From positions 207,451 through 271,450 of the forward strand of contig JAQUNI010000001.1 in the NCBI GenBank assembly GCA_028717685.1: a stretch of DNA of 64,000 bases, written 5' to 3'. Under the pieces are notes generated by a model. It was given only the letters and a program-made list of their open reading frames with translations. It was not told where the DNA came from and made no database searches. This document shows positions 1 through 64,000 of this stretch, one piece after another; positions within the stretch are counted from its first letter, which is position 1, and every line of letters begins with the position of its first letter. The position numbers and the translations under genes were made by a program. This DNA is from Patescibacteria group bacterium (GTDB taxonomy: Bacteria; Patescibacteriota; JAQUNI01).

Positions 1-126
1 CAAGAGAGCCATAACGAAACTATGCGCATCACCGTCTTCGTCTTCATCTTCATCTTCGTTATCATCTGTATCCTCGTCTCCCGCTTCAGGGTCGAGGTCA
101 TTATCCTCATCATCAAAGTTTACCAC
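1..126 (-). CDS. partial CDS (N-terminal ~42 codons) of an unknown, highly acidic protein; the rest lies left of the window
   Basis: GTG start preceded by a strong SD (revcomp reads AGGAGGTGAATTAAGTG); open frame to the window edge; translation VVNFDDEDNDLDPEAGDEDTDDNEDEDEDEDGD...; absent from the ORF track because it is under 60 aa in the window. Confidence 0.35.
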   Translation of the reverse strand, partial: MVNFDDEDNDLDPEAGDEDTDDNEDEDEDEDGDAHSFVMALL

Positions 127-545
127 TTAATTCACCTCCTCGTTTTTGGCAGTAAAATATTAAAGTTCAAACGTTTCTCAAGAAGACGATGCAGATGAGA
201 TTTTGAATGGGATTATTTCGGAAACGGCAGCTGTCTTAGGGTGAATAATTAATATGAATATTACCCTAGGTAATCCTGCCAAAAAATAATCCGTTCGCAC
301 TCTCTCCTCCACATCATTCTCTTGAGGATTCTTCGACGTTGGTTCAAGTCAGGAGACTTGAACCAATATTAGTAAACAAATAGCCCCGAGGTAGAAAACC
401 TAAGGGCTATTTGCCAAAATTCTGAATAAGTATTAAAAGGTTCTCTCTCCTTGTGCCCTCCGAAGCACAAAGTGCATAGGCGGGCTTTTACTTATATATA
501 TAAAATTGTAAATTAGCATTTTTCTTATTTTGTTTTAGGACTATT

Positions 546-574
546 ATCATAGCATACTTTAATATTTTTGTCAA
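546..574 (-). promoter_or_regulatory. near-consensus sigma70 promoter on the minus strand (TTGACA-17-TATGAT)
   Basis: Revcomp ttgacaaaaatattaaagtatgctatgat; points leftward across a 400-nt hairpin-rich untranslated stretch toward the partial acidic-protein CDS at 1..126. Confidence 0.45.
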
Positions 575-1273
575 GGGTTTCACCCGATTTTGGCTCAAAT
601 AAAGCTCTTTTTTCCTGATAGGGGGTTAAACCCCTCTTTGTCTCCCCTTGTCTGGGGAGATGTTTGGATTATCCATTATTCTAAGACTATCAATAATTCT
701 TTGCTTAGGCAGAGAAGCAAGAGCGGTGAAGATCAAACAGAGTTGAATAAAAATCATCTACGATCCTCGTTGGTCTTCACCGTTTGCGGATTCAGAAATC
801 TTGTCTTGGATCCCCATCCAAAGGGGAGGAATTTTCTGAACCTTCTAAATCCCACATCACAAAAATCTGAAATTTAGAAGATTGGTGAGCTGGTTTTGCC
901 TAGGTGTTTTCTAATCCCTAGAAAAGTTACTTTCCAAATCTTGTTGGAGCAAGAATTAATTTGAATGAACATATATATAAATTTTCCCTGCCCCAACTGG
1001 ACTTGAAAATAACTTTTTTGATATTTTGTTTGAAGTGGTATTATATCATAATCGCATATTTTTGTCAAGAGTATATTCTCTTTTATAACAAAAAATGGCT
1101 TAGATAAGCCGAATTTGAATCGTGAATAATGAATCAGGAATTAGGAATTAGAGAATTTTTAATTTAGATGTCTTAATTAAACCATTGATGATTTTGTGCA
1201 CTTTTATTGTTTGTTCGGCAATTTTTAAAAAGTCCTCCTTTACAATATATCGGACATCACGAGCGATAATCAA

Positions 1274-1531
1274 TTAATTCTGCAATTCAGTAACCGATCC
1301 CTGCGCTCTAGAATAAAAACAAATTTTATCTTTATAGGTCTGACGGCTGAAACCTTCGGCAATATTAGAAGTGATTGAAACTACACAACGACGCATTTGG
1401 CTCACTAAACCAAACATCTCTTCTTTGGGAAATTTTTTGGTAATTTCGTAAACCATTAAAACTAACTTGTGCCCTTCTTTCCAAGCATCTAAATCCGTGA
1501 ATGACTTAATTTTCTTTAATTCATTATTCAT
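1274..1531 (-). CDS. four-helix-bundle protein (23S rRNA intervening-sequence protein family, PF05635-like), C-terminally truncated copy (85 aa; last helix missing)
   Basis: Family motifs DLDAWKEGHKL...LVSQMRRCVVSITSNIAEGFSRQ; paralog of the intact 118-aa copy at 11162..11518; the N-terminus MNNELKKIK is encoded by the ATTC-heptad repeat arm; possible pseudogene. Confidence 0.6.
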   Translation of the reverse strand: MNNELKKIKSFTDLDAWKEGHKLVLMVYEITKKFPKEEMFGLVSQMRRCVVSITSNIAEGFSRQTYKDKICFYSRAQGSVTELQN

Positions 1532-1558
1532 AATTCATAATTCCTGATTCATGATTCC

Positions 1559-2737
1559 CTATTCTCCCCTCAACGCTTCCACGGGATCCATCCTGCTTGC
1601 CCGAAACGCAGGATAAAGACCGGACAATAGACCCACAAGCGTGGCAAAAACAATAATACTGCCTATAAGCCACCAAGGCAGAGCGAATAAATCAACTTGA
1701 GTTTGGACAATGTTTTGCGCGGCAATGTAATTATTGAGCAGAGAACTTAAAATTAAAGTAATGCCCCAGCCACAGAGCACGCCAAAAAAACCGCCGATAA
1801 AACCAATCGCGGAAGCTTCCAAACTGAAAATTTTTAAAATGTCCCGCCGCGACGCGCCGACCGCGCGCATCACCCCAATCTCACGAGTGCGCTCTAGGGT
1901 AGCCATAATCATCGTATTGATAATCCCGAGGGAAGCGACGCCCAAGATGATAATCCCCACGCTTCCGAGAGCAAGTTCTAAAATCCTGAAATATTTGGTC
2001 ACGCGGTCAACTAAATCATCTAAAGCGACTGCTTCCAGCCCCATCCCCTTAATTTCTTTGCTAATCCCCGCGACCTTTTGCACGGAATTTGCCTTCACCC
2101 GCAGACTATCATAAGTTACCATCTTTTTAATCTCGCTCGCCTGGGTCAAAGGGATAAAAACCCCATAGCCCAAGATATTCTCTCCCCGAGCCACGCCGAC
2201 AATTTTTAAAACTAAATTCTTTTGACCGAAGGTCAGATTTAAAGATTTACCTAAAAATCTCTCCGGGTAATCGCTGGAAAACTCTTTCAAAAAATTCTCT
2301 CCTATGACAGCGCTTTCCCCTGCCAAGCTTGAAGCGGGACTACCAGCGATCAATTTAAAAACATCCGTCGCCCCTGACGGCACGGCAGTAACTAAGGTCT
2401 TGCCTACGTTTTTTTCAAAACCGCTCAAGGATACCTCATCAGCCATCAAAGTAACCATCGGATCCACCCGCGCGACATCAGGCAGGCTTTCCAGCTTGCT
2501 GATTGTTTCGGAGTCCAGAAGCCGATTCCCATCCTCTTTTTGATAAACATTAATGTCCGTTAATTCTCCTGTGTCTTTCAGGCCTTTAACGACGATCTGC
2601 TGCAAACCCACGCCCAAAGAAACCATAGAGCTAATTAAAGTCGTGCCAATAAGAATCGCGAAGGTTGTTAAAACCGTGCGCAACTTGCGGCGGCGCAGAT
2701 TTTTAAAAGAAAATAATATTGCTGAAGAAAGCTTCAT
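1559..2737 (-). CDS. ABC transporter permease, FtsX/MacB-like
   Basis: N-terminal TM helix, large periplasmic loop, C-terminal FtsX-like 4-TM block; adjacent to the cognate ATPase. Confidence 0.8.
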   Translation of the reverse strand: MKLSSAILFSFKNLRRRKLRTVLTTFAILIGTTLISSMVSLGVGLQQIVVKGLKDTGELTDINVYQKEDGNRLLDSETISKLESLPDVARVDPMVTLMADEVSLSGFEKNVGKTLVTAVPSGATDVFKLIAGSPASSLAGESAVIGENFLKEFSSDYPERFLGKSLNLTFGQKNLVLKIVGVARGENILGYGVFIPLTQASEIKKMVTYDSLRVKANSVQKVAGISKEIKGMGLEAVALDDLVDRVTKYFRILELALGSVGIIILGVASLGIINTMIMATLERTREIGVMRAVGASRRDILKIFSLEASAIGFIGGFFGVLCGWGITLILSSLLNNYIAAQNIVQTQVDLFALPWWLIGSIIVFATLVGLLSGLYPAFRASRMDPVEALRGE

Positions 2738-2800
2738 AAAAATTTAAATCTTTTTAGATTTTAAATTGTAATTTTTCATTTTACACTTTGAATTTTACAT

Positions 2801-3463
2801 TTATACTATTCTCCCATCCTGCATCCTTAAAACCCGAGGCGCGATTCCCGCCGCTTCCGAATCATGGGTCACTAAAAGCACGGTGACGCCCAGGTGCTGA
2901 TTAATATAAGATAAAATCTCTAAAATCTGCTGGCTTGCCTGCGAATCCAGATTTCCTGTCGGCTCATCCGCCAAAATAATCTCTGGCCGCGTCACAAGCG
3001 CGCGCGCGATTGCTACCCGCTGGCGCTGACCTCCTGAAAGTTCACTGCCCTTATGTTCAAGCCGATCGCCTAACCCGAGCCAAGTGAGCAAGCTAGCAGC
3101 GATTTTATTTCTTTTCCTCTTGGGAACATTGGCGAATAATAAAGGCAAAGCGACATTTTCCACGGCGGTTTGCGAGGAGTCTAAATTAAACATCTGGAAG
3201 ATAAAGCCGATTTTTTGATTGCGGTAAACAGAAATAGCTTGGTCCGACAGACTAGTCAAGCAAAGCTGGTCTACAAAAATATCGCCCTGATTCGGACGAT
3301 CCAAACCGCCGATCACGTGCAAAAGAGTGGACTTTCCCGAACCTGAGGGACCCGTGATCGCCAAAAATTCACCTCGGCTGATATTCAAATTAATGCCATC
3401 CAAGGCAAAAATATTTTCTCCGCCCATCTTGTAGATTTTAGAAACATTCTGGAGGGAAATCAT
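2801..3463 (-). CDS. ABC transporter ATP-binding protein (MacB/LolD-like)
   Basis: Walker A GPSGSGKST, ABC signature LSGGQRQRVAIARAL, Walker B ILADEPTGNLD. Confidence 0.9.
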   Translation of the reverse strand: MISLQNVSKIYKMGGENIFALDGINLNISRGEFLAITGPSGSGKSTLLHVIGGLDRPNQGDIFVDQLCLTSLSDQAISVYRNQKIGFIFQMFNLDSSQTAVENVALPLLFANVPKRKRNKIAASLLTWLGLGDRLEHKGSELSGGQRQRVAIARALVTRPEIILADEPTGNLDSQASQQILEILSYINQHLGVTVLLVTHDSEAAGIAPRVLRMQDGRIV

Positions 3464-3583
3464 AACAAATTAAAAATTTAAAATGAAAAATGTAAAATTA
3501 TAACGCAAAATTTAAAATTCTTCAATTTCTTAATTTTGAATTTTGAATTGCAATTTTCAATTTTGAACTTTTAATTTTTAATT

Positions 3584-4174
3584 TTATATTCTTCCCCAAT
3601 CCAATTCCGCTGGTTTGTGGCTGCCGATTTTGTCCACTAATTTTAAATAATCACTCTTAAAAATTGTATCCACAAAACGGTCATGCATTTCCTGACGATA
3701 CAAAAATTCAGCGAGCGACACTACCGTATAATTTAACTCCTCGCCTAATCCCTCTTCTAATTTCCTCACGATACGCACGAGCGCTTTTTTATTGATCCTG
3801 CCCACAACAAACAAATCCACCGGCGAATCATCTAAACCGATGAATTTACCCGAGAGACAGGCAAACTTGATCCCCGCCAACTGCTCAATGTCCCGAGCCA
3901 ATTTACTCCCCTCCAATCCCGCCTTGAAAATCAGACGCTTTAATTCCGGATACAGTTTGAACTGATCGTTCGGGTAATAATACTTCTTGCCGTCTTCAAG
4001 ACGGCTCGTAAGAAGCCCTAATGTTTCCAGATTCGCCAGCTCAATCCGCACTGAGTTAATCTTTTCATCTAAACGGCGGGTTAATTCCCGCACATAATAA
4101 GATTGGGGCTTACCCGCCAGAAAAAGCGCCAACAGCTTCACCCTTACCTTGGAAGAAAATAATTGTTCCAGCAT
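3584..4174 (-). CDS. putative winged-helix (ArsR-like) transcriptional regulator with a C-terminal nucleotidyltransferase-like region
   Basis: N-terminal HTH-like segment KVRVKLLALFLAGKPQSYYVRELTRRL; C-terminal 'DLFVVG' nucleotidyltransferase-like motif; pattern recognition only. Confidence 0.4.
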   Translation of the reverse strand: MLEQLFSSKVRVKLLALFLAGKPQSYYVRELTRRLDEKINSVRIELANLETLGLLTSRLEDGKKYYYPNDQFKLYPELKRLIFKAGLEGSKLARDIEQLAGIKFACLSGKFIGLDDSPVDLFVVGRINKKALVRIVRKLEEGLGEELNYTVVSLAEFLYRQEMHDRFVDTIFKSDYLKLVDKIGSHKPAELDWGRI

Positions 4175-4478
4175 AGAGTTGCTTTGAACAAGTTAGTTGT
4201 TCATTTTTAATATAGCATAACAAAAATCAGAATGCAAAGCCGCCAATTCAAATTTGATATAGTTAGTCTAACCTGACATTAAATATAATAACCAACGGTT
4301 AAAGTTTTTGTAACTTGTAACCTATAACATATAACTCAAGGTCTTGTGTTACATGTCTGCCGCCAGGCAGGCAAGTTTCAAGTTATAAATTACAAAAATT
4401 AGAAATTTTCAATCCCTATCTCTTTGCATTTTTATCTCATAAATATTATAATATAAGTAAATACTTTGTGTATATCTT

Positions 4479-6788
4479 ATGTTCCAACGCTCAAGGTTAG
4501 AAATTCAAAACACCAAACTGCTAATTTCTAATCCTAAGGTGCGCGAAGGCTTGTGTAATGTTTTTATTTTTGAACCTGAAAGAGGGAAAGAAAACTTAGG
4601 AGAGCTTCTTATTCTTGTCAAAATTGAGGAAGACAACAGAGATAATCGGGAGATCGCCCAAGGAATCGTGGAAATTGTAAAAAATGAATTTTACCGCGAC
4701 GCGGAAAAAAATCCCGAAGAAAATTTAGAAGCTAGTTTGGTGAAAATTAATGAGATTCTGAAAGAGTTAGCCTCTTTAGGCAAAGTGGCTTGGGTGGGCA
4801 AGTTGGACGCAATCATCGCTTGTCTCCAAAACAAAAAGCTAATTTTAACCCAAACAGGAAAAGCCTTGTCTCTTTTGGTCCGCGATGGCGAGGCTAGTTT
4901 TATTACGGAAGGACGAGAAGAGGAAAAAGAAGGTCAACCCCTTAAAACTTTCAAGGGTTTAACCTTCGGTCTTTTGGAATCTAATGATCACCTTATTCTT
5001 TCCACTGCCACTTTATTTGATTTCTTCTCTCCGGCAAAACTCATCCAAATCCTCTGCCGCGGCACCTTAAAAGAAGCAAAAAATTATCTGGAAGAATTGC
5101 TCAAGGAGCAGATTGAGACGGAAATGGTGGGGACAATCCTTGTCTCCCTAAAACGAATCCAGTCTAAAAAATCTTTCAAACAAGAAGAAGGACAATTATC
5201 CGCTTTAGAAAAAATCGGCAGGCTTGAGGATTTCCCTGAAGCAGTGGAGATGGCAACAGAGGAAGCGGAAACTCAAACTGATTTCCTGCAAGCGGTGGAT
5301 AAAAGGCTGGAAGCAAAAAGAAGGGGTAAGTTTCCTTTTTCCCTCTTTCACACTCTCAAAAGCTCCCTCTTGATTTTAAAACAAGGAAGGCGATCTTTCT
5401 TTAAATATGCCATTAAAATACTCCAATCTCTATGGCGGTTCATCCTTTTTCCTCTCCTTCTTCTCCTTAAGAAAATATTTTCACTGTTTCCCGTCCTTTG
5501 GAAAAAACTCCTGCCCCTCTTCAGGAAAGTAAAGGGTTTCTTGGCGCGCAAAAAGATAAAAACTCCAAGCGTCACCCCCATTCAAACTAATCAGGGAATA
5601 ACCACCAAATTATCCTTTGTAAAATACATTCCGGGATTGATCAAACCGATTTCTCTCCGCCTGCAAGCTGTTCCTCTGCGAAGCAAAATAATTCTTTCCA
5701 GCCTGATCGTCGCGCTATTATTCCTTGCTTCCGGCATCATCTTCCTTAAAAAATATCATTCCCCAAAGCCCCAAGCCGCGCAAGGCGAGGAAACAATTCT
5801 CCAAGAGGCCGAGGGCAAAAGAAAAGCGGCGTTAGACGCGATGGTTTACAAAGACGAAAAGCAAGCAAGGGAACTTCTAGAAGAAGCGGACAGCCTTACG
5901 GGTCAAATTTTGGGTTCGTCCACGCATCGCGAAGAGGCAGAGAGTTTAAAAAACGCAATTGTAGAGCAATTTGACAAGATGGATAATATCACCCGCATCA
6001 CAGAACCAGCGCTTATATTTAATGTTGACCAAATTAACTCTGATTTCAATCCATTAGACTTAATTGGCTTGGAGAACGGTCTCTACGCTCTCTGCAACCC
6101 TAACAATATCATCCTCCGCCTTGACCCGCAAAAGAAAGAAGCAGTCCAACTCTCGCCCAGTTTTAATGATATAGGCTACCTCGTCCGCGCTTCCCAGATT
6201 GATCAAGGAAAAAATATCCTCTTTGTCAACGCCGATAACAAATTTTCCCTTTTTGATTTTAATTCCTTTAAAATTGAACCAATCAGCGCAGAATCCCCCT
6301 TAGAGCCCAACAATATTCAGGATTTAGCTGAATATTCCAACAAAATCTATACCCTCAATCCTAGTGAAAACCAAATCGTGAAATACACGCGCACGATTGG
6401 GGGCTTATCCAAAGGAAGCTTATGGCTTTCTGAAGGCGATATTAAAAATGGCGCTTCTTTAGCAATTGACGGCGATGCCTATGTCTTGACCCTTAATGGT
6501 GAAATCTTGAAATTTCGCGCGGGAAAACAAGTGAATTTCAATAAAGCCGCAATCCAGCCCGCTCTGGAAAAACCCACGAAAATTTTCACGCGATTAAATG
6601 ACAAAAATCTCTATCTTGTTGACCCCCCCACGCGGCGCATTATTGTTTTGGGAAAAAACACGAGCGAAGTGCTCCGCCAATTTACCTCGGACAAGTTTAA
6701 CGACCTTAAAGATATTTGGGTAGCACCGGATGAAAAAATAATTTATGTTCTGGCGGGCAAAAGCGTCTATCAGATAGAAAACAGGTGA
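4479..6788 (+). CDS. hypothetical large membrane protein (769 aa)
   Basis: Long ORF; internal hydrophobic segments (LFPLLLLLKKIFSLFPVLW; ILSSLIVALLFLASGIIFL); C-terminal repeat-like beta-rich region; no recognisable catalytic motif. Confidence 0.5.
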   Translation: MFQRSRLEIQNTKLLISNPKVREGLCNVFIFEPERGKENLGELLILVKIEEDNRDNREIAQGIVEIVKNEFYRDAEKNPEENLEASLVKINEILKELASLGKVAWVGKLDAIIACLQNKKLILTQTGKALSLLVRDGEASFITEGREEEKEGQPLKTFKGLTFGLLESNDHLILSTATLFDFFSPAKLIQILCRGTLKEAKNYLEELLKEQIETEMVGTILVSLKRIQSKKSFKQEEGQLSALEKIGRLEDFPEAVEMATEEAETQTDFLQAVDKRLEAKRRGKFPFSLFHTLKSSLLILKQGRRSFFKYAIKILQSLWRFILFPLLLLLKKIFSLFPVLWKKLLPLFRKVKGFLARKKIKTPSVTPIQTNQGITTKLSFVKYIPGLIKPISLRLQAVPLRSKIILSSLIVALLFLASGIIFLKKYHSPKPQAAQGEETILQEAEGKRKAALDAMVYKDEKQARELLEEADSLTGQILGSSTHREEAESLKNAIVEQFDKMDNITRITEPALIFNVDQINSDFNPLDLIGLENGLYALCNPNNIILRLDPQKKEAVQLSPSFNDIGYLVRASQIDQGKNILFVNADNKFSLFDFNSFKIEPISAESPLEPNNIQDLAEYSNKIYTLNPSENQIVKYTRTIGGLSKGSLWLSEGDIKNGASLAIDGDAYVLTLNGEILKFRAGKQVNFNKAAIQPALEKPTKIFTRLNDKNLYLVDPPTRRIIVLGKNTSEVLRQFTSDKFNDLKDIWVAPDEKIIYVLAGKSVYQIENR

Positions 6789-6944
6789 ATTTTTAATTTT
6801 TATTCCTTATTTTTTAACTAATTTTTATTGAATTATTGTTTTATTTGTGATGTCAATAAAAATTTCTGCCCAAGGCGGATCAGCCTAGGGCTGAAAGAAA
6901 CAAAAATTCGTTAAAAATTAAAAATCAAAAAATAAAAATTATAA

Positions 6945-6968
6945 AAACAGCCTCTTAACGCTGTTTTT
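6945..6968. terminator. bidirectional intrinsic terminator between the 4479..6788 gene and the convergent sortase gene
   Basis: Hairpin AACAGC-CTCTTAAC-GCTGTT flanked by A-run and T-run. Confidence 0.55.
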
Positions 6969-6981
6969 GTTTAGTTTAGTT

Positions 6982-7593
6982 TTATTCCACCAACCTTCCT
7001 TTAACAACAAGTCTCTTAAGTGGCGTTCCAACCGGCCAACAAGTCATTAGGGAAATGGTGGGCTCGGGAGTGGATGCTAACACCTGCACTTCATTTTCGG
7101 AAACAATTATTTTATCAATGACTCTATATAAATATTCTTTACCTTGATAATATACTTTGATTTCGTCATTTATTTCTAATTTACCCAAGAGAGCGAAAAT
7201 ATCTTTATAATCTCCTTTGCGCCAAATATAATCTGATGAATGGCCAAGGATAAAATAATTCCCTACCTCCCCTGAATTTGCCGTCCCGGGATAATGGACG
7301 ACGCCGTTCTCCAGACCCTTTTGAATCGTGCTCTCTTGGCTATTTTCCACCTCAACGACTGGCACATTCACATTAATCTTAGGGATGATGAGCCGAGTTT
7401 CCGCTGGAATCCCCTCCTCGCGAGAGGGCTTCTCTAAAATAGTCCGGATTACTTCCGCCTTGGGATATTTAGAATAAAAATAATATTCCGCCTGCTTCAT
7501 CAAAGCCTGATAATTGATCACTCCAAAAACTACGGCTAAAAACAAAACCGCGTAGATTATTCTTTTAATTAAACGGAGGGGGTGAAAAAACAT
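6982..7593 (-). CDS. sortase family transpeptidase
   Basis: N-terminal TM anchor; catalytic His motif ILGHS; active-site Cys in LMTCWP (TLxTC-like). Confidence 0.75.
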   Translation of the reverse strand: MFFHPLRLIKRIIYAVLFLAVVFGVINYQALMKQAEYYFYSKYPKAEVIRTILEKPSREEGIPAETRLIIPKINVNVPVVEVENSQESTIQKGLENGVVHYPGTANSGEVGNYFILGHSSDYIWRKGDYKDIFALLGKLEINDEIKVYYQGKEYLYRVIDKIIVSENEVQVLASTPEPTISLMTCWPVGTPLKRLVVKGRLVE

Positions 7594-7633
7594 AGAAAAT
7601 AATTAACTATTCTAATTATACCAAACTTAGAAT

Positions 7634-7666
7634 AAAAAATCACCTCATACTCTGGAGGTGATTTTT
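7634..7666. terminator. bidirectional intrinsic terminator downstream of rplL
   Basis: Hairpin ATCACCTC-ATACTCTG-GAGGTGAT flanked by AAAAA and TTTTT. Confidence 0.6.
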
Positions 7667-7676
7667 AAATCTCTAT

Positions 7677-8114
7677 TTATTTCAATGTTACCGTCGCTCC
7701 CGCCTCTTCTAGTTTCTTCTTAAGCTCTTCGGCTTCAGCCTTACCCATCTTGGCTTTAATCACTTTAGGGGAGCTATCCACAATATCCTTCGCTTCTTTT
7801 AGTCCCTGCCCGGTGATTTCGCGGACGAGTTTGATCACCGCGATTTTGGCATCGCCAGGGGCGGTCAGTTCCACATCCCACTCTGTCTTTTCTTCAGCAA
7901 CGCCCGCGGCCTCACCGCCCCCAGCAGGGGCGCCAGCGGCAGACATAGCCATAGGGGCGCTCGCAGAAACGCCAAATTTTTCTTCGAAAACCCTAACCAA
8001 CTCCGATAGGTCCAATACGGTCATCTTTCCTATTTCTTCCACAATTTTTTTGAACTTCTCTGGAACTTTAACCTTTTTTTCTTCCTTGATTTCTTCTTTT
8101 GTTTCCTCGGCCAT
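7677..8114 (-). CDS. rplL: 50S ribosomal protein L7/L12
   Basis: Typical NTD, Ala/Gly-rich hinge, and CTD ...[39 protein letters not shown]. Confidence 0.95.
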
Positions 8115-8164
8115 AAATTTTGTATAAAAGGGAGAATACGAATTATCAAAATCTTGATGAATTA

Positions 8165-8698
8165 TTATTCTGCGCCTTTTTCGCTAATATTTTTTAAAAT
8201 ATAAATTAAATTACGCAAGTTGCCCGCCAAAACATTAACAAAACCAGAAACCGGAGCGGCGATCGCGCCAACAACCCTGGCACGCATCTCATCGCGACCC
8301 GGAAGTCCAGCTAAACTTAAAATTTCTGTGTCCGCCAGGAAACGTTTATCTAAAATACCGCCTAAAATTTTCAAATCCTTATGCGCTTTTTTAAAATTAA
8401 CTAAAACGCGGGCAGGCGCGATCTCATCTTCTAAACCAAATGCCAGAGAAAGCGGCCCCTCTACCTTCACTTCTTCCTTTAAAACCTTCAGGTTTTTGTC
8501 CTGTCCAATGGCGATTCCGAAAAGCTTTTTTTTCATAACTTTCAGAACAGCATTCTCTTTTTTTAGACAACGGCGCAGATCTTGGATTTCAGAAACTTTA
8601 AGGTTTGTAAAGTCCGCAAAAACAACGGTTTTCATTTTGCCGAAAATATCGCGTAACCATTCTACTTCTTTTTCCTTTTGTTTTCTGGTTTTGGCCAT
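8165..8698 (-). CDS. rplJ: 50S ribosomal protein L10
   Basis: Directly upstream of rplL in the conserved order; L10-like sequence with the C-terminal L12-binding helix. Confidence 0.9.
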
Positions 8699-8702
8699 GG
8701 AT

Positions 8703-8950
8703 TTGGAATTATGAATTAGGAATAGTGAATCAGGAATAACGAATTAGGAAGAATAAAATAAAGCCTTTTCCCAAGGCTTTATTCAAATATAAAAAAGTGG
8801 ATTCTTGCCTACACGAGATTTACCAAGCGGCTCACACCGCCCTACTCGTGGTCTTGGGAAGCATATGTATTATACACTGGCAGAATAAACTGTCAACCTT
8901 AAGGGGATTAGGAATTATGAATATTTTTATATTCCTGATTCATGATTCCT
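8703..8950. repeat. heptad-repeat palindromic element (GAATNAG arms, ~150 nt GC-richer core), empty copy between mltG and rplJ
   Basis: Left arm gaattatgaattaggaatagtgaatcaggaataacgaattagg; right arm ggaattatgaat...attcctgattcatgattcctgattcatt; core includes hairpin aaagcctt/aaggcttt. Confidence 0.7.
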
Positions 8951-8957
8951 GATTCAT

Positions 8958-9971
8958 TTACGGAAGATATTTTTGCTTATTTAAATTGTGCTCCTGCAAG
9001 TTTTTGGAAAAAACAACGGGTTGTCCTTCCGGATGCAGAAAATACAAATAGTCCGTCTCTTCGGGGTAAATCGCCGCTCTTATCGCGGCTAAACCTGGGT
9101 TGCAGATCGGACCTGGCGGCAATCCCTTGTAACGATAAGTATTGTAGCGCGAATCCATTTGAACATCCTCTAAAGTAGGCTGGCGCGATTTTTTACCGGT
9201 CACGTAATTCACCGTGGCGTCGGATTCCAAAGAACGGTCCAATTCAAGGCGGTTATAAAATACCCCCGCGATCTTCGGCATTTCCTCTTCGTTAGCCGAT
9301 TCTTTTTCCACAATGCTCGCCATAATTAAAATATCATATAAACTCTTTCCCTGCCTCTCTATCTCCACCAAAAGATCAGACCCAACTTTCTTTTGAAAAT
9401 TTGCCAACATCTTTTTCAAAAGATCTACCGCGGCTTGATCCTTGTAAACCCGATAAGTATCGGGAAACAAAAAACCTTCCAGGGAAGATTCCGGAGGTGC
9501 CTCAAAACGATCAGCGAAGATGCTGTCTTTAAAACCGCGGGTTGCGACAATGAAATCGTCTCGCTCAATAAGCTTTAACCCCGCTAAATACTGGTCAATA
9601 TCCTGCCGATCCCAACCTTCAATAATTGTAATATCTATCTCCTTGGGCTCTGGTTTGCCAGTCAAAACGCGGACAGTTTCGGGGATATTAATCTTGGGTG
9701 GCAATTTGAACTCACCCGCCTTAAAATCTTTCTCTCTCTTCTCTGTCCAGACATAGACTTCAAAATACCAAGCATCGCGAATAAAACCTTCCTTTTGCAA
9801 ATTGCCGGCAATCTCTTTTACTCCCTGACCTTCCGCAATCGCAAATTGCCGCGTCCCCTCGCTCTCGTTAAAAGATCTGTGGATCTGCCATTCAATGTAA
9901 AGTAAACCCGACAGCGCGGCGAATAAAAATAGAATTGTAAAAAAAATAACGGAACGAAATATTGTCTTCAT
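8958..9971 (-). CDS. mltG: endolytic murein transglycosylase MltG (YceG-like)
   Basis: N-terminal TM; YceG signature ...YNTYRYKGLPPGPICNPGLAAIRAA... Confidence 0.85.
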   Translation of the reverse strand: MKTIFRSVIFFTILFLFAALSGLLYIEWQIHRSFNESEGTRQFAIAEGQGVKEIAGNLQKEGFIRDAWYFEVYVWTEKREKDFKAGEFKLPPKINIPETVRVLTGKPEPKEIDITIIEGWDRQDIDQYLAGLKLIERDDFIVATRGFKDSIFADRFEAPPESSLEGFLFPDTYRVYKDQAAVDLLKKMLANFQKKVGSDLLVEIERQGKSLYDILIMASIVEKESANEEEMPKIAGVFYNRLELDRSLESDATVNYVTGKKSRQPTLEDVQMDSRYNTYRYKGLPPGPICNPGLAAIRAAIYPEETDYLYFLHPEGQPVVFSKNLQEHNLNKQKYLP

Positions 9972-10024
9972 ATATTGGAATCAGGAATAATGAATTAGGA
10001 ATCAGGAATAGAAAATATTCATAA

Positions 10025-11104
10025 TCACAAATACTTCTTCTGCCCATTCTTCTCCAATGTCTCCACAATCTTTTTTACATCCTGCGACCGATCCTTGGGA
10101 CAGATTAACAAAATATCTTCCGTGTCAATAACCACCATATCGCGCATACCGATAGTAGCCACTAATTTTTTAGCGGGCGCATAAATTAAACTGCCGTCCG
10201 TATCCAAACCAACGTGATGGCACTTGATGTAATTCTCGGCTTGGCCGTGCGTCAAAATTTCCTTGACCGCCTGCCATTGCCCCACATCAGACCAGCCAAA
10301 TTCAGCGGGAATGGTTAAAATATTTTTGGTTTTTTCCACAATGCCATAGTCCACGGAGATGGGCTTAATCTTGCTGTACTCTTGGTTTAAAACTTTTTTT
10401 TCTTCCTTTGTGCCAATGGCTTTCTGAATCTTCCTTAATTTTTTATAAGTGTCGGGAAGATATTTTTCAAAAAGCGCGACCAAGGACTTCGCTTTCCAAA
10501 AAAACATCCCCGAATTCCATAAATATTGGCCTGAAGCGATATAGCGTTGGGCGGTTTTTAAATCCGGTTTTTCCACAAAACGTTTCACATAATAAACAGC
10601 GTCCTTGCCTCGCTTTTTTAAAAGACGGCTGCGTTCAATATAGCCATAGCCGGTTTCAGGATAAGCCGGATTCATGCCCAAAATCACCGTGTATTCCGGC
10701 CTCTCCGCAACAATCTGTTCAGCCAATTTTGCCACCCGGCGGTATTCATCTTCATCCAGAATATAATGGTCAGAGTAGACGCAAGACATCACTGCCTCCG
10801 GATCCCGTTTTTCCAAAATCATTGCCGCGAGGCCTAGAGCTGCCGCTGTATCTTTGCGTTCCGGCTCCAAAGAAAAATTGGAAAGCGAAAGAGAAGGAAG
10901 TTGTTTTCTAATATCCTTAAAATTTTTCCGCCCCGTGGTAATGAGGATATGTTTTTTATCCACGGCTTTGGCTAGACGGGTGAAAGTTTTTTGTAAAAGC
11001 GTGCGGTTGCCAATAATGGCTTGGGATTGTTTGGGTTTAGCCTTGCGGCTTACAGGCCAAAGGCGCGTCCCCGTTCCGCCCGCCATAATCACGGCGTAGA
11101 ACAT
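10025..11104 (-). CDS. mannose-1-phosphate guanylyltransferase-like sugar nucleotidyltransferase
   Basis: Nucleotidyltransferase G-loop AVIMAGGTGTRLWP; the track ORF extends to 11152, but Met17 (MFYAVIMAGG) is the likelier start. Confidence 0.75.
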   Translation of the reverse strand: MFYAVIMAGGTGTRLWPVSRKAKPKQSQAIIGNRTLLQKTFTRLAKAVDKKHILITTGRKNFKDIRKQLPSLSLSNFSLEPERKDTAAALGLAAMILEKRDPEAVMSCVYSDHYILDEDEYRRVAKLAEQIVAERPEYTVILGMNPAYPETGYGYIERSRLLKKRGKDAVYYVKRFVEKPDLKTAQRYIASGQYLWNSGMFFWKAKSLVALFEKYLPDTYKKLRKIQKAIGTKEEKKVLNQEYSKIKPISVDYGIVEKTKNILTIPAEFGWSDVGQWQAVKEILTHGQAENYIKCHHVGLDTDGSLIYAPAKKLVATIGMRDMVVIDTEDILLICPKDRSQDVKKIVETLEKNGQKKYL

Positions 11105-11585
11105 AGAAATAAAGTTAAAAGGTAAAGTGCAAAGTGCAAAACTAAAGCGCAAAGTTCAAAATTATTTCCTTCCCTTAAGAGTTAGTAAGCTTGCTCCGAG
11201 TATTTTTGCTAGTTCCTCTACTTCTTTTAGAAGTAAACTAATTTCTTCCTTTGGGAATTTAGTCGCATCTCTTAGTAAACCTAACCAATACTTTGTTTCG
11301 TTTGCTGACTTTAAGGCAATTTCATAAAATCTAGTAAAATCCCTTTTAGAACTCGCAGCCTGGGCTTCTATAATGTTTGCTCCTACTGAAGTAGCTGATC
11401 TCAAAAGTTGATCTGCAATTATCCGAAAAATATTTTGGCTAGGTAATTTACTAACAAATTTAATAATCTGAATTGAAAAATAATATGCACGATATTTAAG
11501 TTGTTGTTTAACTTCCATAACTTTTACGCTTTAAGCTGTGGTTTTGCCTTTTGCACTTTGCCTTTTGCACTTTTACTAATGGCAC
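11105..11585. mobile_element. heptad-palindromic element carrying a four-helix-bundle protein gene (inverted GCAAAGT/ACTTTGC repeat arms flank the cargo ORF)
   Basis: Left arm aaggtaaagtgcaaagtgcaaaactaaagcgcaaagttcaaaa; right arm gccttttgcactttgccttttgcactttt; inserted between manC-like and pcm, overlapping the pcm stop by 11 nt. Confidence 0.5.
11162..11518 (-). CDS. four-helix-bundle protein (23S rRNA intervening-sequence protein family), intact 118-aa copy
   Basis: Family motifs ...LLRSATSVGANIIEAQAASSKRDFTRFYEIALKSANETKYWLGLL... Confidence 0.8.
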   Translation of the reverse strand: MEVKQQLKYRAYYFSIQIIKFVSKLPSQNIFRIIADQLLRSATSVGANIIEAQAASSKRDFTRFYEIALKSANETKYWLGLLRDATKFPKEEISLLLKEVEELAKILGASLLTLKGRK

Positions 11586-12203
11586 AAACGAAAACCCTGG
11601 CTCTTCGGTAATTTCAAAATCATCTTCACTTATCTTTTCCAATCGCGTCATTGTGCAAGCATAAGGCGAGCCCACGGGAATGACCATCACCCCGCCCACT
11701 TTTAACTGCGCTTTTAAAGCTTTAGGAATATTGACGGCCGCCGCCGCCACAATAATGCGGCCATAAGGTGCCGCTACCGGATGCCCCTTCCAACCATCGC
11801 CTAAAATAAATTGAACATTGCGGAGACCTAATGCTTTGACATTTTTCTCGCCAAACTCTTTTAATTCCGGAATTACTTCTAGGGCGTAAACTTTCCCTTT
11901 GGCGCCAACAATATGCGCGAGCAGCCCTGTCTGCCAGCCAGAGCCTGAACCCACATCCAAAATCTTATCTCCCCTTTTCGGAGCGAGCATCTCCAGCATA
12001 ATCGCGACGGTCAAGGGCTGGGAAATCGTCTGACCAAAACCAATGGGCAAAGGGGCGTTAATTTCCGACTGTTCGCGCAGATCCTCTGCGCTTCTACCCT
12101 CCCTGGGGATAAAACGAAAGCGAGGCACTCTTCTAAATGCCTCAATGATCCGCGGTGTGCGCAAATGCCCTTGACTGATTAGGGTCTCAATTAGAGCGGA
12201 CAT
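11508..12203 (-). CDS. pcm: protein-L-isoaspartate O-methyltransferase
   Basis: SAM-binding motif ILDVGSGSGWQT; PIMT signature TISQPLTVAIMLE. Confidence 0.9.
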   Translation of the reverse strand: MSALIETLISQGHLRTPRIIEAFRRVPRFRFIPREGRSAEDLREQSEINAPLPIGFGQTISQPLTVAIMLEMLAPKRGDKILDVGSGSGWQTGLLAHIVGAKGKVYALEVIPELKEFGEKNVKALGLRNVQFILGDGWKGHPVAAPYGRIIVAAAAVNIPKALKAQLKVGGVMVIPVGSPYACTMTRLEKISEDDFEITEEPGFSFVPLVKVQKAKCKRQNHSLKRKSYGS

Positions 12204-12500
12204 AATGATGTTTATAATCTATCACAAATTTCTTTCCGAATCAAGGGAAAGACCCCCTCTTGCCTCCCCCTTGGTAAGGGGGAGTGCCGCTCCCACCCCC
12301 TCTAGTGTCAGGTTCTTATAATGCGAGTTTCACTAATATAGGTCTGCATTCTGGCCTGCCGGCAGGCAGGCAGGCTCCATAATCCCCTCGCTTCGCTCGG
12401 GGATTATGGAGCTCCTTGACTTTTATCTTTGTATATTCTAAAATCAATGTGCCCTGAATATCCTTAGATCTTTACACTAATACTGAAAGGAGAGAAAAAT

Positions 12501-12827
12501 ATGTCTCAGGAAAAACCAAAGAGAAGGATTATGTCACAACTGGAATTGGAAGAGCTCACTGACCCAAAGATAGTTATGTCAGAAGAGGAACGAAAAAAGT
12601 ACACTGGCCTTCTATTTAAGTGCAAAAGAGTTCTCCGTGGTTTCGGCTGGCATTATCTGGAAGGTCCGAATGGCATTGGTAAAGATGGCACCTTGGCAAT
12701 ACTGCGGCTAATGTATACAAAGGGATTACCTGACCCACACAGTATACTACACACTATCCCTTCGTTCCTCTACACTCTAGAATATGTGATACAACTATTC
12801 AAGATGTATGAGGAAAAAATGGAATAA
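12501..12827 (+). CDS. hypothetical protein (108 aa)
   Basis: ORF with an upstream promoter-like TTGACT-17-TAAAAT (~12415-12445) and a downstream intrinsic terminator; no recognisable domain. Confidence 0.4.
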   Translation: MSQEKPKRRIMSQLELEELTDPKIVMSEEERKKYTGLLFKCKRVLRGFGWHYLEGPNGIGKDGTLAILRLMYTKGLPDPHSILHTIPSFLYTLEYVIQLFKMYEEKME

Positions 12828-12873
12828 GTGCTGCGGCATTAGATGTTAGTGATTTGACAAAACAAATGCCTTG

Positions 12874-12901
12874 ACCCACGGAATAAGCTGGGTCTTTTTT
12901 T
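12874..12901 (+). terminator. intrinsic terminator
   Basis: Hairpin GACCCACGGAATAAGCTGGGTC followed by TTTTTTT. Confidence 0.7.
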
Positions 12902-13222
12902 ATAATAAATACCTCCCACCCCCTCTTAATCAGAGGGTAAAAATCCTTGCTTTTTTTCTTTAGATATGATATAATATAACCATCAAGTACAAAGAGCTCG
13001 CCCCGTGTTTAAAGCGAGCTTTTCGGCTTTTTAGGGATGTCGTTCGAACGACATTCTAAAGACATCCTAAAGAACGGTGAGACCCGCCTCCGCTAAAGCT
13101 TCCCCCTTCGCTCACAAGCTTCGGGGGACAAGTCGGAGGGTGAGACCCGCCTGAAGCCGACTACGGCGAAGTAAATCAAAACAAAAAATATCCTGCTCCA
13201 AAATAAGGGTAGGACACATAAA

Positions 13223-14644
13223 ATGAATACCAAAACCATTCTCAAATGGTGCGTGCCGCGCAAGAACAATCAATACCAACCTTACGCTCTGCGTAAAAAG
13301 GCGCTTACCTTTTATGTCGCCGTGATTTTCATACTGAAGGCGAGCGTCGGTTTTTTGTTTTTCGCTTTTCCGGAAACCGCCTATCTCTCCCAAGTGAGCA
13401 TTAAAGAAATCGTAGACCTCGCGAACCAATCCCGCGCCGAGGTAGGCCTTGCTCCCCTTAAACTGAATGCCAAATTAAATATCTCGTCCGCGGGAAAAGC
13501 CGAAGATATGATGACGAAACAATACTTTGCCCATACCTCGCCCGAGGGCGTGGAGCCTTGGTATTGGTTTGAGAAAGCGGGCTATCCCTACACCTATGCG
13601 GGAGAAAATTTGGCTCTCGGTTTTGAAACAAGCGCGGGCGTGCATCAAGCCTGGATGAATTCTAAAGGTCATCGCGACAATATTATCAATCCTAATTACA
13701 AAGAGATTGGCGTCGCGATTATTTACGGCAGTTTTGAAGGCAATTTCACCACGATTATTGTTCAGCATTTCGGCTCTGTTGAATCCACAACTCCCCAAGA
13801 AGTCCCTGCCTATCCGCCTCCGAAAAAAGAAATACCCGCGCCGACCGCTCCGCCTCAAACTCCCGCTGGTGCCGACCGCACGGCTCCCGCTCCCCCGCGC
13901 ATTCTTACTCCCGCTCCCCGCTACCTGACGAATAATAAAGAAGTGACCATCACGGGACAAGCCGAAGCGGAAAGCACGGTTTTAATCTATGAAAAGAACG
14001 AAAAGATCGGCCAGACCAAAGCTACTAAAAAGAACCGCTTTAATTTTGCTTCCGCCTCTGATTTTTCCGATGGCGAACATTCTTTCCGCGCCATGGCGGT
14101 AGATAAAGCAGGAAACCGCAGCGCTTTCTCTAAAAGCGTGGCGGTGGTCATTGACACAACTCCGCCGGTGATTGATATGGAAAAATCATATATCCTGCCT
14201 ACTTATCTTAATCCGCTTAAAACCTTTGATGTCTTCGCTTATGTGACTGGCGAACCGGTGGAAGTCAAAGCCACTGCCGGTCAAAACGAGGTTATGCTCA
14301 AGGAAAAAGAGGCGCATCTCTATCGCGAAGTCATTAACCAATCCACTGGCGGGGTTTGGGTTCAAGCAAAAGATGCCGCCGGCAATATTACCAAAGCAAA
14401 ATTAAACTTTACCCAAAATGTCAGCAGTGAGCGCGACCTGCATCTGGTAGACTCCGACAATAGCTGGACGCTTTTCTTAAACACACTGGATCAAACTAGC
14501 CGCAATCTTATTATAGTCTTTAGCGCCGCGATTGCGATTCTTCTGCTTGTAAATATTCTTGTGCATATCAAAAAACAAAACAGTAAAACCATCAGCTCTG
14601 TCCTGCTGATTATCCTTATTAACGGTCTTCTCCTGGCGGTTTAA
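13223..14644 (+). CDS. secreted/membrane-anchored CAP (SCP/PR-1, YkwD-like) domain protein with Pro-rich linker, Ig-like region and C-terminal TM
   Basis: CAP motifs ...HTSPEGVEPWYWFEKAGY...GENLA...HQAWMNSKGHRDNIINPNYKEIGVAI...; PAYPPPKKEIPAPTAPP linker; C-terminal hydrophobic helix. Confidence 0.7.
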   Translation: MNTKTILKWCVPRKNNQYQPYALRKKALTFYVAVIFILKASVGFLFFAFPETAYLSQVSIKEIVDLANQSRAEVGLAPLKLNAKLNISSAGKAEDMMTKQYFAHTSPEGVEPWYWFEKAGYPYTYAGENLALGFETSAGVHQAWMNSKGHRDNIINPNYKEIGVAIIYGSFEGNFTTIIVQHFGSVESTTPQEVPAYPPPKKEIPAPTAPPQTPAGADRTAPAPPRILTPAPRYLTNNKEVTITGQAEAESTVLIYEKNEKIGQTKATKKNRFNFASASDFSDGEHSFRAMAVDKAGNRSAFSKSVAVVIDTTPPVIDMEKSYILPTYLNPLKTFDVFAYVTGEPVEVKATAGQNEVMLKEKEAHLYREVINQSTGGVWVQAKDAAGNITKAKLNFTQNVSSERDLHLVDSDNSWTLFLNTLDQTSRNLIIVFSAAIAILLLVNILVHIKKQNSKTISSVLLIILINGLLLAV

Positions 14645-14746
14645 TCTTGGTTATTCTTGGGGTTTTTAAAGTCGGAGCCTCAAAATAACAATAGTAAAAC
14701 CCGCCTTCGTCTAATAGACTTCGGCGAGGTAAAACAAAAACAAAAA

Positions 14747-14776
14747 AACACCCTTAAATAAGTAAGAGGGTGTTTT
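14747..14776 (+). terminator. intrinsic terminator (AACACCCT...AGGGTGTTTT family)
   Basis: Hairpin aacacccttaaataagtaagagggtgtttt; a near-identical hairpin lies at 19937..19965 after the last gene of the SipW locus. Confidence 0.6.
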
Positions 14777-14790
14777 AATTATTAAAAATA

Positions 14791-14820
14791 TTGACAGCAT
14801 GAAATAAAAAAGAATATAAT
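14791..14820 (+). promoter_or_regulatory. near-consensus sigma70-type promoter (TTGACA-18-TATAAT)
   Basis: ttgacagcatgaaataaaaaagaatataat; followed ~100 nt later by a terminator hairpin with no ORF between. Confidence 0.6.
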
Positions 14821-14826
14821 GGTAGC

Positions 14827-14925
14827 GGATAGGTAAATACCCCTCCCAAAAGAGTATGAGCTTATTCCAGCCTTCAGGGAGCCCTTGATTTTGAAGAAAG
14901 CTTCCGGAAGGCTTTTTATTATTTT
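14827..14925 (+). ncRNA. candidate ~100 nt small RNA (promoter-to-terminator unit, no ORF)
   Basis: Perfect promoter at 14791-14820; hairpin aaagcttccggaaggcttttt plus T-run at ~14897-14930; longest internal ORF 10 codons without an SD. Confidence 0.35.
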
Positions 14926-15092
14926 TTTAAAGAAACTGTGAACAACTTAAAACAAAAAACGCCTTTAAATAAACAAGAGAGTGTTTTAATAAAGCGAAAG
15001 GCGAAAAGTGTAAAACGTAAAACCGCAACTTAAAGCTCAAAGCTTTACACTTTGCGCTTTGCACTTTGCGCTTTCATCTGTGGATAACTTTT

Positions 15093-15121
15093 TGACTCCT
15101 TTAATCAAGATAGTATATAAT
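15093..15121 (+). promoter_or_regulatory. sigma70-type promoter (TTGACT-17-TATAAT) for the SipW-locus gene at 15437
   Basis: ttgactcctttaatcaagatagtatataat; leaves a ~300 nt leader containing several terminator-like hairpins. Confidence 0.55.
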
Positions 15122-15436
15122 GATATATCTTTCCTAGTTTAAGCCTCAAAAATAAAAAATAATGTTTCAGAAAGAGCAAGGAAACCGAGTCAAAAAAAAT
15201 CAATTCAGCTGGGGGCTCGTTTATATTTTATTGATAAAAAAACAACGCAGTCGAAAGTCCTTTTGTTAATTCAAGGGACTTTTTAAATAAAATAAGTTTG
15301 CTTTCTAGCCTCTTTGAAATCAAAGAGGTAAACAACAAAGACTTTAACAAGGAGGGATAAGTCTCCCCCTTTTTATTTTAAAGGGTAAAGGCAAGCTTAT
15401 TTCTTAAAAATTATTTATGAAAGGAGGTGTTAAAAA

Positions 15437-16657
15437 ATGAAAAAAATTATTCTAGGCTTAGTTGCTGGGGTCGCTATAGTCGGCGGCGTCGTGGCGATGT
15501 CCGCCTTTGAGGCGCATGTCGTCAATGTTACCGCCAAGATTGAGAACGCGTTGGATGTACCCATTACAGAACTCGATTTTGGTACAGTCTTCCCAGAAGA
15601 AGTGCTCAACAAAACCATGGCTGTGAACTTAAGCGAATCGTTTATGGAGCAAGCCCAATGCAGTACGACAAGCATTATTGAAAATGGCGGGTTTGAAATT
15701 CCAGAAGTTACAAACCCTGCCAAATGGGAGACATTTCCTGTAGTCCCTGGTTGGAATATTACATGGGTAAATCCTGGAGATGCCCCTGCTCCTGCTTTGA
15801 TTGAATACCAGGCAGGTGTTAATGGTTGGAATTCTCATGAGGGTAATCAATGGACAGAGCTTGCCTCTGATTGGGGTCAAGCGCCAAACAGCTTGCCCAA
15901 TGACGCGCGGGTAATCATTTCCCAAGAAATATCAACCACAGTCGGCGCGAAATACACATTAACCTATTGGTATTCGGGCCGTCCGGGCCAGTCAAGCGCT
16001 GATAATATGATGGATGTAAGAGTAAATGGCATAACTAAACCATACGCAGAAAACAATCCCGGAGCCAATACGAATTGGAAAGAAGACAGCATTGAATTTG
16101 TCGCAACTGCCAGCACAACCAAAATTGAATTTCAAGGAACTGGAGCAAACCATACCTACGGAATGTTCCTAGACGATGTCAGCTTGGTTGAATGCGGTCG
16201 GGTCAGTACGGTTGATTACGTCTTGCGCCAGAAGCCCAAGTGTGTTGACGACAATAATTCTTCTATTCATCCCCAAGTCACTCATAACACAAATGGCGAT
16301 TTTGCTTGCCCTGAAGGTTCAACGATGATGCCCTTGCTCTGTCCTTATCTCTCTAAATCAGAAACAACGAATGATGGCGGCGAAGGGCAAAATAATGATG
16401 GTGTCGCGATTGCGGCCTTCCATGGCCCACTGACTGGATGGACAATGAAAAACACAGAAGACTGGCAAACTGGCGGCACATTATCCGCGGCGATCGGAGA
16501 CATTATGGATGAATGGTTAATTGATCTCCATGCCCCCTGCTTTAAAGGTATGTGCGCCCAAGACAATAAGATTGACCCAGAGTACCAAGCCGATCCAGCA
16601 CTTGAACACGCAGTCTTTGGCTGTGATCTCTGGCTGGAAGTGACAGGTATTGATTAA
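15437..16657 (+). CDS. secreted protein, candidate SipW-cognate substrate: signal peptide, conserved N-terminal strand (FEAHVVNVTAKIEN), TasA-like 'LDFG' segment, jelly-roll lectin-like (DUF642/choice-of-anchor-like) domain, C-terminal WLIDL...GCD motif
   Basis: Signal peptide MKKIILGLVAGVAIVGGVVAMSA; ENGGFE...W..F..VPGW jelly-roll pattern; C-terminus EWLIDLHAPCFKGMCAQD...GCDLWLEV shared with 19112..19906. Confidence 0.6.
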   Translation: MKKIILGLVAGVAIVGGVVAMSAFEAHVVNVTAKIENALDVPITELDFGTVFPEEVLNKTMAVNLSESFMEQAQCSTTSIIENGGFEIPEVTNPAKWETFPVVPGWNITWVNPGDAPAPALIEYQAGVNGWNSHEGNQWTELASDWGQAPNSLPNDARVIISQEISTTVGAKYTLTYWYSGRPGQSSADNMMDVRVNGITKPYAENNPGANTNWKEDSIEFVATASTTKIEFQGTGANHTYGMFLDDVSLVECGRVSTVDYVLRQKPKCVDDNNSSIHPQVTHNTNGDFACPEGSTMMPLLCPYLSKSETTNDGGEGQNNDGVAIAAFHGPLTGWTMKNTEDWQTGGTLSAAIGDIMDEWLIDLHAPCFKGMCAQDNKIDPEYQADPALEHAVFGCDLWLEVTGID

Positions 16658-16863
16658 GCTAATATAGCCAATTAACTAACACAGGTACAACCTTTAATTC
16701 CCTTTAGACAACTTTCATTGTTGATCGTTTCCCCTCTGCTCCTGCGCAAGGCGGACGGAGGGGAGGGATTAGTAATGAAATCATTAAAAAAATTATGCTT
16801 GAAAATAATTCGGAGGAAGAAAAGAACCCCGAAAACGAAGCGGAAAATCCAGTCCAAAAGTTA

Positions 16864-17307
16864 ATGTCCGAAAAGAAGGCAGAAAAGCCCAAAAGAAAAA
16901 TAAAGGTCGGGCGCATTATTGGCTATGTAATCATTGCAATTATCGCGGTCTTTATTGTTGTCCAGCTTTTGAGCGCTTCCTATTATAAGATGACTGTCAA
17001 TGTCGTGGAGGGTGAAAATGTGGTCGGGGTCAATCCCACGGCGGAAAAATTGGATTTTGGCGATCTTTCCCGCGGCAGTAGTATGACCCGCTACGTAACT
17101 TTAAAAAGTGCGGGAAAATCCCCAAGTTACATTATAGTCTGGAAATTTGGCGGCGTTGCCTCGCTCGTTAAGGTGGAAAAAAACTACTTTACACTTAATT
17201 CCAGTGAAGAGGTAAAAATTACTTTTTCTCTTACCATTCCTCCTTCCGCCCAAATCAAACACTATAACGGTCAAGTGATTATTTTCAAACTACCCAAGAT
17301 TTTCTAA
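16864..17307 (+). CDS. small secreted/membrane-anchored protein, candidate SipW-cognate (K-rich n-region, TM, 'YYKMTVNVVEGEN' strand, 'KLDFGDLSRG' segment)
   Basis: The track ORF starts at 16795; Met24 (MSEKKAEKPKRKIKVGRIIGYVII...) fits a signal-peptide n/h region better; start uncertain (see findings). Confidence 0.45.
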   Translation: MSEKKAEKPKRKIKVGRIIGYVIIAIIAVFIVVQLLSASYYKMTVNVVEGENVVGVNPTAEKLDFGDLSRGSSMTRYVTLKSAGKSPSYIIVWKFGGVASLVKVEKNYFTLNSSEEVKITFSLTIPPSAQIKHYNGQVIIFKLPKIF

Positions 17308-17313
17308 GTAAGT

Positions 17314-17805
17314 ATGAAAAAGATTTTGCAATATTTTCAAAAGCGTAAGGAAGAAAAATGCACACAAGCGGAAGAATTAAGTAAGAGGCAAAAAATTTTC
17401 CGGAAAGCTATCGGTTATCTATTTTATGTTGGGATTTTAATTGGACTCTTCTACGGTACACCCAAAATTCTATCCTATCTTCTAAATACTAAATATCCCT
17501 TTGCGTCAATTACATCGGGGTCAATGTGGCCAGTCTTAAAGAAGGGAGATCTCGCCTTAATCTGCGGCGTAGAACCCTCTGAAATCAAAACGAATGATGT
17601 TGTGGTTTTCCCTAATGAAAATGGCGCTTTAGCAATCCATCGGGTGATTAAAATAAATGGCGATAAAATTATTACCAAAGGCGACGCCAACACTAAAGAA
17701 GATAAACCTATTAACCGCTCCGACATCTTGGGTCGACTTTGCACAGTGGGTTCCCTTGAGGCAAAAATCCCAAAAATCGGATTAATCGCTCCACTTTTTC
17801 ACTAA
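17314..17805 (+). CDS. signal peptidase I, Sec11/SipW type (family S26B)
   Basis: N-terminal TM; Ser box SGSMWPVL (compare the SGSMEP box of Sec11/SipW-type S26B peptidases); KGDAN...D box; size ~160 aa typical of SipW. Confidence 0.7.
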   Translation: MKKILQYFQKRKEEKCTQAEELSKRQKIFRKAIGYLFYVGILIGLFYGTPKILSYLLNTKYPFASITSGSMWPVLKKGDLALICGVEPSEIKTNDVVVFPNENGALAIHRVIKINGDKIITKGDANTKEDKPINRSDILGRLCTVGSLEAKIPKIGLIAPLFH

Positions 17806-17812
17806 ATTATTT

Positions 17813-19090
17813 ATGCCAAAGATGAGTAGCAAAAATAAGTATTTGACTCTTGGTCTCCAAACACTAGGAATATTTATTGTTTTTGTTTTAGCTTTTTTCT
17901 GGGCAAATAAATCATTTGCTTATGAAGCGCATGTGATTGGCGTAACAGCGATGTTTCAAAATTATGTTTGCGGCGATGGCAATCTCAATCCCGGCGAAGA
18001 ATGCGATGACGGCAACAACACTAATGGCGATGGCTGTTCGGCGACTTGCGTCCTTGAGAAAACACCTAGTTGCATGAAAATTAACGAGGTCTATTACTAT
18101 CCAGATGATGCGCATGGCGGCGGGGATGCCGAATGGATTGAGCTTTATAATGCTTGCGAATATCAAGTTAATCTTAAAAATTGGTATTTGAAAGACAACA
18201 CTCAAACGGAAACCATCCATCAAAATTATATTATTGACCCCAGTCAATTTGTAGTTCTCGCGCCCAATGCTTCAATTTGGGAAAAATACTGGGATATTAC
18301 CCCTACGAACGCCATAAAAATCGCTTTGGGCGGCGGACAAAAAATGTTTAATAATCTAGCGAATGACGGCGATCGGGTTTTCCTTTATGATAATCACGAT
18401 AATGAGATTGACGCAGTAAGCTGGGGCGCGGATACAACCGCTTTTGACCCGAGCGTCCCCGGTGTTACCGAAGGTCATTCTATCGCCCGTAAAACAAAAG
18501 GTGTGGATACCGATACAGCAGACGACTGGGGAGATTTACCTACACCCAACCCGGGCACAAATCCCCATTCAACAATCCAAACAACTGTTCCTGAACCGCC
18601 CAAATTACAAACCAGTAATCTTAATATCGCTGGCGACAGCACGCCGATAATAACTGACACGACTGTGGGCGATGCCGATGATTCCACGCCCGCGACCAAG
18701 AATAACATAATAACCGACCCTGGCGATTCTACGCCCGCGACTGATACCCTTGAGGTAAAAGAACAGGAAGATATATCCCCTGCCTTAGAATCAAATGAAA
18801 ACCAAGAAGATAATGATAGCGCGGAAAATCCTGGTGAAACAGAAGATATTTCTCCTCCCTCCGGTTCTGATGACTCTCAAACCGATTTAACGCAAGAAGA
18901 CCCTGTAACAGACAATACGCCACCTGCTGCTAATAAAGAAGACATCAATAACACTGATTCATCTCTATCCCCGCCTGAAAATCCAGAGCCAGAAGAGGAA
19001 ACCAGTCCAACCAATAACCCAGAATCAAATTCTTCTTCTGAATCCCCTCCCCCTAACCCCGCAGAAGGTACGGAAAATAATCCCTCTTAA
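17813..19090 (+). CDS. secreted protein, candidate SipW-cognate: signal peptide, conserved strand (YEAHVIGVTA), Cys-rich repeat (CGDG...GEECDDGN..GDGCS..C), lamin-tail domain (INEVYY...EWIELYN), long acidic S/T/P/D/E-rich tail
   Basis: Motifs read directly from the translation; LTD signature INEV..EWIELYN..W.L.D; the tail is ~170 aa of low-complexity acidic sequence. Confidence 0.6.
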   Translation: MPKMSSKNKYLTLGLQTLGIFIVFVLAFFWANKSFAYEAHVIGVTAMFQNYVCGDGNLNPGEECDDGNNTNGDGCSATCVLEKTPSCMKINEVYYYPDDAHGGGDAEWIELYNACEYQVNLKNWYLKDNTQTETIHQNYIIDPSQFVVLAPNASIWEKYWDITPTNAIKIALGGGQKMFNNLANDGDRVFLYDNHDNEIDAVSWGADTTAFDPSVPGVTEGHSIARKTKGVDTDTADDWGDLPTPNPGTNPHSTIQTTVPEPPKLQTSNLNIAGDSTPIITDTTVGDADDSTPATKNNIITDPGDSTPATDTLEVKEQEDISPALESNENQEDNDSAENPGETEDISPPSGSDDSQTDLTQEDPVTDNTPPAANKEDINNTDSSLSPPENPEPEEETSPTNNPESNSSSESPPPNPAEGTENNPS

Positions 19091-19111
19091 ACTCTCTGTG
19101 TATATAATTTT

Positions 19112-19906
19112 ATGATTAAGTTTGACCGCAAATTAAAACGAGTCCTCTTTTCTCCCCAAGAAAAAAGTTTTAGGACTAAATTATTTATTTTCTTAACAGG
19201 AGCAATAACCCTCGTTTTATTTTTCTTCGTTCTGCAAGAAGAAACAACGCGCGTCTCGGCGCAAGCCTTGCCTATTGCTGTCTCAATGAATCATATTGAT
19301 TTTGGTTTGGTCTTTCCCGGGGAGAGTCTGGAAAAAAACTTTATTGTTTATCTGGCCAATGGTCAAACCGAAAAAGTAAATTACAGTTTAATTCAAAGGA
19401 GAAAGCCCCTGCCGCCTGAATCCAAAATTGAGGAAGATCCAAATATGCCCGGTTTCTATCGCGACCTCTGCCCCTTTCTCACCAAAACCACCAAAGAGGG
19501 GGAAGGTGATTTGGAAATCGCAGCGTCGGTGACACCCACCACTGATCTTACCGATAAATGGCTGATTGACTTGGCAGTACCAGCGTTGGAAGGCTATGTG
19601 GCTCAAGAACACGGTGATAAGATAGTGAAGATTGCCGGCGACTATGGCTGTGATATCGTGATTGATATTGAGTCGAATGGTAATGGTACAGACGGAAATG
19701 GAGCTGGCGGCGGTCCAGAATGGTTTTGGCAGGATATGAATCTTGCGGGAGCCATGGAAATAGCTACCTCTCCAATCAAAAAAGTTGTGCAGGCAGCAGT
19801 CAAATTACCGGCTAAACTCCCCCGCGTTGGCGCGTGGGGCAGCCTTATTGCCGCCTCAATGGGCTTAATCGCGACAGCAGCCTTTTATAGAAGGAATAAA
19901 AAGTGA
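19112..19906 (+). CDS. secreted protein, candidate SipW-cognate TasA/camelysin-like: signal-anchor, 'IDFGLVFPGESLEKNFIVYLANG' segment, WLIDL...GCD motif, Gly/Asn-rich segment, C-terminal hydrophobic helix plus basic tail
   Basis: IDFG..PGE...F.V.LANG resembles the TasA N-terminal NLKPGD...F.F.NNG; DKWLIDLAVPALEGYVAQE...GCDIVIDIE is shared with 15437..16657; C-terminus GSLIAASMGLIATAAFYRRNKK looks like a membrane anchor. Confidence 0.55.
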   Translation: MIKFDRKLKRVLFSPQEKSFRTKLFIFLTGAITLVLFFFVLQEETTRVSAQALPIAVSMNHIDFGLVFPGESLEKNFIVYLANGQTEKVNYSLIQRRKPLPPESKIEEDPNMPGFYRDLCPFLTKTTKEGEGDLEIAASVTPTTDLTDKWLIDLAVPALEGYVAQEHGDKIVKIAGDYGCDIVIDIESNGNGTDGNGAGGGPEWFWQDMNLAGAMEIATSPIKKVVQAAVKLPAKLPRVGAWGSLIAASMGLIATAAFYRRNKK

Positions 19907-19936
19907 AATTCTAGGGAATTTTTTTTATTTATTAAA

Positions 19937-19965
19937 AACACCCCTAAAGAATAAGAGGGTGTTTT
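19937..19965 (+). terminator. intrinsic terminator (AACACCCC...AGGGTGTTTT family)
   Basis: aacacccctaaagaataagagggtgtttt; same stem and loop family as 14747..14776. Confidence 0.6.
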
Positions 19966-19968
19966 AAT

Positions 19969-20093
19969 TAATTTTCAATTTTCATTAAATTTTCAATGTA
20001 TTAATTTTCAAACTTTTTTGTTGATGAAAGTTTTTAAAAATTAAAAATTAAAAGAATTTAATAGAAATTAGAAATTGAAAATTAAAAATTATT
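19969..20093. repeat. heptad-repeat palindromic element (TTTCAAT / GAAATTA arms)
   Basis: aattttcaattttcattaaattttcaatg ... aatttaatagaaattagaaattgaaaattaaaaatta. Confidence 0.6.
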
Positions 20094-20431
20094 CGTCTGT
20101 GGATAACTTTCTTGAATCAAATCTTAAACAAAAATATAATAAAAGTGCGTGTTTCCGCTAGTGTCAAATATTGTCATGCCGTTCTTTCGCTCCTTAGCGT
20201 CTAGCGCCAAAAGGAGCAATTGCTTATCCGCCTTTTTAGGACAAAGGCGGACACCATGCCTCTTGGAGAACTTATATTTTTTATGCGCGTGTTGAGTAAG
20301 TTTTCCAAGAGCGCTTTTTTTTGACAAAAAAAATTAAAAATGGTATTATAGAAAGGCTTTATTCTAAGAACTTGTTATTATTCTTGCTATTATTTTGGTA
20401 CATTTTATTTCAAAAATAAGGAGAGCAAAAA

Positions 20432-20683
20432 ATGAAACAAGTTGCCCAGTATCTAGCTGTTTTTTTATTCTTCTTTCTATTGATTTTCGGCGGAGCGGAC
20501 GTGGATAACATAAGCTATCTCCTTGCCATTCTGGGAGTGGCTATATTGGGAATAATCACGATTATTATTCTGGTTGTCGTTGATAACCGCCGTCATCCGC
20601 CCATTACAACAGCGGACTTGATTAAAAAAATGAATTTTGACACGCATCAAGAGATTATTAAATCAGCCCGCCGTTCTCTTTAA
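20432..20683 (+). CDS. small hypothetical membrane protein (83 aa, two TM helices)
   Basis: Hydrophobic segments; upstream AAGGAGAG RBS; followed by an intrinsic terminator. Confidence 0.4.
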   Translation: MKQVAQYLAVFLFFFLLIFGGADVDNISYLLAILGVAILGIITIIILVVVDNRRHPPITTADLIKKMNFDTHQEIIKSARRSL

Positions 20684-20712
20684 GGATCTGACCATTCAAG
20701 ATCCTTTTTTTA
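20684..20712 (+). terminator. intrinsic terminator
   Basis: GGATCTGACCATTCAAGATCC followed by TTTTTTT. Confidence 0.7.
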
Positions 20713-21029
20713 TTTAAAATTTTATGGTTCAGATTGGGAGATCTGAACCAACAGTAAGGGAATATAAAAAGATCAAAAAGAAATTCTAAAAAATAAAAGT
20801 GGCTTCTAAAAAGCCACTTTTATTGCTGGCTCCATAGTCCTGAGCGTTAGCGAGGGCTATGGAGCCTTAATGCAAATCATTTCATCTAAAAGGACTGCAT
20901 CCCGCTCCCTCACTACTATGAAGCCAACGAGGTCGTCATTTACTCGTCATTCCCAAATGACGAGTTTTTTTAACACAAAACCCCGTTTCAAAACGGAGTT
21001 TTGTGTAGTATATTTCTTATCAATAACCG

Positions 21030-22103
21030 CTATAAAAGCAGGTCGTTAGGAAAATTATCGCTTATTACGGGCTTTTGTCTAACCTTCAGATAAGAAGAAG
21101 CATTTGCTTTAGCTTTAGCATAATCAAAAGCTTCTTCTATAACCACATCTTTTCTTTCTGGTTGTACTCCGTCTTTATCATGGTCATATTTATCTGCCAA
21201 GCCTTGCAACATTCCTTCATTGACAAAATAACGGGTGAACACTCCTTCGCCATCTTGGATTCCATTGCCATCCACATCCTCCCCGGCAGTGGAATAGACA
21301 TAAGCTGATTGAGTTTCTCCGGTTGCCATAGAAACTACTCTTCCAACGCTTGCCACATCGTTCATTCCGCCAGCAAGGCAAGAGTCAAAAACAAAAGCAA
21401 TCCTTGTAGTAGCAAAACCATCAAACCAATTTCTTAGTTCCCCGTCCCATATGTAAGTTATGTTATTCTCTGTATTAGCTTCGGTGTTCCAAACAACAAT
21501 GCCTTCATCTGTGAGTTCACTGTCTCCGTCCATAGCTGTCCCTTTTGTTCCATGTCCGCTGAAAAAGAATACCACTTCATCGCCCGATATAGCATGACCT
21601 TTAATATCCATTATAGCATTATAAATCTTTTCGCGGGTTGGAATACTATAGGCAACACTACCAAGGTTAGGACCAGTAGTACCTCCGTCGTCCTTAAACA
21701 ATTTGATATTTTCTGGTTTATATCCATAAAGCTCGATAAGAGCTTTATACATATGCAGTGAATCTCCATCGGACTGGCAGAGGTCAAGGTTTGTGCCTGG
21801 ATAATCACAAATTCCGATTATCACCGCATATTTATTACCTGTTGCCGGCGCGCCTAAAATTCCAGTGGCTGCGCTCCCCGTTTTAGAAGGAGGAGAAGGT
21901 TTGCCCTTTCCCTTACCCACATCTTCAGAAAAAACTTTCTTTACCACCTCTATATTAGTAGCAGGAATGGGTTTAGGCGCTTCTCTCTTCGGACCCTGCT
22001 GTTTTTCAGATGGCGCTGCTTGAGAGACTAAAACTCCGGATAAAATCAAAGTTAATCCGAGTATCGCTATACTAGATACTAAAATACTTAATCCTTTTTT
22101 CAT
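21030..22103 (-). CDS. secreted caspase-like cysteine peptidase (Peptidase C14 family) with a C-terminal Asp-rich Ca-binding (dockerin/EF-hand-like) tail
   Basis: Signal peptide; His motif VVFFFSGHG and Cys motif AFVFDSCLAGG in the caspase order and spacing; tail DVDGNGIQDGEG ... DHDKDGV. Confidence 0.65.
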   Translation of the reverse strand: MKKGLSILVSSIAILGLTLILSGVLVSQAAPSEKQQGPKREAPKPIPATNIEVVKKVFSEDVGKGKGKPSPPSKTGSAATGILGAPATGNKYAVIIGICDYPGTNLDLCQSDGDSLHMYKALIELYGYKPENIKLFKDDGGTTGPNLGSVAYSIPTREKIYNAIMDIKGHAISGDEVVFFFSGHGTKGTAMDGDSELTDEGIVVWNTEANTENNITYIWDGELRNWFDGFATTRIAFVFDSCLAGGMNDVASVGRVVSMATGETQSAYVYSTAGEDVDGNGIQDGEGVFTRYFVNEGMLQGLADKYDHDKDGVQPERKDVVIEEAFDYAKAKANASSYLKVRQKPVISDNFPNDLLL

Positions 22104-22297
22104 GTTTTATGTTTTTAATTAAATTATAAATATTTAACCTTTGAGTTAAGGATTTTTCTCTTAACCTATATTAAAATTTTAACATATTTTTTGTAGAAAA
22201 ACAATAAATTATTAGGGCTTAGAAAATTCAAAACACGGGCATTGGGGTCAAGGTCTTGAATCATCCCGCGCGGTCGCTTATCACTTCATTCTAATCT

Positions 22298-22371
22298 TGG
22301 CAGGGGTGGAGGGAATCGGACCCCCGACTACGGTTTTGGAGACCGTCGTTATACCACTTAACTACACCCCC
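22298..22371 (-). tRNA. tRNA-Trp (anticodon CCA), 3' CCA encoded
   Basis: Manual cloverleaf: acceptor GGGGGTG/CACCCCT, anticodon loop CTCCAAA, T-loop TCCGATT, 3' end GCCA. Confidence 0.75.
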
Positions 22372-22380
22372 GAAAATAAA

Positions 22381-22494
22381 ATTTCTAATTTTCAATTTCT
22401 AATTTCTATTAAATTTTCAATGAATCAATTTTTAGGCAGTTTAAAAATTAAGAAATTAGAAATTTAATAAAAATTAAGAAATAAAAATTAAAAA
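22381..22494. repeat. heptad-repeat palindromic element (TTTCTAAT / GAAATTA arms) between tRNA-Trp and rpmG
   Basis: atttctaattttcaatttctaatttctattaaattttcaatg ... aaattagaaatttaataaaaattaagaaataaaaattaaaaatta. Confidence 0.6.
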
Positions 22495-22656
22495 TTATTT
22501 CTTTACTTCTTTATGCAAGATGTGCTTGCGGCAATGGCGGCAGTATTTTTTTAATTCCAGTTTTTTCGCCTGCGGATCCTTCTTGTTGCGGCGGGTGAAA
22601 TAATTGATATTCTTGCACGCCGTGCATTGCAGGCGAACTAAAGTTTTTTGGGGCAT
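22495..22656 (-). CDS. rpmG: 50S ribosomal protein L33
   Basis: Not in the ORF track (53 aa); translation [53 protein letters not shown] with the L33 Cys4 zinc ribbon; the conserved rpmG/tRNA-Trp neighbourhood is present. Confidence 0.85.
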
Positions 22657-22695
22657 AGAAATAAGTTAAAAGATAAAAGTGAAAAGTCATTTTTG

Positions 22696-22767
22696 AGCCC
22701 ACGAGCGGATTTGAACCGCTGACCTACTCCTTACCATGGAGTTGCTCTACCACTGAGCTACATGGGC
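22696..22767 (-). tRNA. tRNA-Thr (anticodon GGU)
   Basis: Manual cloverleaf: acceptor GCCCATG/CGTGGGC (one G-U pair), D-arm GCTC..GAGC, anticodon stem ACTCC/GGAGT, loop ATGGTAA, T-arm AGCGG-TTCAAAT-CCGCT. Confidence 0.75.
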
Positions 22768-22864
22768 TAAAAAGGAATCATATATTATGAATCAGGAATT
22801 ATGAATGGGGAAAATTATGAATAAAAAAAATAATTCATTATTCCCGATTCCCTATTCCTTATTC

Positions 22865-22947
22865 CATGATTGTGGGGAGAGCAGGATTTGAACCTGCGTA
22901 GCCCGAAGGCGCGAGTTTTACAGACTCGAGCAATTGACCACTCTGCC
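22865..22947 (-). tRNA. tRNA-Tyr (anticodon GUA), long variable arm
   Basis: Acceptor GGGGAGA/TCTCCCC, anticodon loop CTGTAAA, long variable arm, T-loop TTCAAAT. Confidence 0.75.
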
Positions 22948-23092
22948 ATCTCCCCGTCTTCAAGTTAAAAGTCCAGAGTTCAAAATTCAAAGTTGAATCC
23001 AAAGTTCAAAGTTAAATTCCTGAGATTTTAAATTTTTAACTGTAACTTTTAACTTTGCACTTTGAACTTTTAACTATTTTTGAGCCGAGGAG

Positions 23093-23164
23093 AGGATTCG
23101 AACCCCCAACCTTGGCTTTACAAAAGCCCTGCTCTACCTTTGAGCTACCTCGGCAAAAGGGAAT
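23093..23164 (-). tRNA. tRNA-Thr (anticodon UGU)
   Basis: Acceptor GCCGAGG/CCTCGGC, D-arm GCTC-AAAGGTA-GAGC, anticodon loop TTTGTAA, T-loop TTCGAAT. Confidence 0.75.
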
Positions 23165-23248
23165 AATGAATCAGGAATTATGAATGAGGAAAATTATGAA
23201 TAAAAAAAATAATTCATTATTCTCCAATTACCAATTACTAATTACAGA

Positions 23249-24205
23249 TTACTGATTACCCTTAATCTTCCTCTGTTTTTCTAAAAGCTCAATATATTTA
23301 TAATTACCAGGATATGCTTTCACCAGTTCTTCATAGGTTCTTACTGTTTTATCAATATTGTTCTGATTGCGATACATCTTGCCTAATTCTAAGTAAAAAT
23401 ACTCTTTGGAGCGGTTCTTTTTAATCGCCCGACGATAAATTTTTTCCGCCTCCTTCATCTTACCTTCCTCAGTATAAGCGAATCCTAACTTCCTATAAAC
23501 ATCAATTTCGTCCGCTCCTCTTTTCAAGGCTTCTCGAAAAGAAGATTCGGCATCGCGAAAATTTCCCTGCTCAAAATAAAGAGTGCCCAATATTTTGTAA
23601 ACTTGGGCATTTTTAGGACTCTTGCGAATGACGGAAAAACAAATCTTTTCTGCCGCTTTGAAGTGTTTTATTTTAACAGCATTTTGAGCATCGGTCAACA
23701 ACTCTTCCAAGCTTAACTCTTCCTGCTCTTCCCGCTTTAAAAGCGCGGAGGGAATTTCCACTTTGACCTCTCTGGCTTTGAACCCTTGGGACGTAAATGG
23801 TTTCGGCTTTCTTAACCTCCGTGCTTCTTGCTCATCCCCTGCCCGCATTAATATTTTTTCTTCCTGTTGAATTTTTTCGTTTTGATATGGTATTTTTTGC
23901 TTGTTTTTTCTTCTCGCCTCGATGAGCCCTTTAATTCTACCTCCCAAGGCTTTCAGCCCCCTCCTGCATAAAACCAAAATTTTTTTTGCCGCTCCTCCGC
24001 CCTTCCGAGCAACGGACAAAATAAAATACCATATATGAGGCAGACACGTTTTAAAAACCGCTAAAACTGTTTTTCTATTTTTTCTCGGCTTTGATACCGC
24101 ATCTATTTTTAACTCTCGGACCTCGGGCAACTTCCGACCTAAAATCACAACAATACCCGCCAGCGCTAAAACAATTACGAATTGAGGAATGATCTCGTAA
24201 ATCAT
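23249..24205 (-). CDS. membrane-anchored TPR-repeat protein
   Basis: N-terminal TM; C-terminal TPR-like repeats (..YKILGTLYFEQGNFRDAESSFREALK.., ..YRKLGFAYTEEGKMKEAEKIYRRAIK..). Confidence 0.6.
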   Translation of the reverse strand: MIYEIIPQFVIVLALAGIVVILGRKLPEVRELKIDAVSKPRKNRKTVLAVFKTCLPHIWYFILSVARKGGGAAKKILVLCRRGLKALGGRIKGLIEARRKNKQKIPYQNEKIQQEEKILMRAGDEQEARRLRKPKPFTSQGFKAREVKVEIPSALLKREEQEELSLEELLTDAQNAVKIKHFKAAEKICFSVIRKSPKNAQVYKILGTLYFEQGNFRDAESSFREALKRGADEIDVYRKLGFAYTEEGKMKEAEKIYRRAIKKNRSKEYFYLELGKMYRNQNNIDKTVRTYEELVKAYPGNYKYIELLEKQRKIKGNQ

Positions 24206-24338
24206 TATTGTATAATGGTTTAAAGTGAAGGTCCTTAAAGAATGAAATTTGGATTTTAATTTTACGCCACCCTCCCCCTTTTCACTCTAGATAAACCTCT
24301 CTTAAGGGCGGTTATTTCCTTGCGCAAGCCCTTCACCT

Positions 24339-25133
24339 TTAACTAAAGGTGAATGGGCAAGAGATCTCAATTTCTGTCCCGTCCTGGCTCAACTTAACTT
24401 TAACTTTCTGCGCCAAAAGGCTGCGACTGACAACTATCCCCTTGCCTTGGGGAGTGTTAACCACTTCATTGATTTCCGGCATCTGGCGGGCCAGTTCTTC
24501 ATACATATCCGCTTCGTAAGAAAGACAACACTTTAAGCGTCCGCACAATCCGGAATTTTTTTCACTGCCCTTATGGGTCATTTCTTGCATTCTAGCCATA
24601 TCCGTGGTGACGCTTTTCAATTCCTCCAAGAAACGGCTGCAACAAATTTCGCGGCCGCACATCCCATAACCGCCTACCACTTTCGCGCCATCTCTGGAGC
24701 CAACTTGCTGCAAGCGAATTGATTTCTGAAAATGATGCGTCAAGTCCTTTAAAAGATTGCGAAAATCAATCCTTCCCTCCGCTGTAAAAGCAAAAGTAAT
24801 GCGGCTGCCGTCCAAAGCAAAATGGACATCAATCAGTTTCATCGTGAGTTTATATTCTTTGATTTTCTCTTGAAAAATTTTGACCGCCTCATCCTTCTTG
24901 GTTTTATAATATTGAATCTTTTCCAGGTCGGTATTGACCGCTTTTCTTAAAACCGGCTTCAAGGCCGTTACCGATTTTTCCTCTGCGCTCTCCCTCACAT
25001 AAAGCACTCTCCCCAACTCCAAACCCTGTTCTGTTTCCACAATCACAGCATCATTTTCTCTTAAATTCAAATCCCGCGGATTGAATTCCTCCGTCATCCC
25101 CCAAGATTTAATTTTGACATTTACCACCTGCAT
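24339..25133 (-). CDS. PSP1 C-terminal domain protein (RicT/YaaT-like)
   Basis: PSP1 signature with Cys cluster GMCGREICCSRFL...GLCGRLKCCLSYE; the track ORF starts at 25184 and overlaps tsf; Met18 (MQVVNVKIKSWG) is the likelier start. Confidence 0.7.
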   Translation of the reverse strand: MQVVNVKIKSWGMTEEFNPRDLNLRENDAVIVETEQGLELGRVLYVRESAEEKSVTALKPVLRKAVNTDLEKIQYYKTKKDEAVKIFQEKIKEYKLTMKLIDVHFALDGSRITFAFTAEGRIDFRNLLKDLTHHFQKSIRLQQVGSRDGAKVVGGYGMCGREICCSRFLEELKSVTTDMARMQEMTHKGSEKNSGLCGRLKCCLSYEADMYEELARQMPEINEVVNTPQGKGIVVSRSLLAQKVKVKLSQDGTEIEISCPFTFS

Positions 25134-25149
25134 ATTCTGAAGAAAAGAT

Positions 25150-25737
25150 TTAGATTTCAAATTTAATAAACTCCCCCACCTCAATCTTCTCGCCTAACTT
25201 CAATATTTTTTCCTGCACCAATGCTTGAACGCTCATCTCTGGGTTTTGAAAAAATGGTTGCGCGAGAAGACAAATTTCTTCCTGATATTTCTTTAATTTT
25301 CCTGCCACAATCTTCTCTTTGACCTGCCGCGGTTTCTTTTTTCCTTTAAGCTCTCCTAAAATGATTTCCTTTTCTTCTTTGATTTTTTCCGCGGGGATAT
25401 CTTCCGGACGAACATAAAGCGCGCCCGCGGCTAAAACCTGCATTGCCAAGAGATGAGCTAATTCTTGAAATTCCTTATTTCGCGCCACAAAATCACTCTC
25501 GCAATAGACCTTGATGAGAGAAGCTACCTTGCCATTATTGTGGACATAACAGCCAATTACGCCTTCATGCGCGACCCGATTTTCTTTCTGCCTCGCAATT
25601 TTCTGCCCTTTTTTTCTTAATATTTTTTCTGCCTCCTTTAAATCGCCATCCGCCTCGCAAAGCGCTTTTTTGCAATTCATCATTCCCGCACCCGTCATTT
25701 CCCTTAATTTTTGAATAGAAATGATTGCTATTTTCAT
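25150..25737 (-). CDS. tsf: translation elongation factor Ts
   Basis: EF-Ts N-terminal UBA-like motif IQKLREMTGAGMMNCKKALCEADGDLKEAEKILRKKG; conserved rpsB-tsf pair. Confidence 0.9.
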   Translation of the reverse strand: MKIAIISIQKLREMTGAGMMNCKKALCEADGDLKEAEKILRKKGQKIARQKENRVAHEGVIGCYVHNNGKVASLIKVYCESDFVARNKEFQELAHLLAMQVLAAGALYVRPEDIPAEKIKEEKEIILGELKGKKKPRQVKEKIVAGKLKKYQEEICLLAQPFFQNPEMSVQALVQEKILKLGEKIEVGEFIKFEI

Positions 25738-25749
25738 TTTTTAATTTAT

Positions 25750-26457
25750 TTAAGAAGGTTTTATGGTTTTTAAATTTTTTTGAACCTCGATAATAGCCTC
25801 GCCTACCTTTGCACAGATAACTTCAATTCCCCGAATAGCGTCATCATTGCCAGGAATGGGATAATCAATAAGTTCGGGGTTGCCGTTAGTATCTACTAAG
25901 GCGATAATAGGCACTTTCTTTCTCCGCGCTTCAAGCACCGCGTTCTTTTCCCTCACCACATCAATAATGAAAATCGCTTGAGGAAACCCTTTCAGGGTCG
26001 CGAGCCCCCCCACCATTTCCGTGAGTTTCTCTTTTTCTCGGGCAAGGGCTAAACGTTCTTTTTTTGTATATTTTTCCCATTCCCCTCCTTTTTCTCCTTC
26101 TTCCAGCTTTTTGAGCCTCTCTACCTTTTGATGGATAACATCAAAATTGGTAAAAGTGCCTCCCAACCATCTTTTTACCACATACGGCATCTGCGTTTTA
26201 AGGGCTGTTTCCCGGATAATCTCTTGGGCTTGTTTTTTACTGCCTAAAAATAAAATTTGACCCCCGCGAGAGACTATTTCCTGAACAAAATGTAAAACCT
26301 CTCCCAACTTTTCTTGCGTCTTCTGCAAATCAATAATAGAAATCCCATTCCGCACGGTAAAAATATAAGGCTCCATTTTAGGATGCCTTTTAGACTTTTG
26401 ATGGCCAAAATGCAATCCCGCTTCCAGCATTTTAACAATTAAATTTTCATTCTCCAT
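25750..26457 (-). CDS. rpsB: 30S ribosomal protein S2
   Basis: S2 N-terminal signature MLEAGLHFGHQKSKRHPKMEPYIF; upstream of tsf. Confidence 0.9.
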   Translation of the reverse strand: MENENLIVKMLEAGLHFGHQKSKRHPKMEPYIFTVRNGISIIDLQKTQEKLGEVLHFVQEIVSRGGQILFLGSKKQAQEIIRETALKTQMPYVVKRWLGGTFTNFDVIHQKVERLKKLEEGEKGGEWEKYTKKERLALAREKEKLTEMVGGLATLKGFPQAIFIIDVVREKNAVLEARRKKVPIIALVDTNGNPELIDYPIPGNDDAIRGIEVICAKVGEAIIEVQKNLKTIKPS

Positions 26458-26800
26458 AAATAATTTTCAAAAGTATAAATTAATCCTTCAACAAATTTCA
26501 GGACTAATGCCAAATAAAGCCGAAATGAAAATTCCATTCTCATTCCCGCCTTCTAGAGCCAATTATAAGCAGAGCTTGAAATTCTTGTTCGGTCTAAATG
26601 AAAGTAAACTTTTATTTATCCCTCTACTAGCGAATTATAGCATATAAAAAAATTTAATCAAGGGGAGCAAACCCAGTTAGAGAACCTCGTTCTCTCGGGG
26701 CAAAAAACCGCTTTGAAAACCTTGGAGAGGTTATAAAAGCCGATAAATCTTGCCTAAATTCATCTTTTATATTATATTAATCTCATAGTAATTAACTTCT

Positions 26801-27061
26801 ATGAAAGAAAAAATTCACCCTCAATACGGCAAATCAATTGTGACTTGTTCCTGCGGCAACACTTTTGAAACCGGCTCCGTGATTCCAGAAATTCACGTGG
26901 AGATCTGTTCGGCGTGCCATCCATTTTACACAGGGAAAAAGAAACTCGTGGACGAAGCGGGAAGAGTGGAACGTTTTGAAAAAATCATGGCTAAAACGAA
27001 AAATATCAAAAAAATGAAAAAAACAAAAAAGGTAAAAAGGGGCAAAAAAAGTAAAAAATAA
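26801..27061 (+). CDS. rpmE: 50S ribosomal protein L31 (Zn-ribbon form) with a Lys-rich C-terminal extension
   Basis: MKEKIHPQY...[11 protein letters not shown]...[11 protein letters not shown]; promoter-like TTGCCT-17-TATATT upstream. Confidence 0.85.
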
Positions 27062-27062
27062 A

Positions 27063-27123
27063 TATTTGTTTTGACCCCGTTAGAAACATGCCCCGCCCCG
27101 TTAGAAAAAATTTTCTAACGGGG
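27063..27123. repeat. 'CCCCGTTAGAAA' palindrome (12-bp perfect arms) with a partial extra half-site, between rpmE and prfA
   Basis: gaccccgttagaaacatgccccgccccgttagaaaaaattttctaacggggttgac; same arm sequence recurs at 32404, 36153-36232 and 51957. Confidence 0.7.
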
Positions 27124-27234
27124 TTGACTAAATTGAGCTGTAAATAGCAGGGGCGGACCAGTGTGTCCGCCCGGTTTCGGGTTAACAGGAGATTGCGGGT
27201 TGACACATGGGTCAATCCCTACAATTTTATCTTT

Positions 27235-28287
27235 ATGAAAGGAAAAATTAAAAAAATTCAAAAGGAATATGAAATGATTTTGAGCGCGCTCTCCGAGCCT
27301 GCTGCTATTTCTGATCCCGCGAAACGAACTTCCCTTAACAAAAGAAGCGCTAGGCTTCAGACCATACTTGCGGAGCATGAAAATTACAAAAAAATTCAGA
27401 AAGAAATTAGAGAAACTGAAACCTTGCTTGTTGATCCCGAACTCAAAAAGGAAGCGGAGCAAGAATTGCAGAATTTAAAGAGTAAAGAGACGCAGATCAG
27501 GCAGAGTTTAGAGGAAAAATTAAATCCCCCAAATCCCAATGACGTCAAAGATATAATTATGGAAATCCGCGCTGGCGCTGGCGGCGATGAAGCCGGACTT
27601 TTCGCCGCCGATCTTTTTCGGATGTATTCACGTTATACTGAACAACGCGGATGGGAGGTAAATCTTCTTAATTCCAGCCGCACGGGCATTGGCGGCTTTA
27701 AAGAGATTATCTTTGAGGTGAACGGCAGCGATGTTTTCAGCCACTTAAAATACGAAAGCGGAGTGCATCGCGTCCAACGCATACCGGAAACCGAAAAGTC
27801 GGGGCGCATCCATACCTCCACGGCTTCCGTCGCGGTTCTGCCTCAAGCCGAGGAAGTGGAAATCAAAATCAAACCGGAAAATTTACGCGTTGACGTTTAC
27901 CGTTCTTCCGGACCCGGCGGCCAAAGCGTAAACACCACCGATTCTGCTGTCCGCATCACCTATCTTCCCACCGGATTAGTTGTTTCCTGCCAAGACCAAA
28001 AATCACAACTTAAAAACAAAGAAAAAGCGCTTCAGGTTCTCCGCTCTCGCTTGCTCGTTCAAAGACAAGAAGAAGGAGAAAAAGCGCAAGGCAAGGCAAG
28101 GCGCGCTCAAATTGGCGGGGCTAAGCGCGCTGAAAAAATTCGCACCTATAATTTTCCCCAAGACCGCATCACGGATCACCGGATCAAGAAAAGCTGGCAC
28201 GGCATAGAAAGGATTATGAACGGAGAAATAGACGATATTATTCAAACAATTAAGAATAATCTTGGACAGAACAACAGCAAAAGTTAA
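27235..28287 (+). CDS. prfA: peptide chain release factor 1
   Basis: GGQ motif SGPGGQSVNTTDSAVRITYLPTG; tripeptide motif PET in RVQRIPETEKSGRIHTS (RF1 carries a PxT motif at this position, RF2 carries SPF); the track ORF starts at 27163, but Met25 (MKGKIKKIQ) fits RF1 length. Confidence 0.85.
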   Translation: MKGKIKKIQKEYEMILSALSEPAAISDPAKRTSLNKRSARLQTILAEHENYKKIQKEIRETETLLVDPELKKEAEQELQNLKSKETQIRQSLEEKLNPPNPNDVKDIIMEIRAGAGGDEAGLFAADLFRMYSRYTEQRGWEVNLLNSSRTGIGGFKEIIFEVNGSDVFSHLKYESGVHRVQRIPETEKSGRIHTSTASVAVLPQAEEVEIKIKPENLRVDVYRSSGPGGQSVNTTDSAVRITYLPTGLVVSCQDQKSQLKNKEKALQVLRSRLLVQRQEEGEKAQGKARRAQIGGAKRAEKIRTYNFPQDRITDHRIKKSWHGIERIMNGEIDDIIQTIKNNLGQNNSKS

Positions 28288-28289
28288 AA

Positions 28290-28385
28290 GTTCAAAATTC
28301 AAAGTTGAGTTTCAAATTAAAAGCTTTAAGATTATTAACTTTAAATTTTTAATTCAACTTTTCACTTTGCACTTTGAACCTTTAA
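28290..28385. repeat. heptad-repeat palindromic element (AAAGTTC / ACTTTGC arms) between prfA and prmC
   Basis: aaagttcaaaattcaaagttgagtttcaaatt ... caacttttcactttgcactttgaacctttaact; near-duplicate of 22962..23090. Confidence 0.6.
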
Positions 28386-28395
28386 CTAGAACAAT

Positions 28396-29265
28396 TTGAT
28401 AAAAATTGCCTATATTTTGTCCCAAGCTACCGCAAAACTTAGAAAGAGACTGATTCCCTCCGCCCCTTTAGAAGCGGAGATTTTATTATCTTCTGTTCTA
28501 AGGAAAAAACGAGAATACCTGCTTGCGCGCCCAGGGGACGCCATAATTTTAAGCCAAAGCCAAAAATACCAAGCCTTAATCTCGCGCCGCGTTAAAGGTG
28601 AACCCGCGGCTTATCTCACACATCACAAAGAATTTTACGGTCTGGATTTTTATGTTAACAAAAATACTCTCATCCCGCGGCCGGAATCAGAACTAATCAT
28701 TGAGGAGGTCAAAAAAATTACAGCATCCTGCGCAAAACCAATTATTATTGATGTAGGCACGGGATCGGGGTGTCTCGCAATTACCTTGGCGCACAGCATA
28801 CCGCGAGCTACTGTATACGCCACTGACCTTTCGCCAAAAGCGCTCTCTGTCGCCCGAAGAAACGCCCGCTTACACAAGGTAACAATCAAATTCCTGCAAG
28901 GCGATCTTATTTCGCCCTTGCCATCTTGCGTTTGGCAGCTACCTAGCAAAAAAATTATTATTGCCAATCTCCCCTATCTTTCAGAAAAATACCGCGAAGA
29001 TATCCGCGACACGAGCTTAAAATATGAACCCAAAGCAGCTCTTTGGGGCGGCAAAGACGGTTTAAAATATTATCGGCAATTATTTCAACAAATCCAAACA
29101 AGAATCAGGAATCAGGAATCAGGAATCAGGATATTTGCGGAAATCAACCCTGAACAAGTGAATAAAATAGAAAGAATAATCAGAAAATATTTTGTCCATA
29201 CAGATATAAAAATCAAAAAAGACCTTGCTGGTCTTGATAGAGTTGTCGTTATAAAAATAAACTAA
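28396..29265 (+). CDS. prmC: release factor glutamine N5-methyltransferase (PrmC/HemK)
   Basis: SAM motif IIIDVGTGSGCLAI; NPPY-type motif NLPY; contains an in-frame GAATCAG x4 tandem-repeat insertion (RIRNQESGIRIF) at 29100-29131. Confidence 0.85.
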   Translation: MIKIAYILSQATAKLRKRLIPSAPLEAEILLSSVLRKKREYLLARPGDAIILSQSQKYQALISRRVKGEPAAYLTHHKEFYGLDFYVNKNTLIPRPESELIIEEVKKITASCAKPIIIDVGTGSGCLAITLAHSIPRATVYATDLSPKALSVARRNARLHKVTIKFLQGDLISPLPSCVWQLPSKKIIIANLPYLSEKYREDIRDTSLKYEPKAALWGGKDGLKYYRQLFQQIQTRIRNQESGIRIFAEINPEQVNKIERIIRKYFVHTDIKIKKDLAGLDRVVVIKIN

Positions 29266-29276
29266 TGGTGCCCTAA

Positions 29277-29452
29277 GTTATTTATTTTGTCATTGCGAGG
29301 AGGGCTTATAGTCAGATCCCTCGCTTCCGCTCGGGACAGGCTCCGTAATCTCATCGAGCTATATTTATACAGATCTAGGAGATTGCTTCGGGCTCCGCCT
29401 AGGGCGGATCCCTCGCAATGACGGTATATTTCGTAATTCAAGGTAGGCTACG
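29277..29452. mobile_element. MITE-like GC-rich element with ~40 nt terminal inverted repeat (ACCTTGAATTACGAAAT...TGTCATTGCGAGGAGGG), copy A
   Basis: Right end ccctcgcaatgacggtatatttcgtaattcaaggtagg; internal ggagattgcttcg and gctcgatgagattacggagcctgtcccgagcggaagcgaggg shared with the copies at 34232 and 50212; no ORF. Confidence 0.6.
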
Positions 29453-29454
29453 AA

Positions 29455-29802
29455 TTACTCCTCATGAATTTCATCTGAAACGTTAAAAGCGGGAGAGTTG
29501 ATTAAAATTGCTTTAAAATTTCCACTCATTTTATAGGGAGTATTTGCTGGTACATATAAAACTGAATCTTTTTCAACTTTTATTTTTTTATCCTCAAAGT
29601 CAAAAATGGCGTTTCCTTCTAAAAAATAATAAATCCTATCACTGACAGTGTTCATTGTTTGAAGGGCGCTTCCGTGTAATTCAGACACGGCTAAACTTAC
29701 CTTATTAGTAATCTCTTTAGTAATGAAATTGGCTATCTTATAGGTTGCACCTTCACCCCGAATGACAGCCTCGGAACTTCTTTTAAAGATTGGTTTACCC
29801 AT
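29455..29802 (-). CDS. cupin-domain protein
   Basis: Cupin beta-barrel motif region ...YYFLEGNAIFDFEDKKIKVEKDSVLYVPANTPYKMSG... Confidence 0.55.
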   Translation of the reverse strand: MGKPIFKRSSEAVIRGEGATYKIANFITKEITNKVSLAVSELHGSALQTMNTVSDRIYYFLEGNAIFDFEDKKIKVEKDSVLYVPANTPYKMSGNFKAILINSPAFNVSDEIHEE

Positions 29803-29827
29803 ATCAATCCTTCATTTTTTTCATTAT

Positions 29828-30946
29828 TTAATAAGTGACGTTTTTTTCTGGCGGCACCACTTCCACCCAGGTTGTGCCGGGGTTAAATTTTATTTCTTTT
29901 CCTTTCTCATCATAAAACCGCGTCCGCTCTTCGCGGCTGCCCTTTTTCCAAATTCCCTGAATTACTTCGCCATCGCGGAAGACGAGAGCCTTATCCCCGC
30001 CAATCGTATGCATACCGAGCCGTCCTTTAATATCACCAGGATCTTTCAATTTAGCCACCATATATTGCACGACGACATTTTTCGCCGCAATCTCCGCGCC
30101 GGAATTTTTGTCTATATGTTTGAAGCCGCCATTGTAACGCAAATATTGATTGTTTTCGCGGTCATACTTCCAAACCACTTGATAGCTGGAAGTAGAAAAA
30201 GGAATCACAATGTCCCGAACCTCCGCTCCCCGGCCACCAAGCTCTTTCTCTTTTTTAAAGAGCCAAGGTTGAAAACTGCCCTTGTCCTCCCAACCTTTGG
30301 ATTGCACAGCTTCCCGCAAAGATTCTATCTTAGTAAAAAGATTATGAGGAGCGAGAGCGTCAGAGGCGCGCCAGAAAAAACTGCCATTATACATTTGATC
30401 TAATTCCTTAATCCCATATTCCCGCGCGAGTTTTAAGGCGTAAGGATCTCCCCCGCAATGGGCATAGACCGCATTGAGCTCGCTTGCCCAATCCAGATAA
30501 TAAACCCGCGCGCTCCGCACTGGTCCGATTTCAGGGATATCTCCATCCTCGGTAAAAAAGGCTAAAAAGCGAGTAATCCCGCCTTCGGCGAGCGCTTCAT
30601 AAACTAAATTGGCTTGAGAGAGACCGGATTGGGGTCTGACCGTTACCAAATTTTCAATCATCACCCCCAAAGGCAGCCTGTTTACTTCCTCTTCTTCAAC
30701 CGGCATTCCGTCAATGAGGCGAATCCCTTGGGGTAAAACGTAATTTTGATTTTGTTGCGCGTCCTCCTGACTTAACTTACTCTCTCCTTCTCCTCCTCGC
30801 GCCTTGGGCGCAAATCCCCGAATGTAAAAAGTACTCAAGAAAACAGCCACTACCAATAAAAAAACAGCCGCGCCAAAAATAATTTGATGCTTGCGGCTTT
30901 CTTTTAACAGAGTAAAAAATTGACGAAAAAAAATTTTGATATGCAT
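29828..30946 (-). CDS. DUF3048 (YerB-like) domain lipoprotein/secreted protein
   Basis: N-terminal TM; DUF3048 pattern PLGVMIENLVTVRPQSGLSQANLVYEALAEGGITRFLAFF. Confidence 0.65.
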   Translation of the reverse strand: MHIKIFFRQFFTLLKESRKHQIIFGAAVFLLVVAVFLSTFYIRGFAPKARGGEGESKLSQEDAQQNQNYVLPQGIRLIDGMPVEEEEVNRLPLGVMIENLVTVRPQSGLSQANLVYEALAEGGITRFLAFFTEDGDIPEIGPVRSARVYYLDWASELNAVYAHCGGDPYALKLAREYGIKELDQMYNGSFFWRASDALAPHNLFTKIESLREAVQSKGWEDKGSFQPWLFKKEKELGGRGAEVRDIVIPFSTSSYQVVWKYDRENNQYLRYNGGFKHIDKNSGAEIAAKNVVVQYMVAKLKDPGDIKGRLGMHTIGGDKALVFRDGEVIQGIWKKGSREERTRFYDEKGKEIKFNPGTTWVEVVPPEKNVTY

Positions 30947-30961
30947 ATAATGTTAAAAACA

Positions 30962-31471
30962 CTATTTTTCAAATCCTCCGGTTACCCAATCAAACTCACT
31001 TTGCCAATTACGCCCAGAACAACTCCAACCGGGGCTATTCGGATGAGGATTACCGCTTGTCTCAATATCTACTACTCCTAAAACATAAAAGGCTCCTCGG
31101 GAAGCATCGCAACTATAACTCCCAGCAGGATAACGGTAATAGCGATAATTTCCACAATCATAATTATTGATCGGATCTTTTACGTCTTGGCTTAAGAATC
31201 CTGCCGTTCTTAAAGAAGAAATAAAATCACCATCTCCGGGAGTATCCCAACCACCACAACCCTGATAGTCTGAACTAGGATATAACCCATATTGATCATA
31301 ATACAGTGCTAAGGCAGTTATCAATTGTTTCATTGACGCTAATCTTTGGGCGTCTCGCGCTTTTTTTCGGGCATTGTTCACGGACACAGTCACGATTGTT
31401 GCCAGAAGACCGATGATCGCAATCACAACCAAAAGTTCAATCAGAGTAAACCCCGTTAAATGCCGCTTCAC
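30962..31471 (-). CDS. prepilin-type N-terminal cleavage/methylation domain protein (type IV pilin-like), probable GTG start
   Basis: Class III signal (V/M)KRHLTG|[17 protein letters not shown]; the track ORF (to 31627) adds a 52-aa N-terminal extension with no pilin leader features; GTG at ~31471 gives a canonical 7-aa leader. Confidence 0.7.
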
Positions 31472-31682
31472 GGCAATTTTACCAAAAGCAAAATTATTTA
31501 ATGGGGTAAACCCGATAGAAATTTTAGAACTTACAGCCTGGTGCCTATTGTTACCCTTTATTTCTAATGAGGTAAATTCCCTTGAATGCATTAAAGGATC
31601 AACGCGCTTTTTAGTTTTGCAAGACATAATCTTCTTGAACTAAAGGATGTTATTCGCGAATAACATCCTGAAATTTGTATTT

Positions 31683-32396
31683 TTATTTTGCATCCTCTTG
31701 CTTTTCTCCTGCTTCTTCTGGGGCTCCAGGTTCGCCTCCTGCTTCGCTTTCAGCCCCTTCCTCTCCCTCTTTTTTAACGCCCTCAACCTCTTCCACTTTT
31801 TCCTCTACTTTTTCTTCTAATTCTTCTAATTCTTTTTCCGAACGTGGCGGCATCACGGAAACGACCACATCTTCAGGGTGAGCCAACACTTCCACATTTT
31901 TTGGAATATCCAAATCTTTGACATGAATAACGTCGTCAAATGTCTTTAAAGAAGATATAGAAACAAGAATAGAGTGAGGCAAGTCTTGAGGCAAACAGGA
32001 GACCTCAATCTCATCTAAACTTTTCACCAAAACGCCATCCAGATCCTTTACCGCCCGCGATACCCCCTTAAATTCCAAGGGCGCTTCCGCGGTAATCTTC
32101 TCGGTCATCTTGACCTCGTAAAAATCTATATGCAAATACTCCCCAGATACTGGGTCGCGTTGCACCTCTTTAACTAAAACCTTGCGCGGTTTTTTTTCTT
32201 TTTCAATGGTAAGATCGATCAAAGAGCTTTCCCCTGCTTCTTGAAAAACCTTTTGAAATTCCTTACGATCAGCAATCAAAAAAACATTTTTCACCTTATG
32301 CCCGTAGAGCACCGCCGGCACCATTGCTTCTCGCCGCAACTTTTTGGGTTTATTTTGAAGATCTCTTAATTTAACTTGTAAAACTAAATCAGCCAT
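31683..32396 (-). CDS. rplY: 50S ribosomal protein L25 (general stress protein Ctc form) with an acidic C-terminal tail
   Basis: L25/Ctc N-terminal domain ...REAMVPAVLYGHKVKNVFL... plus C-terminal beta-domain; E/K-rich tail. Confidence 0.8.
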   Translation of the reverse strand: MADLVLQVKLRDLQNKPKKLRREAMVPAVLYGHKVKNVFLIADRKEFQKVFQEAGESSLIDLTIEKEKKPRKVLVKEVQRDPVSGEYLHIDFYEVKMTEKITAEAPLEFKGVSRAVKDLDGVLVKSLDEIEVSCLPQDLPHSILVSISSLKTFDDVIHVKDLDIPKNVEVLAHPEDVVVSVMPPRSEKELEELEEKVEEKVEEVEGVKKEGEEGAESEAGGEPGAPEEAGEKQEDAK

Positions 32397-32403
32397 ATTT
32401 GTA

Positions 32404-32436
32404 AACCCTGTTAGAAATTTATTTCTAACAGGATGA
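32404..32436. repeat. 'CCTGTTAGAAAT' palindrome immediately upstream of the rplY start
   Basis: ccctgttagaaatttatttctaacagg. Confidence 0.6.
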
Positions 32437-32625
32437 ACTTTCTCAAATATCCCTTTAAAAGTCTGCCTTTTAAAGGGAATATAAGCTCAATTTAATAATA
32501 AGACGAAATTCCTCTGTAACTCAAGTTGCGTATTTTAGCGAGGGAAAATAAAATCCCTTTAAAATCTGCATTTGCGGTAGACAAACCTGCCCGCTAGCCT
32601 AGCGGCAGCTTAGACAGGCGGGTTC

Positions 32626-32952
32626 CTAGCGGGTTAAAGAAGCATTTCTAGTCTTCATCTTCTCATAGGTTTCAATGACCTCATCACAATTCACCATTAA
32701 ACTGTCCACAAACCTTTCCAAATCATCTCCCGTAAAATCAGTGACCATATAAAGGGAACTTGTACCCAAAGGATTATTTAAAATGATATTAATAATTGAA
32801 GAAAAGCAAGAAGGACAAAGGATATAAAAAAGATAACGCCCATTTGCTTCCCGAACCAATCTTAAATCCTCCCCACGGTAGACCGCCTGACAAATGGGGC
32901 AACGCGGTTTCACTCCCATTCTTTGGATTAACTCACGATCAGTTTGTGACAT
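32626..32952 (-). CDS. hypothetical protein with possible Cys4 zinc-ribbon (CPICQ...CPSC)
   Basis: ORF; GC-rich hairpin terminator downstream; no family recognised. Confidence 0.4.
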   Translation of the reverse strand: MSQTDRELIQRMGVKPRCPICQAVYRGEDLRLVREANGRYLFYILCPSCFSSIINIILNNPLGTSSLYMVTDFTGDDLERFVDSLMVNCDEVIETYEKMKTRNASLTR

Positions 32953-33007
32953 AAAGTATTCCCTCCTGAAATTTATTATAGCGTAAAATAATAGGTAGTC
33001 AATAAAA

Positions 33008-33105
33008 TCTTATAACTTAAAACCTATAGCTTGTAACTCAAGGAGGGAAATACAGATGCTAAGTCTTGAAATCTTGGGTTACACGTTATAAGTTACAAGT
33101 TACAT
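33008..33105. repeat. GTTACAA/GTTATAA heptad inverted-repeat element (core TGTAACTCAAGG...CTTGGGTTACA)
   Basis: cttataacttaaaacctatagcttgtaactcaaggagggaaatacagatgctaagtcttgaaatcttgggttacacgttataagttacaagttacat; related copies at 4300-4400, 40293-40370, 50898-50975. Confidence 0.65.
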
Positions 33106-33107
33106 AC

Positions 33108-34223
33108 TTATTTCTCCCTTCCAAACGCAACCTTGCGATAATTCATATAGATACTCTCTATAAGCCCCAAACTAATCAAAAAACTAATCAACGCTGAACC
33201 GCCATAGCTGATCAAAGGCAAAGCAATGCCTGCCACAGGGACTAAGCCAATATTCATCCCAATATTAATCATCACCTGGCTCAAAATCAAAATAGCTACC
33301 CCCGAAGCCAGAAAAACTCCGAATTTATCTAAAGAGAGGCGGCCTACTTTCAAAATTCTTAAGATCAAAAGCGCGAAGAGAACTAAAACAACGAAACCCC
33401 CAAAAAAACCAAATTCCTCGGCTGTAACCGCAAAAATAAAATCAGTATGCGGCTCGGGAAGAAACTTCAGCTGACTCTGGGAACCATGTCCCAACCCCTT
33501 TCCCCAAATTCCGCCCGAACCAACCGCAATCATGGATTGAATTAAATTATAATTTACTCCCAGCGGATCTGCATGGGGGTTAAAAAAAGCTATGATCCTT
33601 GACTTCTGATAAGGAACAAGCAGAAAAAGCCAAGCAACTAAACTAACCAGAATGAAAACCGATAAAGTGATCAAAATATGTTTTAGTTTTAGTCCCGCCA
33701 CAATAAGCATCCCGACCCACACCACAAGTAAAATGACGGCTGCCCCTAAGTCATGTTCCAGAATGATCAAGCTAACCGGAAGAGCAGTTAAAAACCCAGA
33801 AATTAATAAAACTTTGAGCCTACTAATATGTTCTTGATGGTCAGCAAAAAATGAAGCGAGCGTAATAATTAAAAAAATCTTTGCCATTTCTGATGGTTGA
33901 AATCGAAACGGTCCCAAAGAAAACCAACTCCTGCTCCCCCGAATCGTTGATCCCCAAAAAAGAACCGCAATTAAAAGAAGGAGCATTAAAATGTAAACAA
34001 TGAAACGATAATTCTTCAAAAAACGATAGTCAATAAGGCTTAAACCTATAAGCAAAAAAAAACCGATGCCGGCGGCGATTATTTGGACCTTAATCTTAGC
34101 CAAATTCGCTCCCCCTTCTTCCCATGTAGCGCTGTAAATTACCACCACTCCTATGGAGATTAATAAAAATAAAGGAATAAATAACCGCCAATCAAAATAT
34201 TTGAAAAATTGCAAGATTTTCAT
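33108..34223 (-). CDS. FtsW/RodA/SpoVE family peptidoglycan glycosyltransferase (SEDS)
   Basis: ~10 TM segments; SEDS motifs ...GSGGIWGKGLGHGSQSQLKFLPEPHTDFIFAVTAEEFGFFGG... Confidence 0.85.
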   Translation of the reverse strand: MKILQFFKYFDWRLFIPLFLLISIGVVVIYSATWEEGGANLAKIKVQIIAAGIGFFLLIGLSLIDYRFLKNYRFIVYILMLLLLIAVLFWGSTIRGSRSWFSLGPFRFQPSEMAKIFLIITLASFFADHQEHISRLKVLLISGFLTALPVSLIILEHDLGAAVILLVVWVGMLIVAGLKLKHILITLSVFILVSLVAWLFLLVPYQKSRIIAFFNPHADPLGVNYNLIQSMIAVGSGGIWGKGLGHGSQSQLKFLPEPHTDFIFAVTAEEFGFFGGFVVLVLFALLILRILKVGRLSLDKFGVFLASGVAILILSQVMINIGMNIGLVPVAGIALPLISYGGSALISFLISLGLIESIYMNYRKVAFGREK

Positions 34224-34231
34224 AAAAACCT

Positions 34232-34440
34232 TGAATTATGAAATGCGTCGTCTATTAGCGAGAGATCCGCCCTAGGCGGAGACCAAAGCCCGCCCGCCTC
34301 GCCTGAAGCGAAGCGATGGCGGGCAGGCAATCTCCTAAATCTGTATGAATAACAGCTCGATGAGATTACGGAGCCTGTCCCGAGCGGAAGCGAGGGATCT
34401 GACTATAAGCCCTCCTCACTAATAGGCAAAATGAATTCCG
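34232..34440. mobile_element. MITE-like GC-rich element, copy B (opposite orientation to copy A)
   Basis: Contains gctcgatgagattacggagcctgtcccgagcggaagcgagggatctgactataagccctcctc (revcomp of copy A's internal segment) and TIR-like ends aaccttgaattatgaaatg... / ...gaattccgcgattcaaggt. Confidence 0.55.
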
Positions 34441-34510
34441 CGATTCAAGGTAAAAAGCGGAAGGTTTAAAATCCCAAACCCAAAATCACGATTTTTAAAC
34501 TTTAAAGTAT

Positions 34511-35359
34511 TTAGATATCTCTGTATTCCCCGCTCCCCTGCGGGCTATCCTCTGGCAGAGGTTCCAAAAAATTGTCAGGATTATAGATATTAGTTTCTAT
34601 AAAAATATCCATCCGCTGCATCTCCCCCCGAAAATCTTGCAACCAACGCATCCTGAATTCTCTCTTGGTGTTGGAATAAAAATTGTTTAAGGTGGTGTAA
34701 TTTACAGCCAAAATCGCATCATTCTCCCCCCAACATACCACTTTCACTTCTACGTCTTTAAAATTATAATAACCCTGGTTTTGCACGATAGCAAAAAGCT
34801 CCAGCTGTCCTAGAGGATTTAGAGAAAGGCTCTTTGCATCCTCCAAAACGGAAAGTGAGGGGGACAAGAGATCACTACGGTTTAACCACCGCCCTACGGG
34901 TTTTAGTTCCAGTGTCGCTCTTTCTACTTTTATATCTTGAACTTCAATATCTGGACGAATAATATATTGGGTCTCTCCAGGTAAAATATAACTTGCTCCG
35001 GCAATCTCTTTAATAATCTCCCCTTGCGCGTTAAAAAGAAAAAATTTATAGTCCAAATTTTGCAAACCTAAAGCGGGATTAGGGTTTCTAATGACCGCAA
35101 CCAAATTATATTTATTACCCGAAGGCAAGGCTTCGCATCTAACAACCTCCAAATCCTCCGCAGCCACATTCCTCACGGGGAGAGTGACGAGAATGCCAGG
35201 TTCCGCCGGCCGGGGGTTCCCTAAATACTGCACTACCGAAGCAAAAATATAAATACCGATGACGGCATTCACGGCAATTAAAATCACAATTGCCATCCAA
35301 TCAATTAAACGACGATGTTTAATGTACCACAAAGCAAAACTCACGTTAAAATCTTTCAT
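34511..35359 (-). CDS. hypothetical membrane-anchored protein
   Basis: N-terminal TM (MAIVILIAVNAVIGIYIFASVV), beta-rich extracytoplasmic region. Confidence 0.45.
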   Translation of the reverse strand: MKDFNVSFALWYIKHRRLIDWMAIVILIAVNAVIGIYIFASVVQYLGNPRPAEPGILVTLPVRNVAAEDLEVVRCEALPSGNKYNLVAVIRNPNPALGLQNLDYKFFLFNAQGEIIKEIAGASYILPGETQYIIRPDIEVQDIKVERATLELKPVGRWLNRSDLLSPSLSVLEDAKSLSLNPLGQLELFAIVQNQGYYNFKDVEVKVVCWGENDAILAVNYTTLNNFYSNTKREFRMRWLQDFRGEMQRMDIFIETNIYNPDNFLEPLPEDSPQGSGEYRDI

Positions 35360-35489
35360 ATTTTTGTTTCTTATTTTGCGGAAAAGCGCATTGGATTATC
35401 AAGACCAAAACGCATCATTCCTGTCTTTTAATTTAACATAAAAAGCGATTTGTCGCAAATGGCTATATTTAGTATAATAAATCTTAGGA

Positions 35490-36155
35490 ATGGCGCAAAG
35501 ACTGCGTCATAAAATCTCAATGTCTCAAAAAGTTTACAACTGGGATGCAGTTTCTGATTATCTGCGGGAAAACACGCAGGCAGGACTTCAAATAGCCGTG
35601 CTAGAGGCGGATAAAATTTTAATCGCCGTAATTCGAGATTTAAACTATCCTGGCAAAAATGGCGAGGAAAGGTTACTCTTAGCCCAAAAATTATTTTCTG
35701 ATTTTGACCGTGTCAAAAAAGCCCATCGGTTCGCGCAAAAAATCAGAAGAGAAATCGGTTTTTCTCTCACGCCAAAAACTACGGAAGAAATTCTCGCTGT
35801 TTACTACCAAGCTCTTCTAGACATCAAAGAACATTCTAATCCTCGTTTCAAACTTTTCGAAAAAATTGTTTTCTATTTTCAGAAAAGGATTTTGAAGACC
35901 AAAAAATTATTAAAATGGATCGGCATAGGCTTACCTCTTTTTCTTCTTGCCACCCTTTTCCTCGATAAAACCAAAATTGGTCATAAGATAGTGAAAACAG
36001 TGCTCGCGATTAATGATTTTATTTTCTCTTGGCTGATCATTTTAATCTTTCTTGCTGGTGGTATTATCGCCTTGACCTTCGGAAGCATCTGGTATTTTAA
36101 AACGCGCCACAAGATAGATATAGATATGGATATTAACATCAATAAACCCCATTAG
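35490..36155 (+). CDS. hypothetical membrane protein
   Basis: Two C-terminal TM helices; no family recognised. Confidence 0.4.
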   Translation: MAQRLRHKISMSQKVYNWDAVSDYLRENTQAGLQIAVLEADKILIAVIRDLNYPGKNGEERLLLAQKLFSDFDRVKKAHRFAQKIRREIGFSLTPKTTEEILAVYYQALLDIKEHSNPRFKLFEKIVFYFQKRILKTKKLLKWIGIGLPLFLLATLFLDKTKIGHKIVKTVLAINDFIFSWLIILIFLAGGIIALTFGSIWYFKTRHKIDIDMDININKPH

Positions 36156-36232
36156 ACCCTGTTAGAAATTTATTTCAAATGGAGCTAACGGTTTTCGCTG
36201 ACCCCGTTAGATAAGTAAACATCTAACGGGGT
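36153..36232. repeat. 'CCCCGTTAGA' palindromes (two copies) immediately upstream of dnaE
   Basis: ccctgttagaaatttatttc...gagctaacgg and ccccgttagataagtaaacatctaacgggg. Confidence 0.6.
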
Positions 36233-36254
36233 AAATAAAATAACACGCAGTTTT

Positions 36255-39200
36255 ATGTTCACCCACCTTCATACCCACTCCCACTATAGCCTTTTGGATG
36301 GTTTAATTAAAATTGATGATCTCGTGCAGATGGCTTCAAAAAACGGAATGAAAGCCCTTGCCTTAACCGACCATGGCGTAATGTATGGCGTGATTGAGTT
36401 TTACGAGAAAGCGCTAAGTGTAGGCCTAAAACCTTTAATTGGCGTTGAGGCTTATCTTGCTAATAATGGGATGACGGACAAGCGGCCCAATATTGATAAT
36501 AAGCAGTATCATTTAGTTTTAATCGCTAAAAACCAACAAGGCTATCAAAATTTAATTAAACTTACCACCCACGCGCATCTTGAAGGCTTCTATTACAAGC
36601 CGCGGATTGACCGCGAACTCTTAAAAAAACACAAGGGAGGTCTCATCGCTCTTTCCGCCTGTTTAAAAGGGGAAATCCCTAACGCGATTATGAATGGTGA
36701 CTTCAAGAAGGCTGAAGAGAGTGCTCTTTTTTATCAAAACACCTTTGGCGCAGGCAACTTCTATCTTGAACTCCAACATCACCCCAACATTCCCGAACAA
36801 GCCAAAGTCAACGCAGAGCTCGTTAAAATTTCCAAAAAGCATAACATCCCTCTGGTTGCCACAAACGATATTCATTATTTGGAAAAAACTGATGCCGAGG
36901 CTCAGGAAATTCTCCTCTGTCTGCAAAGTAAAAAAACCCTTCTTGACCAAAATCGTCCTCTTTCCATGATCGGCGACGACTTTTCTTTCACTCCTCCTAA
37001 ATTAATGGAGGAATATTTTCGCGACATTCCTGAGGCTCTAGAAAATACAGCTAAAGTAGCGAAGATGTGCAATCTCAATATCGCCTTAGGTCAAACCAAA
37101 CTCCCCCATTATCAAGTCCCATCCGGCACTAATCCAATTTCTTATCTTAGAAAACTTTGCCTGTCTGGTTTGCAAAAACGCTACCAAACGAATTATCAAA
37201 AGGCGCCACGCACAATTATAGAACGTTTAAACTACGAATTCTCCGTCATTGAAAAAACCGGCTTTGCCACTTATTTCTTAATTGTCCAAGATTTCGTGAA
37301 TTGGGCCAAGAACCATAATATTATTGTTGGTCCTGGACGGGGTTCGGCCGCCGGCTCCCTGGTTTCTTATCTTCTGAACATTACCGATATTGATCCGATC
37401 GCCCATGAACTATTGTTTGAACGCTTCTTAAATCCAGAAAGAATCTCTATGCCGGATATTGATTTGGACTTCGCGGATACCAGACGCGATGAAGTAATCG
37501 ATTATGTGCGCCAAAAATACGGCCAGGACCATGTAGCCCAAATTATCACTTTCGGAACAATGGCGGCGCGAGCAGCGATACGCGATGTGGGAAGGGTTTT
37601 TAGCTATCCTTACAGTTTTTGCGATCAAATCGCTAAAATGATCCCAATGTTCTTTTCGCTAGAACGAGCTCTCTCCACCGTCCCAGAATTAAAAACCGCT
37701 TACAAGCAAGACGAAAAAGTGAAGAAATTAATTGATACCGCAAAAAAATTAGAGGGAGTAGCGAGGCACGCTTCTACGCATGCCTGCGGCATCTTAATTA
37801 CTAAAGATCCCATTGATGAGGTCGCCCCTCGCCAGTATGCCTCCGCTTCTGATCAGACTATTGTGAGCCAATATGAGATGCACGCGATTGAATCCACGGG
37901 TCTTCTAAAGATGGATTTTCTGGGCTTGAAAAATCTGACTATTCTGGAAAACACCCTGAAAATCATTGAAAAAATCCGCAACGAAAATGTTGAACTTAAA
38001 AAAATCCCGATGGATGATCTCCGAACCTTTAAGCTGCTTGCCCAAGGTAAAACCACTGGCGTCTTTCAATTAGAGTCTTCAGGAATGAAACGATATTTGA
38101 AAGAGCTCCAACCCACGACGTTTGAAGATATAATAGCAATGGTTTCTCTCTATCGTCCTGGTCCCATGGAATGGATTCCCGATTATATCGCGGGAAAAAA
38201 AGGAAAGAAAAAAATTACTTATCTGCATCCTAAACTCAAACCGATTCTGGAAAAAACCTATGGCGTGGCCGTCTATCAAGAACAAGTTTTGCAAATCGCC
38301 CGAGATCTCGCTGGTTTTTCCTTGGGAGAAGCCGACATCTTGCGCAAAGCGGTAGGTAAAAAAATCCCAAAGCTGCTCGCCGAACAAAAAGAAAAATTTG
38401 TTCAAGGCTGCAAGCAAAATGGACTCTCACAAGACCTCGCGGAAAAAATCTTTTCATTTATTGAGCCTTTCGCAGGTTATGGTTTTAACCGCGCGCACGC
38501 AGCTTGTTATGCCCTCATCGGTTATCAAACCGCTTATTTAAAGACTCATTATCCTGCCGAGTTTATAGCCGCTCTATTAACCTCGGATCAGAGTAATACT
38601 GATCGGATCGCTATCGAAGTTGATGAATGTTCAAGCTTAGGAATTAAGGTCCTGCCGCCGGACATTAATGAGAGCTTCGCTAATTTTACCGTCGTCCAAC
38701 AAAAAGACAAAAAAGAAGTGATCCGTTTCGGACTTTCCGCTATTAAAAATGTGGGGGCTAACATCGTCGCCGAAATAATCAAGGAAAGAAAACAAAACGG
38801 CCCTTATCAAAATCTTGATGATTTTATTAAGAGAGTGCAGGATAAGGATTTAAATAAAAAATCGTTAGAAAGTCTTTCAAAATGCGGGGCGCTGGACAAA
38901 TTCGGCGAACGCAACCAAATACTTGCCAATACTGACAAGATTCTGCATTATGCCCGCGAGTATCGCCGCGTCAACGCCATTGGACAACGCGACTTGTTTG
39001 GAAATCTTTCTACCACCCAAGCGAATTTCTCCAGATTGCGCCTAGGAGAAGTCGCTACTGCTTCCAAGGAAGAAAAGCTAACATGGGAAAAAGATCTCTT
39101 GGGTCTCTACATCTCCCATCATCCCCTTGATGATTATCGCGAATACCTCGCTTATAAAACGACACCCATTCACGCTTTGAATCCTCTCCAGAAGAATGAT

Positions 39201-39761
39201 CTTGTGACTTTGGGAGGTATTATCACAAAAATCAAAAAAATTATCACTCGCAAGGGCGATCCTATGCTTTTTGTGACTTTAGAGGATTTATCTGACAAAA
39301 TAGAAATTCTCGTTTTCCCCCGCCTTCTAGCGCAAAACCCCACTCTTTGGCAGGAAAATAAAATTGTCCTTCTCTCGGGTAAACTCTCGGATAAAGACGG
39401 TGAACTAAAACTTCTCGCCGACAGCGCCTCTCACGTTACTAAGGAGATATTGACAGAATTTCAACAAAAAGTCAGAGAGCAAAAAATAGATCCAGATTCT
39501 GTGTTTGTGGCGAAACAAAAATGTCCAAAGGTCCAAATCAAACTGCCGCGAGCGGCGGATCGCGACCTGTTGATTAAGTTGAAACAATTCTTGGCCTCCC
39601 ACCCTGGATCCTGCCCGGTTTATCTTTCTATTCCTAATGGCAACCCCTCTTCCCCAGAACAAATCAAAACCGAGTTTAAGGTGGATCTGCAACAGAATGT
39701 AACCCAAGAATTAAAAAACTTTATGGGGGGAGAAAATGTGTCGGTAATCAGTAATCGGTAA
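36255..39761 (+). CDS. dnaE: DNA polymerase III alpha subunit
   Basis: PHP domain MFTHLHTHSHYSLLDG; polymerase core and OB-fold; 1168 aa. Confidence 0.95.
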   Translation: MFTHLHTHSHYSLLDGLIKIDDLVQMASKNGMKALALTDHGVMYGVIEFYEKALSVGLKPLIGVEAYLANNGMTDKRPNIDNKQYHLVLIAKNQQGYQNLIKLTTHAHLEGFYYKPRIDRELLKKHKGGLIALSACLKGEIPNAIMNGDFKKAEESALFYQNTFGAGNFYLELQHHPNIPEQAKVNAELVKISKKHNIPLVATNDIHYLEKTDAEAQEILLCLQSKKTLLDQNRPLSMIGDDFSFTPPKLMEEYFRDIPEALENTAKVAKMCNLNIALGQTKLPHYQVPSGTNPISYLRKLCLSGLQKRYQTNYQKAPRTIIERLNYEFSVIEKTGFATYFLIVQDFVNWAKNHNIIVGPGRGSAAGSLVSYLLNITDIDPIAHELLFERFLNPERISMPDIDLDFADTRRDEVIDYVRQKYGQDHVAQIITFGTMAARAAIRDVGRVFSYPYSFCDQIAKMIPMFFSLERALSTVPELKTAYKQDEKVKKLIDTAKKLEGVARHASTHACGILITKDPIDEVAPRQYASASDQTIVSQYEMHAIESTGLLKMDFLGLKNLTILENTLKIIEKIRNENVELKKIPMDDLRTFKLLAQGKTTGVFQLESSGMKRYLKELQPTTFEDIIAMVSLYRPGPMEWIPDYIAGKKGKKKITYLHPKLKPILEKTYGVAVYQEQVLQIARDLAGFSLGEADILRKAVGKKIPKLLAEQKEKFVQGCKQNGLSQDLAEKIFSFIEPFAGYGFNRAHAACYALIGYQTAYLKTHYPAEFIAALLTSDQSNTDRIAIEVDECSSLGIKVLPPDINESFANFTVVQQKDKKEVIRFGLSAIKNVGANIVAEIIKERKQNGPYQNLDDFIKRVQDKDLNKKSLESLSKCGALDKFGERNQILANTDKILHYAREYRRVNAIGQRDLFGNLSTTQANFSRLRLGEVATASKEEKLTWEKDLLGLYISHHPLDDYREYLAYKTTPIHALNPLQKNDLVTLGGIITKIKKIITRKGDPMLFVTLEDLSDKIEILVFPRLLAQNPTLWQENKIVLLSGKLSDKDGELKLLADSASHVTKEILTEFQQKVREQKIDPDSVFVAKQKCPKVQIKLPRAADRDLLIKLKQFLASHPGSCPVYLSIPNGNPSSPEQIKTEFKVDLQQNVTQELKNFMGGENVSVISNR

Positions 39762-39862
39762 TCAGTAATTAGTAAATAGTAATTGGCAAATCTGCATTAA
39801 AATAATTACCAGTTACCAATTACCAATCACTAATTACCAATTTACTATTATTCTTGCTAAAA
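39762..39862. repeat. heptad-repeat palindromic element (GTAATCA / TTACCAA arms) downstream of dnaE
   Basis: ggtaatcagtaatcggtaatcagtaattagtaaatagtaattgg ... ccagttaccaattaccaatcactaattaccaatttactatta. Confidence 0.65.
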
Positions 39863-39890
39863 ACATTATTTTTCTCTATAATAAGAGACA

Positions 39891-40304
39891 ATGCATATGC
39901 GCGACAACCGTTCTCTTTTAAAAATCACGCGGATCTTATGGCAAAAATATTTTTCCGATATTCCGATTAAAAACAACATTCTAATATTTTTTTCACGCCA
40001 TAATAAACGTGTTTTAGGTTCGATTAAATACGACCGCCAAAAGAGAACCACCTCTATCCGCCTCAATGGTTATTTTCAGGACGAAACAATTCCCCTTTAT
40101 GTTGTGATAGCAACCCTCGCCCACGAAATAGCTCATTATGCTCACGGCTTCTCTTCTCCGAGAAGACGGCTCTATCGCTATCCGCACGAAGGAGGAATTG
40201 TAAGGCGCGAGCTTCTCCAAAGGAATTTAGGTATTTTGGAAAAGGCATCTAGGAGATGGCTCAAAAAAAATTGGCTAAATTACCTAAAATCTTGCAACTT
40301 ATAA
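39891..40304 (+). CDS. putative HExxH zinc metalloprotease-like protein (SprT/DUF45-like)
   Basis: LAHEIAHYAHG motif; otherwise weak. Confidence 0.35.
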   Translation: MHMRDNRSLLKITRILWQKYFSDIPIKNNILIFFSRHNKRVLGSIKYDRQKRTTSIRLNGYFQDETIPLYVVIATLAHEIAHYAHGFSSPRRRLYRYPHEGGIVRRELLQRNLGILEKASRRWLKKNWLNYLKSCNL

Positions 40305-40370
40305 CGTGTAACTCAAGCATTTTCTTGTGTTATAAGTTACAAGTTATATGTTACAAGAATTTAACGGACT
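40293..40370. repeat. GTTACAA/GTTATAA heptad inverted-repeat element
   Basis: ttgcaacttataacgtgtaactcaagcattttcttgtgttataagttacaagttatatgttacaag. Confidence 0.65.
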
Positions 40371-40382
40371 TGGAATTGTTAA

Positions 40383-41543
40383 TTGTACGCTTCATACTTT
40401 AAGTTTTATGCAACTATGTATTTAGGTCGCATTGAATCTGGAAAATCATACAAGAAATTTTATCTTTTTTTCATTCTCTTGAGTATAGGATTAATAGGAG
40501 CAATTGTTTATATTACCTTTTCCCGAGCCACAATCATAATTACGCCGAAAAAGGTAACCTTTGAGACTAATTTTGAGGCTGAAGTTTTGGAAAATCCCAA
40601 TACAGAGAATGCTATACCCGGCAAAGTCCTTTCCCTAGAGCTGGAAGAATCAAGGCTGGTCACCACTAATGATAAAAAGGGGGTGGATGGACGCAGCCAT
40701 GGTCTCGTTACCATCTTTAATAAACGCGATAAGGATCAGCCTCTTCTCCCTAAAACACGCCTCCTTTCCGATTCTGGAATCCTTTTCCGCACAGACAAAA
40801 GAGCAGTCGTGCCTAGCGGAGGTCAAATAAATATTGAAGTCACGGCGGACAAAGAAGGAAAGGAAGGCAATATTGGACCAGAGCGTTTTACCCTCGTCAA
40901 CATTTGGAAAGGCTGGCGGGATAAACTCTATGCTGAATCTTATACTCCAATGACTGGGGGCTACACTGAAGTGCCATATATTTATGGTTCCACGATTGAT
41001 AAGGCTTTAGATATGCTAACTGAAGATCTTTACGCTAAAAATCTCACCGCTCTCCACCAAAGAGTCTCTTCTAGCGAAACCATTCTGGAAGGGGCGGTGA
41101 AGAATGAAATGTTGGAATTCTCTTCTTCGGTTGAGCCGGAGACACAAGCGGATAAGTTTATTATTAAAGCCAAAGTGAGAACTGTAGCGCTTGTTTGCAA
41201 TGAAGAAAAATTAAAAGATCTAGCCCAAAAACATCTGAAGAACGATGCTCCCCGCGACAAAGAATTCCTGGGTATTCAGTGGGATAGCTTTAATTACAAG
41301 CTTAAATCCTATGATTTAGAAAAAAAGACTGCCCTCGTTACCACCCACCTTGAGGGCGAATCCCGCGCGAAAATATCGGCAGATCTTCTTGAAAAACAGG
41401 AACTCGTTAGTCTGGACCGTTATGAAGTGAAAAAATATTTTGAACGTTTTGACGATGTGGGAGAGGCCGAAGTCTATTTCAAACCATTCTGGGTGCATAA
41501 AGTGCCTTCAATGTTGGATCATTTTGAGATCCAAGTTAAATGA
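40383..41543 (+). CDS. hypothetical membrane-anchored protein
   Basis: N-terminal TM (FYLFFILLSIGLIGAIVYITF); no family recognised. Confidence 0.45.
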   Translation: MYASYFKFYATMYLGRIESGKSYKKFYLFFILLSIGLIGAIVYITFSRATIIITPKKVTFETNFEAEVLENPNTENAIPGKVLSLELEESRLVTTNDKKGVDGRSHGLVTIFNKRDKDQPLLPKTRLLSDSGILFRTDKRAVVPSGGQINIEVTADKEGKEGNIGPERFTLVNIWKGWRDKLYAESYTPMTGGYTEVPYIYGSTIDKALDMLTEDLYAKNLTALHQRVSSSETILEGAVKNEMLEFSSSVEPETQADKFIIKAKVRTVALVCNEEKLKDLAQKHLKNDAPRDKEFLGIQWDSFNYKLKSYDLEKKTALVTTHLEGESRAKISADLLEKQELVSLDRYEVKKYFERFDDVGEAEVYFKPFWVHKVPSMLDHFEIQVK

Positions 41544-41753
41544 TAATTTTTAATTTTCAATTTCTAATTTTCATTAAATTTCCATTTACTTAATTTTTAA
41601 ACAAATAAAAATCAAATTCTCTTAACCCGCTTACCATAGAATCCGAAAGTTTAAAAATTATTTCATTAAAAATTTAATAAAAATTGCCACACCTAACGGG
41701 TGGTCACCCATTAGGGTGAAAAATTATAAATTAGAAATTTTATTTACATAAAT

Positions 41754-43526
41754 ATGCCTTTAAAAAACACAAACCGGCGTGAAGAACAAGAAAAAATTTT
41801 TAAGCTCTCTACCCTCCGCCATTCCGCGAGCCACATTCTCGCTGCCGCAGTTTTAGAATTATTTCCCGAGGCTCGTCTTGGAATGGGACCCGCGATAAGT
41901 GACGGGTTTTATTATGATTTTGAATTATCTCACTCCCTCACCCCGCACGATCTGCCAAAAATAGAAGAAAGAATGAGAACATTGATCCGCGCCAACAAAA
42001 AATTTGAGAGAAAAGAGATGCAAATTGATGCAGCGCTTAAAATGTTTCAAAAACTAAACCAAAGCTATAAAGCGGAACTCATTCAGGACTTGAAAAATAA
42101 GGGCGAAAAAACAGTCTTTCTCTATAAAACCGGTGATTTTACCGATTTATGCCGCGGACCGCATTTAAAATCCACCAATAAGCTGAAACCCAAGGCTTTC
42201 AAACTCACCAAGATTGCGGGCGCCTATTGGAAAGGGAATGAAAAAAATCCTATGCTGCAAAGAATCTACGGCACAGCCTTTAACAAACCGGAAAATCTTA
42301 AAAAGCATCTTGCAAATCTTGAAGAAGCGCGCAGACGAGACCATCGCAAACTCGGACAGGAATTAAATTTATTCAGCTTCCACCCCGAAGCTCCAGGCAT
42401 GGTTTTCTGGCACGCGGCTGGATGGACTATCTTTCAAGAGATTTTAAAATATTGGCGCGAAGAGCATAGAAAAGCTGGCTACCAAGAAGTGAGCACGCCT
42501 CTTATCCTCTCCAAGCGGCTTTGGCTTACTTCCGGTCACTTCGATCACTATAGGGAAAATATGTATTTTACTAAAATAGACAAAAAAGAATCCGCCGTCA
42601 AACCAATGAATTGTCCGGGAGGACTTTTAATCTATAACGAAACAATGCATTCTTACCGCGATTTCCCTTTAAAAATCGCGGAGGTTGGAGTGGTGCATCG
42701 CTATGAAAAAGGAGGAGTGCTCGCTGGCCTATTTCGGGTGCGTCAATTTACTCAAGATGATGCCCATATCTTTTGCACGGAAAAACAGGCGAAGGAAGCG
42801 GTAGGCGGCGTGATTGATCTCATTACTCATATCTATCGTGTTTTCGGCTTTAAGGATTATCATATTGAACTCTCTACCCGTCCTAAAAATTCTATTGGCA
42901 CTGAAGAGATGTGGCGCAAGGCGGAAGAAACCTTAAGTGAAATTCTGGAAGAGAAAAAGATTGATTATAAAGTGAATCCGGGCGATGGAGCTTTTTACGG
43001 ACCTAAAATTGACTTTCATATCAAAGATGCCTTGGGACGCACATGGCAATGCGGTACGATTCAAGTAGATTTTGCGATGCCTGAAGCTTTTCATTTATTT
43101 TACGTGGCACGCGATGGAGAGAAAAAAACTCCGGTAATGATTCATCGCACTCTCTTGGGCTCTATTGAGCGTTTCATCGGTATTTTGCTGGAACATTATG
43201 GAGGAATGCTGCCTCTATGGCTTGCTCCCACGCAAGTGGCGATCCTTCCCGTTTCCGAAGAAAAACATCGCGGCTACGCCAAAAATATTGCCCACTCCTT
43301 GCTTGATTACCATATTCGCGCCGTGATCAATAAAAACAAAGATTCTGTCAACCGCAAGGTCCACGACGCCGAGAAGCAAAGGATCCCTTATATTTTAGTT
43401 GTGGGCGATGCTGAAGAGAAAGACAAAATGGTCGCTGTGCGCACCCGCGGCTCGCAAAAGATTGAAAAGATGAAATTAGATGTATTTATCAAAACCATTT
43501 TGGAAAAAATTAAAATTAAACAATGA
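41754..43526 (+). CDS. thrS: threonyl-tRNA synthetase
   Basis: Class II aaRS motifs; ThrRS signature RDHRKLGQELNLFSF; C-terminal anticodon-binding domain. Confidence 0.9.
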   Translation: MPLKNTNRREEQEKIFKLSTLRHSASHILAAAVLELFPEARLGMGPAISDGFYYDFELSHSLTPHDLPKIEERMRTLIRANKKFERKEMQIDAALKMFQKLNQSYKAELIQDLKNKGEKTVFLYKTGDFTDLCRGPHLKSTNKLKPKAFKLTKIAGAYWKGNEKNPMLQRIYGTAFNKPENLKKHLANLEEARRRDHRKLGQELNLFSFHPEAPGMVFWHAAGWTIFQEILKYWREEHRKAGYQEVSTPLILSKRLWLTSGHFDHYRENMYFTKIDKKESAVKPMNCPGGLLIYNETMHSYRDFPLKIAEVGVVHRYEKGGVLAGLFRVRQFTQDDAHIFCTEKQAKEAVGGVIDLITHIYRVFGFKDYHIELSTRPKNSIGTEEMWRKAEETLSEILEEKKIDYKVNPGDGAFYGPKIDFHIKDALGRTWQCGTIQVDFAMPEAFHLFYVARDGEKKTPVMIHRTLLGSIERFIGILLEHYGGMLPLWLAPTQVAILPVSEEKHRGYAKNIAHSLLDYHIRAVINKNKDSVNRKVHDAEKQRIPYILVVGDAEEKDKMVAVRTRGSQKIEKMKLDVFIKTILEKIKIKQ

Positions 43527-43732
43527 CACCTTCAACAACTAAAGAAATGATACAAATTACAATTCAAAAGATTGAAGAATTTATCAAGATACAAGAAGAA
43601 ATAATTGAGTTCAGGCGCAAGGAAAGAAAATATTCGGAGAGTAAGCACAAGTGGTTAAAAATGGACAAAATCTGACAAATCAAGCACAATAAAATCGAGC
43701 TTCCCTAAAAACTCGATTTTATTATTACCAAA

Positions 43733-45115
43733 ATGCAAACCTATTTTTTAAAAACTTTCGGCTGCCAAATGAACCAGTCGGACGCGGAGCGGATTGCCGC
43801 GGTTTTAGAAAAAGCAGGGCTCACTTTATCTTCTGAAAAAGAAGCAGATATTTTAATCGCCAATGTTTGCGCGGTGCGGCAGCGAGCAATGGATCGGGTT
43901 TACGCCCTGGTGAATAAATGGCAAAAACGGAAAGATGCAAAAATTATCCTCACAGGCTGCATCTTAGAAAAAGATAAAAAATTGTTCTGCGATAAGGCGC
44001 ATGGTATTGTTCCCATAGGCGCGATTGCGAAACTGCCACAAATCATTAAAGATGGAGACGCGAAACATTGCATCTCTATAAAATCATATTTGGGAATAAA
44101 ACCAAAACATCATAATTCCTTTTCGGCTTATGTGCCGATTATGACCGGCTGCAATAATTTCTGCGCTTACTGCGTTGTCCCCTACACGCGAGGCAGAGAA
44201 ATTTCAAGACCGGCGGATGAAATTATAAAGGAGGTGCGAAGTCTTATAAAGATTGGATATAAAGAAATTATCCTGCTTGGACAGAATGTGAATTCATACC
44301 AGAGTAAACTCAAATGTCAAAACTCAAATGCCAAAACTACAACTCAAAACTCAAAACTAATAAATTTCCCAAAGTTATTGCAAATGATAGATAGCATAAC
44401 GGGTAATTTTTGGATTGGATTTATTACCTCGCATCCTAAAGATATGTCAGATAAGTTAATTAACACAATTGCGCGATGTAAAAAGGTTTGCAAATATATC
44501 CATTTACCAATCCAATCAGGAGATGATGGGATTTTGAAAAGGATGAACCGAAAATATACGGTTGCGCATTATTTGGGTTTAATAAAGAAAATCCGCTCCA
44601 GAATCCCGAAGGTGGCGATTTCCACGGATGTCATTGTCGGCTTTCCTGGCGAAACCAAAAAGCAATTTGAAAATACGGTCAAAGTTTTTAAAAAAGTAAA
44701 ATTTGATATGGCTTATATTGCCCAATATTCCCCGCGTCCTGGCACAGCCGCGGCGAAATTCAAAGATGACGTCAAAAGCCAAGAAAAAAAACGGAGATTT
44801 CAAATCTTAAATCAATTGCTCAAAAAGATTGCGCTGGAAAATAATCAAAAATTAGTGGGGAAAGAAATGGAAATTTTAGTGGAGCAATATGAGAAAGGAT
44901 ATTGCGTAGGAAAAACGCGCGCTTTTAAAAATGTGAAATTTAGAAATAATGGGAAGAAAAATTTGGAAGGTGAATTTGTGAAGATAAAAATCGCAAAAGC
45001 AACGGCGTGGGGATTAGAAGGGAATATTTCTCCCCTGACAAGGGGAGATAAGAGAGGGGTTAATAAAAAACCGCAAAATCTTTTTTTCAAGACTTTGCGG
45101 CAAAGAACGCAATGA
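43733..45115 (+). CDS. miaB: tRNA methylthiotransferase MiaB-like (radical SAM, MTTase family)
   Basis: N-terminal MTTase domain MQTYFLKTFGCQMNQSD; radical SAM CNNFCAYCVVP; TRAM domain; in-frame low-complexity insertion QSKLKCQNSNAKTTTQNSKL. Confidence 0.85.
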   Translation: MQTYFLKTFGCQMNQSDAERIAAVLEKAGLTLSSEKEADILIANVCAVRQRAMDRVYALVNKWQKRKDAKIILTGCILEKDKKLFCDKAHGIVPIGAIAKLPQIIKDGDAKHCISIKSYLGIKPKHHNSFSAYVPIMTGCNNFCAYCVVPYTRGREISRPADEIIKEVRSLIKIGYKEIILLGQNVNSYQSKLKCQNSNAKTTTQNSKLINFPKLLQMIDSITGNFWIGFITSHPKDMSDKLINTIARCKKVCKYIHLPIQSGDDGILKRMNRKYTVAHYLGLIKKIRSRIPKVAISTDVIVGFPGETKKQFENTVKVFKKVKFDMAYIAQYSPRPGTAAAKFKDDVKSQEKKRRFQILNQLLKKIALENNQKLVGKEMEILVEQYEKGYCVGKTRAFKNVKFRNNGKKNLEGEFVKIKIAKATAWGLEGNISPLTRGDKRGVNKKPQNLFFKTLRQRTQ

Positions 45116-45455
45116 GCTTTCTGCGAACAGTGAAAACTATATACGGTAGAAGGGTTGAAAACCTATGCCAAGAGAATTGAATTCTATATGGCATAAGAAT
45201 TAAAAACTCATATGCTCTATTGAGTAATATTACCTGACCAGAAGAATGGATAATCTTTTTCTCCCCCGAAGAGAGAATAGTCATTTTTAAAGATCCTTCA
45301 TGTTCACTGTGAACAAACAGAACAACACCAATTTGTCCGGTTTCAATAATACGAACTAATCTTCCGGGCTTGATCTCGTGCTGATTTTTATCCAGAGCAA
45401 CCCCATACAAATCATTATAATCTTTTTGACTCCCGGCATTAAACACTCTTCTCAT
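45087..45455 (-). CDS. hypothetical protein (122 aa)
   Basis: ORF overlapping the miaB 3' end by ~29 nt; no family recognised. Confidence 0.35.
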   Translation of the reverse strand: MRRVFNAGSQKDYNDLYGVALDKNQHEIKPGRLVRIIETGQIGVVLFVHSEHEGSLKMTILSSGEKKIIHSSGQVILLNRAYEFLILMPYRIQFSWHRFSTLLPYIVFTVRRKLIAFFAAKS

Positions 45456-45473
45456 ACCTCAAGCTCCTTTCTA

Positions 45474-46022
45474 TTAAATCCAGCCTTTATACCAATAATA
45501 GCCAACGGTTGGGATTTCACGCAACCACCAGTAATAGTTGTTGCGTGTCCACCATTGGGCAGAAAAGGGATTGAAAGGGATAGTCTTTAAACTACCGAAG
45601 ACCGCAGTTTCTATCCCGAGTTTTTCTAAACACTTTGCGCAACGCCAGACGTGGTCAGGGTGAGCAACTACAATTGCCTTAGTCCAATCTTGCTTTTTCA
45701 TAAATTCTGCGGCCTGCCGAGCAAATTCATAAGTGTCTAGGTATTTTCCCGGGACACTGTGTTCTTTGATATTTAAAACTATATTACCAGACATACTATA
45801 GAAATCCAGACACTCGACAATTTCAACTTGGCAAATTATCGGTATTTGCGTATATCCGCCCATGCCATAAGCAATGCAATAAATTTTTTCAGCGATTTTT
45901 TGATTACTAATTCCTGGACCAGGTTTAATGTATTCCTCTTGCGGATCATTATATCCAAAAGCAAAAGCGATAATACAATGATATTTGATAGCTCCGCCAT
46001 TTATCTTAAACAATCCACTCAC
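45474..46022 (-). CDS. DUF218 (YdcF/ElyC-like) domain protein
   Basis: AIVVAHPDHVWRCAKCLEKLGIE resembles the DUF218 'H.pR' motif; pattern recognition only. Confidence 0.4.
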   Translation of the reverse strand: MSGLFKINGGAIKYHCIIAFAFGYNDPQEEYIKPGPGISNQKIAEKIYCIAYGMGGYTQIPIICQVEIVECLDFYSMSGNIVLNIKEHSVPGKYLDTYEFARQAAEFMKKQDWTKAIVVAHPDHVWRCAKCLEKLGIETAVFGSLKTIPFNPFSAQWWTRNNYYWWLREIPTVGYYWYKGWI

Positions 46023-46025
46023 CTC

Positions 46026-46349
46026 CTAATCTTTTCTCCCATTCTCTCTTTCTGGCGCGAGTGTAACCTCTATTTCGAGGTTAATTTTGGAACCCACAAC
46101 GTGATAGCCTGGATGATTTTTGAGAAGTTCCCCTATTTTGTTAGACACTTCCTGATCAACATCAAACATATTTTTACCATCCTTAATAGTAGTTTTCCAG
46201 GTGTTCGGTGGAATTTGACCACTCCTTACTGGCGCGACATCCATTGCCTCCCAATAAGTAGAACTCATCTCTTTTTCTCTCTCCTTGCACCCAAAAAGTA
46301 AAAGGCAAAGAAATAACCCGCAAAGCGCCAATACTGTTAACTTTTTCAT
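46026..46349 (-). CDS. lipoprotein (hypothetical)
   Basis: Lipobox LLFGC after MKKLTVLALCGLFLC; the track ORF extends to 46388, but Met14 is the likelier start. Confidence 0.5.
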   Translation of the reverse strand: MKKLTVLALCGLFLCLLLFGCKEREKEMSSTYWEAMDVAPVRSGQIPPNTWKTTIKDGKNMFDVDQEVSNKIGELLKNHPGYHVVGSKINLEIEVTLAPERENGRKD

Positions 46350-46396
46350 CTCATTTCTCCTTATAATGCGTAGCTTTAAGATCTTCAAATATATTT

Positions 46397-46933
46397 CTAA
46401 TCAATAACGCCGCCCGCGCAGATCCGATGGAATAATGCTTCTTTTTCTTCTTCATCTTTATGGATAAAAAATATCCATTCGTGATAAAGAAAACTCTCAA
46501 AAGACGCGTTATTCGGGTTTGAAAAACGAATAACAAAGACAAGATCATCCGAAACAAAACTTTGCAATTCTGCGGCGCCATTCCAAAGATCAGATATGAA
46601 CCTAGCGCGCCCTTTTCTGACCGAATCTAGAATCATTTCTTTGGTGTAATCACTAGTCGGCGAGGTAATGCCGTAATAACTGCGTCCCCAAACCGGAACA
46701 TCATAGTCTTGAAATATCATTTCTTGACCAGAAAATTTTTCTCTGCCAAAATACCTATCAATATAACGTAACTTCGGCTTCGGAGTATTTATGTTTAATC
46801 TGGAATATTCATAAACTATTTCTCGAGGCAAGCTAATAGAAAATTCAACCTTAAAAATATCACCTTCCTCACCCGCCAAATAGGTTTTACTTTCAGCTTC
46901 TATTAAAAACTGTGTAATCTGTTCAATATTCAT
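46397..46933 (-). CDS. hypothetical protein
   Basis: Met16 (MNIEQ...) start has SD AAGGAGGA 8 nt upstream; no family recognised. Confidence 0.45.
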   Translation of the reverse strand: MNIEQITQFLIEAESKTYLAGEEGDIFKVEFSISLPREIVYEYSRLNINTPKPKLRYIDRYFGREKFSGQEMIFQDYDVPVWGRSYYGITSPTSDYTKEMILDSVRKGRARFISDLWNGAAELQSFVSDDLVFVIRFSNPNNASFESFLYHEWIFFIHKDEEEKEALFHRICAGGVID

Positions 46934-47009
46934 TTTTTTCCTCCTTATACCTATCAAAAAGCAAAAACTGATTATCATTCTCGGCGCAACTGCCTCGGGT
47001 AAAACTGAG

Positions 47010-48056
47010 ATGTCTTTAGAATTGGCTAAAAAAATTCCAAACAGCTACATCATTTCCGCGGATTCGCGCCAAATCTATAAAGGCTTAGATATCGGCACGG
47101 GAAAATTGACCGGCGGAAGACACAAAATTTTAAAAGGACAAAATATTCTTCACTTCCACAATATCCCGCATTATATGATTGATATTATGGAGCCGAACCG
47201 AGAATACACAGTAGCACAATATCAGAAGAGTGTCAAAAAGGTTATCCGCGAAAACAAAGGCAGAATCCCATTTTTGGTCGGCGGCACAGGGCTTTATATT
47301 AACGCGATTGTGGACGGCTTGTCTATCCCCCCTTCGGCACCAGATTACAAACTGCGCGGAAAACTTGAGAAAGAAACGGACGGAAATTTATTTCAGAAAT
47401 TAAAAAAATTAGATCCAATTTGCGCCCAAAAAATTGATTCAAAAAATAAACGGCGCTTAATCCGCGCGCTGGAAGTGTGTTTAAAGACAGGGAAGCCATT
47501 TTCTAGTTTACAGAAAAAGAAAAAACCCAATTACGATGTTCTGCAAATTGGGATTTCTGTGCCGCGAGAAGAATTATATGAGCGCATTGATAAGCGCGTA
47601 GACAGAATGATAAAACAAGGACTAATTGAAGAAGCAAAAAAAATCTTAAAAAAATATGAGCTTTTGAATTCACTCCCCCTGCCCGAGAAGAGGAGACGTG
47701 AGGGGGTGGGAGTTTATGTAAGTTTAGACCTCTCCAACCTCCCCCCGCACTCGCGGCAAGCAGGCTTAGTAAGGAAAATTTGGAGTGGTACTGAAAAAGA
47801 TTTAAAAAGTCGCAATCTCCCTCCCCCCCTACCCCCCCTCGGGCAGGGGGGGATAATCCACGATTCCATCGGCTACAAAGAAATAATATCGTATCTGGAT
47901 GGTGAAATCAGTTTAGATGAAATGATAGTCTTGATCAAAAAAAACACGCGACATTACGCCCGCCGCCAAATGACTTGGTTTAAGAGGGATAAAAGGATTC
48001 AGTGGATCAAAAATAAAAAAGAGGCGGAAAGATTGGTTAAAAAATTTTTGAGATAA
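47010..48056 (+). CDS. miaA: tRNA dimethylallyltransferase; P-loop lies upstream of the first ATG, and a ~55-aa GC-rich insertion is present
   Basis: SADSRQIYKGLDIGTGK and C-terminal IGYKE...RHYARRQMTWFKRD; the in-frame upstream sequence encodes LIIILGATASGKT (P-loop) with no ATG/GTG/TTG, so the true start is probably CTG/ATT near 46968. Confidence 0.8.
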   Translation: MSLELAKKIPNSYIISADSRQIYKGLDIGTGKLTGGRHKILKGQNILHFHNIPHYMIDIMEPNREYTVAQYQKSVKKVIRENKGRIPFLVGGTGLYINAIVDGLSIPPSAPDYKLRGKLEKETDGNLFQKLKKLDPICAQKIDSKNKRRLIRALEVCLKTGKPFSSLQKKKKPNYDVLQIGISVPREELYERIDKRVDRMIKQGLIEEAKKILKKYELLNSLPLPEKRRREGVGVYVSLDLSNLPPHSRQAGLVRKIWSGTEKDLKSRNLPPPLPPLGQGGIIHDSIGYKEIISYLDGEISLDEMIVLIKKNTRHYARRQMTWFKRDKRIQWIKNKKEAERLVKKFLR

Positions 48057-48061
48057 AAAGA

Positions 48062-48083
48062 GGGGTATATTCATATATACCCC
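48062..48083. terminator. hairpin terminator between miaA and the convergent gene
   Basis: GGGGTATAT-TCA-TATATACCCC. Confidence 0.5.
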
Positions 48084-48090
48084 ATAAAAA

Positions 48091-48363
48091 TCATTTAAAA
48101 GCCTCTTCTATTATTTGGATAGTGGATTCCGCATCATGCAGTTCCCTATCCTCCAATTTTTCCCTGGACCATTTTGCCACGTCATTCAGCAAAAATCTTT
48201 TAGTTATGGCGGAACCTTTCCTAGCCTTTGCCACCAAATGCAAAAGGTTTAATTCGTTATCAGCCTCAATGGATCCGGCATGGGCCTCCTTTATGAGTTT
48301 GCGGATCTCATCTCTGCTCCTTTTTCCATTATTTTTAGGACTGATTTCTTCACTATCAGCCAT
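48091..48363 (-). CDS. hypothetical protein (~90 aa)
   Basis: ORF; likely start MADSEEIS; no family recognised. Confidence 0.35.
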   Translation of the reverse strand: MADSEEISPKNNGKRSRDEIRKLIKEAHAGSIEADNELNLLHLVAKARKGSAITKRFLLNDVAKWSREKLEDRELHDAESTIQIIEEAFK

Positions 48364-48413
48364 CAAAAATCCTTTCTGCCCGCCTCCTTGGCAAGATCGG
48401 TGTAAAAGAGCCA

Positions 48414-48444
48414 TATAAAAAAACGACCCACTTTACGAGTGGGC
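48414..48444 (-). terminator. intrinsic terminator downstream of gatB (minus strand)
   Basis: Revcomp reads CCCACTCGTAAAGTGGG followed by TTTTTT. Confidence 0.6.
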
Positions 48445-48648
48445 TTTCGAACGAGAAAAATAATAAATTCTTTTGAAAATTGGGGAAAATTTTTGTAATT
48501 TCCTTTGCCACATAAAAGAATTTATTATCTCTACACACTGTTCTTATTTTAACCTTTTCTATAAAACTGTCAAGCGCCGCCATTCTGGCTTAGATAAAAG
48601 AAAAATAAAAAAACTGGGGATAACCTTAATAAAGTTGTCCACAGTTTT

Positions 48649-50109
48649 TTATTTCAATTTTTCCCTTATCAAATCCTGCACTATCTGCGGATTTGCGCGA
48701 CCACCTGTTTTGCGCATCACCTGCCCCACGAGAAACATAAGGGTTTTTGCATTGCCAGCCCGCAAATCCTCCACGGGTTTAGGGTTCTCTTTGACTACTT
48801 CTTCAATAATCGCATTCAACTGCTCTACATCACTCACCTGCGCTAAATTTTTCTCGGCAATCACTTGCGAAGGATCCGCGCTCTTCTCAAACATTTCTTT
48901 TAAAACAATCTGCGCCGCGGAGGAATTTATCTCCCCGCGAGACACGATATTCATAAATTCGGCGAAATTTTCGGGCGTGATTTTTAAATGGCTAATACTG
49001 ACTTTGTTCACCCTTAATAATTTCTGTAATTCCGTTACCACCCAGTTCGCCGCGAGTTTAGATATTTTTTGACCTTGATCTTCTGCCGCCGCTTCGGAAA
49101 CCACTTGCTCATAATAATCGCCTAGGGCTTTATTATTGACTAAGGCGCTAATATCTTCAGGTCCCAAGCCATATTCCGCCTTCAGCCTTTTTCTTCTATG
49201 GACCGGCAGTTCTGGCATTTGAGCCCGCATTGCTTCTACAATTTTTTTGAGCCTTAAAGGCGGCAAGTCTGGCTCTCCAAAATAACGATAGTCATGCGCT
49301 TCTTCTTTCGTCCTCTGCTCCCGCGTAATCCCCTTGCGATCATCCCAGCCTCGGGTAATTTTACCTTTTTCTTTCTTTAGCGCCGCGAACTCATCCGTCT
49401 GTCTATCCACTTCATAAGCTAAAGCTTTTTCCACCATCTTGAAGGAATTTAGATTTTTAATTTCCACGATGGGCGTTTTAGCATTCCCAGATTTAATATT
49501 AACATTAGCATCGCACCGCAGTTCTCCTTTTTCCATATCCGCATTGGAAACCCCCAAGTAACGCATAATGAGGCGCAGCTCCCGCAAAAAAGCTCCGGCT
49601 TCTTCAGGGGAAGTGATATCGGGTTCCGTCACAATTTCCATCAAAGGCGTTCCTCCGCGATTATAATCCACTAAGCTGTAACTTTTGTCTTCGGCGTGCA
49701 AATTTTTTGCCGCGTCCTCTTCAAGGTGCACCCTCCTGATGCTAATCTTATGACCATTAATCTCTAAATAACCATTGACTGCGATAGGCATATCGTATTG
49801 GGAAATCTGATACCCCTTAGGCAAATCCGGATAAAAATAATTCTTGCGGTCAAATTTGCTTTCTTTCGGTATTGCACAATTTAAAGCGATGCCCGTTAAG
49901 ACAGTCCATTCCACAGCCTTTTTATTAATCACGGGTAAAACCCCCGGATGCCCCAAACAAATTGGGCAAATGTTTTCATTCGCTTGTTTGTTTGTAATAT
50001 CATTATCGCACGCGCAAAACATCTTGCTTCGGGTTTTGAGCTGAACGTGAATTTCTAAACCGATAATGGTTTTAAATGATGGCATTGTTTCATTGTTGAA
50101 TTGTTTCAT
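48649..50109 (-). CDS. gatB: aspartyl/glutamyl-tRNA(Asn/Gln) amidotransferase subunit B
   Basis: GatB N-terminal signature IIGLEIHVQLKTRSKMFCACDND; the track ORF extends to 50160; start likely Met18 (50109) or Met26 (50085). Confidence 0.9.
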   Translation of the reverse strand: MKQFNNETMPSFKTIIGLEIHVQLKTRSKMFCACDNDITNKQANENICPICLGHPGVLPVINKKAVEWTVLTGIALNCAIPKESKFDRKNYFYPDLPKGYQISQYDMPIAVNGYLEINGHKISIRRVHLEEDAAKNLHAEDKSYSLVDYNRGGTPLMEIVTEPDITSPEEAGAFLRELRLIMRYLGVSNADMEKGELRCDANVNIKSGNAKTPIVEIKNLNSFKMVEKALAYEVDRQTDEFAALKKEKGKITRGWDDRKGITREQRTKEEAHDYRYFGEPDLPPLRLKKIVEAMRAQMPELPVHRRKRLKAEYGLGPEDISALVNNKALGDYYEQVVSEAAAEDQGQKISKLAANWVVTELQKLLRVNKVSISHLKITPENFAEFMNIVSRGEINSSAAQIVLKEMFEKSADPSQVIAEKNLAQVSDVEQLNAIIEEVVKENPKPVEDLRAGNAKTLMFLVGQVMRKTGGRANPQIVQDLIREKLK

Positions 50110-50211
50110 TGTTAATTTTAACAGAAAATGAGCTGAAAGGCAAAATAAAAAACTGGCCAAGTTGACCAGCTTAAGATGGAGATATTATTTTTATCCCCTC
50201 AATTATTGATA

Positions 50212-50362
50212 AACCTTGAATTACGAAATTCATTTTGTCGTTGCGAGGAGGGCCTTAAAGCCCGACGAAGCAATCTCATTAAGTGATATTTATGCCTAAT
50301 TTAGGAGATTGCTTCGGTCGGCATCAAATGCCTCCCTCGCAATGACAATACATTTCGTAATT
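50212..50362. mobile_element. MITE-like GC-rich element, copy C, with a clean ~40-nt TIR
   Basis: Left aaccttgaattacgaaattcattttgtcgttgcgaggagggcc; right cctccctcgcaatgacaatacatttcgtaattcaaggta; internal palindrome cccgacgaagcaatctc...ggagattgcttcggtcgg. Confidence 0.65.
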
Positions 50363-50388
50363 CAAGGTATAATAATATCTTTAAATAT

Positions 50389-50877
50389 TTATTTTTTTCT
50401 CTCTAAAACAACAAAAGAATAAGGATAAAGGTTGTTTGCGTCGGCAGGATAATCCTTGCGGCTTACTTCCTGCCATTCTTCCTTATTAAACACTGGGAAA
50501 AAAATGTCGCCTTCAAATTCGTGATGGACGAAAGTGAGATAAAGCTTATCCGCGCGGGGCAAGAATTGCTCATAAACCGAAGCGCCGCCGCAGATCATCA
50601 CTTCTTGCGCTTCACCCGCTTCTTGAAGCGCTTCTTCAATAGAACCTACAATAATGGCGCCTTGCGCTTTATAATTTGGGTCACGATTTAAGACAATATT
50701 TTTTCTGCCGGGAAGAGCTCTGCCGATTGATTCAAAGGTTTTCGCGCCCATAATGACGGGCTTCCCTAAAGTCATTTTTTTGAAATACGCAAAATCCGCC
50801 GGCAAATGCCAGGGGATTTTATTTTGATAGCCAATAACATTATTTTCAGAGACAGCGGCGATGAGGGAAATAAGCAT
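50389..50877 (-). CDS. folA: dihydrofolate reductase
   Basis: MLISLIAAVSENNVIGYQNKIPWHLPADFAYFKKMTLGKPVIMG... Confidence 0.9.
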   Translation of the reverse strand: MLISLIAAVSENNVIGYQNKIPWHLPADFAYFKKMTLGKPVIMGAKTFESIGRALPGRKNIVLNRDPNYKAQGAIIVGSIEEALQEAGEAQEVMICGGASVYEQFLPRADKLYLTFVHHEFEGDIFFPVFNKEEWQEVSRKDYPADANNLYPYSFVVLERKK

Positions 50878-50897
50878 TTAAATTGTTCTAATTAATC

Positions 50898-50975
50898 CTT
50901 GTAACTTATAACTTGAAACTTGTAACACAAGCCTTGAGTTACACGTTATAGGTTATAGGTTACAAGTTACAACAT
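50898..50975. repeat. GTTACAA/GTTATAG heptad inverted-repeat element between folA and thyA
   Basis: cttgtaacttataacttgaaacttgtaacacaagccttgagttacacgttataggttataggttacaagttacaac. Confidence 0.65.
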
Positions 50976-51045
50976 CTGTTATTGCATTTGGTTTGCCGTG
51001 TTAAATTTTCTTGGCAAGTATTTAATGACATCAAACAGAGTTTTT

Positions 51046-51870
51046 TTAAACCGCCATCGGCGCTTTAATGGCGGGGTGATATTTGTAATTCACCAGTTTG
51101 ATGTCTTCCATTTTAAAATCATCAATGTCTTTGATTTTAGAGTTTAACCAAAGTTTGGGTAATTTATATGGCTTGCGTTTCAGCTGCTCTCTCACCTGTT
51201 TAAAATGATTGAGATAAATATGGGCATCACCCAAAGTATGAACAAACTCCCATGGCTTTAAGCCCACAGCTTGGGCAACCATACGCAACAATAAAGAATA
51301 AGAAGCGATATTGAAAGGCACGCCTAAAAACATATCGCAACTTCGCTGATACATATGCAAAGAAAGTTTGCCCTGAACAGAGAAAAATTGGAAAATCATA
51401 TGGCAAGGCGGCAAAGCCATCATTTCTAACTCGGCGGGATTCCAAGCACTAACAATTAAACGGCGATCATTGGGATTTTCTTTTAATCCGCGTATTACGC
51501 GCGCGATTTGGTCAATAGGCTTTTTTTGATAGGGCGATCGCCATTTGCGCCATTGCACGCCGTAAACCCTTCCCAAATCGCCTTTAAAGCGCGCCCTGGG
51601 CTTCCAATAAGGCGCTTCCGCGTTCGCATCCCAAATATGACAGCCTAGTTTCTGCAGGTCTTGAACTCTGGAACTCGCGCTTAAAAACCATAAAAGTTCC
51701 GCCTTCACCGCCTCAAAAGCGAGTTTTTTGGTGGTAACAGCCGGGAAACCGTCGGCCATATTAAAACGCATCTGCACACCTAAAACAGCTCGGGAGCCGA
51801 CATCTGTGCGGTCAGGACGATCAATACCATTTTTCATAACATATCTTAGGGTTTTTAAGTACTGCTGCAT
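51046..51870 (-). CDS. thyA: thymidylate synthase
   Basis: ThyA catalytic motifs; conserved thyA-folA adjacency. Confidence 0.9.
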   Translation of the reverse strand: MQQYLKTLRYVMKNGIDRPDRTDVGSRAVLGVQMRFNMADGFPAVTTKKLAFEAVKAELLWFLSASSRVQDLQKLGCHIWDANAEAPYWKPRARFKGDLGRVYGVQWRKWRSPYQKKPIDQIARVIRGLKENPNDRRLIVSAWNPAELEMMALPPCHMIFQFFSVQGKLSLHMYQRSCDMFLGVPFNIASYSLLLRMVAQAVGLKPWEFVHTLGDAHIYLNHFKQVREQLKRKPYKLPKLWLNSKIKDIDDFKMEDIKLVNYKYHPAIKAPMAV

Positions 51871-52046
51871 AGAATTAAATTTTCAATTTCTAATTTTCAA
51901 TTTTCATTAAATTTTTAATGAATCAATTTCTAAACAAATAATTTTCAAACTGTTTGCCCCGTTTAGAAATTTGTCATTTCTAACGGGGTTTTAAAATTAA
52001 AACATTGAAAATTTAATAGAAATTAGAAATTAAGAAATTAGAAATT
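51871..52046. repeat. heptad-repeat palindromic element with an embedded CCCCGTTTAGAAAT/ATTTCTAACGGGG hairpin (51957-51990)
   Basis: aattttcaatttctaattttcaattttcattaaattt ... aaatttaatagaaattagaaattaagaaattagaaatt. Confidence 0.65.
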
Positions 52047-52613
52047 CTAGAAATAATATTTCTTCATAATTTCTTTTTCTATCTTTGCATATAATTCTTC
52101 AAAAGTTCCGATGTTTTCAATTTTCACTTTTGCTTTCTGCGCGGTCGCCTTGATCACTGTCTCTGTCGGACTTATATCTTCAATCTCCTTAAATTTGTTA
52201 AAATCCATATTCTTTTCGTCTGCCTTTTCAGTGCGGTTCTTCATTCTTTCAAAACGGATTTTTATCGGCGCGGTAATATACACCAAGATGAAATTATCAA
52301 GCTGGCTGAACATTTCTGCTTCTTCCCGGAAACGCATACCATCCACAATGATCAAATCCGCTTTCTCATCTTTCACATCTTGAAACAAAGTTTTAGCTAA
52401 GATATCATCGCCAAAATTTTGACGCAAAGAAAGACCTAACTTAATTTCATTTTCACGGGTGATCGGCAGATAGAGTTTTTTTAAAACTTCATCTAAAATT
52501 TGAGAAAAACGAAAAACCACAGCATTATATTTTTCCGCTAAATAAGCGGCGGTCGTGCCCTTGCCGGCTAACTTTTCACCAGTTAATCCGACGATGAATT
52601 TTTGTTTTGGCAT
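52047..52613 (-). CDS. P-loop nucleotide kinase (dNMP kinase / dephospho-CoA kinase-like)
   Basis: Walker A GLTGEKLAGKGT; DxxG-like LIIVDGMRF; adjacent to dCMP deaminase/thyA/folA. Confidence 0.5.
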   Translation of the reverse strand: MPKQKFIVGLTGEKLAGKGTTAAYLAEKYNAVVFRFSQILDEVLKKLYLPITRENEIKLGLSLRQNFGDDILAKTLFQDVKDEKADLIIVDGMRFREEAEMFSQLDNFILVYITAPIKIRFERMKNRTEKADEKNMDFNKFKEIEDISPTETVIKATAQKAKVKIENIGTFEELYAKIEKEIMKKYYF

Positions 52614-52725
52614 TGTTTTTCCCCATCTTTTGAAAAAGGTGGGGGCTCAATTTTAAAATAAAATTCACAATTCTTAAAAACAATAATTGTATAATCCCTT
52701 ATTCTTACAAATTTATGAGATTACT

Positions 52726-53340
52726 TCACTTAATCCCTTCGGGCTCCGCTCGCAATGAAGGGCGATTATTATTCCGATTATTTAACTCCATAATTTGATC
52801 TGTTATTTCTTTTTCGGTTAAGACCTTTTGCCCCTGGCCATATTGCTCTTTGTCGTCAATGACATCCGCGATCTGCCAATCGTGCACCCAGTCCTCAATC
52901 CTGAAAATCCGACAACCCCCATCGCGAGTAGAGCAAATCATATGCGCGAGTCCCGCATTAATCACAATTTTCTTACAAATAAAACAAGGCAAGGCATCAA
53001 TCACCTCGCCTTGCTCGTCCGCGGCGTACAAATACATATCTCCGCCCAGCACGGACACGCCGGCGCGGCTCGCGTTGACAATCGCATTTTGCTCCGCGTG
53101 CACCGAGCGGCAAAGCTCGTAGCGATGACCGTGGGGAATGCCAAGTTTAGTTCGAAGACAAAAACCATGCTCATAACAATCCTTGCCTTTGCGGATCGCG
53201 CCGATGTATCCAGCGGAGATCATTTGGTCGTCGCGGACAATAATCGCACCCATGATGCGACGATAACACCTTGTTTTCCGCGATACCTCGCGGGCAATGT
53301 TCATATAATACTCGTCTTTGGATAGTTTTCTCGTTTCCAT
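52726..53340 (-). CDS. dCMP deaminase (zinc-dependent CDA fold)
   Basis: HAEQNAI and PCFICKKI zinc-ligand motifs; probable start at METRKLSK. Confidence 0.8.
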   Translation of the reverse strand: METRKLSKDEYYMNIAREVSRKTRCYRRIMGAIIVRDDQMISAGYIGAIRKGKDCYEHGFCLRTKLGIPHGHRYELCRSVHAEQNAIVNASRAGVSVLGGDMYLYAADEQGEVIDALPCFICKKIVINAGLAHMICSTRDGGCRIFRIEDWVHDWQIADVIDDKEQYGQGQKVLTEKEITDQIMELNNRNNNRPSLRAEPEGIK

Positions 53341-53450
53341 TTTGATTTTTCTTCCCCTCCTTGAAGGAAGCACTTTTTTTATTTTAACATATTGGTTTAT
53401 TTTAGCACAATTCTTTAAAAAAACAAAAAACCGGAGATATCCGGTTAGAT

Positions 53451-53771
53451 TTAAGAAGTTTCAATGAGGTGAAAATTCAATATACTTTCCTGATTATTAG
53501 TCCGTATCGGCTTACCCGAATGATCATCGGGTAATCTTACAATTTCCCAAGAAATATAGACATAAAATTCTTCTTCCCCAATTTTCACCAGAAATGCCCC
53601 ATGATCCTTTCCAGCTATTCTCCTCCAGCGAGGCATATTTGCCACCACTGATTCAACTTGCCCGTAAATCGACAACACCTCTTCTTTTTCAAAATGAGCT
53701 TTGCGAAAAAAAAGATTGCCACATCCCCACCACCATGAACTTTTATCAATAACCGCATCAGTTCCTTGCAT
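53451..53771 (-). CDS. hypothetical protein (106 aa)
   Basis: ORF; no family recognised. Confidence 0.35.
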   Translation of the reverse strand: MQGTDAVIDKSSWWWGCGNLFFRKAHFEKEEVLSIYGQVESVVANMPRWRRIAGKDHGAFLVKIGEEEFYVYISWEIVRLPDDHSGKPIRTNNQESILNFHLIETS

Positions 53772-53855
53772 TACGCAGCCTCCTTTCTTTTGATCATTGC
53801 CATCGTGCCTGCCTTACTAATATTTACACTAAATTTTCCTTTATAGGTGAACCAT

Positions 53856-54545
53856 TTAATTCCTCACCCGGACCCCCGGTCCCATAGTGGAACAGACAGA
53901 GATAGAATTCACAAGCTCCCCTTTCTGTCCTTCTGGAGCTTGTTTTTTTACTGTTTCTAAAAGAACCTTAAAATTATTTGCTAATTCTGCCTCGGAAAAA
54001 GACATCTTGCCAATCACCTGATGCACAATCCCCTGTTCATCGGATTTAAACGAAATCTTGCCCGAGGCAAACTCTTTGATTGCCGCAATAATATTGGGGG
54101 TCACTGTCTCACTCTTGGGGTTCGGCATTAAACCTTTTTGACCCAAGAGCTTGCCGATTTGCCCCAAATGCCGCATCATCGCCGGTTCGGCTAGGGCTAA
54201 ATCAAAATTAACCTTCTGGGTTGTCTTGATTTTTTGCACCAATTCTTCGCCGCCCGCAATGGCGGCGCCGGCTTCTTTTGCTTCTTTCATCTTTTCAGGA
54301 GTCACAAAAGCGGCAATCCTTCGGCTCTTGCCCCAACTTTTCGGAAAAACAATCGTGCCGCGGACTACTTGCGTGCCGCTTTTTTTATCTAAATTCAGTT
54401 TAATATGCGCTTCAATGGATTCGTCAAACTTTGCGTTCGCCCCTTCCTTCACTTTCTTCACCGCCTCTTCAATCTCAAAAATTCTCTTTTCTTCCTGGGA
54501 AAGTTTATTTTTTAAATTTTGATAACGTCTAGAATGCTTGGACAT
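53856..54545 (-). CDS. rplA: 50S ribosomal protein L1
   Basis: L1 signatures ...RGTIVFPKSWGKSRRIAAF...; start at MSKHS. Confidence 0.9.
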   Translation of the reverse strand: MSKHSRRYQNLKNKLSQEEKRIFEIEEAVKKVKEGANAKFDESIEAHIKLNLDKKSGTQVVRGTIVFPKSWGKSRRIAAFVTPEKMKEAKEAGAAIAGGEELVQKIKTTQKVNFDLALAEPAMMRHLGQIGKLLGQKGLMPNPKSETVTPNIIAAIKEFASGKISFKSDEQGIVHQVIGKMSFSEAELANNFKVLLETVKKQAPEGQKGELVNSISVCSTMGPGVRVRN

Positions 54546-54550
54546 ACACA

Positions 54551-54686
54551 AATTTTCAATTTCTAATTTTCAATTTTCATTAAATTTTTATTTAATAAAT
54601 TTTTAAACACCCCAACCAAACAAAACAGGAGGTTTAAAAATTAGTTCATTAGAAATTTAATAGAAATTAGAAATTAAAAATTATTT
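54551..54686. repeat. ~136-bp heptad-palindromic element, identical copy 1 of 2 (rplA|rplK spacer)
   Basis: aattttcaatttctaattttcaattttcattaaatttttatttaataaatttttaaacaccccaaccaaacaaaacaggaggtttaaaaattagttcattagaaatttaatagaaattagaaattaaaaattatttta is base-for-base identical to 55112..55247. Confidence 0.8.
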
Positions 54687-55106
54687 TATTATCTCAATCC
54701 CCATACTCCTCGCCGTCCCTGCGATTATCTTTTTTGCCTGTTCTAGATCATTGGCATTTAAATCCTGCATCTTGACCTTGGCAATTTCTTCAATTTGCAC
54801 TTCTGTAACCTTGCCCACCTTTTTTTTATTCGGCTCGCCCGAACCCTTTTTCACTTGCGCTATTTTCTTTAAAAGCTCTGCGGCGGGCGGAGTTTTCAGA
54901 ATAAAATCAAAAGTGCGGTCCTCATAAACCGTAATTTCCGCGGGGATGATCTCGTCCCCTTTATCTTTGGTCATCTCATTAAATTTGCTGCAAAAATCCT
55001 GAATGTTTAATCCGTGCTGACCCAAAGCGGGGCCTATAGGGGGAGCAGGATTTGCCTTACCTGCGGGGATCTGAAGTTTGATAATTGTTTTAATAGGCTT
55101 AGACAT
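54681..55106 (-). CDS. rplK: 50S ribosomal protein L11
   Basis: L11 N-terminal motif [27 protein letters not shown]. Confidence 0.95.
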
Positions 55107-55111
55107 GTAAA

Positions 55112-55247
55112 AATTTTCAATTTCTAATTTTCAATTTTCATTAAATTTTTATTTAATAAATTTTTAAACACCCCAACCAAACAAAACAGGAGGTTTAAAA
55201 ATTAGTTCATTAGAAATTTAATAGAAATTAGAAATTAAAAATTATTT
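55112..55247. repeat. ~136-bp heptad-palindromic element, identical copy 2 of 2 (rplK|nusG spacer)
   Basis: Identical to 54551..54686. Confidence 0.8.
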
Positions 55248-55792
55248 TAGATTTTTTTGATCTGTAAAAAGTCTAACTCTACTGGCGTTTCCCGGCCAAA
55301 CATATTCACCAGGACCTTGATCTTTCCCCGCTCTTCATCAAGATGAGAAACTTTCCCGTCAAAACCCTTAAAGGGTCCGTCAATAATTTTGACCGCCTCG
55401 CCAATCTCCACATCAATTTTATATTTCGGCTCGGTAACGCCCATCCTCTTTTTCAAAGACTTAATCTCTTCATCAGAAATCGGTGTCGGCGTAGTTCCAG
55501 AACCAACAAAGCCGGTCACATTAGGGGTATTCCTAACCACATACCAAGAATCATCGGTGACAACCATTTCCACTAAAACATAGCCGGGAAAAATCTTCTC
55601 TTCAATCACTTTCCGCCGGCCATTCTTAATCTTAATCTTTTTCTCTTTAGGCACTAAAACATCAAAGATTTTGTCCTCCATATCCAAGGACTCAATTCTC
55701 TGGCGAAGATTATGGGCTACGTTTTCCTCGTAACCAGAATAGGTGTGAAGCACATACCAACGTCGTTCTTGCTCCCCTAATTGCTTGGGCAT
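55247..55792 (-). CDS. nusG: transcription termination/antitermination factor NusG
   Basis: NGN domain WYVLHTYSGYEENV; KOW motif. Confidence 0.9.
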   Translation of the reverse strand: MPKQLGEQERRWYVLHTYSGYEENVAHNLRQRIESLDMEDKIFDVLVPKEKKIKIKNGRRKVIEEKIFPGYVLVEMVVTDDSWYVVRNTPNVTGFVGSGTTPTPISDEEIKSLKKRMGVTEPKYKIDVEIGEAVKIIDGPFKGFDGKVSHLDEERGKIKVLVNMFGRETPVELDFLQIKKI

Positions 55793-55881
55793 ACACTTTA
55801 CCTAGCGCAAATAAAGGATTTATTTATCCGAGTCCCTTCGGATAATTTGTCCTTGACGCGCTTAAAAATTAAAATGATTTT

Positions 55882-56073
55882 TCAAAAAAGCTGACTTAAA
55901 GCAACTATCAAAAGATAATCTATAAAGCCCAAAAAGACAGCTACCGCTAAGCTAAAAATAATAACTATGTAGGTATGGCGAAACAACTCTGGCCGGGAGG
56001 GCCAAACCACTTTCGCAAGTTCGGTTTTGGATTCTTTGAAAAAAAGAATAATTTTATTCAAAAGGCGAGGCAT
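55882..56073 (-). CDS. secE: preprotein translocase subunit SecE
   Basis: 63 aa, KESKTELAKVVWPSRPELFRHT plus single TM; immediately upstream of nusG. Confidence 0.85.
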   Translation of the reverse strand: MPRLLNKIILFFKESKTELAKVVWPSRPELFRHTYIVIIFSLAVAVFLGFIDYLLIVALSQLF

Positions 56074-56082
56074 ATCTCTTGT

Positions 56083-56107
56083 TTTTAAAAAGCCCGCAGG
56101 GGCTTTA
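56083..56107 (-). terminator. intrinsic terminator downstream of gyrB
   Basis: Revcomp AAAGCCCCTGCGGGCTTTTT. Confidence 0.6.
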
Positions 56108-56245
56108 TTACCCTAAGTATATACTAAATAAAAAAAATTGGCAAGACCCTCACTTTTATCTAAGGTCTTCACCTTTAGGATCCACCCTTAGCTAAAGATG
56201 GATCCTTTATGAAAGGTGAAGACTAAAGGCGAAAGGTCTTTATAA

Positions 56246-58385
<2,140 letters not shown>

Positions 58386-60452
58386 TTAACCCTCTCTGAT
58401 GATCGCCCCAAACCTATTCTTCAAACCATTAATGATTTTTTGATGAATCGCCTTGGCTTCTTCTTCTTTTAAACTCCTTTTTGCGGAACGATACACAATG
58501 CGCAAGAACAATCCCTTCTTTCCTTTACTAATTTGTTTACCATGATAGGCTTCTAAAAACCGCACCTCGCTCACAAGCTTACCGCCGCTCACTTTAATTT
58601 TATTTTCCACCTCTTGCCACAAAGTCTCTTCCGACACCACAATACTTAAGTCAAATCCCACTGCTGGATATTTGGGTAAAGACTGATATGTCTTGTGGCT
58701 GGAAAAATCTTTGAATAAATCTTCAAAATTGAGATCAAAAACCAAAACCGGCTCTTTAAGCTTAAAGTTGGAAGCGATCGCCGGTTTCACTATGCCCAAG
58801 AAACCAACATCTCGTCCCGCCGCGCTAATTTCGGCGCTCCCCAAGGGAGCCACCAGTTTTCCCCCTCCCTCTTTCCAACTCAAATCGCGCACCCCCAAAC
58901 TATGGAGCAAGTTCTCCACCACAGCCTTCATTTGATAAAAGAGAGCGGTTTTACCATTTTTTTGCCACCACAAACCGACAAGATGCCGCTCTTCGCGAGG
59001 CAAAACATGGTCTCCTCCTAAATAAATTCTGGCAAGTTCAAAAATTTTAACTTCCTCTGTCTTCTGCCGATTCTCTTTGGCTACATTCAGAAGACTAGGC
59101 AATAGATCCCGACGCAAATATTCAAATTCTTGCGATAAAGGATTTGTCACTTTAAGATTATCATCTGTCTCAAAGCCGCATTTCGCAAGCAGATCTTTGC
59201 CCACAAAAGAATAGGTATAAACCTCGGTAAGACCTGCGCCGACCAGCATATCTTTGGCTTTCTCCTCCCACAGAAATTCGCAAGGTCTAATCTCTTCCGG
59301 AATACGTGTATCCAATAATTTGCCTCGCAATCTATGGTAACCATAAATCCGCGCAATCTCTTCCACCAAATCTTCTTCTTCTCCCGTGTCATAGTACCGC
59401 CACGCTGGCACGGAAACGATAGTCTTACCCTTCTCTGTTTTAGCCTGAAAACCAAGCCCCTCTAAAATCGCAATGGCGCGAGGGCGCGGAATATCCTCTC
59501 CAAGCAATCTCCTAGCGCTCACGGGATCAAATTCTATTTTCTTCCGAACAAATTTCTTGGGGTAAACATCTACAGCGCGGCTTGCTATATTGCCCCGCGT
59601 AAATTTCTGAAGAAGATCAAGAGCGCGGCTGAAAGGCACCTCTAAACCCAAAGGAGAAAGACCCTTTTCAAAACGCGCCGAAGCATCAGTCTGCAGGGAT
59701 AATGCGCGCGAAGTTTGGCGAATGGAAATCGGGTTGAAATTCGCGCATTCCAAAATAATCCTTTTCGTCTGAAGCGTCACCTCTGCTTTCTTGCCGCCTT
59801 TGATGCCGGCAAGAGCAATCGAACTTTTGGCGTCGGCAATGACAAGCATATTATCTTTTAATTCAAAGGTCTGGTCATCCAAGGTGGTAATCTTCTCGCC
59901 GCGGCGCGCTCTGCGCACGATAATTTGAGGAATCCCCTTTTGGGTATCCAGCCGATCCGCGTCAAAGGCATGCAAAGGCTGACCATATTCCAGCATCACA
60001 TAATTAGTGATATCAACCACATTATTAATCGGCCGCAAACCTGCTTGCTCTAACCTTAAGGCAATACCCTCGGGTGAAGGTCCTATCTCCACATCCTCCA
60101 AAAGAATGCCTAAATAGCGCGGGCAAAGGGCAGGCTCTAAAATTTCAATCTCTAAATTTTTTGAGAAAGACACTAACGTGGAGACAGCGAGAATCTTGGG
60201 CACAACCAACTTTTCCTTTAAGATTGCCGCTACCTCGCGGGCAATGCCAATAACGGATAGCATATCCGGCCGATTAGAAGTCACTTCAATATCATAAATA
60301 TATTCCGGCTTTCCGCCGCTCACTCTAGAAGATACTTTTTCCACCTTTTCCACCGAAACCCCGCAAAGAGAAACCCGAGAGGCAATCTCTTGGGGTTTAA
60401 GATTGGTTTTACAATATTCCAAAAGCCAGTTGTGGGGAATTAAAATATTCAT
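58386..60452 (-). CDS. pheT: phenylalanyl-tRNA synthetase beta subunit
   Basis: B3/B4 and B5 domains, C-terminal FDX-like domain; start likely MNILIPHNWLLEY. Confidence 0.9.
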   Translation of the reverse strand: MNILIPHNWLLEYCKTNLKPQEIASRVSLCGVSVEKVEKVSSRVSGGKPEYIYDIEVTSNRPDMLSVIGIAREVAAILKEKLVVPKILAVSTLVSFSKNLEIEILEPALCPRYLGILLEDVEIGPSPEGIALRLEQAGLRPINNVVDITNYVMLEYGQPLHAFDADRLDTQKGIPQIIVRRARRGEKITTLDDQTFELKDNMLVIADAKSSIALAGIKGGKKAEVTLQTKRIILECANFNPISIRQTSRALSLQTDASARFEKGLSPLGLEVPFSRALDLLQKFTRGNIASRAVDVYPKKFVRKKIEFDPVSARRLLGEDIPRPRAIAILEGLGFQAKTEKGKTIVSVPAWRYYDTGEEEDLVEEIARIYGYHRLRGKLLDTRIPEEIRPCEFLWEEKAKDMLVGAGLTEVYTYSFVGKDLLAKCGFETDDNLKVTNPLSQEFEYLRRDLLPSLLNVAKENRQKTEEVKIFELARIYLGGDHVLPREERHLVGLWWQKNGKTALFYQMKAVVENLLHSLGVRDLSWKEGGGKLVAPLGSAEISAAGRDVGFLGIVKPAIASNFKLKEPVLVFDLNFEDLFKDFSSHKTYQSLPKYPAVGFDLSIVVSEETLWQEVENKIKVSGGKLVSEVRFLEAYHGKQISKGKKGLFLRIVYRSAKRSLKEEEAKAIHQKIINGLKNRFGAIIREG

Positions 60453-60615
60453 GAAAAAATTTCTAATTTTAAATTCCAAATTTTAATTCAAATCCCCGCC
60501 CGCCATCGCTACGCTCTAGGCGTTAGCGGGCAGGCAAATTTTAAATTTTTTAATTTTAAAACCCTTTCTTCTTTCCCTTGGTTTTAAAATTTAAAATTGA
60601 GAATTAAAAATTCTT

Positions 60616-61659
60616 TCAAAATTGTTCTAAAAACCTTAAATCATTCTGATAAAACATTCTCAAATCCGGAATCAGCAAACCTTCCTTCATTAAATAGCAC
60701 CTTTCTACGCCCCAACCAAAAGCAAAACCTGTCACACTCTCGGGGTCTTGGCCTCCGGCGCGCAACACATTGGGGTGCACCATCCCAGCGCCGCCCAATT
60801 CCGACCAACCCTGTTTGCAATAGCGGCAACCTTTTCCCCCGCATAAACCGCAGGTAACATCCACTTCAAAAGAAGGCTCGGTGAAACGGAAATGAAAAGG
60901 CCGCAACCTAATTTTGCGCTTTTCACCAAAAAATTCCCGACAGAAATATTCCAAAACACCCTTTAAATGCACGAATTGAATCCCCTGATCCACAACCAGA
61001 CCTTCAAATTGATGGAACATTGGCACATGATTAATATCAATCTGCCTTCTATAACATTTGGAAATATTCATCATCCGAATCGGCAAAGGATGGTTTTCCA
61101 TCTCCCGCACCTGACCCGAAGAGGTATGAGGGGTAAGAACAATTTTTTGACTGCTCTTTGTCTTCAATTTTGGGTTTTGCAAAAAGAAGGTTTCCCATTC
61201 ATCACGCGCGGGATGCCCAGAGGGCATATTTAAGGCTTCAAAGGCGTAATAATCAGTCTCCACTTCGGGATAACGCCGCCTCACAAAACCAATATCTAAA
61301 AATATTCTCTCAATCTCCCGAATCGCTTGGGTAACAAGATGCAGGTGTCCCCTCCCCATTTTTCTACTGGGCTGCGTAATATCAATAAAAATCCGGGCAT
61401 TAGAACTACCTACCGCCTTTCTTTTATCTTGAAATGCTGTCTCTAAATCACGTTTTACGCGGTTAGCGAATTGCCCTGCTTCCGGTTTTTCCGAGGCAGG
61501 CAAATCTTTAATTCCTTTTAACGCCTCTGCCAACTCTCCTTTGCGACCTAGATATTTGACGCGGAAAGATTCCAATTGAACATTGGATTGAATAGCGAGA
61601 AGATCTAATAAAGCTTTGCTTTTGATTGCTTCTAATTTTTCTCTTAATTTAAATGCCAT
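60616..61659 (-). CDS. pheS: phenylalanyl-tRNA synthetase alpha subunit
   Basis: Class II core motifs; conserved pheS-pheT pair. Confidence 0.9.
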   Translation of the reverse strand: MAFKLREKLEAIKSKALLDLLAIQSNVQLESFRVKYLGRKGELAEALKGIKDLPASEKPEAGQFANRVKRDLETAFQDKRKAVGSSNARIFIDITQPSRKMGRGHLHLVTQAIREIERIFLDIGFVRRRYPEVETDYYAFEALNMPSGHPARDEWETFFLQNPKLKTKSSQKIVLTPHTSSGQVREMENHPLPIRMMNISKCYRRQIDINHVPMFHQFEGLVVDQGIQFVHLKGVLEYFCREFFGEKRKIRLRPFHFRFTEPSFEVDVTCGLCGGKGCRYCKQGWSELGGAGMVHPNVLRAGGQDPESVTGFAFGWGVERCYLMKEGLLIPDLRMFYQNDLRFLEQF

Positions 61660-62041
61660 AACCCCTACTCATAAAATAAAATTCTAATAAACCTACGGAA
61701 ACGGCGAAGAGTGCCCCGTCCCACCAATTGAGAATCCGAAACTGCTGAAAGACCAAACACCCGACAATGACCGTCGCTAACAACACTGCCTGACGAAAAG
61801 CAACCCCAACATGGGCAAAAAGAATCTCATTATGCGAAAAACGAATCCGCAGAGCTAAACCCGTGAGTGTAAAAGTTCCCACCAAGCTAAAAAACAAACT
61901 TAAATGGAAACAAATTAAACCTACAATCCCCGCGGCCTCGGGATCAATATAGAAAAGAATTAAACCCCAAGCAGTCCAACAAAAAACCGTGGCGAACATC
62001 ATCCCAATGACGTATTTTTTCAAAGACATAAAACAAAGCAA
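61649..62041 (-). CDS. hypothetical membrane protein (4 TM)
   Basis: Hydrophobic profile; overlaps the pheS start by 11 nt. Confidence 0.4.
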   Translation of the reverse strand: MLCFMSLKKYVIGMMFATVFCWTAWGLILFYIDPEAAGIVGLICFHLSLFFSLVGTFTLTGLALRIRFSHNEILFAHVGVAFRQAVLLATVIVGCLVFQQFRILNWWDGALFAVSVGLLEFYFMSRGYGI

Positions 62042-62311
62042 AAATAAGGATTATTGTTCCCTTGACATTTCCTATTATAAATCATTTTTGAATCTTCCAC
62101 AAGGCTAGATTTATACACGAGAATAGCAGGAAATATAAGCAAGGGAAACACAATTTTGTCTCTTTTTATCCCTCCCCGTTCCATAGACTTTAAGCTAGTC
62201 TAAAGCAAAAAAGCCCATTTTATGAGCTTTAAAAGCGCGGTTTATCCTTATTTATAATGAGACTCACAAAACTCCCTTGCCCATCCTCCCTCGTCCTCTA
62301 TTTTAAACCCC

Positions 62312-62821
62312 TTAAACTGAACTACCGGAGCGTCCCTCTGCCTTTTTTAGCTCACGATATTCTAAATAGGTCAAAACAATAATTACGATGTCAAAAACGG
62401 TCAGCAACACCAGCCAAAATGAATGATCGTAGCTAAACCGATAAATCTGGTACAGAATAAAAAGAAAGAAAAAAAATATCGCCAAGGGGTAAGCCCAAAG
62501 CTTTCGTTCGAATAAAGCAACAACTAAGAAAATTTTGATCACGCCATGAGAAAAAAGATAAATAGCGCTAAAGATTTGCGTGTTCAAAGAAAAATTCCGA
62601 GCAAAATTAACAAGATAGTGAGCAATAATATCCTGGGGATCTTCAACAAGTTCGCCTTGAGTCCATAACAAAATAAAGCGGTTGATCGCCGCTGGTTTAA
62701 TAACAAAGAGCAACCCCCCGCCAATGGTCTCTAAAAATCCATTAACGCCTTTTAAAAAAATACCAATGCTGAAGGCTTTATGAACGGCCGCTTTTGAGTT
62801 TAATTTTTTTTCTTTGCTCAT
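62312..62821 (-). CDS. DUF2127-like membrane protein
   Basis: Segment LLWTQGELVEDPQDIIAHYL followed by TM helices; family call from memory. Confidence 0.4.
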   Translation of the reverse strand: MSKEKKLNSKAAVHKAFSIGIFLKGVNGFLETIGGGLLFVIKPAAINRFILLWTQGELVEDPQDIIAHYLVNFARNFSLNTQIFSAIYLFSHGVIKIFLVVALFERKLWAYPLAIFFFFLFILYQIYRFSYDHSFWLVLLTVFDIVIIVLTYLEYRELKKAEGRSGSSV

Positions 62822-62828
62822 TCTGTTT

Positions 62829-63149
62829 TTAAAATAAATGACTCTGCAGCTCTGTAAGTTTGGCGCACCTGTATTCAGGGCAGTCTTTGCAATTTTTCAA
62901 ACCTCTACCCAAACCGCAAATCCTCACCGCGCACTCGCGGCAGTGGGCATACAAAGGCCCCTTGGACAGACAACCACGGCAATTAATCTCTTTGGGCTGA
63001 ACCGGCGGTTCTTGACTGCCTTTCATCTGATGCCGCGCCGTCCACTCGGCGGCTGTCTTCTTCCGCAGTTCATTATCATTATTTTTGGTAGCAATAAACG
63101 CAAGGCACGCGCCGCAATCCAAACCGCAGAAAGCAATATTTTTTGGCAT
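62829..63149 (-). CDS. DUF3795-like Cys-rich protein
   Basis: MPKNIAFCGLDCGACLAF...CRGC...CRECAVRICG...CKDCPEYRC; the track ORF extends to 63212. Confidence 0.45.
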   Translation of the reverse strand: MPKNIAFCGLDCGACLAFIATKNNDNELRKKTAAEWTARHQMKGSQEPPVQPKEINCRGCLSKGPLYAHCRECAVRICGLGRGLKNCKDCPEYRCAKLTELQSHLF

Positions 63150-63214
63150 AGAAATTATTATTTTAGGACTTTCGCATCTGGTAACAATTAAATTGAATAT
63201 ACTTATTGTCATTC

Positions 63215-63345
63215 CCGTCCGCCTTAGGCGGAGGAATCCAGGATTAGTGCTATTAACCTGGATCCCTGAGCCTACTTCGCCGAAGTCCGCCCCAGGCGGA
63301 CGAAGGCTGAATCAGGTCGGGAACGACAGCAGATGCGAAAGTCCT
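63215..63345. mobile_element. GC-rich MITE-like element with TIR TGTCATTCCCGTCC / GGTCGGGAACGACAG
   Basis: Internal hairpins ccgccttaggcgg, aatccaggatt...aacctggatcc, ccgccccaggcgg; related to 'gtcattccc'-type elements at 20808-20990 and 20150-20290. Confidence 0.5.
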
Positions 63346-63474
63346 AATTTATTTTTTCGGCCCAAGGCCGATCAGCCTCGGGCTGATAATTTTAAATATC
63401 TTACCGTGCCCTTAGAATAATATAGTCGGCTAATGAGCTTCTTTACTTTTTAAGCAAGATCATTTAATGTTTAG

Positions 63475-63993
63475 TTGATAGAAAAAATTGCAACAATTAA
63501 AGAAAAGGGAGGGATTGAGTTGAATGATGTTGATGCTTTGTCTTTACCTGTATCTAAACAAGAAACTGATTTGGCAATACTGTTTGAAATCCCTGAGCGT
63601 AAAAGTTCGGAAAAACCAGGACGGATTTTGCAAATGATTTGGGATAAAAGATTCCCCCTTGTTAAAGGAATGGCAGGCGCTTATATGTATACTGTAACGA
63701 TAACATCGGGAGGCGCAAGACCGGGCAACCATTACCACAAAAAAAGAAAAGAGATTTATTTTGTTCTTTCGGGTATAGTTGAAGTGTTCTTGGAAAATAT
63801 TGCAACAAGAAAACAACAGAGATGTTCCTTGGGTGATAAGCCGCAAGCGCTTTACATTAAACCGGGAGTCGCGCATGTAGTAGTTCCTCATGCAGAGCAT
63901 TCTATCCTGTTGGTGGTAGCTGACAGTCCGAATTCGGATGGAGATGAATTTGGATATGAGATATCTAAGCAGACTTTAACTGATACCGCTTAA
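63475..63993 (+). CDS. WxcM/FdtA-like cupin (putative sugar 3,4-ketoisomerase)
   Basis: GARPGNHYHKKRKEIYFVLSGIVEV...IKPGVAHVV matches the FdtA/WxcM C-terminal domain pattern. Confidence 0.5.
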   Translation: MIEKIATIKEKGGIELNDVDALSLPVSKQETDLAILFEIPERKSSEKPGRILQMIWDKRFPLVKGMAGAYMYTVTITSGGARPGNHYHKKRKEIYFVLSGIVEVFLENIATRKQQRCSLGDKPQALYIKPGVAHVVVPHAEHSILLVVADSPNSDGDEFGYEISKQTLTDTA

Positions 63994-64000
63994 TTCAAGG

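Follow-up and report, generated by a model that had tools for sequence, protein, structure and literature searches.

CPR/Patescibacteria are ultra-small bacteria, the cultivated members of which are obligate episymbionts, and, to our knowledge, only type IV pili have so far been implicated in their attachment to hosts or surfaces. The locus analyzed here raises the question of what a secreted lamin-tail-domain (LTD) protein contributes to such cells when its gene directly follows that of a dedicated signal peptidase, and when its predicted mature N-terminus repeats that of a putative major subunit encoded upstream. The window, i.e., the whole 64-kb stretch of DNA that was analyzed, contains the following features that bear on this question (a slash within a sequence marks a predicted signal peptide cleavage site).

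6982-7593, minus strand: sortase gene (PF04203, 90.6 bits)
14791-14820, plus strand: sigma-70-like promoter candidate (TTGACA-18-TATAAT, 12/12; consensus match only)
15092-15121, plus strand: second promoter candidate (11/12; consensus match only)
15437-16657, plus strand: gene 1, encoding a putative major subunit of 406 aa, the signal peptide of which is followed by A/FEAHVVNVTAKIENAL
16795-17307, plus strand: gene 2, 170 aa (N-terminal TM segment and an Ig-like beta domain of ~110 aa, YYKMTVNVVEGENVVGVNP...LDFGDLSRG)
17314-17805, plus strand: gene 3, encoding a dedicated signal peptidase I of the archaeal/ER type (163 aa; motifs SGSMWP, IHRV, and KGDANTKED)
17813-19090, plus strand: gene 4, the LTD gene, ORF of 425 aa
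17813-17920, plus strand: signal peptide of the LTD protein, aa 1-36 (hydrophobic core LGIFIVFVLAFFW)
17921-17959, plus strand: conserved N-terminal strand of the LTD protein, aa 37-49 (YEAHVIGVTAMFQ), common to the FEAHV-core family; putative donor strand and/or peptidase determinant
17969-18073, plus strand: Cys-rich acidic repeat, one copy, aa 53-87 (CGDGNLNPGEECDDGNNTNGDGCSATC; TIGR02232/DUF4215 type)
18074-18571, plus strand: lamin-tail domain, aa 88-253, ending with the conserved PNPGTNPH
18572-19090, plus strand: acidic, low-complexity tail, S/T/P/N-rich by composition, aa 254-425 and stop codon
19112-19906, plus strand: gene 5, 264 aa, FEAHV-core paralog (27% identity; core HMM 5e-39)

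The lamin-tail-domain protein

The LTD gene is real, and its product is a secreted lamin-tail-domain protein; in public assemblies, the gene starts at the second ATG (17822), which shortens the product to 422 aa (P0001). Cleavage is predicted at KSFA/YEAH, after Ala36, based on the -3/-1 rule and on an alignment with 244 family members. The lamin-tail domain that had been claimed for this protein was recovered in a Pfam check (PF00932, 62.5 bits with a gathering threshold of 34.3), where aa 89-205 align to profile positions 9-108 of 109, and its conserved columns E92, V93, E107, W108, E110, and N113 are common to 35 homologs in the alignment. Cys87 and Cys114 probably form a subfamily-specific disulfide of the domain; among the LTD homologs, both cysteines are present in nine, neither in 23, and a single one in none. 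The Cys-rich repeat was likewise confirmed by a profile check, in which TIGR02232 (myxo_disulf_rpt) matches aa 53-87 with 49.1 bits (cutoff 20.8) and the four-Cys pattern of this repeat type, C-x9-C-x11-C-x3-C, is present; Pfam DUF4215 scores 22 bits, under its cutoff of 27, and a phmmer search of all PDB chains matches the repeat to human pappalysin-1 (E = 1e-4). Three homologs (P0018, P0025, and P0026) are without the repeat, two (P0007 and L013) have it twice, and P0005 has a different domain in its place; the repeat is best regarded as an optional spacer module. In combination with the Cys87/Cys114 pair and the conserved Cys pairs of the FEAHV-core family, it constitutes an extracellular signature.

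The tail, described beforehand as an acidic S/T/P-rich extension of ~170 aa, comprises 172 aa, of which D and E account for 23%, S and T for 26%, P for 14.5%, N for 11%, and K and R for 2%; it is presumably disordered. Its net charge is -36, and that of the whole protein -59. A function of the LTD as a DNA-binding tip, an idea prompted by the LTD nucleases, was rejected, with nothing in its favor and with this net charge of the protein. Tails of at least 60 aa are found in 17 of the 24 LTD homologs with a PNPG-type end motif (median D+E 26%, K+R 2%).

A low-complexity tail in a window that is probably a metagenome assembly, the genes of which are 100% identical to proteins only in MAG or metagenome contigs, may suggest a chimeric ORF or a misassembly, and the original prediction itself had named collapsed repeats as a concern. 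However, TRF detects no tandem repeat in the tail DNA, and an independent assembly from Logan (L011) contains exactly the same DNA for the gene from 17822 onward. Moreover, the tail shows purifying selection when compared with the 91%-identical ortholog of L009 (pN/pS 0.26), and the two indels between them, of 11 and 3 codons, are both in frame. These observations rule out an artefact of the tail; since homologs at 39-62% identity also retain the architecture together with the acidic tail, a chimeric or misassembled gene is scarcely credible.

A conserved cassette and a separate N-terminal class

The genes of the operon are separated by gaps of 6-137 nt in the window, and a search of the plus strand inside 15437-19906 revealed no terminator-like site. 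Gene 1 is composed of a Cys-rich beta "FEAHV core" that is split by a CBM-like insert (DUF642, 32.3 bits); its AF2 model has a mean pLDDT of 86.8, with residues 23-35 below 50, and a Foldseek search with the full model matched only the insert, with CBM4, CBM16, and CBM61 at the top. Gene 2 yields sub-threshold profile matches throughout (choice_anch_D, 23.4 bits with a cutoff of 45; ASH, E = 0.011), has orthologs at the same position in L001, L004, L006, L008, L009, and L013, and is of a type specific to FEAHV-type cassettes; it is possibly an assembly factor or an anchor. The peptidase encoded by gene 3 matches TIGR02228 (75.3 bits; cutoff 51.85), and its score against the Bacillus SipW equivalog NF046067, 39 bits, does not reach the cutoff of 190. 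The LTD gene begins 7 nt downstream of it, and in all FEAHV cassettes a peptidase gene directly precedes the LTD gene. Gene 5 is without the FEAHV strand, of which it has a degenerate remnant (..RVSAQAL..), and its C-terminus consists of LPRVGAWG followed by a TM segment and RRNKK; the protein is a putative acceptor-only membrane or wall anchor. L001, L008, L009, and L013 encode equivalents that likewise end in a TM segment and basic residues, and the LPXTG-like site varies among the orthologs (LPRVGA, LGLATGG, and VPALSPIG).

The same gene order is found in the window and in L001, L004, L006, L008, L009, and L013, with LTD identities of 39-91%: one or more core subunits come first, followed by the TM/Ig-like protein, the peptidase, the LTD protein, and optionally the membrane-anchored paralog of the core. 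The gene-5 equivalent is missing from L004, and the cassette is kept in at least six CPR lineages. The core family amounts to ~690 clusters at 50% identity, every source name seen being CPR. The core is covered by no Pfam or NCBIfam model, and its subunits carry variable inserts (CBM-like, VWA, SpaA-like, and DUF1349). It had been suggested that LTD proteins be sought next to SipW genes, and this pairing, either adjacent or fused, was found to recur in many CPR genomes, in FEAHV-type as well as TasA-type operons; within CPR, the description of the protein as an unusual fusion is thus not tenable. In a scan of GTDB genomes with a trimmed LTD alignment, 68 of 80 LTD loci showed no detected peptidase or TasA-like neighbor, and a few of these 68 are CPR-labeled; the loci with such a neighbor are almost all CPR-labeled, with the exceptions of L019 and L039 (labeled Gammaproteobacteria). 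A search of the searchable literature returned nothing relevant on a pairing of LTD with SipW or on the FEAHV motif and no description of such a system, and the papers listed in a CPR/Patescibacteria context (with TasA) do not mention SipW; a Patescibacteria genetics paper contains no mention of TasA, SipW, or lamin.

The YEAHVIGVTA strand to which the original prediction pointed is present at nt 17921 of the LTD gene and is common to gene 1. In a six-frame translation of the window, only two such motifs occur, the other being AFEAHVVNVTA at nt 15506 in gene 1, and both directly follow a hydrophobic signal segment ending in Ala. A recent duplication of the FEAH-coding segment, or a recent gene conversion from gene 1 into the LTD gene, was rejected because the codons of the two segments differ synonymously. 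Among 244 core-family sequences, the 18 residues past the predicted cleavage site are nearly invariant, with the consensus A/FEAHV[IV]NVTAxIENALxV and only position 10 of the strand being free; this N-terminus is the best-conserved stretch of the core proteins, the columns of which otherwise average ~40% identity. Positions 0-11 are common to 11 LTD-type and 244 core proteins, after which the LTD-type proteins diverge. As read from the sequence, I5, V7, A9, and I/F11 alternate to give one hydrophobic face, which is expected for an inserted beta strand.

The same N-terminus had been regarded as SipW-cognate, a proposal that stands with respect to the gene neighborhood (a TIGR02228 peptidase in the next upstream position, and this adjacency in six lineages), but not with respect to the signal itself. 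With TIGR04088, the LTD protein and gene 1 both give no match even at E <= 10, whereas the positive controls, P0016 (24.5 bits) and the TasA-like protein of L007 (37.7 bits), exceed the cutoff of 19. The N-terminus belongs to a class of its own, A/FEAHV[IV]NVTAxIENAL, set apart from the TIGR04088 SipW-cognate signal. The subfamily of the peptidase covaries with the N-terminal class: peptidases of FEAHV cassettes are short (137-163 aa) and score 4e-63 to 1e-72 against a cassette peptidase HMM that was built partly from these very peptidases, whereas those of classic cassettes are longer and score about 1e-20 to 5e-25.

If the motif were a processing signal only, namely, a prime-side recognition determinant of the peptidase in a new cognate class comparable to TIGR04088, with the LTD protein being released or bound to the envelope via its LTD or tail and without involvement of the other products of the operon, this covariation would be expected just as well. 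The existence of peptidase-LTD fusions and the precedent of TIGR04088, itself defined as a signal class, also speak for this explanation. The 18 residues could also be conserved through recognition by a co-evolving peptidase or through docking to another partner, e.g., gene 2. However, what a signal peptidase recognizes is normally confined to a few residues flanking the cleavage site, and 12-18 nearly invariant residues with beta-strand periodicity extend beyond this range. In the TasA system, moreover, the equivalent conserved segment is a donor strand (PMC9674648). A motif that serves processing alone is hence considered unlikely.

Possible roles in an extracellular assembly

The explanation favored here, for which we see about an even chance, is by analogy that of a TapA-like, strand-donor-only accessory or terminal subunit of a CPR-specific extracellular assembly that relies on its own signal peptidase. 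The LTD protein would be exported and cut after Ala36 by the adjacent archaeal-type peptidase, and the cut would expose the N-terminal strand YEAHVIGVTAMF, the strand that heads every FEAHV-core family member. Core subunits, which combine this strand with a beta-rich body, could form head-to-tail chains through donor-strand complementation. Having the strand without the core body, the LTD protein would donate a strand but could not accept one, and would therefore be restricted to one chain end, either as a cap in the open groove of the last subunit or as a starter strand, as TapA is for TasA. Gene 5 would be its counterpart in reverse, with a core body and a C-terminal membrane anchor but no strand. 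In the simplest geometry, the anchor (gene 5) would be followed by a polymer of gene 1 with its carbohydrate-binding-like insert and by a distal LTD cap, from which the Cys-knot spacer, the LTD, and the long acidic tail would project outward, the LTD or tail possibly engaging a ligand. The AF2 monomers of two core proteins are confident except for the FEAHV strand (pLDDT <50), which would fit a segment that is not packed against the rest of its polypeptide.

The donor-strand mechanism rests on analogy because the core has no detectable TasA/camelysin relationship. The core as a TasA/camelysin homolog was rejected after Pfam, hhalign, a PDB profile search, and Foldseek had all given no significant match. 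A Pfam scan of 20 core members found no relevant family, PF12389 included; the core profile found nothing among PDB sequences; and hhalign of the core with CPR TasA alignments returned probabilities of 2.9% for small alignments and 0.5% for larger ones. The best Foldseek match of the core AF2 model in the PDB had an E-value of 0.04, and none was significant, the query pLDDT of 71.8 making this a weak test of the fold; with the same model, the TasA fiber 8aur appeared at rank 36 (E = 0.31, TM 0.30), and fimbrial AggA, CanA, and the TasA fiber were insignificant matches with TM <=0.3.

The Foldseek and hhalign results, which gave no support for polymerization of the core, favor surface display without a polymer, in which the strand would dock substrates singly into gene 5 or gene 2 so that the LTD and CBM-bearing proteins would be tethered monomers. 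In addition, two membrane-anchored beta-domain proteins without the strand are kept in the cassette, and the strand alone would suffice to tether the LTD protein. However, core subunits displayed in this manner would have no need to combine the strand with a body from the anchor family, a combination that is the hallmark of head-to-tail assembly, and the L004 cassette is without a gene-5 equivalent; display of single molecules is for these reasons unlikely.

Within the favored explanation, the distal position of the cap is insecure, because the strand-only TapA of Bacillus is thought to be cell-proximal. Alternatively, the LTD protein may be a cell-proximal nucleator or anchor like TapA, in which the LTD and tail would bind the envelope and the strand would start the first subunit, possibly in a transient manner. 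TapA nucleates filaments in substoichiometric amounts and is associated with the cell (PMC10151520, PMC9674648), and bacterial LTDs, according to one proposal, target proteins to membranes or to structures associated with them (Mans 2004, as cited in PMC6085458); furthermore, the LTD is the constant part of the cassette, and the adhesin-like inserts vary. On the other hand, the membrane-anchored, acceptor-only gene 5 already supplies a base, and the charge of the tail would be odd for the binding of an anionic envelope. A cell-proximal nucleator thus appears somewhat unlikely.

The LTD protein had originally been proposed as a tip adhesin or stalk subunit of a putative fiber. The idea of a fiber-like assembly agrees with the conservation of the operon and with the precedent of TapA and TasA, but a tip adhesin is doubtful because the LTD is constant while the adhesin-like modules vary and sit in the major subunits; an assembly, capping, or nucleating role fits better. 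A more far-reaching and speculative proposal, which we consider unlikely, is that the cassette may encode an undescribed, CPR-wide, non-TasA donor-strand fiber with a gene-5 base, polymer subunits with swappable adhesin inserts (CBM-like, VWA, and SpaA-like), and a strand-only LTD cap; its assembly would depend on the dedicated peptidase and on gene 2, a membrane-tethered Ig-like (PapD/ASH-like) protein, as a chaperone or platform. Such a fiber would be a monoderm analogue of the chaperone-usher system, with which ultra-small episymbionts would contact hosts or substrates. The locus points to a second, widespread CPR surface-assembly system that is laid out like tapA-sipW-tasA and built from a different subunit family. 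Such a system would place bacterial lamin-tail domains in a concrete setting open to testing, in which they would form the invariable end piece of assemblies encoded by FEAHV-type and TasA-type operons alike, and the nearly invariant 18-residue strand offers an easy handle for annotation.

Comparison with known systems

The closest counterparts are CPR operons with TasA-family genes (PF12389, TIGR04088-positive), in which a SipW-like peptidase gene is followed by that of an LTD protein with a TasA-type N-terminus. In L007, for example, TasA begins with AYFSDKEESTGNTFTAG and the LTD protein with SYFSDTETASGNTFTVG; the same match between the LTD protein and the local subunit is found in L012, L014, L016, L017, L026, and L033, and peptidase and LTD are fused in L027, L029, and P0029. 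The classic CPR LTD proteins (e.g., P0016 in L007 and those of L012, L014, L016, L026, and L033) belong to the same LTD clade, at 35-55% identity, and share the signature INEVYY...EWIELYN...PNPGTNPH with the protein described here. Like it, they are encoded immediately after the peptidase, end in an acidic tail, and copy the N-terminal strand of the local subunit by the same logic. In contrast, their N-terminus is A/YFSDTExxSGNTF, which TIGR04088 recognizes, rather than A/YEAHVIGVTA, which it does not; their partner subunits are of the PF12389 TasA family rather than the FEAHV core; and their operons have longer peptidases and are without a TM/Ig-like protein of the gene-2 type.

TapA (YqxM), from tapA-sipW-tasA of B. 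subtilis, is similarly a minor secreted protein that is encoded beside an ER/archaeal-type peptidase and a major subunit gene, and its mature N-terminus mimics the strand of the major subunit, just as YEAHVIGVTA in the LTD protein mimics FEAHVVNVTA in gene 1. Mature TapA begins with residues similar to the donor strand of TasA, and their donation, both predicted and shown by NMR, nucleates TasA filaments (PMC9674648, PMC10151520). A further likeness is that TapA has a complete Ig-like domain of its own and cannot accept a strand, which leaves it no filament role beyond initiation (PMC9674648, PMC10151520). TapA is mostly dispensable for colony biofilm architecture, with a fraction of its N-terminal residues being needed (Earl 2020, as cited in PMC9674648). 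The differences are also considerable: the LTD protein has no sequence similarity to TapA, the phmmer search of PDB sequences having given pappalysin only, through the Cys repeat; its folded part is an LTD with a Cys-rich repeat rather than the V-set/macroglobulin-like domain of TapA (PDB 6HQC); and its partner subunit, unlike that of TapA, lies outside the TasA family. The gene order (subunit, TM protein, peptidase, LTD, anchor) differs from tapA-sipW-tasA as well, and the membrane-anchored, acceptor-only paralog is an extra component.

The concept of a one-sided subunit with extra domains at the end of a fiber is shared with AbpB of the Pyrobaculum calidifontis bundling pilus, for which a TapA-like role has been proposed, and with FimH and PapH (PMC9245690). 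None of AbpB, FimH (a tip adhesin), and PapH (a terminator) is homologous to the LTD protein. Chaperone-usher pili have a tip adhesin that can only accept a strand and a terminator that donates one. This end polarity is opposite to the geometry favored for the CPR cassette, and because CPR cells are monoderm, their system has no usher or periplasmic chaperone.

Lamin-tail domains of the PF00932 family are also part of secreted enzymes, such as the nucleases ExeM, Xds, and NucH and the LTD-phosphoesterases (PMC6085458). The role of bacterial LTDs is described as unknown, and the LTD of ExeM is dispensable for extracellular DNA degradation in vivo, with activity being reduced in vitro (PMC6085458). 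Unlike these enzymes, the LTD protein of the CPR cassette is without a catalytic domain, and its LTD is instead joined to a fiber-type strand and an acidic tail.

Domains and tail of the lamin-tail protein

The open reading frame at 17813-19090 (forward strand) encodes 425 aa, and its second ATG, at nt 17822, is the start used in public gene calls (P0001, 422 aa). The lamin tail domain (LTD) that had been recognized by eye was recovered in a profile search as PF00932 at aa 89-205 (62.5 bits; gathering score 34.3), and so was the Cys-rich repeat, as the Cys-rich acidic repeat TIGR02232 at aa 53-87 (49.1 bits against 20.8); DUF4215, a Pfam model related to TIGR02232, scored 22, below its threshold of 27. 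This repeat has a counterpart in human pappalysin-1 structures, matched with an E-value of 1e-4. The repeat is an optional module: it is absent from the LTD homologs P0018, P0025 and P0026, present twice in P0007 and in locus L013, and another domain stands in its place in P0005, named 'lamin tail domain-containing protein' by NCBI. In the LTD subfamily, Cys87 and Cys114 occur together in 9 members, singly in none and are both missing from 23, and this perfect covariation suggests a Cys87-Cys114 disulfide.

The long acidic S/T/P-rich tail of the original prediction also stands, the C-terminal 172 residues being composed of 26% S+T, 23% D+E, 14.5% P and 11% N, with a net charge of -36. An acidic tail follows PNPGTNPH, the conserved LTD end, in most relatives, and reaches at least 60 aa in 17 of the 24 LTD homologs with a PNPGTNPH-type end motif (median D+E 26%, K+R 2%). 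A sequencing or assembly artefact is ruled out as the source of the tail, because Tandem Repeats Finder detected no repeat in its DNA, the gene DNA is identical in an independent Logan assembly (L011), and comparison with the 91%-identical ortholog of L009 gave a pN/pS of ~0.26 and two indels of whole codons (11 and 3). In L013, a long-read Parcubacteria MAG, the ortholog at 5232-7663 is split by a frameshift into an ORF with the strand FESHIINV and an ORF with two Cys repeats and the LTD, which is probably an assembly error and not a pseudogene.

The N-terminal strand and its peptidase

The SipW-cognate N-terminus that had been proposed did not hold: TIGR04088 gave no match to it even at E<=10, while two positive controls from TasA operons of CPR (Patescibacteria) pass. 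Directly upstream, gene 3 (17314-17805) encodes a signal peptidase I of the archaeal/ER type (TIGR02228, 75.3 bits against a cutoff of 51.85), which is not a SipW equivalog, scoring 39 bits against the 190 of the Bacillus SipW equivalog model. The N-terminus is a new signal class, distinct from the classic SipW-cognate one. Its segment A/YEAHVIGVTA (slash, predicted cleavage) is the same as A/FEAHVVNVTAKIENAL of gene 1, the putative major subunit; both follow a signal peptide, and six-frame translation of the window found the FEAHV-type motif in these two genes only. The two DNA segments carry synonymous differences; their likeness is therefore maintained on the protein level.

The 18 residues past the predicted cleavage are nearly invariant in 244 members of the core family, with position 10 alone varying, and the remainder of the FEAHV core shows ~40% mean column identity; positions 0-11 are common to 11 LTD-type proteins, which then diverge into spacer and LTD. 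Within the strand, I5, V7, A9 and I/F11 alternate and, as read from the sequence, would form a single hydrophobic face, and in AF2 monomers of two core proteins the strand has a pLDDT <50 and the body is confident. On another reading, the long conserved motif may instead serve in recognition by, or docking to, the co-evolving peptidase or gene 2; peptidase subfamily and N-terminal class covary across the screened loci.

The cassette and its relatives in CPR genomes

Genes 1-5 form a cassette with intergenic gaps of 137, 6, 7 and 21 nt and no terminator-like site on the forward strand inside it:

14791-14820: one of the consensus-like promoters upstream of the cassette, 12/12 consensus match
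15437-16657, forward: slot 1, FEAHV-core subunit(s)
16795-17307, forward: slot 2, protein of 134-178 aa, N-terminal TM segment followed by Ig-like domain
17314-17805, forward: slot 3, short signal peptidase
17813-19090, forward: slot 4, LTD protein with the FEAHV strand
19112-19906, forward: slot 5, usually present, core paralog that lacks the strand and ends in a TM segment and a basic tail

This order is kept in L001, L004, L006, L008, L009 and L013, where the LTD proteins are 39-91% identical to that of the window. The LTD protein is the constant element and the modules of the major subunit differ: the insert of gene 1 is DUF642/CBM-like (AF2 model of gene 1, pLDDT 86.8; Foldseek matches to CBM4, CBM16 and CBM61), its product P0087 being named 'DUF642 domain-containing protein' by NCBI, and other cassettes carry inserted or appended VWA, SpaA-like PF19403, DUF1349 or none. 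One core-family member, P0172, has an LTD as its swappable module.

The FEAHV core (15437-16657, forward; P0087-P0340), covered by no Pfam or NCBIfam model, has six conserved Cys and the motifs LCPYLSK, IDLxVPCFxGxCAQD and FGCDLWxEV. A word-indexed search gave >294 matches, with the motif in 117 of 120 among the matches listed; clustering at 50% identity gives 691 clusters at E<=1e-3, or 530 at E<=1e-10, and all source names are Patescibacteria/CPR (Doudnabacteria, Ryanbacteria, Yonathbacteria, Parcubacteria). No relationship between the family and TasA could be detected: Pfam yielded nothing, hhalign gave 2.9% and 0.5%, the core profile found nothing among PDB sequences, and the best Foldseek hit of a core model (query pLDDT 71.8) had an E-value of 0.04, with AggA, CanA and the TasA fibre insignificant.

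Gene 2 (170 aa) is conserved, confined to FEAHV-type cassettes, and has weak, sub-threshold matches to choice-of-anchor D and ASH/PapD-like domains; it may be an assembly factor. The stretch that follows its TM segment, YKMTVNVVEGEN, bears a loose resemblance to the AHVVNVTAK strand. Gene 5 combines a core body, 27% identical to the family, with a degenerate N-terminal remnant (..RVSAQAL..); its C-terminus, LPRVGAWG followed by a TM segment and RRNKK, looks like a sorting signal for sortase. About 12 kb upstream of gene 5, on the opposite strand at 6982-7593 (reverse), a sortase is encoded (PF04203, 90.6 bits). Other neighbors were also observed:

13223-14644, forward: secreted protein, CAP/YkwD-like, carrying a Big_13 Ig domain and a C-terminal TM segment; in L001, L009 and L011 it likewise precedes the cassette
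21030-22103, reverse, downstream of the cassette: secreted caspase-like protein (Peptidase_C14, 42.9 bits), also in L009
22298-23154, reverse: four tRNA genes (Trp-CCA, Thr-GGT, Tyr-GTA, Thr-TGT)
~31453, reverse: type IV pilin-like N-terminus, apart from the cassette

A 23S_rRNA_IVP gene (PF05635) lies between the CAP/YkwD-like gene and gene 1 in L009 and L010; the same interval of the window and of L011 has no such gene call. L006 has several N_methyl pilin genes (11609-14986) a few kb downstream of its FEAHV cassette and an LTD+TasA-like gene upstream of it.

For a survey of the LTD clade, one genome per GTDB species was scanned and neighborhoods were HMM-screened, giving 80 loci. The search for LTD genes beside SipW genes that had been proposed was productive: in the CPR loci L007, L012, L014, L017, L026 and L033, TasA-family gene(s) (PF12389/TIGR04088-type), a SipW-like peptidase and, directly after it, an LTD protein occur in this order, and the short contig L016 has peptidase then LTD only. 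The LTD proteins of these TasA operons have a TasA-type N-terminus, for example AYFSDKEESTGNTFTAG in the TasA and SYFSDTETASGNTFTVG in the LTD protein of L007, where a sortase is also encoded, one gene further downstream than the LTD protein. A single ORF joins peptidase and LTD in L027, L029 and P0029 (CPR); provided that these fusions are genuine and do not stem from frameshifts, the peptidase would have its own C-terminal extension as substrate. No peptidase or TasA-like neighbor was detected at 68 of the 80 loci, most of them from outside CPR (Chloroflexota, Ignavibacteria, archaea, others) and a few on CPR-labelled contigs. In CPR, LTD proteins thus repeatedly accompany operons for secreted subunits that depend on a peptidase, and they have an N-terminus that copies the strand of the local major subunit, whichever its type.

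Proposed role and comparison with known systems

In B. subtilis, TasA polymerizes by insertion of its N-terminal strand into the subunit that follows. Mature TapA begins with a segment resembling this strand, whose donation to start filaments was predicted and shown by NMR, and the Ig fold of TapA is complete, leaving no way to extend it (PMC9674648, PMC10151520). Archaeal AbpB has been assigned the same role in a proposal that makes its distal domains adhesins (PMC9245690). The LTD protein would follow the TapA logic, since the strand is present, the core body is absent and the gene adjoins that of the peptidase; we give even weight to its being, by this analogy, a strand-only terminal or nucleating subunit and to its not being one. 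Gene 5 would be its mirror image, with a core body, a degenerate strand and a C-terminal TM segment, and the most economical chain would run from anchor (gene 5) through polymer (gene 1) to a strand-only LTD end piece. Within the strand-only reading we lean, because of gene 5, towards a distal cap, although TapA itself is thought to be cell-proximal. The general function of bacterial LTDs has not been elucidated (PMC6085458).

No publication on an LTD-SipW link or the FEAHV motif was found in the searchable literature, and none of the papers listed by a literature search combining SipW, TasA and CPR/Patescibacteria mentions SipW; PF12389 homologs are recorded in Patescibacteria, with nothing further noted there (PMC9245690). 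The cassette, which is relevant to CPR cell-surface biology, would on computational evidence represent a TapA/SipW/TasA-like organization in which the subunits come from a different family, the cognate N-terminus is of a new class and an LTD protein forms the end piece. The LTD protein would work like TapA or AbpB, yet it is not a TapA homolog; nor is it a TIGR04088 protein, being a bona fide LTD and TIGR02232-repeat protein whose partners are not members of the TasA family.

Follow-up and report, generated by a model that had tools for sequence, protein, structure and literature searches.

Non-coding elements with the ends of an IS982-family insertion sequence and REP-like interiors in a Doudnabacteria-like genome

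The 64,000-nt stretch of DNA that was analysed (the window), which belongs to a Doudnabacteria-like MAG, contains three short GC-rich elements, and this raises the question of what these elements are and how they came to be dispersed. The first-pass annotation had described them as a family of non-autonomous transposons (MITEs), and our findings uphold this view. We conclude, with a probability of about 0.9, that the three elements are non-coding passengers carrying the 17-bp terminal inverted repeat (TIR) ACCTTGAATTACGAAAT of an insertion sequence (IS) of about 1.0 kb that belongs to the IS982 family. They share their end sequence with the IS, their target-site duplications (TSDs) equal those of the IS in length, and the copies are dispersed, non-orthologous and non-coding. 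IS982-derived MITEs are a known kind of element, but they have apparently not been described so far in Patescibacteria.

The 17-mer occurs five times in the window when up to 3 mismatches are allowed; 0.31 occurrences are expected by chance, and 0 of 100 shuffled sequences reached five. The internal boxes TGTCRTTGCGAGG and GGAGATTGCTTCG are likewise present in the window elements, which bears out the earlier description of three non-coding elements with a common terminal repeat and common internal boxes. The copies are thus real, while their edges had to be moved to the positions listed in Table 1. The TIR had been ascribed to all three copies; it was found at both ends of copies 2 and 3, and at the right end only of copy 1. 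No left outer repeat is recognisable in copy 1, and its left boundary is therefore approximate. The terminal repeat of about 40 nt that had been proposed also exists, but it is a composite of a 17-nt IS-type end, a spacer of 6-7 nt and the head box of an inner REP-like unit, in this order. As had been noted, all three elements are intergenic and no ORFs were found within them. Copy 2 is inverted relative to copies 1 and 3.

Table 1. Positions of the elements, their terminal and inner repeats and other GC-rich hairpins in the window
Feature	Positions	Strand	Remarks
MITE copy 1	29270-29444 (left edge approximate)	.	~175 bp; between convergent prmC and cupin genes
Copy 1, right terminal repeat	29428-29444	-	intact
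Copy 1, REP-like unit	29378-29423	-	CGTCATTGCGAG, hairpin GGATCCGCCCTAGGCGGAGCC, CGAAGCAATCTCC
MITE copy 2	34228-34451	.	224 bp; spacer between a 282-aa ORF and rodA
Copy 2, terminal repeats	34228-34244; 34435-34451	+; -	1 and 3 mismatches
Copy 2, AAAA flanks	34224-34227; 34452-34455		
Copy 2, nested GC-rich hairpin	34290-34328 (+/- 2 nt)	.	39 nt
MITE copy 3	50213-50368	.	156 bp; spacer between folA and gatB; both 17-bp TIRs perfect
Copy 3, terminal inverted repeats	50213-50229; 50352-50368	+; -	perfect
Copy 3, putative TSD	50209-50212 (left); 50369-50372 (right)		ATAA, 4 bp
Copy 3, REP-like unit	50236-50278	+	TGTCGTTGCGAG, variable 18-nt hairpin, CGAAGCAATCTCA
Copy 3, inverted partner unit	50304-50347	-	TGTCATTGCGAG, variable 19-nt hairpin, CGAAGCAATCTCC
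Stand-alone inverted dimer of TGTC-headed REP-like units	63207-63328	.	TGTCATTCC...GGAATCCAGG and partner TGTCGTTCCC...GGGATCCAGG
Small stand-alone GC hairpin	60496-60535	.	motif GCCCGCCATCGCT in common with the 39-nt insert of copy 2
Perfect GC hairpin	12374-12412	.	GCTCCATAATCCCC-loop-GGGGATTATGGAGC
Sister of the 12374-12412 hairpin	20826-20866		

The three copies differ in their state of preservation. Copy 3 is a near-perfect 156-nt palindrome that folds into a single long hairpin (-81.3 kcal/mol, z = -11.7); it is probably the youngest copy and, with its perfect ends, may still be open to mobilisation. The ends of copy 2 are decayed, and this copy is older than the split from a relative of 93% identity (L181), which has kept the orthologous copy with a swapped apical hairpin. 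The end of this copy lies 4 nt from the start codon of rodA (34221-34223; RodA is MDD5626631.1), and its nested 39-nt hairpin, which is without counterpart in copies 1 and 3, is present in family members of L181 and of another genome, L037. Copy 1 is one-ended, its second end having been lost, and L181 carries a solo end at the corresponding locus. Copies 1 and 2 have in common 64 nt (29297-29360 in copy 1) that are 100% identical in inverted orientation, although copy 2 is old. This identity and the swapped apical hairpin in L181 support the conclusion that the copies trade modules by gene conversion.

No transposase homologue was found within the window, and the first-pass annotation had indeed placed the autonomous partner outside it. 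Full-length elements with the same TIR and a transposase gene were found in other assemblies. The 1003-bp element at positions 406-1408 of L074 has perfect ends, the TSD ATTT and a single ORF, the product of which scores 133.4 bits with the IS982 model of NCBIfam (cut-off 130) and matches Pfam DDE_Tnp_1_3 at 1e-30; the same end occurs in L003, together with a transposase at 53% identity. A metagenome scan seeded with the transposase protein yielded 51 loci, and nearly all of the complete ones have the same ends. This gave 23 full-length IS of 989-1030 bp in Patescibacteria assemblies that share the 17-bp ends and carry one DDE ORF of 267 aa, many of them with TSDs of 4-5 bp. Homologues of the transposase at E<1e-20 number 3175, mostly on contigs of about 1 kb; NCBI assigns some of them to the IS982 family, one cluster being named 'IS982 family transposase'. 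NF033520 (IS982) was the top model for all nine proteins compared (117-133 bits, versus 30-48 bits for IS5/IS4), and four of the nine reach its cut-off of 130. As these scores are so close to the cut-off, the proteins appear to represent a divergent CPR branch of the IS982 family. Members of this family in ISfinder are about 1 kb long, with ends starting with AC and duplications of 3-9 bp, and the layout of the elements described here, in length, single ORF, 17-bp ends and 4-5-bp TSDs, is that of IS982. This autonomous partner, an IS982-family IS of about 1.0 kb, occurs widely among Patescibacteria (CPR), the genomes of which are tiny.

Short elements with the same ends are likewise found far beyond the window. 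In a genome-collection scan seeded with the exact 17-mer, the counts of which are lower bounds from a biased sample, the 17-mer was found to flank at least 53 short (90-376 bp) non-coding elements with at least 24 interior-sequence clusters, in Staskawicz-, Falkow-, Doudna-, Nealson-, Kerfeld-, Moranii- and Paceibacteria and in other Patescibacteria assemblies. Among the matches listed, 21 of 46 short TIR pairs from many CPR lineages (46%) are bordered by a direct repeat of 4 bp or more without mismatches, with a mode of 5 bp, as compared to 3.7% of the mismatched-flank controls, which is a 12-fold enrichment. At the level of the family, the elements thus have TSDs of 4-5 bp. The ATAA and AAAA repeats in the window fit this pattern, but they are short and consist of A/T only, and each therefore carries little weight by itself; no TSD was found at copy 1. 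In L037 (Candidatus Doudnabacteria), the element at 5008-5227 matches copy 2 with 84% identity along 227 nt, is flanked by unrelated genes and has its own 5-bp TSD, TCTAT. Further copies, full-length elements with a transposase gene and TSDs, which the first-pass annotation had suggested looking for, were thus all found.

A 267-aa DDE transposase, supplied by a full-length copy at another place in this genome or by one that its lineage formerly had, would bind both ends of the element and excise or copy it. Insertion would then follow a staggered cut of 4-5 bp, frequently at T-N5-A, in intergenic DNA rich in AT.

In the subfamily found in the window, the interior does not derive from the IS by deletion; it is an inverted dimer of CGTC- or TGTC-headed REP-like units with further small GC hairpins, and this arrangement makes the element as a whole a long palindrome rich in GC. 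In each unit, a variable hairpin is set between two conserved boxes, the head box and the tail box. The CGTC or TGTC heads of all inner units are unpaired and precede the palindrome, which in the window units has a 5-bp stem (ATTGC/GCAAT), after which come an internal loop and an additional hairpin of 14-21 nt. Compensatory changes are seen in the variable hairpins. The elements have a GC content of 42-53%, versus 31.7% in the remaining non-coding DNA and 41% in the whole window, which agrees with the earlier observation of a GC content above background. Horizontal acquisition of the family had also been considered possible. The high GC content is that of the REP-like hairpin modules and the ends of the elements are AT-rich; it is therefore no sign of a foreign origin.

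The first-pass annotation also listed five related TGTCATTCCCG elements with 'TGTCATT(C/G)C' termini. We do not consider these as MITEs of the present family. Only the one at 63207-63328 is a stand-alone dimer of the REP-like units; the others have GC-hairpin sub-modules in common with the MITE interiors or are unrelated. The description of the ends holds for 63207-63328, and not for 12330-12425, 20808-20990, 20150-20290 and 60500-60545. The dimer at 63207-63328 has a TCCGCC-N3-GGCGGA apical hairpin in common with copies 1 and 2, but it lacks IS982-type ends and does not belong to this MITE family. Neither TGTCATT ends nor an outer TIR were found at 12335-12420, 20826-20866 and 60496-60535, which have small GC-hairpin sub-modules in common with the MITE interiors; the loop and inner stem of the hairpin at 12374-12412 (CCCTCGCTTCGCTCGGG), for example, are similar to a module within copies 1 and 2. 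Position 20945 marks a simple hairpin stem followed by a T-run, and 20150-20290 has no detectable sharing with the MITE interiors.

Examination of relatives showed that the element upstream of rodA is absent from L178-L180 (RodA identity of 63-71%; spacers of 50-186 nt). In L178, no element is present between DUF3048 and prmC, which are 3 nt apart there, while the window has the cupin gene and copy 1 at this junction. The orthologous spacers of relatives with 63-74% protein identity, which are too diverged for base-exact alignment, are without elements. MITEs are characterised by IS-matching TIRs, TSDs as long as those of the parent IS, a small non-coding size and dispersed copies that differ in presence or absence between genomes, and the present family has these features.

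A role of the elements as conserved, structured regulatory RNAs of the flanking genes (terminators, attenuators or sRNAs, for example) is highly improbable, even though they fold strongly, copy 2 is kept at the same site in the 93%-identity relative and element ends are often found 4-11 nt upstream of a start codon. Conservation at orthologous positions does not extend to the 63-74%-identity relatives, and the L037 element occupies an unrelated site. Moreover, the genes flanking the copies are unrelated and the orientation toward them is mixed, the Rfam 15 covariance models detected only four tRNAs in the window and none of the elements, both at the gathering threshold and at E<=1, terminator and promoter scans gave no enrichment, and the IS-identical ends with TSDs also speak against RNAs of this kind. 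We give just as little credence to the idea that each copy is a full-length IS982 element that decayed in place and never spread as a short unit. The one-ended copy 1 and the solo end at the corresponding locus of L181 would fit such decay, and one short MITE elsewhere (L146, 710-983) is indeed a plain internal-deletion derivative of the IS. However, the three copies and the L037 element have the same interior, which resembles none of the 23 full-length IS. Independent deletions could not have produced this common interior, and the short form itself must therefore have been copied; as the interior is unrelated to the IS, simple internal deletion may not be the origin of this subfamily.

An unlikely, but somewhat less remote, explanation is that the elements are of the REP or REPIN type, the inner CGTC/TGTC dimers having spread, by propagation or processing on single-stranded DNA, with the help of a RAYT-like tyrosine transposase or an Ssn-type GIY-YIG nuclease, and the outer 17-bp repeats being incidental. 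The head, AT-started stem, variable hairpin, tail and inverted-dimer arrangement of the inner units fit CGTC-tagged REPs (PMC3733652), the units resemble NTS/SRM motifs (PMC11893778), and dimers without IS982 ends exist at 63207-63328 and at about 17090-17290 of L181, the latter being missing from the orthologous spacer of the window. However, the outer 17-mer is an exact DDE IS end, the TSDs lie outside this 17-mer with none at the inner units, and many elements with the same ends have wholly different interiors. The published SRM pattern HGTCWYN(0-2)YYVSBRHN(0-5)WNVSBRGN(0-2)RNCYNB gave no match on either strand of the window, neither the window nor L181 yielded a GIY-YIG gene (cd10448, Ssn) with a motif regex or with phmmer and a CPR GIY-YIG protein (L108) as the query, and the heads differ from GTAG, which tags RAYT-associated REPs. 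The explanation accounts for the core and not for the whole element.

Among known systems, MITECca01/ISCca4 of the Cardinium endosymbiont of Oedothorax gibbosus is an IS982-derived MITE (PMC9769881). Like the present elements (156-224 bp), it is short (~240 bp) and non-coding, its ends closely resemble those of an IS982-family IS, its mobilisation in trans is presumed, and its host has a small, repeat-bearing genome. It differs in occurring in Bacteroidota rather than Patescibacteria and in its end sequence. The interior of the present elements is not IS-derived and is made of REP-like hairpin dimers, and the ends described here enclose at least 24 types of interior in many CPR lineages. With the IS982 family proper (ISfinder; NCBIfam NF033520), the partner shares a length of about 1 kb, a single DDE ORF, TIRs starting with AC and short TSDs, whereas the window elements lack a transposase and the scores of the CPR transposases reach the curated cut-off or fall just short of it.

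The inner units are reminiscent of CGTC-tagged REPs, which include dRS3/NTS of Neisseria and RPE-4/-6 of Rickettsia (Di Nocera et al. 2013, PMC3733652), and of the Ssn-related motifs, which are cut by GIY-YIG Ssn nucleases (PMC11893778). Common features are the unpaired CGTC/TGTC head, the AT-started stem, a short tail after the palindrome and inverted dimers (PMC3733652). Instead of the 8-9-bp AT-started stem with a 4-5-nt loop that defines these REPs (PMC3733652), the window units have the 5-bp stem with an internal loop and 14-21-nt hairpin, and unlike REPs and SRMs they are enclosed by transposon ends, with no Ssn gene in the window. Canonical forms with an 8-bp stem and 4-nt loop (TGTCATTCCCGC-N4-GCGGGAAT-CCA) sit inside same-ended MITEs of other CPR genomes (L020, L075, L087, L118). 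The REPIN-RAYT system resembles the elements in its intergenic palindromic REP doublets with hairpins of about 100 nt, its long persistence and its within-genome sequence exchange, but REPINs have GTAG heads, a tyrosine (HUH) transposase and no TIR-plus-TSD signature (PMC3116915; bioRxiv 10.1101/2021.07.10.451892), whereas the window elements are bounded by a DDE-type IS end and TSDs. Lastly, the Correia/NEMIS elements and NIME mosaics of Neisseria are likewise intergenic palindromic MITEs of about 100-160 bp beside gene starts and ends, and mosaic arrays combine them with dRS3-type repeats. They are not similar to the present elements in sequence, and end sequences and host differ; furthermore, the Correia elements have no identified parent IS, while the parent of the window family has been identified.

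The 17-mer ACCTTGAATTACGAAAT, the terminal inverted repeat (TIR) common to the MITEs and to IS982-family insertion sequences (IS) of about 1.0 kb, has five matches with up to 3 mismatches in the window, as compared to 0.31 expected by chance, and none of 100 shuffled sequences reached five. Four of these matches form the inverted pairs of copies 2 and 3, and the fifth is a single end of copy 1, for which no left end is recognisable (see the Table). The 40-nt TIR described in the first-pass annotation is a real repeat but not a single unit, as it consists of the IS end, a spacer of 6-7 nt and the sequence TGTC(A/G)TTGCGAGG. The internal boxes named there were indeed found in the window sequence, and the three copies per 64 kb are, as claimed, non-coding and intergenic, being located in the spacers prmC|cupin, 282-aa ORF|rodA and folA|gatB. 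It was also correct that their GC content is above background (42-53% versus 31.7% in the remaining non-coding DNA). However, a horizontal acquisition, which had been raised as a possibility, is rejected as a reading of this GC content, because the family has AT-rich ends and is native to numerous lineages of the Patescibacteria (CPR).

Copy 3 forms an almost perfect palindrome (-81.3 kcal/mol, z = -11.7). The fold of copy 2 is likewise much stronger than those of shuffled sequences, and for copy 1 this holds to a lesser extent. Alignment of the three copies revealed a mosaic in which the apical hairpins vary, a 23-nt block is common to copies 1 and 2 but missing from copy 3, and a nested GC hairpin of 39 nt is carried by copy 2 only. 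Furthermore, 64 nt are 100% identical between copies 1 and 2 in opposite orientation, a pattern that points to gene conversion between these copies. Rfam searches (gathering threshold and E≤1) returned no family for any element, and a promoter and terminator scan of positions 29000-35500 gave counts equal to the shuffled expectation, with nothing tied to the elements.

Repeat ends, hairpins and examples of short-period arrays in the window
Feature	Position	Remark
17-mer, inverted pair, copy 2	34228-34244 and 34435-34451	up to 3 mismatches
17-mer, inverted pair, copy 3	50213-50229 and 50352-50368	up to 3 mismatches
17-mer, unpaired end, copy 1	29428-29444	up to 3 mismatches
Stand-alone inverted dimer of TGTC-headed units (TGTCATTCC...GGAATCCAGG)	63207-63328	without IS ends
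Hairpin resembling the nested 39-nt hairpin	60496-60535	
Sister hairpin (GCTCCATA[A/G]TC...)	12374-12412	
Sister hairpin (GCTCCATA[A/G]TC...)	20826-20866	
CGTCATTCCC	20945	within a plain hairpin that precedes a T-run
7-nt/14-nt arrays (examples)	1517-1564, 3467-3585, 8697-8754, 22380-22497, 23034-23075, 29102-29131, 39744-39842, 54551-54579	

A distance of 4 nt separates the rodA ATG from the CAAGGT terminus of copy 2 (34221-34233), which could be a putative source of an AAGG Shine-Dalgarno sequence for rodA. In other genomes, 11 of 94 element ends (a raw count) have the start of an ORF ≥70 aa long within 15 nt, several of them at a distance of 4-8 nt. The mechanical ORF of gatB (48649-50160; 503 aa, TTG start) extends ~24 codons beyond its homologues (479-485 aa, 95% query coverage). 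The true start is probably an ATG near 50088, and the spacer to copy 3 would therefore measure ~124 nt. As is to be expected for repeats, two independent short-read assemblies stop within the elements, namely L001 (in copy 3) and L182 (in copy 2).

A scan of a 596-Gb collection with one genome per species, in which the exact 17-mer served as seed, identified at least 120 loci. Given that one position of the 17-mer is two-fold, ~140 chance matches are expected in 596 Gb, which explains the single matches in unrelated phyla. On many Patescibacteria contigs, inverted pairs of the 17-mer are located 90-376 bp apart. The 53 short pairs with up to 3 mismatches among the loci listed split into 24 clusters of interior sequence, and the family is therefore defined by its ends and not by its interior. 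A perfect flanking direct repeat of at least 4 bp, with a mode of 5 bp, was present in 21 of 46 pairs with up to 2 mismatches (46%), as compared to 3.7% in a control that combined left and right flanks from different elements. Both the further copies and the target-site duplications (TSDs) that the first-pass annotation had proposed to look for are thus found. About 16 of the 21 TSD-bearing pairs can be read as T-TSD-A, and this context suggests a target preference. The TSDs of the window copies (ATAA for copy 3 and AAAA for copy 2) fit the family pattern, but are weak if taken alone. Across many CPR classes the 17-bp end is largely unchanged. Genuine TIR pairs with REP-like cores were also seen on MAGs labelled Gammaproteobacteria (L004, L078, L095, L109) and Hydrogenedentota (L045, with three nested or tandem ends), which could reflect mis-binning or cross-phylum transfer.

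No transposase homologue is encoded within the window, in agreement with the earlier view that an autonomous partner is absent from it, and IS of ~1 kb with the same ends occur elsewhere. At the locus L074, an element of 1003 bp has perfect ends, is flanked by the TSD ATTT and contains a single ORF, which matches the NCBIfam IS982 model with 133.4 bits (cut-off 130) and also Pfam DDE_Tnp_1_3. In L003, an end is followed by a 53%-identical transposase homologue that extends past the contig edge. When metagenome contigs were scanned with the transposase protein as seed instead of the DNA end, 51 loci were obtained, and nearly all complete ones are flanked by the 17-mer (0-3 mismatches). The 23 full-length IS measure 989-1030 bp and many have TSDs of 4-5 bp (e.g. 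CGGGC, TAAAT, TAATA, ACTTA and ATAAT); together with L074 they represent the full-length transposase element with matching ends that had been suggested as a check. Transposase homologues with E<1e-20 number 3175 and typically have 267 aa. They are mostly encoded on ~1-kb contigs, as is to be expected for a multi-copy IS, and part of them bear the name 'IS982 family transposase [Candidatus Kuenenbacteria]'. For eight further members the IS982 model was the best by ~80 bits, with scores of 117-133 bits against the cut-off of 130. Judged by these sequence matches, the transposases are probably a divergent IS982 branch. The ends, the TSDs, a parent IS and the dispersal of the family are all observed.

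In a viral collection, the IS982-type end gave 9 single matches and one pair, and no IS982 transposase was found at these matches. The ends of the pair (L190 7360-8502, from IMGVR_UViG_3300032203_000026) have 0 and 1 mismatch, and the 1143 bp between them contain a TnpB-like gene (Pfam Cas12f1-like TNB, 6e-18) and not an IS982 transposase. This element has no TSD and lies between large phage-like ORFs.

All homologues of GatB and RodA are from Patescibacteria/Parcubacteria. The window RodA is 100% identical to MDD5626631.1 (Patescibacteria group bacterium), and its 90% cluster includes a Candidatus Doudnabacteria member encoded on L181, a contig with ~93% nucleotide identity to the window and synteny across 21 kb. 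L181 was considered as an empty site for copy 2 and rejected, since it shares this copy at the orthologous site. The flanks are the same, but the decay of the ends took a different course, and the copy 3 type has replaced one of the apical hairpins. The occurrence of copy 2 at the same site with decayed ends argues that this copy is, as far as the sequence tells, old and immobile. The DUF3048-prmC interval, on the other hand, is wholly different despite the ~93% identity: in L181 (14937-16133) a solo IS982-type end right after the DUF3048 stop precedes two small coiled-coil-like ORFs, and in the window (29259-29822) there are the cupin gene and copy 1. This interval looks like a rearrangement hot spot beside a transposon end.

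The elements might alternatively be conserved RNAs that are kept at orthologous positions in relatives, as copy 2 is in L181. This possibility, which the first-pass annotation had raised against its own reading, is contradicted by the element-free spacers of other relatives. In L178-L180 (RodA 63-71% identity), the spacer 5' of rodA comprises 50-186 nt without an element, as compared to 287 nt in the window, of which the element takes up 224, and the 17-bp end is absent across the whole contigs. These rodA spacers are built from different heptamer repeats, so that they provide no base-exact empty site. The DUF3048-prmC gap, where the window has the cupin gene and copy 1, is 3 nt in L178; folA and gatB of L174 (74% relative) are separated by two other ORFs and no element; and the 171 nt upstream of gatB in L177 (GatB 94% identical) are without an element, the spacer being unalignable. 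A member with 84% identity to copy 2 over 227 nt, nested hairpin included, is found at an unrelated site in L037, another Doudnabacteria genome, with unrelated hypothetical genes on both sides and the TSD TCTAT.

The elements could also be purely REP-type, or IS remnants that decayed in place. REP-type dimers do occur naked, namely in the stand-alone dimer of the window and in an L181 spacer, and they also occur enclosed by 17-bp ends of the DDE transposon, with TSDs outside, in the window copies and, as canonical dRS3-like units, in L020, L075, L087 and L118. As for remnants, only L146 710-983 among the short elements arose from the IS by plain internal deletion; for the window subfamily an origin by internal deletion was rejected, as BLAST of the interior against the 23 full-length IS gave no similarity. 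Each of the three alternatives fails on at least one tested point, and trans-mobilisation by an IS982-type DDE transposase is the best-supported explanation. This enzyme would act in trans on the 17-bp ends of the MITEs and make a 4-5-bp staggered cut at the target; its catalysis, like any present-day activity of the window copies, is something we infer. IS982-derived MITEs are already known, for example from Cardinium (PMC9769881), and no description of MITEs in Patescibacteria was found in the full-text literature searched.

Of the other GC-rich elements that had been listed as related to the MITEs, only some share modules with them. The stand-alone dimer has TGTC-headed units and shares the apical hairpin TCCGCC-N3-GGCGGA with copies 1 and 2, and hairpin modules are shared by the elements at 60496-60535 and 12374-12412, the loop module of the latter recurring within copies 1 and 2. 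However, the stand-alone dimer lacks IS ends, CGTCATTCCC belongs to a plain hairpin, and neither a link to other elements nor an Rfam match was found for positions 20150-20290. This last segment is GC-richer and structured (-36 kcal/mol), and downstream of it lies the ORF of a small membrane protein (20433-20684). The prmC-prfA spacer of L181 contains a stand-alone dimer of MITE-core units plus the 39-nt nested hairpin, without IS ends, and the dimer is absent from the orthologous window spacer. It follows that the core is able to occur and to vary by itself.

Further structured repeats were noted. The GC hairpin CTCCCCCTT-N-AAGGGGGAG is present at different loci, at 12264-12284 in the window and at 49-69, upstream of gatB, in L177. 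In L108 (Staskawiczbacteria; 4300-4705), an 83-aa GIY-YIG gene (closest solved relatives UPF0213) is followed by a long GC-rich palindrome, whose start, GCCCGCCCGCATCGCTACGCT, resembles the 60496-60535 hairpin and the nested 39-nt hairpin of the window. Lastly, ~35 intergenic arrays with a 7-nt (or 14-nt) period occur in nearly every spacer of the window. Their units vary (AATTTTC, GAATCAG, AATTACC, CTTTGCA), they are often inverted on either side of a gene or tRNA cluster, and the same spacers in the relatives L178 and L179 have arrays of different units.

The MITE core is made up of two inner units in inverted orientation. Across loci, the unit opens with the TGTC(A/G)TTGCGAGG box of the 40-nt TIR and has three parts, [C/T]GTC-ATTGCGAG, a hairpin whose sequence is arbitrary, and CG(A/C)(A/G)GCAATCTC, also written TGTCATTGCGAG-hairpin-CGAAGCAATCTC. 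The hairpin changes between copies yet always pairs (GGGC/GCCC, GGCAT/ATGCC, GTCCTG/CAGGAC, AGCCGAT/ATCGGCT, TCCGCC/GGCGGA). Units of the GTCATTGCGAG type are found in other outer contexts in L092 (100-340), L093 (1700-1960, 4050-4160) and L105 (40-150), among them the diverged end ATCTTAAATTATAAAAT and a GGTAAC(C/T)(C/G)CTCAC(A)CCT box that recurs; one unit of this set sits just outside an IS982-type end. Because of these varied contexts, such units may combine with several kinds of flank.

Tentatively, and with a chance of roughly one in four, CGTC/TGTC-tagged REP-like hairpin dimers in Patescibacteria may have IS982-type ends as their vehicle. The more interesting point is that dimers of CGTC-type REPs are repeatedly packaged in DDE-transposon ends. 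IS ends around REP-like dimers give a lead on how CGTC-type REPs might move, and packaging, if it spreads the dimers, would be a concrete dissemination route. If true, genomes of ~0.7 Mb would have two hairpin-DNA layers, a DDE transposase and an ssDNA enzyme similar to Ssn or RAYT, and the variable stem with its conserved head would mark a protein recognition site. CPR genomes are very small (~0.7 Mb here), and the shared 17-bp end is accompanied by thousands of cognate IS982-type transposase genes. For annotators, the elements, which break short-read assemblies, represent a concrete family to mask that accounts for GC-rich 'islands' and for spurious small ORFs between the genes of CPR genomes, and they can be used as markers for strain-level comparisons.

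CGTC-tagged REPs are described as having a head that is often changed to TGTC, an AT-started stem and a CCA tail, as mostly forming inverted dimers and as lacking a dedicated transposase; the Neisseria repeat dRS3 is equated there with CGTC-1 (PMC3733652). dRS3 has also been described as the NTS, which the GIY-YIG nuclease SsnA cleaves in ssDNA form and which has degenerate 'SRM' relatives across many phyla (PMC11893778), and it has been treated as a RAYT-associated REPIN (bioRxiv 10.1101/2021.07.10.451892). The window units do not match the published SRM pattern, and no GIY-YIG gene is present in the window or L181; the link to Ssn therefore stays a resemblance. The units resemble CGTC-tagged REPs in head, AT-started stem, tail and dimer arrangement, but are without the 8-9-bp stem and the 4-5-nt loop. 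For these reasons they are termed REP-like here and are not counted as members. In L174 (11424-11471; also L175 and L176), a TGTCATTGCGAG...CGAAGCAATCTCG unit overlaps the final ~35 nt of the called gatB ORF, and this intragenic or ORF-extending position is reminiscent of the Rickettsia RPEs. MITEs with the same ends in L020, L075, L087 and L118 carry, at the matching position, TGTCATTCCCGC-N4-GCGGGAAT-CCA, which is the canonical CGTC-tagged REP of Di Nocera et al. (PMC3733652).

What the first reader, a model, noticed from the sequence alone, without database searches (positions are those of the whole stretch)
46914..47880. miaA has its P-loop upstream of the first ATG, and a ~55-aa GC-rich palindromic insertion
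The track ORF starts at ATG 47010 (MSLELAKK...). The same frame is open from the TAA at ~46914 and encodes ...PIKKQKLIIILGATASGKTE just upstream, i.e. the canonical MiaA P-loop, with no ATG/GTG/TTG available. So translation must start at a rare codon (CTG ~46968 or ATT/ATC) inside the 20-nt divergent spacer shared with the minus-strand gene starting at ~46933; otherwise the gene is damaged. Separately, 47680-47870 is a GC-rich block with hairpins (ccccccctcgggcaggggggg) encoding LPLPEKRRREGVGVYVSLDLSNLPPHSRQAGLVRKIWSGTEKDLKSRNLPPPLPPLGQGG. It sits exactly where MiaA proteins usually go straight from '...LL..LP' to 'IGYKE', and resembles the intergenic CCCCC/GGGGG hairpin elements at 12236-12310 and 12901-12950.
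Basis: partly seen in the sequence, partly recalled or inferred. Interest (0 to 1): 0.6.

Follow-up and report, generated by a model that had tools for sequence, protein, structure and literature searches.

The report
miaA: lost ATG, in-frame triplex-motif insertion
In this Patescibacteria genome the tRNA-modification gene miaA has its start codon changed from ATG to ATA, and it carries a 60-codon in-frame insert built from small GC-rich 'hairpin plus mirror tail' repeats; related bacteria carry these repeats inside many essential genes, whereas in E. coli they lie only between genes.

Summary
Both observations hold. miaA (46947-48056, +) is an intact MiaA equivalog. Its first strand and P-loop (46965-47009) lie upstream of the only canonical start, ATG 47010. 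The frame is open from TAG 46881 and contains no ATG, GTG or TTG before 47010. The closest relative (92% aa) has ATG where the window has ATA (46947), a single G-to-A change. The 20 upstream codons evolve like coding DNA (omega 0.11), and an intact miaB lies upstream, so the gene is probably still used and starts at a near-cognate codon. A consensus error cannot be excluded.

The GC-rich block is exactly 180 nt (47673-47852, 60 codons, phase 0). It replaces a linker that is 10 aa long in 105 of 120 homologues, and AlphaFold predicts it to be disordered. It consists of two inverted units around a 104-nt centre. Each unit is a pyrimidine arm, loop, purine arm, short loop and mirror-image G-tail, which is the BoxC/PIT/TM intrastrand-triplex design known from E. 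coli.

One unit type occurs in many Patescibacteria MAGs. There, 53 of 59 copies lie inside long ORFs and are read in frame, much like Rickettsia palindromic elements. I rate it a new variant of known kinds; how it functions and spreads is unknown.

The parts
46947..48056 (+). miaA coding region as inferred here (369 codons plus stop), counted from the position of the ancestral start codon
   Evidence: NCBIfam TIGR00174 miaA equivalog, 271.7 bits against a cutoff of 148.65. Pfam IPPT, 8.8e-77. The AlphaFold model matches the MiaA-tRNA complexes 2zm5 and 3foz with TM 0.83-0.85. dN/dS against L001 is 0.12.
46881..46883 (+). nearest in-frame upstream stop codon (TAG); the frame is open from 46884
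   Evidence: codon listing
46947..46949 (+). ATA at the position of the ancestral ATG start; the most likely (weak) initiation codon
   Evidence: The alignment with L001 shows ...TTCCTCCTTATGCCTATCAAAAAG in the relative and ...TTCCTCCTTATACCTATCAAAAAG in the window.
46965..47009 (+). first beta strand and P-loop (KLIIILGATASGKTE; the P-loop GATASGKT is 46983-47006), all upstream of the first canonical start
   Evidence: translation; AlphaFold strand at residues 6-12; near-invariant columns G13, T15 to K19 in 120 homologues
47010..47012 (+). first canonical start codon (ATG) in the frame; starting here would delete beta-1 and the P-loop
46931..46947 (-). start codon (46933-46931) and AAGGAGG Shine-Dalgarno (46947-46941) of the divergent DUF5680 gene; it fills the whole 13-nt spacer, so miaA has no Shine-Dalgarno of its own
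47673..47852 (+). 180-nt (60-codon) in-frame GC-rich composite insertion encoding LPLPEKRRRE...PLGQGG
   Evidence: pLDDT is below 50 for residues 248-250, 253-266 and 268-298, i.e. most of the insertion (residues 243-302).
47673..47712 (+). left unit, a triplex-motif unit in inverted orientation and degenerate: Y arm CTCCCCC, loop TGCCCGA, decayed R arm within GAAGAGGAGACGT, G-tail GAGGGGGTGGGAG
   Evidence: Its reverse complement, CTCCCACCCCCTC-ACGTCTCCTCTT-CTCGGGCAGGGGGAG, lines up with the unit A consensus. The 13-mer is shared with 12290 and 12913.
47713..47816 (+). 104-nt central segment of unknown origin, not found elsewhere
   Evidence: No other copy in the window. A 21-mer from it matched only the orthologous miaA locus in JGI metagenomes.
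47817..47852 (-). right unit ('unit A'), a perfect class II triplex-type module on the minus strand: CCCCCCC TGCCCGA GGGGGGG TA GGGGGGG AGGGAG
   Evidence: triplex-motif finder; the same unit is found in 92 stretches of genome contigs
12252..12302 (-). intergenic module of the same design (CTCCCCCTT ACC AAGGGGGAG GCAA GAGGGGGT), with the unit A head 13-mer next to it at 12290-12302
12913..12925 (+). isolated copy of the 13-mer CTCCCACCCCCTC, next to a small hairpin
45029..45060 (+). module TCTCCCCT GACA AGGGGAGA TAAG AGAGGGGT inside the C-terminal tail of miaB
   Evidence: 92% identical to a copy at the 3' end of miaA in L001
631..660 (-). a further module of the same design
43733..45115 (+). 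intact miaB, which uses the product of MiaA as its substrate
   Evidence: TIGR01574 equivalog, 411.9 bits against a cutoff of 355.3; Pfam UPF0004 + Radical_SAM + TRAM

Best explanation
miaA is a real and probably still functional gene with two blemishes.

(1) Start codon. Its ancestral ATG has become ATA (46947) through one G-to-A transition. The protein most likely still begins there, or at a nearby near-cognate codon (ATC 46953 or CTG 46968). Initiation would be weak and independent of a Shine-Dalgarno sequence, and would yield the full enzyme with beta-1 and the P-loop.

(2) Insertion. The 180-nt block 47673-47852 is passenger DNA inserted in frame into a short, permissive linker just before the conserved GYKE motif. 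It is made of two inverted copies of a small GC-rich unit around a 104-nt centre. Each unit consists of a pyrimidine arm, a loop, a purine arm, a loop of about 3 nt, and a G-rich tail that mirrors the purine arm. This is the intrastrand-triplex (BoxC/PIT/TM) design.

The block is transcribed and translated into a disordered 60-aa loop rich in proline, glycine and basic residues, which the enzyme tolerates. Only open, multiple-of-three versions survive selection.

Shown: the sequence facts, the orthologue comparison, the family-wide architecture, and the intragenic, in-frame habit of the unit.
Inferred: use of ATA as a start, translation of the insert, and its neutrality.
For: Start codon
- There is no canonical start between TAG 46881 and ATG 47010.
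- L001 (92% aa identity) has ATG at the aligned position. Three more distant relatives (P0003, P0004, P0005) also start with ATG, 3-7 codons before the K-L-I strand.
- The 20 codons upstream of ATG 47010 have dS 0.43 and omega 0.11. The rest of the gene has dS 0.37 and omega 0.12.
- The MiaA equivalog score, the invariant residues and the fold are all intact.
- beta-1 is residues 6-12, so a start at 47010 would remove the core of the nucleotide-binding fold.
- An intact miaB equivalog lies upstream.
- NCBI also resorted to a non-canonical start (ATT 46977, protein P0001).

Insertion
- It is exactly 60 codons in phase 0.
- The linker is 10 aa in 105 of 120 homologues. Fifteen sequences have longer linkers (window 71 aa, P0002 72 aa, 13 others 12-51 aa), the longest of them unrelated repeat-like inserts, including a GTAG/CTAC REP doublet in L100.
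- The insert aligns to an 11-residue loop of B. halodurans MiaA, and most of its residues have pLDDT below 50.
- The right-hand 57 nt, from CGCAAT to CACGATTCC, are about 90% identical in L003, whose MiaA is only 58% identical. Two 1-nt indels there change the local reading frame (LPPLGQGGII against LTPPRAGGVI), so what is shared is DNA, not protein.
- The 19-mer hairpin occurs in 92 stretches of genome contigs (my estimate for a random 19-mer is about 4), many per MAG.
- 53 of 59 full units lie in open frames of at least 450 nt, against an 86.6% background. They are read in five different frames on both strands, and frames containing stops are avoided or the spacer is changed.
- Mirror-tail architecture: 32 of 65 independently sampled hairpins carry an exact mirror copy, 6 carry a direct copy, and other permutations occur at 3% each (P = 9e-7). 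The window has 4 modules against 0 in shuffles.
- The design matches TMECO, CCCTCNCCC N3-6 GGGNGAGGG N3 GGGNGAGGG (PMC4666352).
Against: Start codon
- ATA is a very poor initiator in model bacteria (my own knowledge), and there is no Shine-Dalgarno sequence, so expression could be negligible.
- Only one assembly carries this sequence, so the A at 46949 is unverified.
- The dN/dS values cover both lineages since they split, so they cannot show that the window lineage is still under selection.

Insertion
- No transcript or peptide data exist.
- The insert is much less diverged from L001 than the rest of the gene (dS 0.045 against 0.37). This could mean constraint, which would argue against neutrality. 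However, the low-divergence tract extends about 70 nt upstream and 110 nt downstream of the insert, which points to a recombination tract.
- No target-site duplication, transposase or other means of spread was identified.
- The 104-nt centre has no other copy.
Confidence: 0.62

Rival explanations
1. The ATA is not real. It is a base-call or consensus error, or a minority allele fixed by the assembler, and the organism's miaA starts with ATG like its relatives.
For: The difference from L001 is a single base. Everything else in the gene looks healthy. No second assembly of this exact sequence exists to confirm it.
Against: Substitution errors in assembled consensus sequence are rare (my own knowledge). 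The region is not a homopolymer or low-complexity site. The sequence immediately upstream has been rearranged in this lineage: the 95-aa gene present in L001 and L100 is absent here. The locus therefore has a history of real change.
Confidence: 0.2
2. miaA is at an early stage of inactivation. The start-codon loss is real, translation begins at ATG 47010 or not at all, and the product lacks beta-1 and the P-loop and is inactive.
For: There is no canonical start and no Shine-Dalgarno sequence. miaA is dispensable in E. coli (my own knowledge).
Against: There are no other lesions (no frameshift and no stop) in 369 codons. Omega is 0.11-0.12, including the upstream 20 codons. All invariant residues are kept. 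The downstream-acting partner miaB is intact.
Confidence: 0.12
3. The insertion is maintained by selection rather than merely tolerated. It could act at the nucleic-acid level, where a triplex or long hairpin slows translation or replication, or acts as a recombination hotspot. Alternatively it could act as an extra basic protein loop. This is not exclusive of the best explanation for how it arose.
For: Unit A is far better conserved than its host genes at orthologous sites. The roughly 20 positions not fixed by the search pattern match at 14-18 of 20, against about 65% identity in the flanks, for L020/L063, L024/L027 and L034/L070. It sits at the same position in orthologous genes of different genomes, for example a gene whose flanks read like SMC. 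It is not depleted from coding DNA. The arm, partner arm and mirror tail covary three ways. Synonymous divergence within the insert is low.
Against: The low divergence in miaA is explained by a wider recombination tract. Relatives manage without it (P0004) or carry unrelated inserts at the same place. The left unit is decaying. In E. coli no function was found for the related TM/PIT elements beyond an association with instability (PMC4666352). High copy-to-copy identity is equally expected of a recently spreading selfish element.
Confidence: 0.2
4. The block is removed or skipped before the protein is made, as an intron-like excision or by ribosomal bypassing, so it never appears in MiaA.
For: A strong 15-bp closing helix brings the two ends together. 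GC-rich inserts that ribosomes bypass are known in yeast mitochondria (my own knowledge).
Against: The block is exactly 60 codons, in phase and free of stops. In L001 a 3-nt indel keeps it in frame. Across genomes the units are open in frame in 53 of 59 cases, with spacers changed where a stop would arise, which is the signature of translation. There is no Rfam match and no intein-like domain.
Confidence: 0.03

Closest known systems
BoxC / PIT (potential intrastrand triplex) elements, also called TM/TMECO motifs (Holder et al. 2015, Nucleic Acids Res 43:10126, PMC4666352)
   Same: The design is the same: a pyrimidine domain, a 3-8-nt loop, a purine domain, a loop of about 3 nt (TTA or CTA) and a G-rich reverse-Hoogsteen domain that mirrors the purine domain. 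Both are about 35-40 nt long, multi-copy and highly conserved, sometimes occur as inverted pairs, and have no linked transposase. Near-TMECO copies (CCCTCTCCC cttgt GGGAGAGGG ttg GGGTGAGGG) occur in the Patescibacteria loci themselves.
   Different: In E. coli the motif is 'always located intergenically'. Here 53 of 59 copies of unit A lie inside ORFs and are read in frame. Unit A has homopolymer C7/G7 arms and a fixed TCGGGCA loop. Triplex formation has not been tested for these sequences.
Rickettsia palindromic elements (RPE; Ogata et al. 2000, Science; cited from memory)
   Same: Both are short palindromic repeats inserted in frame into many protein-coding genes, including housekeeping genes, and translated as extra peptide segments that do not destroy the protein.
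   Different: The lineage is different (Patescibacteria), there is no sequence relationship, the units are much shorter (about 37 nt against about 100-150 nt), and they have a mirror-repeat (triplex-type) architecture rather than a simple palindrome.
MITEs and REP/BIME elements (reviews PMC10969869 and PMC3184786; GTAG/CGTC-tagged REPs, PMC3733652)
   Same: The 180-nt block has perfect 13-15-bp terminal inverted repeats, folds into one long hairpin and has MITE-like size. The modular mosaic of units recalls BIMEs. A true GTAG/CTAC REP doublet occupies the same miaA linker in L100.
   Different: No target-site duplication was found. The whole 180-nt element is not multi-copy; its centre is unique to this locus. 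The units carry no GTAG or CGTC tag.
Genes with non-AUG/GUG/UUG starts, such as infC and pcnB (AUU) in E. coli (cited from memory)
   Same: These are functional genes whose only possible start is a near-cognate codon, which gives low expression.
   Different: In those genes the rare start is conserved and regulatory. Here it is a lineage-specific single-base loss of an ATG that all sampled relatives keep, and there is no Shine-Dalgarno sequence to help.
GC-cluster 'byp' elements in yeast mitochondrial genes (Lang et al. 2014, PNAS; cited from memory)
   Same: Both are GC-rich mobile hairpin inserts inside protein-coding genes of a genome with lower GC.
   Different: Byps break the frame and are skipped by the ribosome. 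The inserts here keep the frame and appear to be translated.

Membership tests
MiaA (tRNA dimethylallyltransferase, TIGR00174 / PF01715) | Profile match above the curated cutoff | tested here: met
   TIGR00174 equivalog, 271.7 bits against a cutoff of 148.65. PF01715, 258.5 bits, split into two stretches by the insert.
MiaA (tRNA dimethylallyltransferase, TIGR00174 / PF01715) | N-terminal P-loop G-x-T-x-x-G-K-[ST] preceded by a beta strand | tested here: met
   KLIIILGATASGKTE is encoded at 46965-47009 and lies upstream of the first canonical start. Alanine replaces the usual proline, as it also does in relative P0003.
MiaA (tRNA dimethylallyltransferase, TIGR00174 / PF01715) | Family-invariant residues (the DSR/DSxQ motif, GGTGLY and others) and the MiaA fold | tested here: met
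   All 22 invariant columns of the 120-sequence alignment are present. Foldseek TM is 0.83-0.85 to 2zm5 and 3foz.
MiaA (tRNA dimethylallyltransferase, TIGR00174 / PF01715) | A usable translation start upstream of the P-loop | tested here: not met
   No ATG, GTG or TTG occurs in 46884-47009. ATA stands at the ancestral ATG position. Whether ATA functions as a start cannot be tested here.
Intrastrand triplex motif (BoxC/PIT/TM, class II) | Pyrimidine domain, loop, complementary purine domain, short loop, and a third domain that mirrors the purine domain (G opposite G; A or T opposite A) | tested here: met
   47822-47852 (minus strand) reads CCCCCCCT GCCCG AGGGGGGG TA GGGGGGGA. There are 4 modules in the window against 0 in 30 shuffles. 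Family-wide, mirror-only copies outnumber direct-only copies 28 to 2, P = 9e-7.
Intrastrand triplex motif (BoxC/PIT/TM, class II) | Multi-copy, highly conserved unit of about 37 nt | tested here: met
   92 stretches in genome contigs with a near-identical 37-nt consensus, and several copies per MAG. The window itself holds only one full unit A.
Intrastrand triplex motif (BoxC/PIT/TM, class II) | Intergenic location (as described for E. coli TMECO) | tested here: not met
   53 of 59 units lie inside open frames of at least 450 nt. The window copies sit in miaA and in the miaB tail.
Intrastrand triplex motif (BoxC/PIT/TM, class II) | Actual triplex formation (CD, NMR or polymerase stop) | not testable with these tools
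   It needs biophysical measurement on oligonucleotides.
RPE-like in-frame palindromic elements | A repeat unit inserted in many ORFs with the reading frame preserved and no stops | tested here: met
   Hosts include genes whose flanking peptides read like SMC (L034, L070) and LeuRS (L024, L027, L057), plus MiaA. The SMC and LeuRS identities are my reading of the flanks and were not profile-checked.
RPE-like in-frame palindromic elements | Sequence homology to Rickettsia RPE families | not tested
   No RPE sequences were available here. The different size and architecture make homology unlikely.
RPE-like in-frame palindromic elements | Insertion at a surface or permissive site of the host protein | tested here: inconclusive
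   The linker varies in length among homologues, aligns to an 11-residue loop of 2qgn and has low pLDDT. Distances to the tRNA and the active site were not computed.
MITE | Terminal inverted repeats | tested here: met
   47673-47687 pairs with 47838-47852.
MITE | Target-site duplication | tested here: inconclusive
   No flanking direct repeat is evident. The boundaries are blurred because the host LP codons (CTC CCC) may form part of the left arm.
MITE | The whole element is present in multiple copies | tested here: not met
   There is no second copy in the window. The central 21-mer was found only at the orthologous miaA locus in JGI metagenomes.
Intron, intein or known structured RNA | A match to a known RNA family or to intein domains | tested here: not met
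   Rfam gave nothing at gathering thresholds or at E <= 1. Pfam finds only IPPT, IPT and AAA_18.

The most novel reading that the evidence does not exclude
Patescibacteria, and possibly some other lineages, harbour a superfamily of triplex-type 'hairpin plus mirror tail' modules. Unlike their strictly intergenic E. coli relatives, these modules live mainly inside essential protein-coding genes. They are kept in frame and conserved at the nucleotide level at the same sites in orthologous genes of distant genomes. On this reading they are not just tolerated junk but act at the DNA or RNA level, for example as recombination or replication-pause sites or as translation pause signals, or they spread by an unknown mechanism compatible with coding sequence. 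The miaA insert is one composite instance.
Probability: 0.25. Interest if true: 0.8.

Novelty: new variant of a known kind. Interest (0 to 1): 0.6.

Why it matters
Annotation. Gene callers that use only canonical starts truncate this MiaA to a form without the P-loop (from ATG 47010), and NCBI's choice (ATT 46977) removes the first strand. The orthologue comparison places the real N-terminus at 46947.

Biology. The insert links two literatures that have been separate: intrastrand-triplex (BoxC/PIT/TM) repeats, described as intergenic and of unknown function, and in-frame 'selfish DNA in genes' of the Rickettsia type.

If the habit of living inside genes holds up across complete Patescibacteria genomes, several things follow:
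- It would show that ultra-small, gene-dense genomes accommodate repeats by threading them through protein loops.
- It would explain many proline- and glycine-rich low-complexity inserts in their proteins.
- It would provide a natural system for testing whether triplex-forming sequences affect replication, recombination or translation in vivo.

These inserts also matter for phylogenomics and structure prediction, because they inflate alignments with non-homologous peptide segments.

Tried and rejected
- Independent confirmation of the ATA failed. Neither the 348-aa product nor the 359-aa NCBI product is on record in other assemblies.
- A protein search with the 60-aa insert peptide returned nothing because of the word-index limit, so copies had to be found at the DNA level.
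- Rfam gave no hit at gathering thresholds and only noise at E <= 1, so a known intron or ribozyme is rejected.
- The 19-mer has no match in viral contigs, so there is no phage link.
- I first read the 8-fold lower synonymous divergence of the insert as nucleotide-level constraint. A sliding window then showed that the low-divergence tract extends well beyond the insert, so I attribute it to recombination.
- I considered that the whole 180-nt block is a multi-copy MITE. This is rejected for now, because its centre is unique to this locus.
- The 13-mer match at 62930 is a chance hit inside a Cys-rich gene.
- The 64-nt inverted repeats at 29297 and 34354 looked like transposon ends, but they enclose housekeeping genes and no transposase.
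- A leaderless-mRNA explanation for the start found no support. There is no convincing -10 box next to 46947, and the promoter-like hits do not exceed the number found in shuffles.
- G-quadruplex formation would fit unit A but not the other families, so it does not explain the architecture in general.
- Literature searches for Patescibacteria together with palindromic, MITE, REP or in-frame elements found no prior description.
Full report
**Context**

The window has 41% GC. Its MiaA is 100% identical to an NCBI protein from a 722-kb contig of a 'Patescibacteria group bacterium'. The next relative is a Candidatus Doudnabacteria MAG at 92%.

The local gene order is miaB (43733-45115, +; TIGR01574 equivalog), two small minus-strand genes, a DUF5680 gene (46397-46933, -), miaA (+), a small minus-strand ORF and gatB (-). 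The same neighbourhood is found in the relatives L001 and L005.

**The start-codon observation**

In the miaA frame the nearest upstream stop is TAG 46881. Every codon from 46884 to 47009 is open, and none is ATG, GTG or TTG. The first canonical start is ATG 47010.

The stretch 46947-47009 encodes IPIKKQKLIIILGATASGKTE. In the AlphaFold model (mean pLDDT 85.7, core above 90) residues 6-12 form the first beta strand and the P-loop follows. A protein starting at 47010 would lack both.

NCBI's annotation starts the protein at ATT 46977 (MLGATASGKTE, P0001). That choice keeps the P-loop but removes the strand.

**The cause of the missing start**

The DNA alignment with the 92%-identical relative L001 shows ...CATTTTTTCCTCCTT ATG CCT ATC AAA AAG... 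where the window has ...CATTTTTTTCCTCCTT ATA CCT ATC AAA AAG.... This is one G-to-A transition in the ancestral start codon, at 46949. Three more distant relatives (L100, L005, L003) also start with ATG, 3-7 codons before the K-L-I strand.

The 13 nt between this codon and the divergent DUF5680 start (CAT 46931-46933) are filled by that gene's AAGGAGG on the other strand. The plus strand has no Shine-Dalgarno-like sequence. The relatives L001, L100 and L003 lack one too, so SD-independent initiation appears ancestral for miaA in this clade. In L005 a GAGGGG from a neighbouring repeat module lies 13 nt upstream of the ATG.

**Is the gene still in use?**

Compared with L001, the gene outside the insert has dS 0.37, dN 0.046 and omega 0.12. 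The 20 codons upstream of ATG 47010 give dS 0.43 and omega 0.11. That region has therefore evolved as coding sequence.

All 22 invariant columns of a 120-sequence alignment are kept. The NCBIfam equivalog score is well above its cutoff. The model superposes on the E. coli MiaA-tRNA complexes with TM 0.83-0.85. miaB, which acts on MiaA's product, is intact.

I therefore favour a functional gene that initiates weakly at ATA 46947, or at ATC 46953 or CTG 46968. There are two caveats. dN/dS integrates over both lineages. No second assembly of this exact sequence exists, so a consensus error remains a live rival at about 0.2.

The region just upstream has also changed in this lineage. The 95-aa gene that separates DUF5680 from miaA in L001 and L100 is absent here.

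**The insertion**

Between the helix ending ...KKILKKY and the conserved GYKE motif, 105 of 120 homologues have exactly 10 residues, typically xxxLP(A/S)MSGI. The window has 71. Against B. halodurans MiaA (2qgn), query residues 235-306 face 11 residues.

The extra DNA is exactly 180 nt, 47673-47852, starting in codon phase 0. It has terminal inverted repeats: CTCCCCCTGCCCGAG at 47673-47687 pairs with CTCGGGCAGGGGGGG at 47838-47852. An inner helix pairs GGGGGTGGGAG with CTCCCTCCCCC. The region folds at -81.5 kcal/mol, z = -3.0. The encoded 60 residues are predicted to be disordered, mostly with pLDDT below 50.

L001 has the same insert with five substitutions and one 3-nt indel, so it remains in frame.

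**The linker is a repeated landing site**

Fifteen of the 120 sequences have longer linkers. The window has 71 aa, P0002 has 72 aa, and 13 others have 12-51 aa. The longest of these carry unrelated repeat-like peptides. In L100 the insert is a GTAG...CTAC-tagged REP doublet. P0004 (L005) has no insert.

**What is shared is DNA, not protein**

L003 encodes a MiaA only 58% identical to the window's. It has a shorter insert whose right-hand 57 nt, from CGCAAT through CTCCCTCCCCCCCT(C)ACCCCCCCTCGGGCAGGGGGGG to CACGATTCC, are about 90% identical to the window. Two compensating 1-nt indels make the peptide differ (LPPLGQGGII against LTPPRAGGVI).

**A dispersed unit**

A scan of one genome per species for the 19-mer CCCCCCTCGGGCAGGGGGG found 92 stretches. 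My estimate of the chance expectation for a random 19-mer in 596 Gb is about 4.

Of the 80 listed records, 38 are labelled as Patescibacteria lineages: Uhrbacteria, Doudnabacteria, Andersenbacteria, Saccharibacteria, Magasanikbacteria and Parcubacteria. Several MAGs contribute 5-10 copies each. Some loci labelled 'uncultured Gammaproteobacteria' have flanks identical to a Parcubacteria locus (L023 and L067 against L031), so those labels are doubtful.

The aligned copies give a 37-nt consensus, which I call unit A: CTCCC(A/T)CCCCCCC - T-N-N(N) - CCCCCCC TCGGGCA GGGGGGG.

**Unit A lives inside genes**

Of 59 full units, 53 (90%) lie within open frames of at least 450 nt that read straight through them. 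For random 42-nt windows in the same loci the figure is 86.6%, so the unit is not depleted from coding DNA.

The units are read on both strands in five different frames. This gives SPPARGG(A/V)RGGGS, PPLPEGGLGGVG, LPPPLTPPRAGG, TPTPPSPPSGRGG or LPPPLPPLGQGG. Where the usual TAG, TAA or TGA spacer would be an in-frame stop, the spacer differs.

The same position is occupied in orthologous genes of different genomes. One example is a gene whose flanking peptide reads like the SMC N-terminus (L034, L070). Another reads like LeuRS (L024, L027, L057). A third is an N-terminal site in L020 and L063. These gene identities are my reading of the flanks and were not checked with profiles. At those sites the unit is better conserved than the flanks (19 of the 39 compared positions are fixed by the search pattern).

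This is the behaviour described for Rickettsia palindromic elements (from memory).

**Architecture of the units**

Variants of the unit showed that the upstream 'head' changes together with the hairpin arms, as a mirror image rather than as a direct or inverted copy. Examples are CCCCTCC with CCTCCCC/GGGGAGG, CCCCCTC with CTCCCCC/GGGGGAG, and CCCCTCT with TCTCCCC/GGGGAGA.

I then took 65 C-rich asymmetric pyrimidine/purine hairpins from the loaded loci that had not been selected by my search pattern. Of these, 32 have an exact 7-nt mirror copy within 20 nt and 6 have a direct copy. Other permutations of the same composition occur at 3% each. Mirror-only copies outnumber direct-only copies 28 to 2 (P = 9e-7). 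The linker is usually 3 nt: TAA, TTA or CTA.

Read on the G-tail strand, the design is a pyrimidine arm, loop, purine arm, a loop of about 3 nt, and a G-rich tail antiparallel-matched to the purine arm, with A or T opposite A. This is the class II purine-motif intrastrand triplex.

It is the design of the BoxC/PIT elements, renamed TM/TMECO by Holder et al. 2015. Their consensus is CCCTCNCCC N3-6 GGGNGAGGG N3 GGGNGAGGG, 37 nt long. It occurs 23 times in E. coli K-12, 'always located intergenically', forms a triplex in vitro, is not linked to mobile elements, and is associated with local genomic instability (PMC4666352). Near-TMECO sequences occur in the Patescibacteria loci as well.

**The window's modules**

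A triplex-motif finder reports four perfect modules in the window, against none in 30 shuffles. They are at 631-660 (-), 12252-12284 (-), 45029-45060 (+, inside the C-terminal tail of miaB) and 47822-47852 (-, in miaA).

The miaA insert is therefore built as follows:
- an inverted, partly decayed unit at 47673-47712, whose purine arm now lies within GAAGAGG instead of reading GGGGGAG;
- a 104-nt centre;
- a perfect unit A at 47817-47852.

The two units supply the terminal inverted repeats. The centre has no other copy in the window. A 21-mer from it matched only the orthologous Doudnabacteria locus in JGI metagenomes. I therefore find no evidence that the 180-nt composite moves as a whole.

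**Constraint or recombination?**

Synonymous divergence from L001 is 0.045 inside the insert and 0.37 outside it (P = 2.5e-5). A sliding window shows that the low-divergence tract runs from about 47600 to about 47960, well beyond the insert. dS along the gene ranges from 0 to 0.74.

A recent recombination tract is the simpler reading. I do not claim constraint from this pair.

**What it is not**

- There is no Rfam family at gathering thresholds or at E <= 1.
- There are no intein-like domains.
- The 19-mer has no copies in viral contigs.
- I saw no transposase in the parts of the window I examined.
- Four literature searches found no description of such in-frame elements in Patescibacteria. 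This is absence from one library, not proof of novelty.

**Verdict**

The start problem is a single-base loss of the ancestral ATG. It is interesting for annotation but ordinary in kind.

The insert is a new variant of known kinds. It has the BoxC/PIT/TM triplex-type architecture and an RPE-like in-frame lifestyle, in a phylum where, as far as I could find, it has not been described.

The mechanism of spread, any function, actual triplex formation and translation of the insert all remain inferences.

Noticed in passing
window 43733-45115, especially 45029-45060: miaB (TIGR01574 equivalog) runs about 29 codons beyond its TRAM domain, and a triplex-type module lies inside that tail (...SPLTRGDKRGV...). 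The repeat appears to have extended or replaced the original C-terminus. A 92%-identical copy sits at the 3' end of miaA in L001, where it also extends the ORF (EIKNFSPDKGR).
   Followed up: partly
window 29297-29360 and 34354-34417: A perfect 64-nt inverted repeat pair flanks about 5 kb of housekeeping genes (FtsW/RodA, ribosomal protein L25, a pilin-like protein, DUF3048, a cupin). There is no transposase. The arms belong to another palindromic repeat family (GTCATTGCGAGGA...TCCCTCGCAATGAC) and could mediate inversion of the segment.
   Followed up: partly
window 19949-20095, 22373-22508, 41533-41752, 51871-52072, 54536-54688, 55097-55249, 58266-58381: A family of AT-rich intergenic palindromic repeats about 150 nt long, with a 7-nt periodicity (AATTTTC / AATTTCT ... 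GAAATTA). Two copies 561 nt apart are 97% identical. Their function is unknown.
   Followed up: no
window 1117-1158, 1503-1566, 8699-8754, 8913-8957, 9978-10031, 22761-22864, 23154-23218, 29095-29136: Heptad-periodic GAATCAG/GAATTAT repeats (and their complements) cluster around the tRNA genes at 22298-23154 and in other intergenic spots.
   Followed up: no
window 46855-46947 compared with L001 1515-1911 and L100 596-938: A 95-aa gene lies between DUF5680 and miaA in L001 and L100 but is absent from the window. The sequence immediately upstream of the altered start codon has therefore been rearranged in one of these lineages.
   Followed up: partly
window 46947-48056 compared with L001 1912-3054: Synonymous divergence along miaA is strongly mosaic, ranging from 0 to 0.74 in 30-codon windows. 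This suggests recombination between related lineages.
   Followed up: partly
L100 939-1937 (P0003): This MiaA carries a GTAG...CTAC-tagged REP doublet (GTAGGGGTTTGATTTATCAAACCC ... GGGCGTGATGAATCACGCCCCTAC), translated as GRGLIYQTRMQGVMNHAPT, at the same linker as the window's insert.
   Followed up: partly
L034/L070; L024/L027/L057; L020/L063: Unit A occupies the same position in orthologous genes of different genomes. Judging by the flanking peptides, the hosts are SMC just before ...ITAIVGPNG, LeuRS just before VFTTRPDT, and an N-terminal site about 10 codons into a third gene. The unit is more conserved than the flanks.
   Followed up: partly
L051, L060, L069 (Prevotellaceae and Bacteroidaceae MAGs); L033, L055, L059, L072 (isolate DBS2-1.bin133): Related units in which the head CTCCCACCCC is separated from the CCCCCCTCGGGCAGGGGGG hairpin by an extra 15-28-nt GC-rich palindrome. 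The family therefore extends beyond MAGs labelled Patescibacteria.
   Followed up: no
L023, L067 compared with L031: Loci labelled 'uncultured Gammaproteobacteria' have flanks identical to a locus labelled Parcubacteria group, so some record labels in the genome collection are unreliable.
   Followed up: no
unit A copies across loci: The ORF lies on the G-tail (class II) strand in 55 copies and on the C-head strand in 29. This is a modest orientation bias of unknown cause.
   Followed up: no
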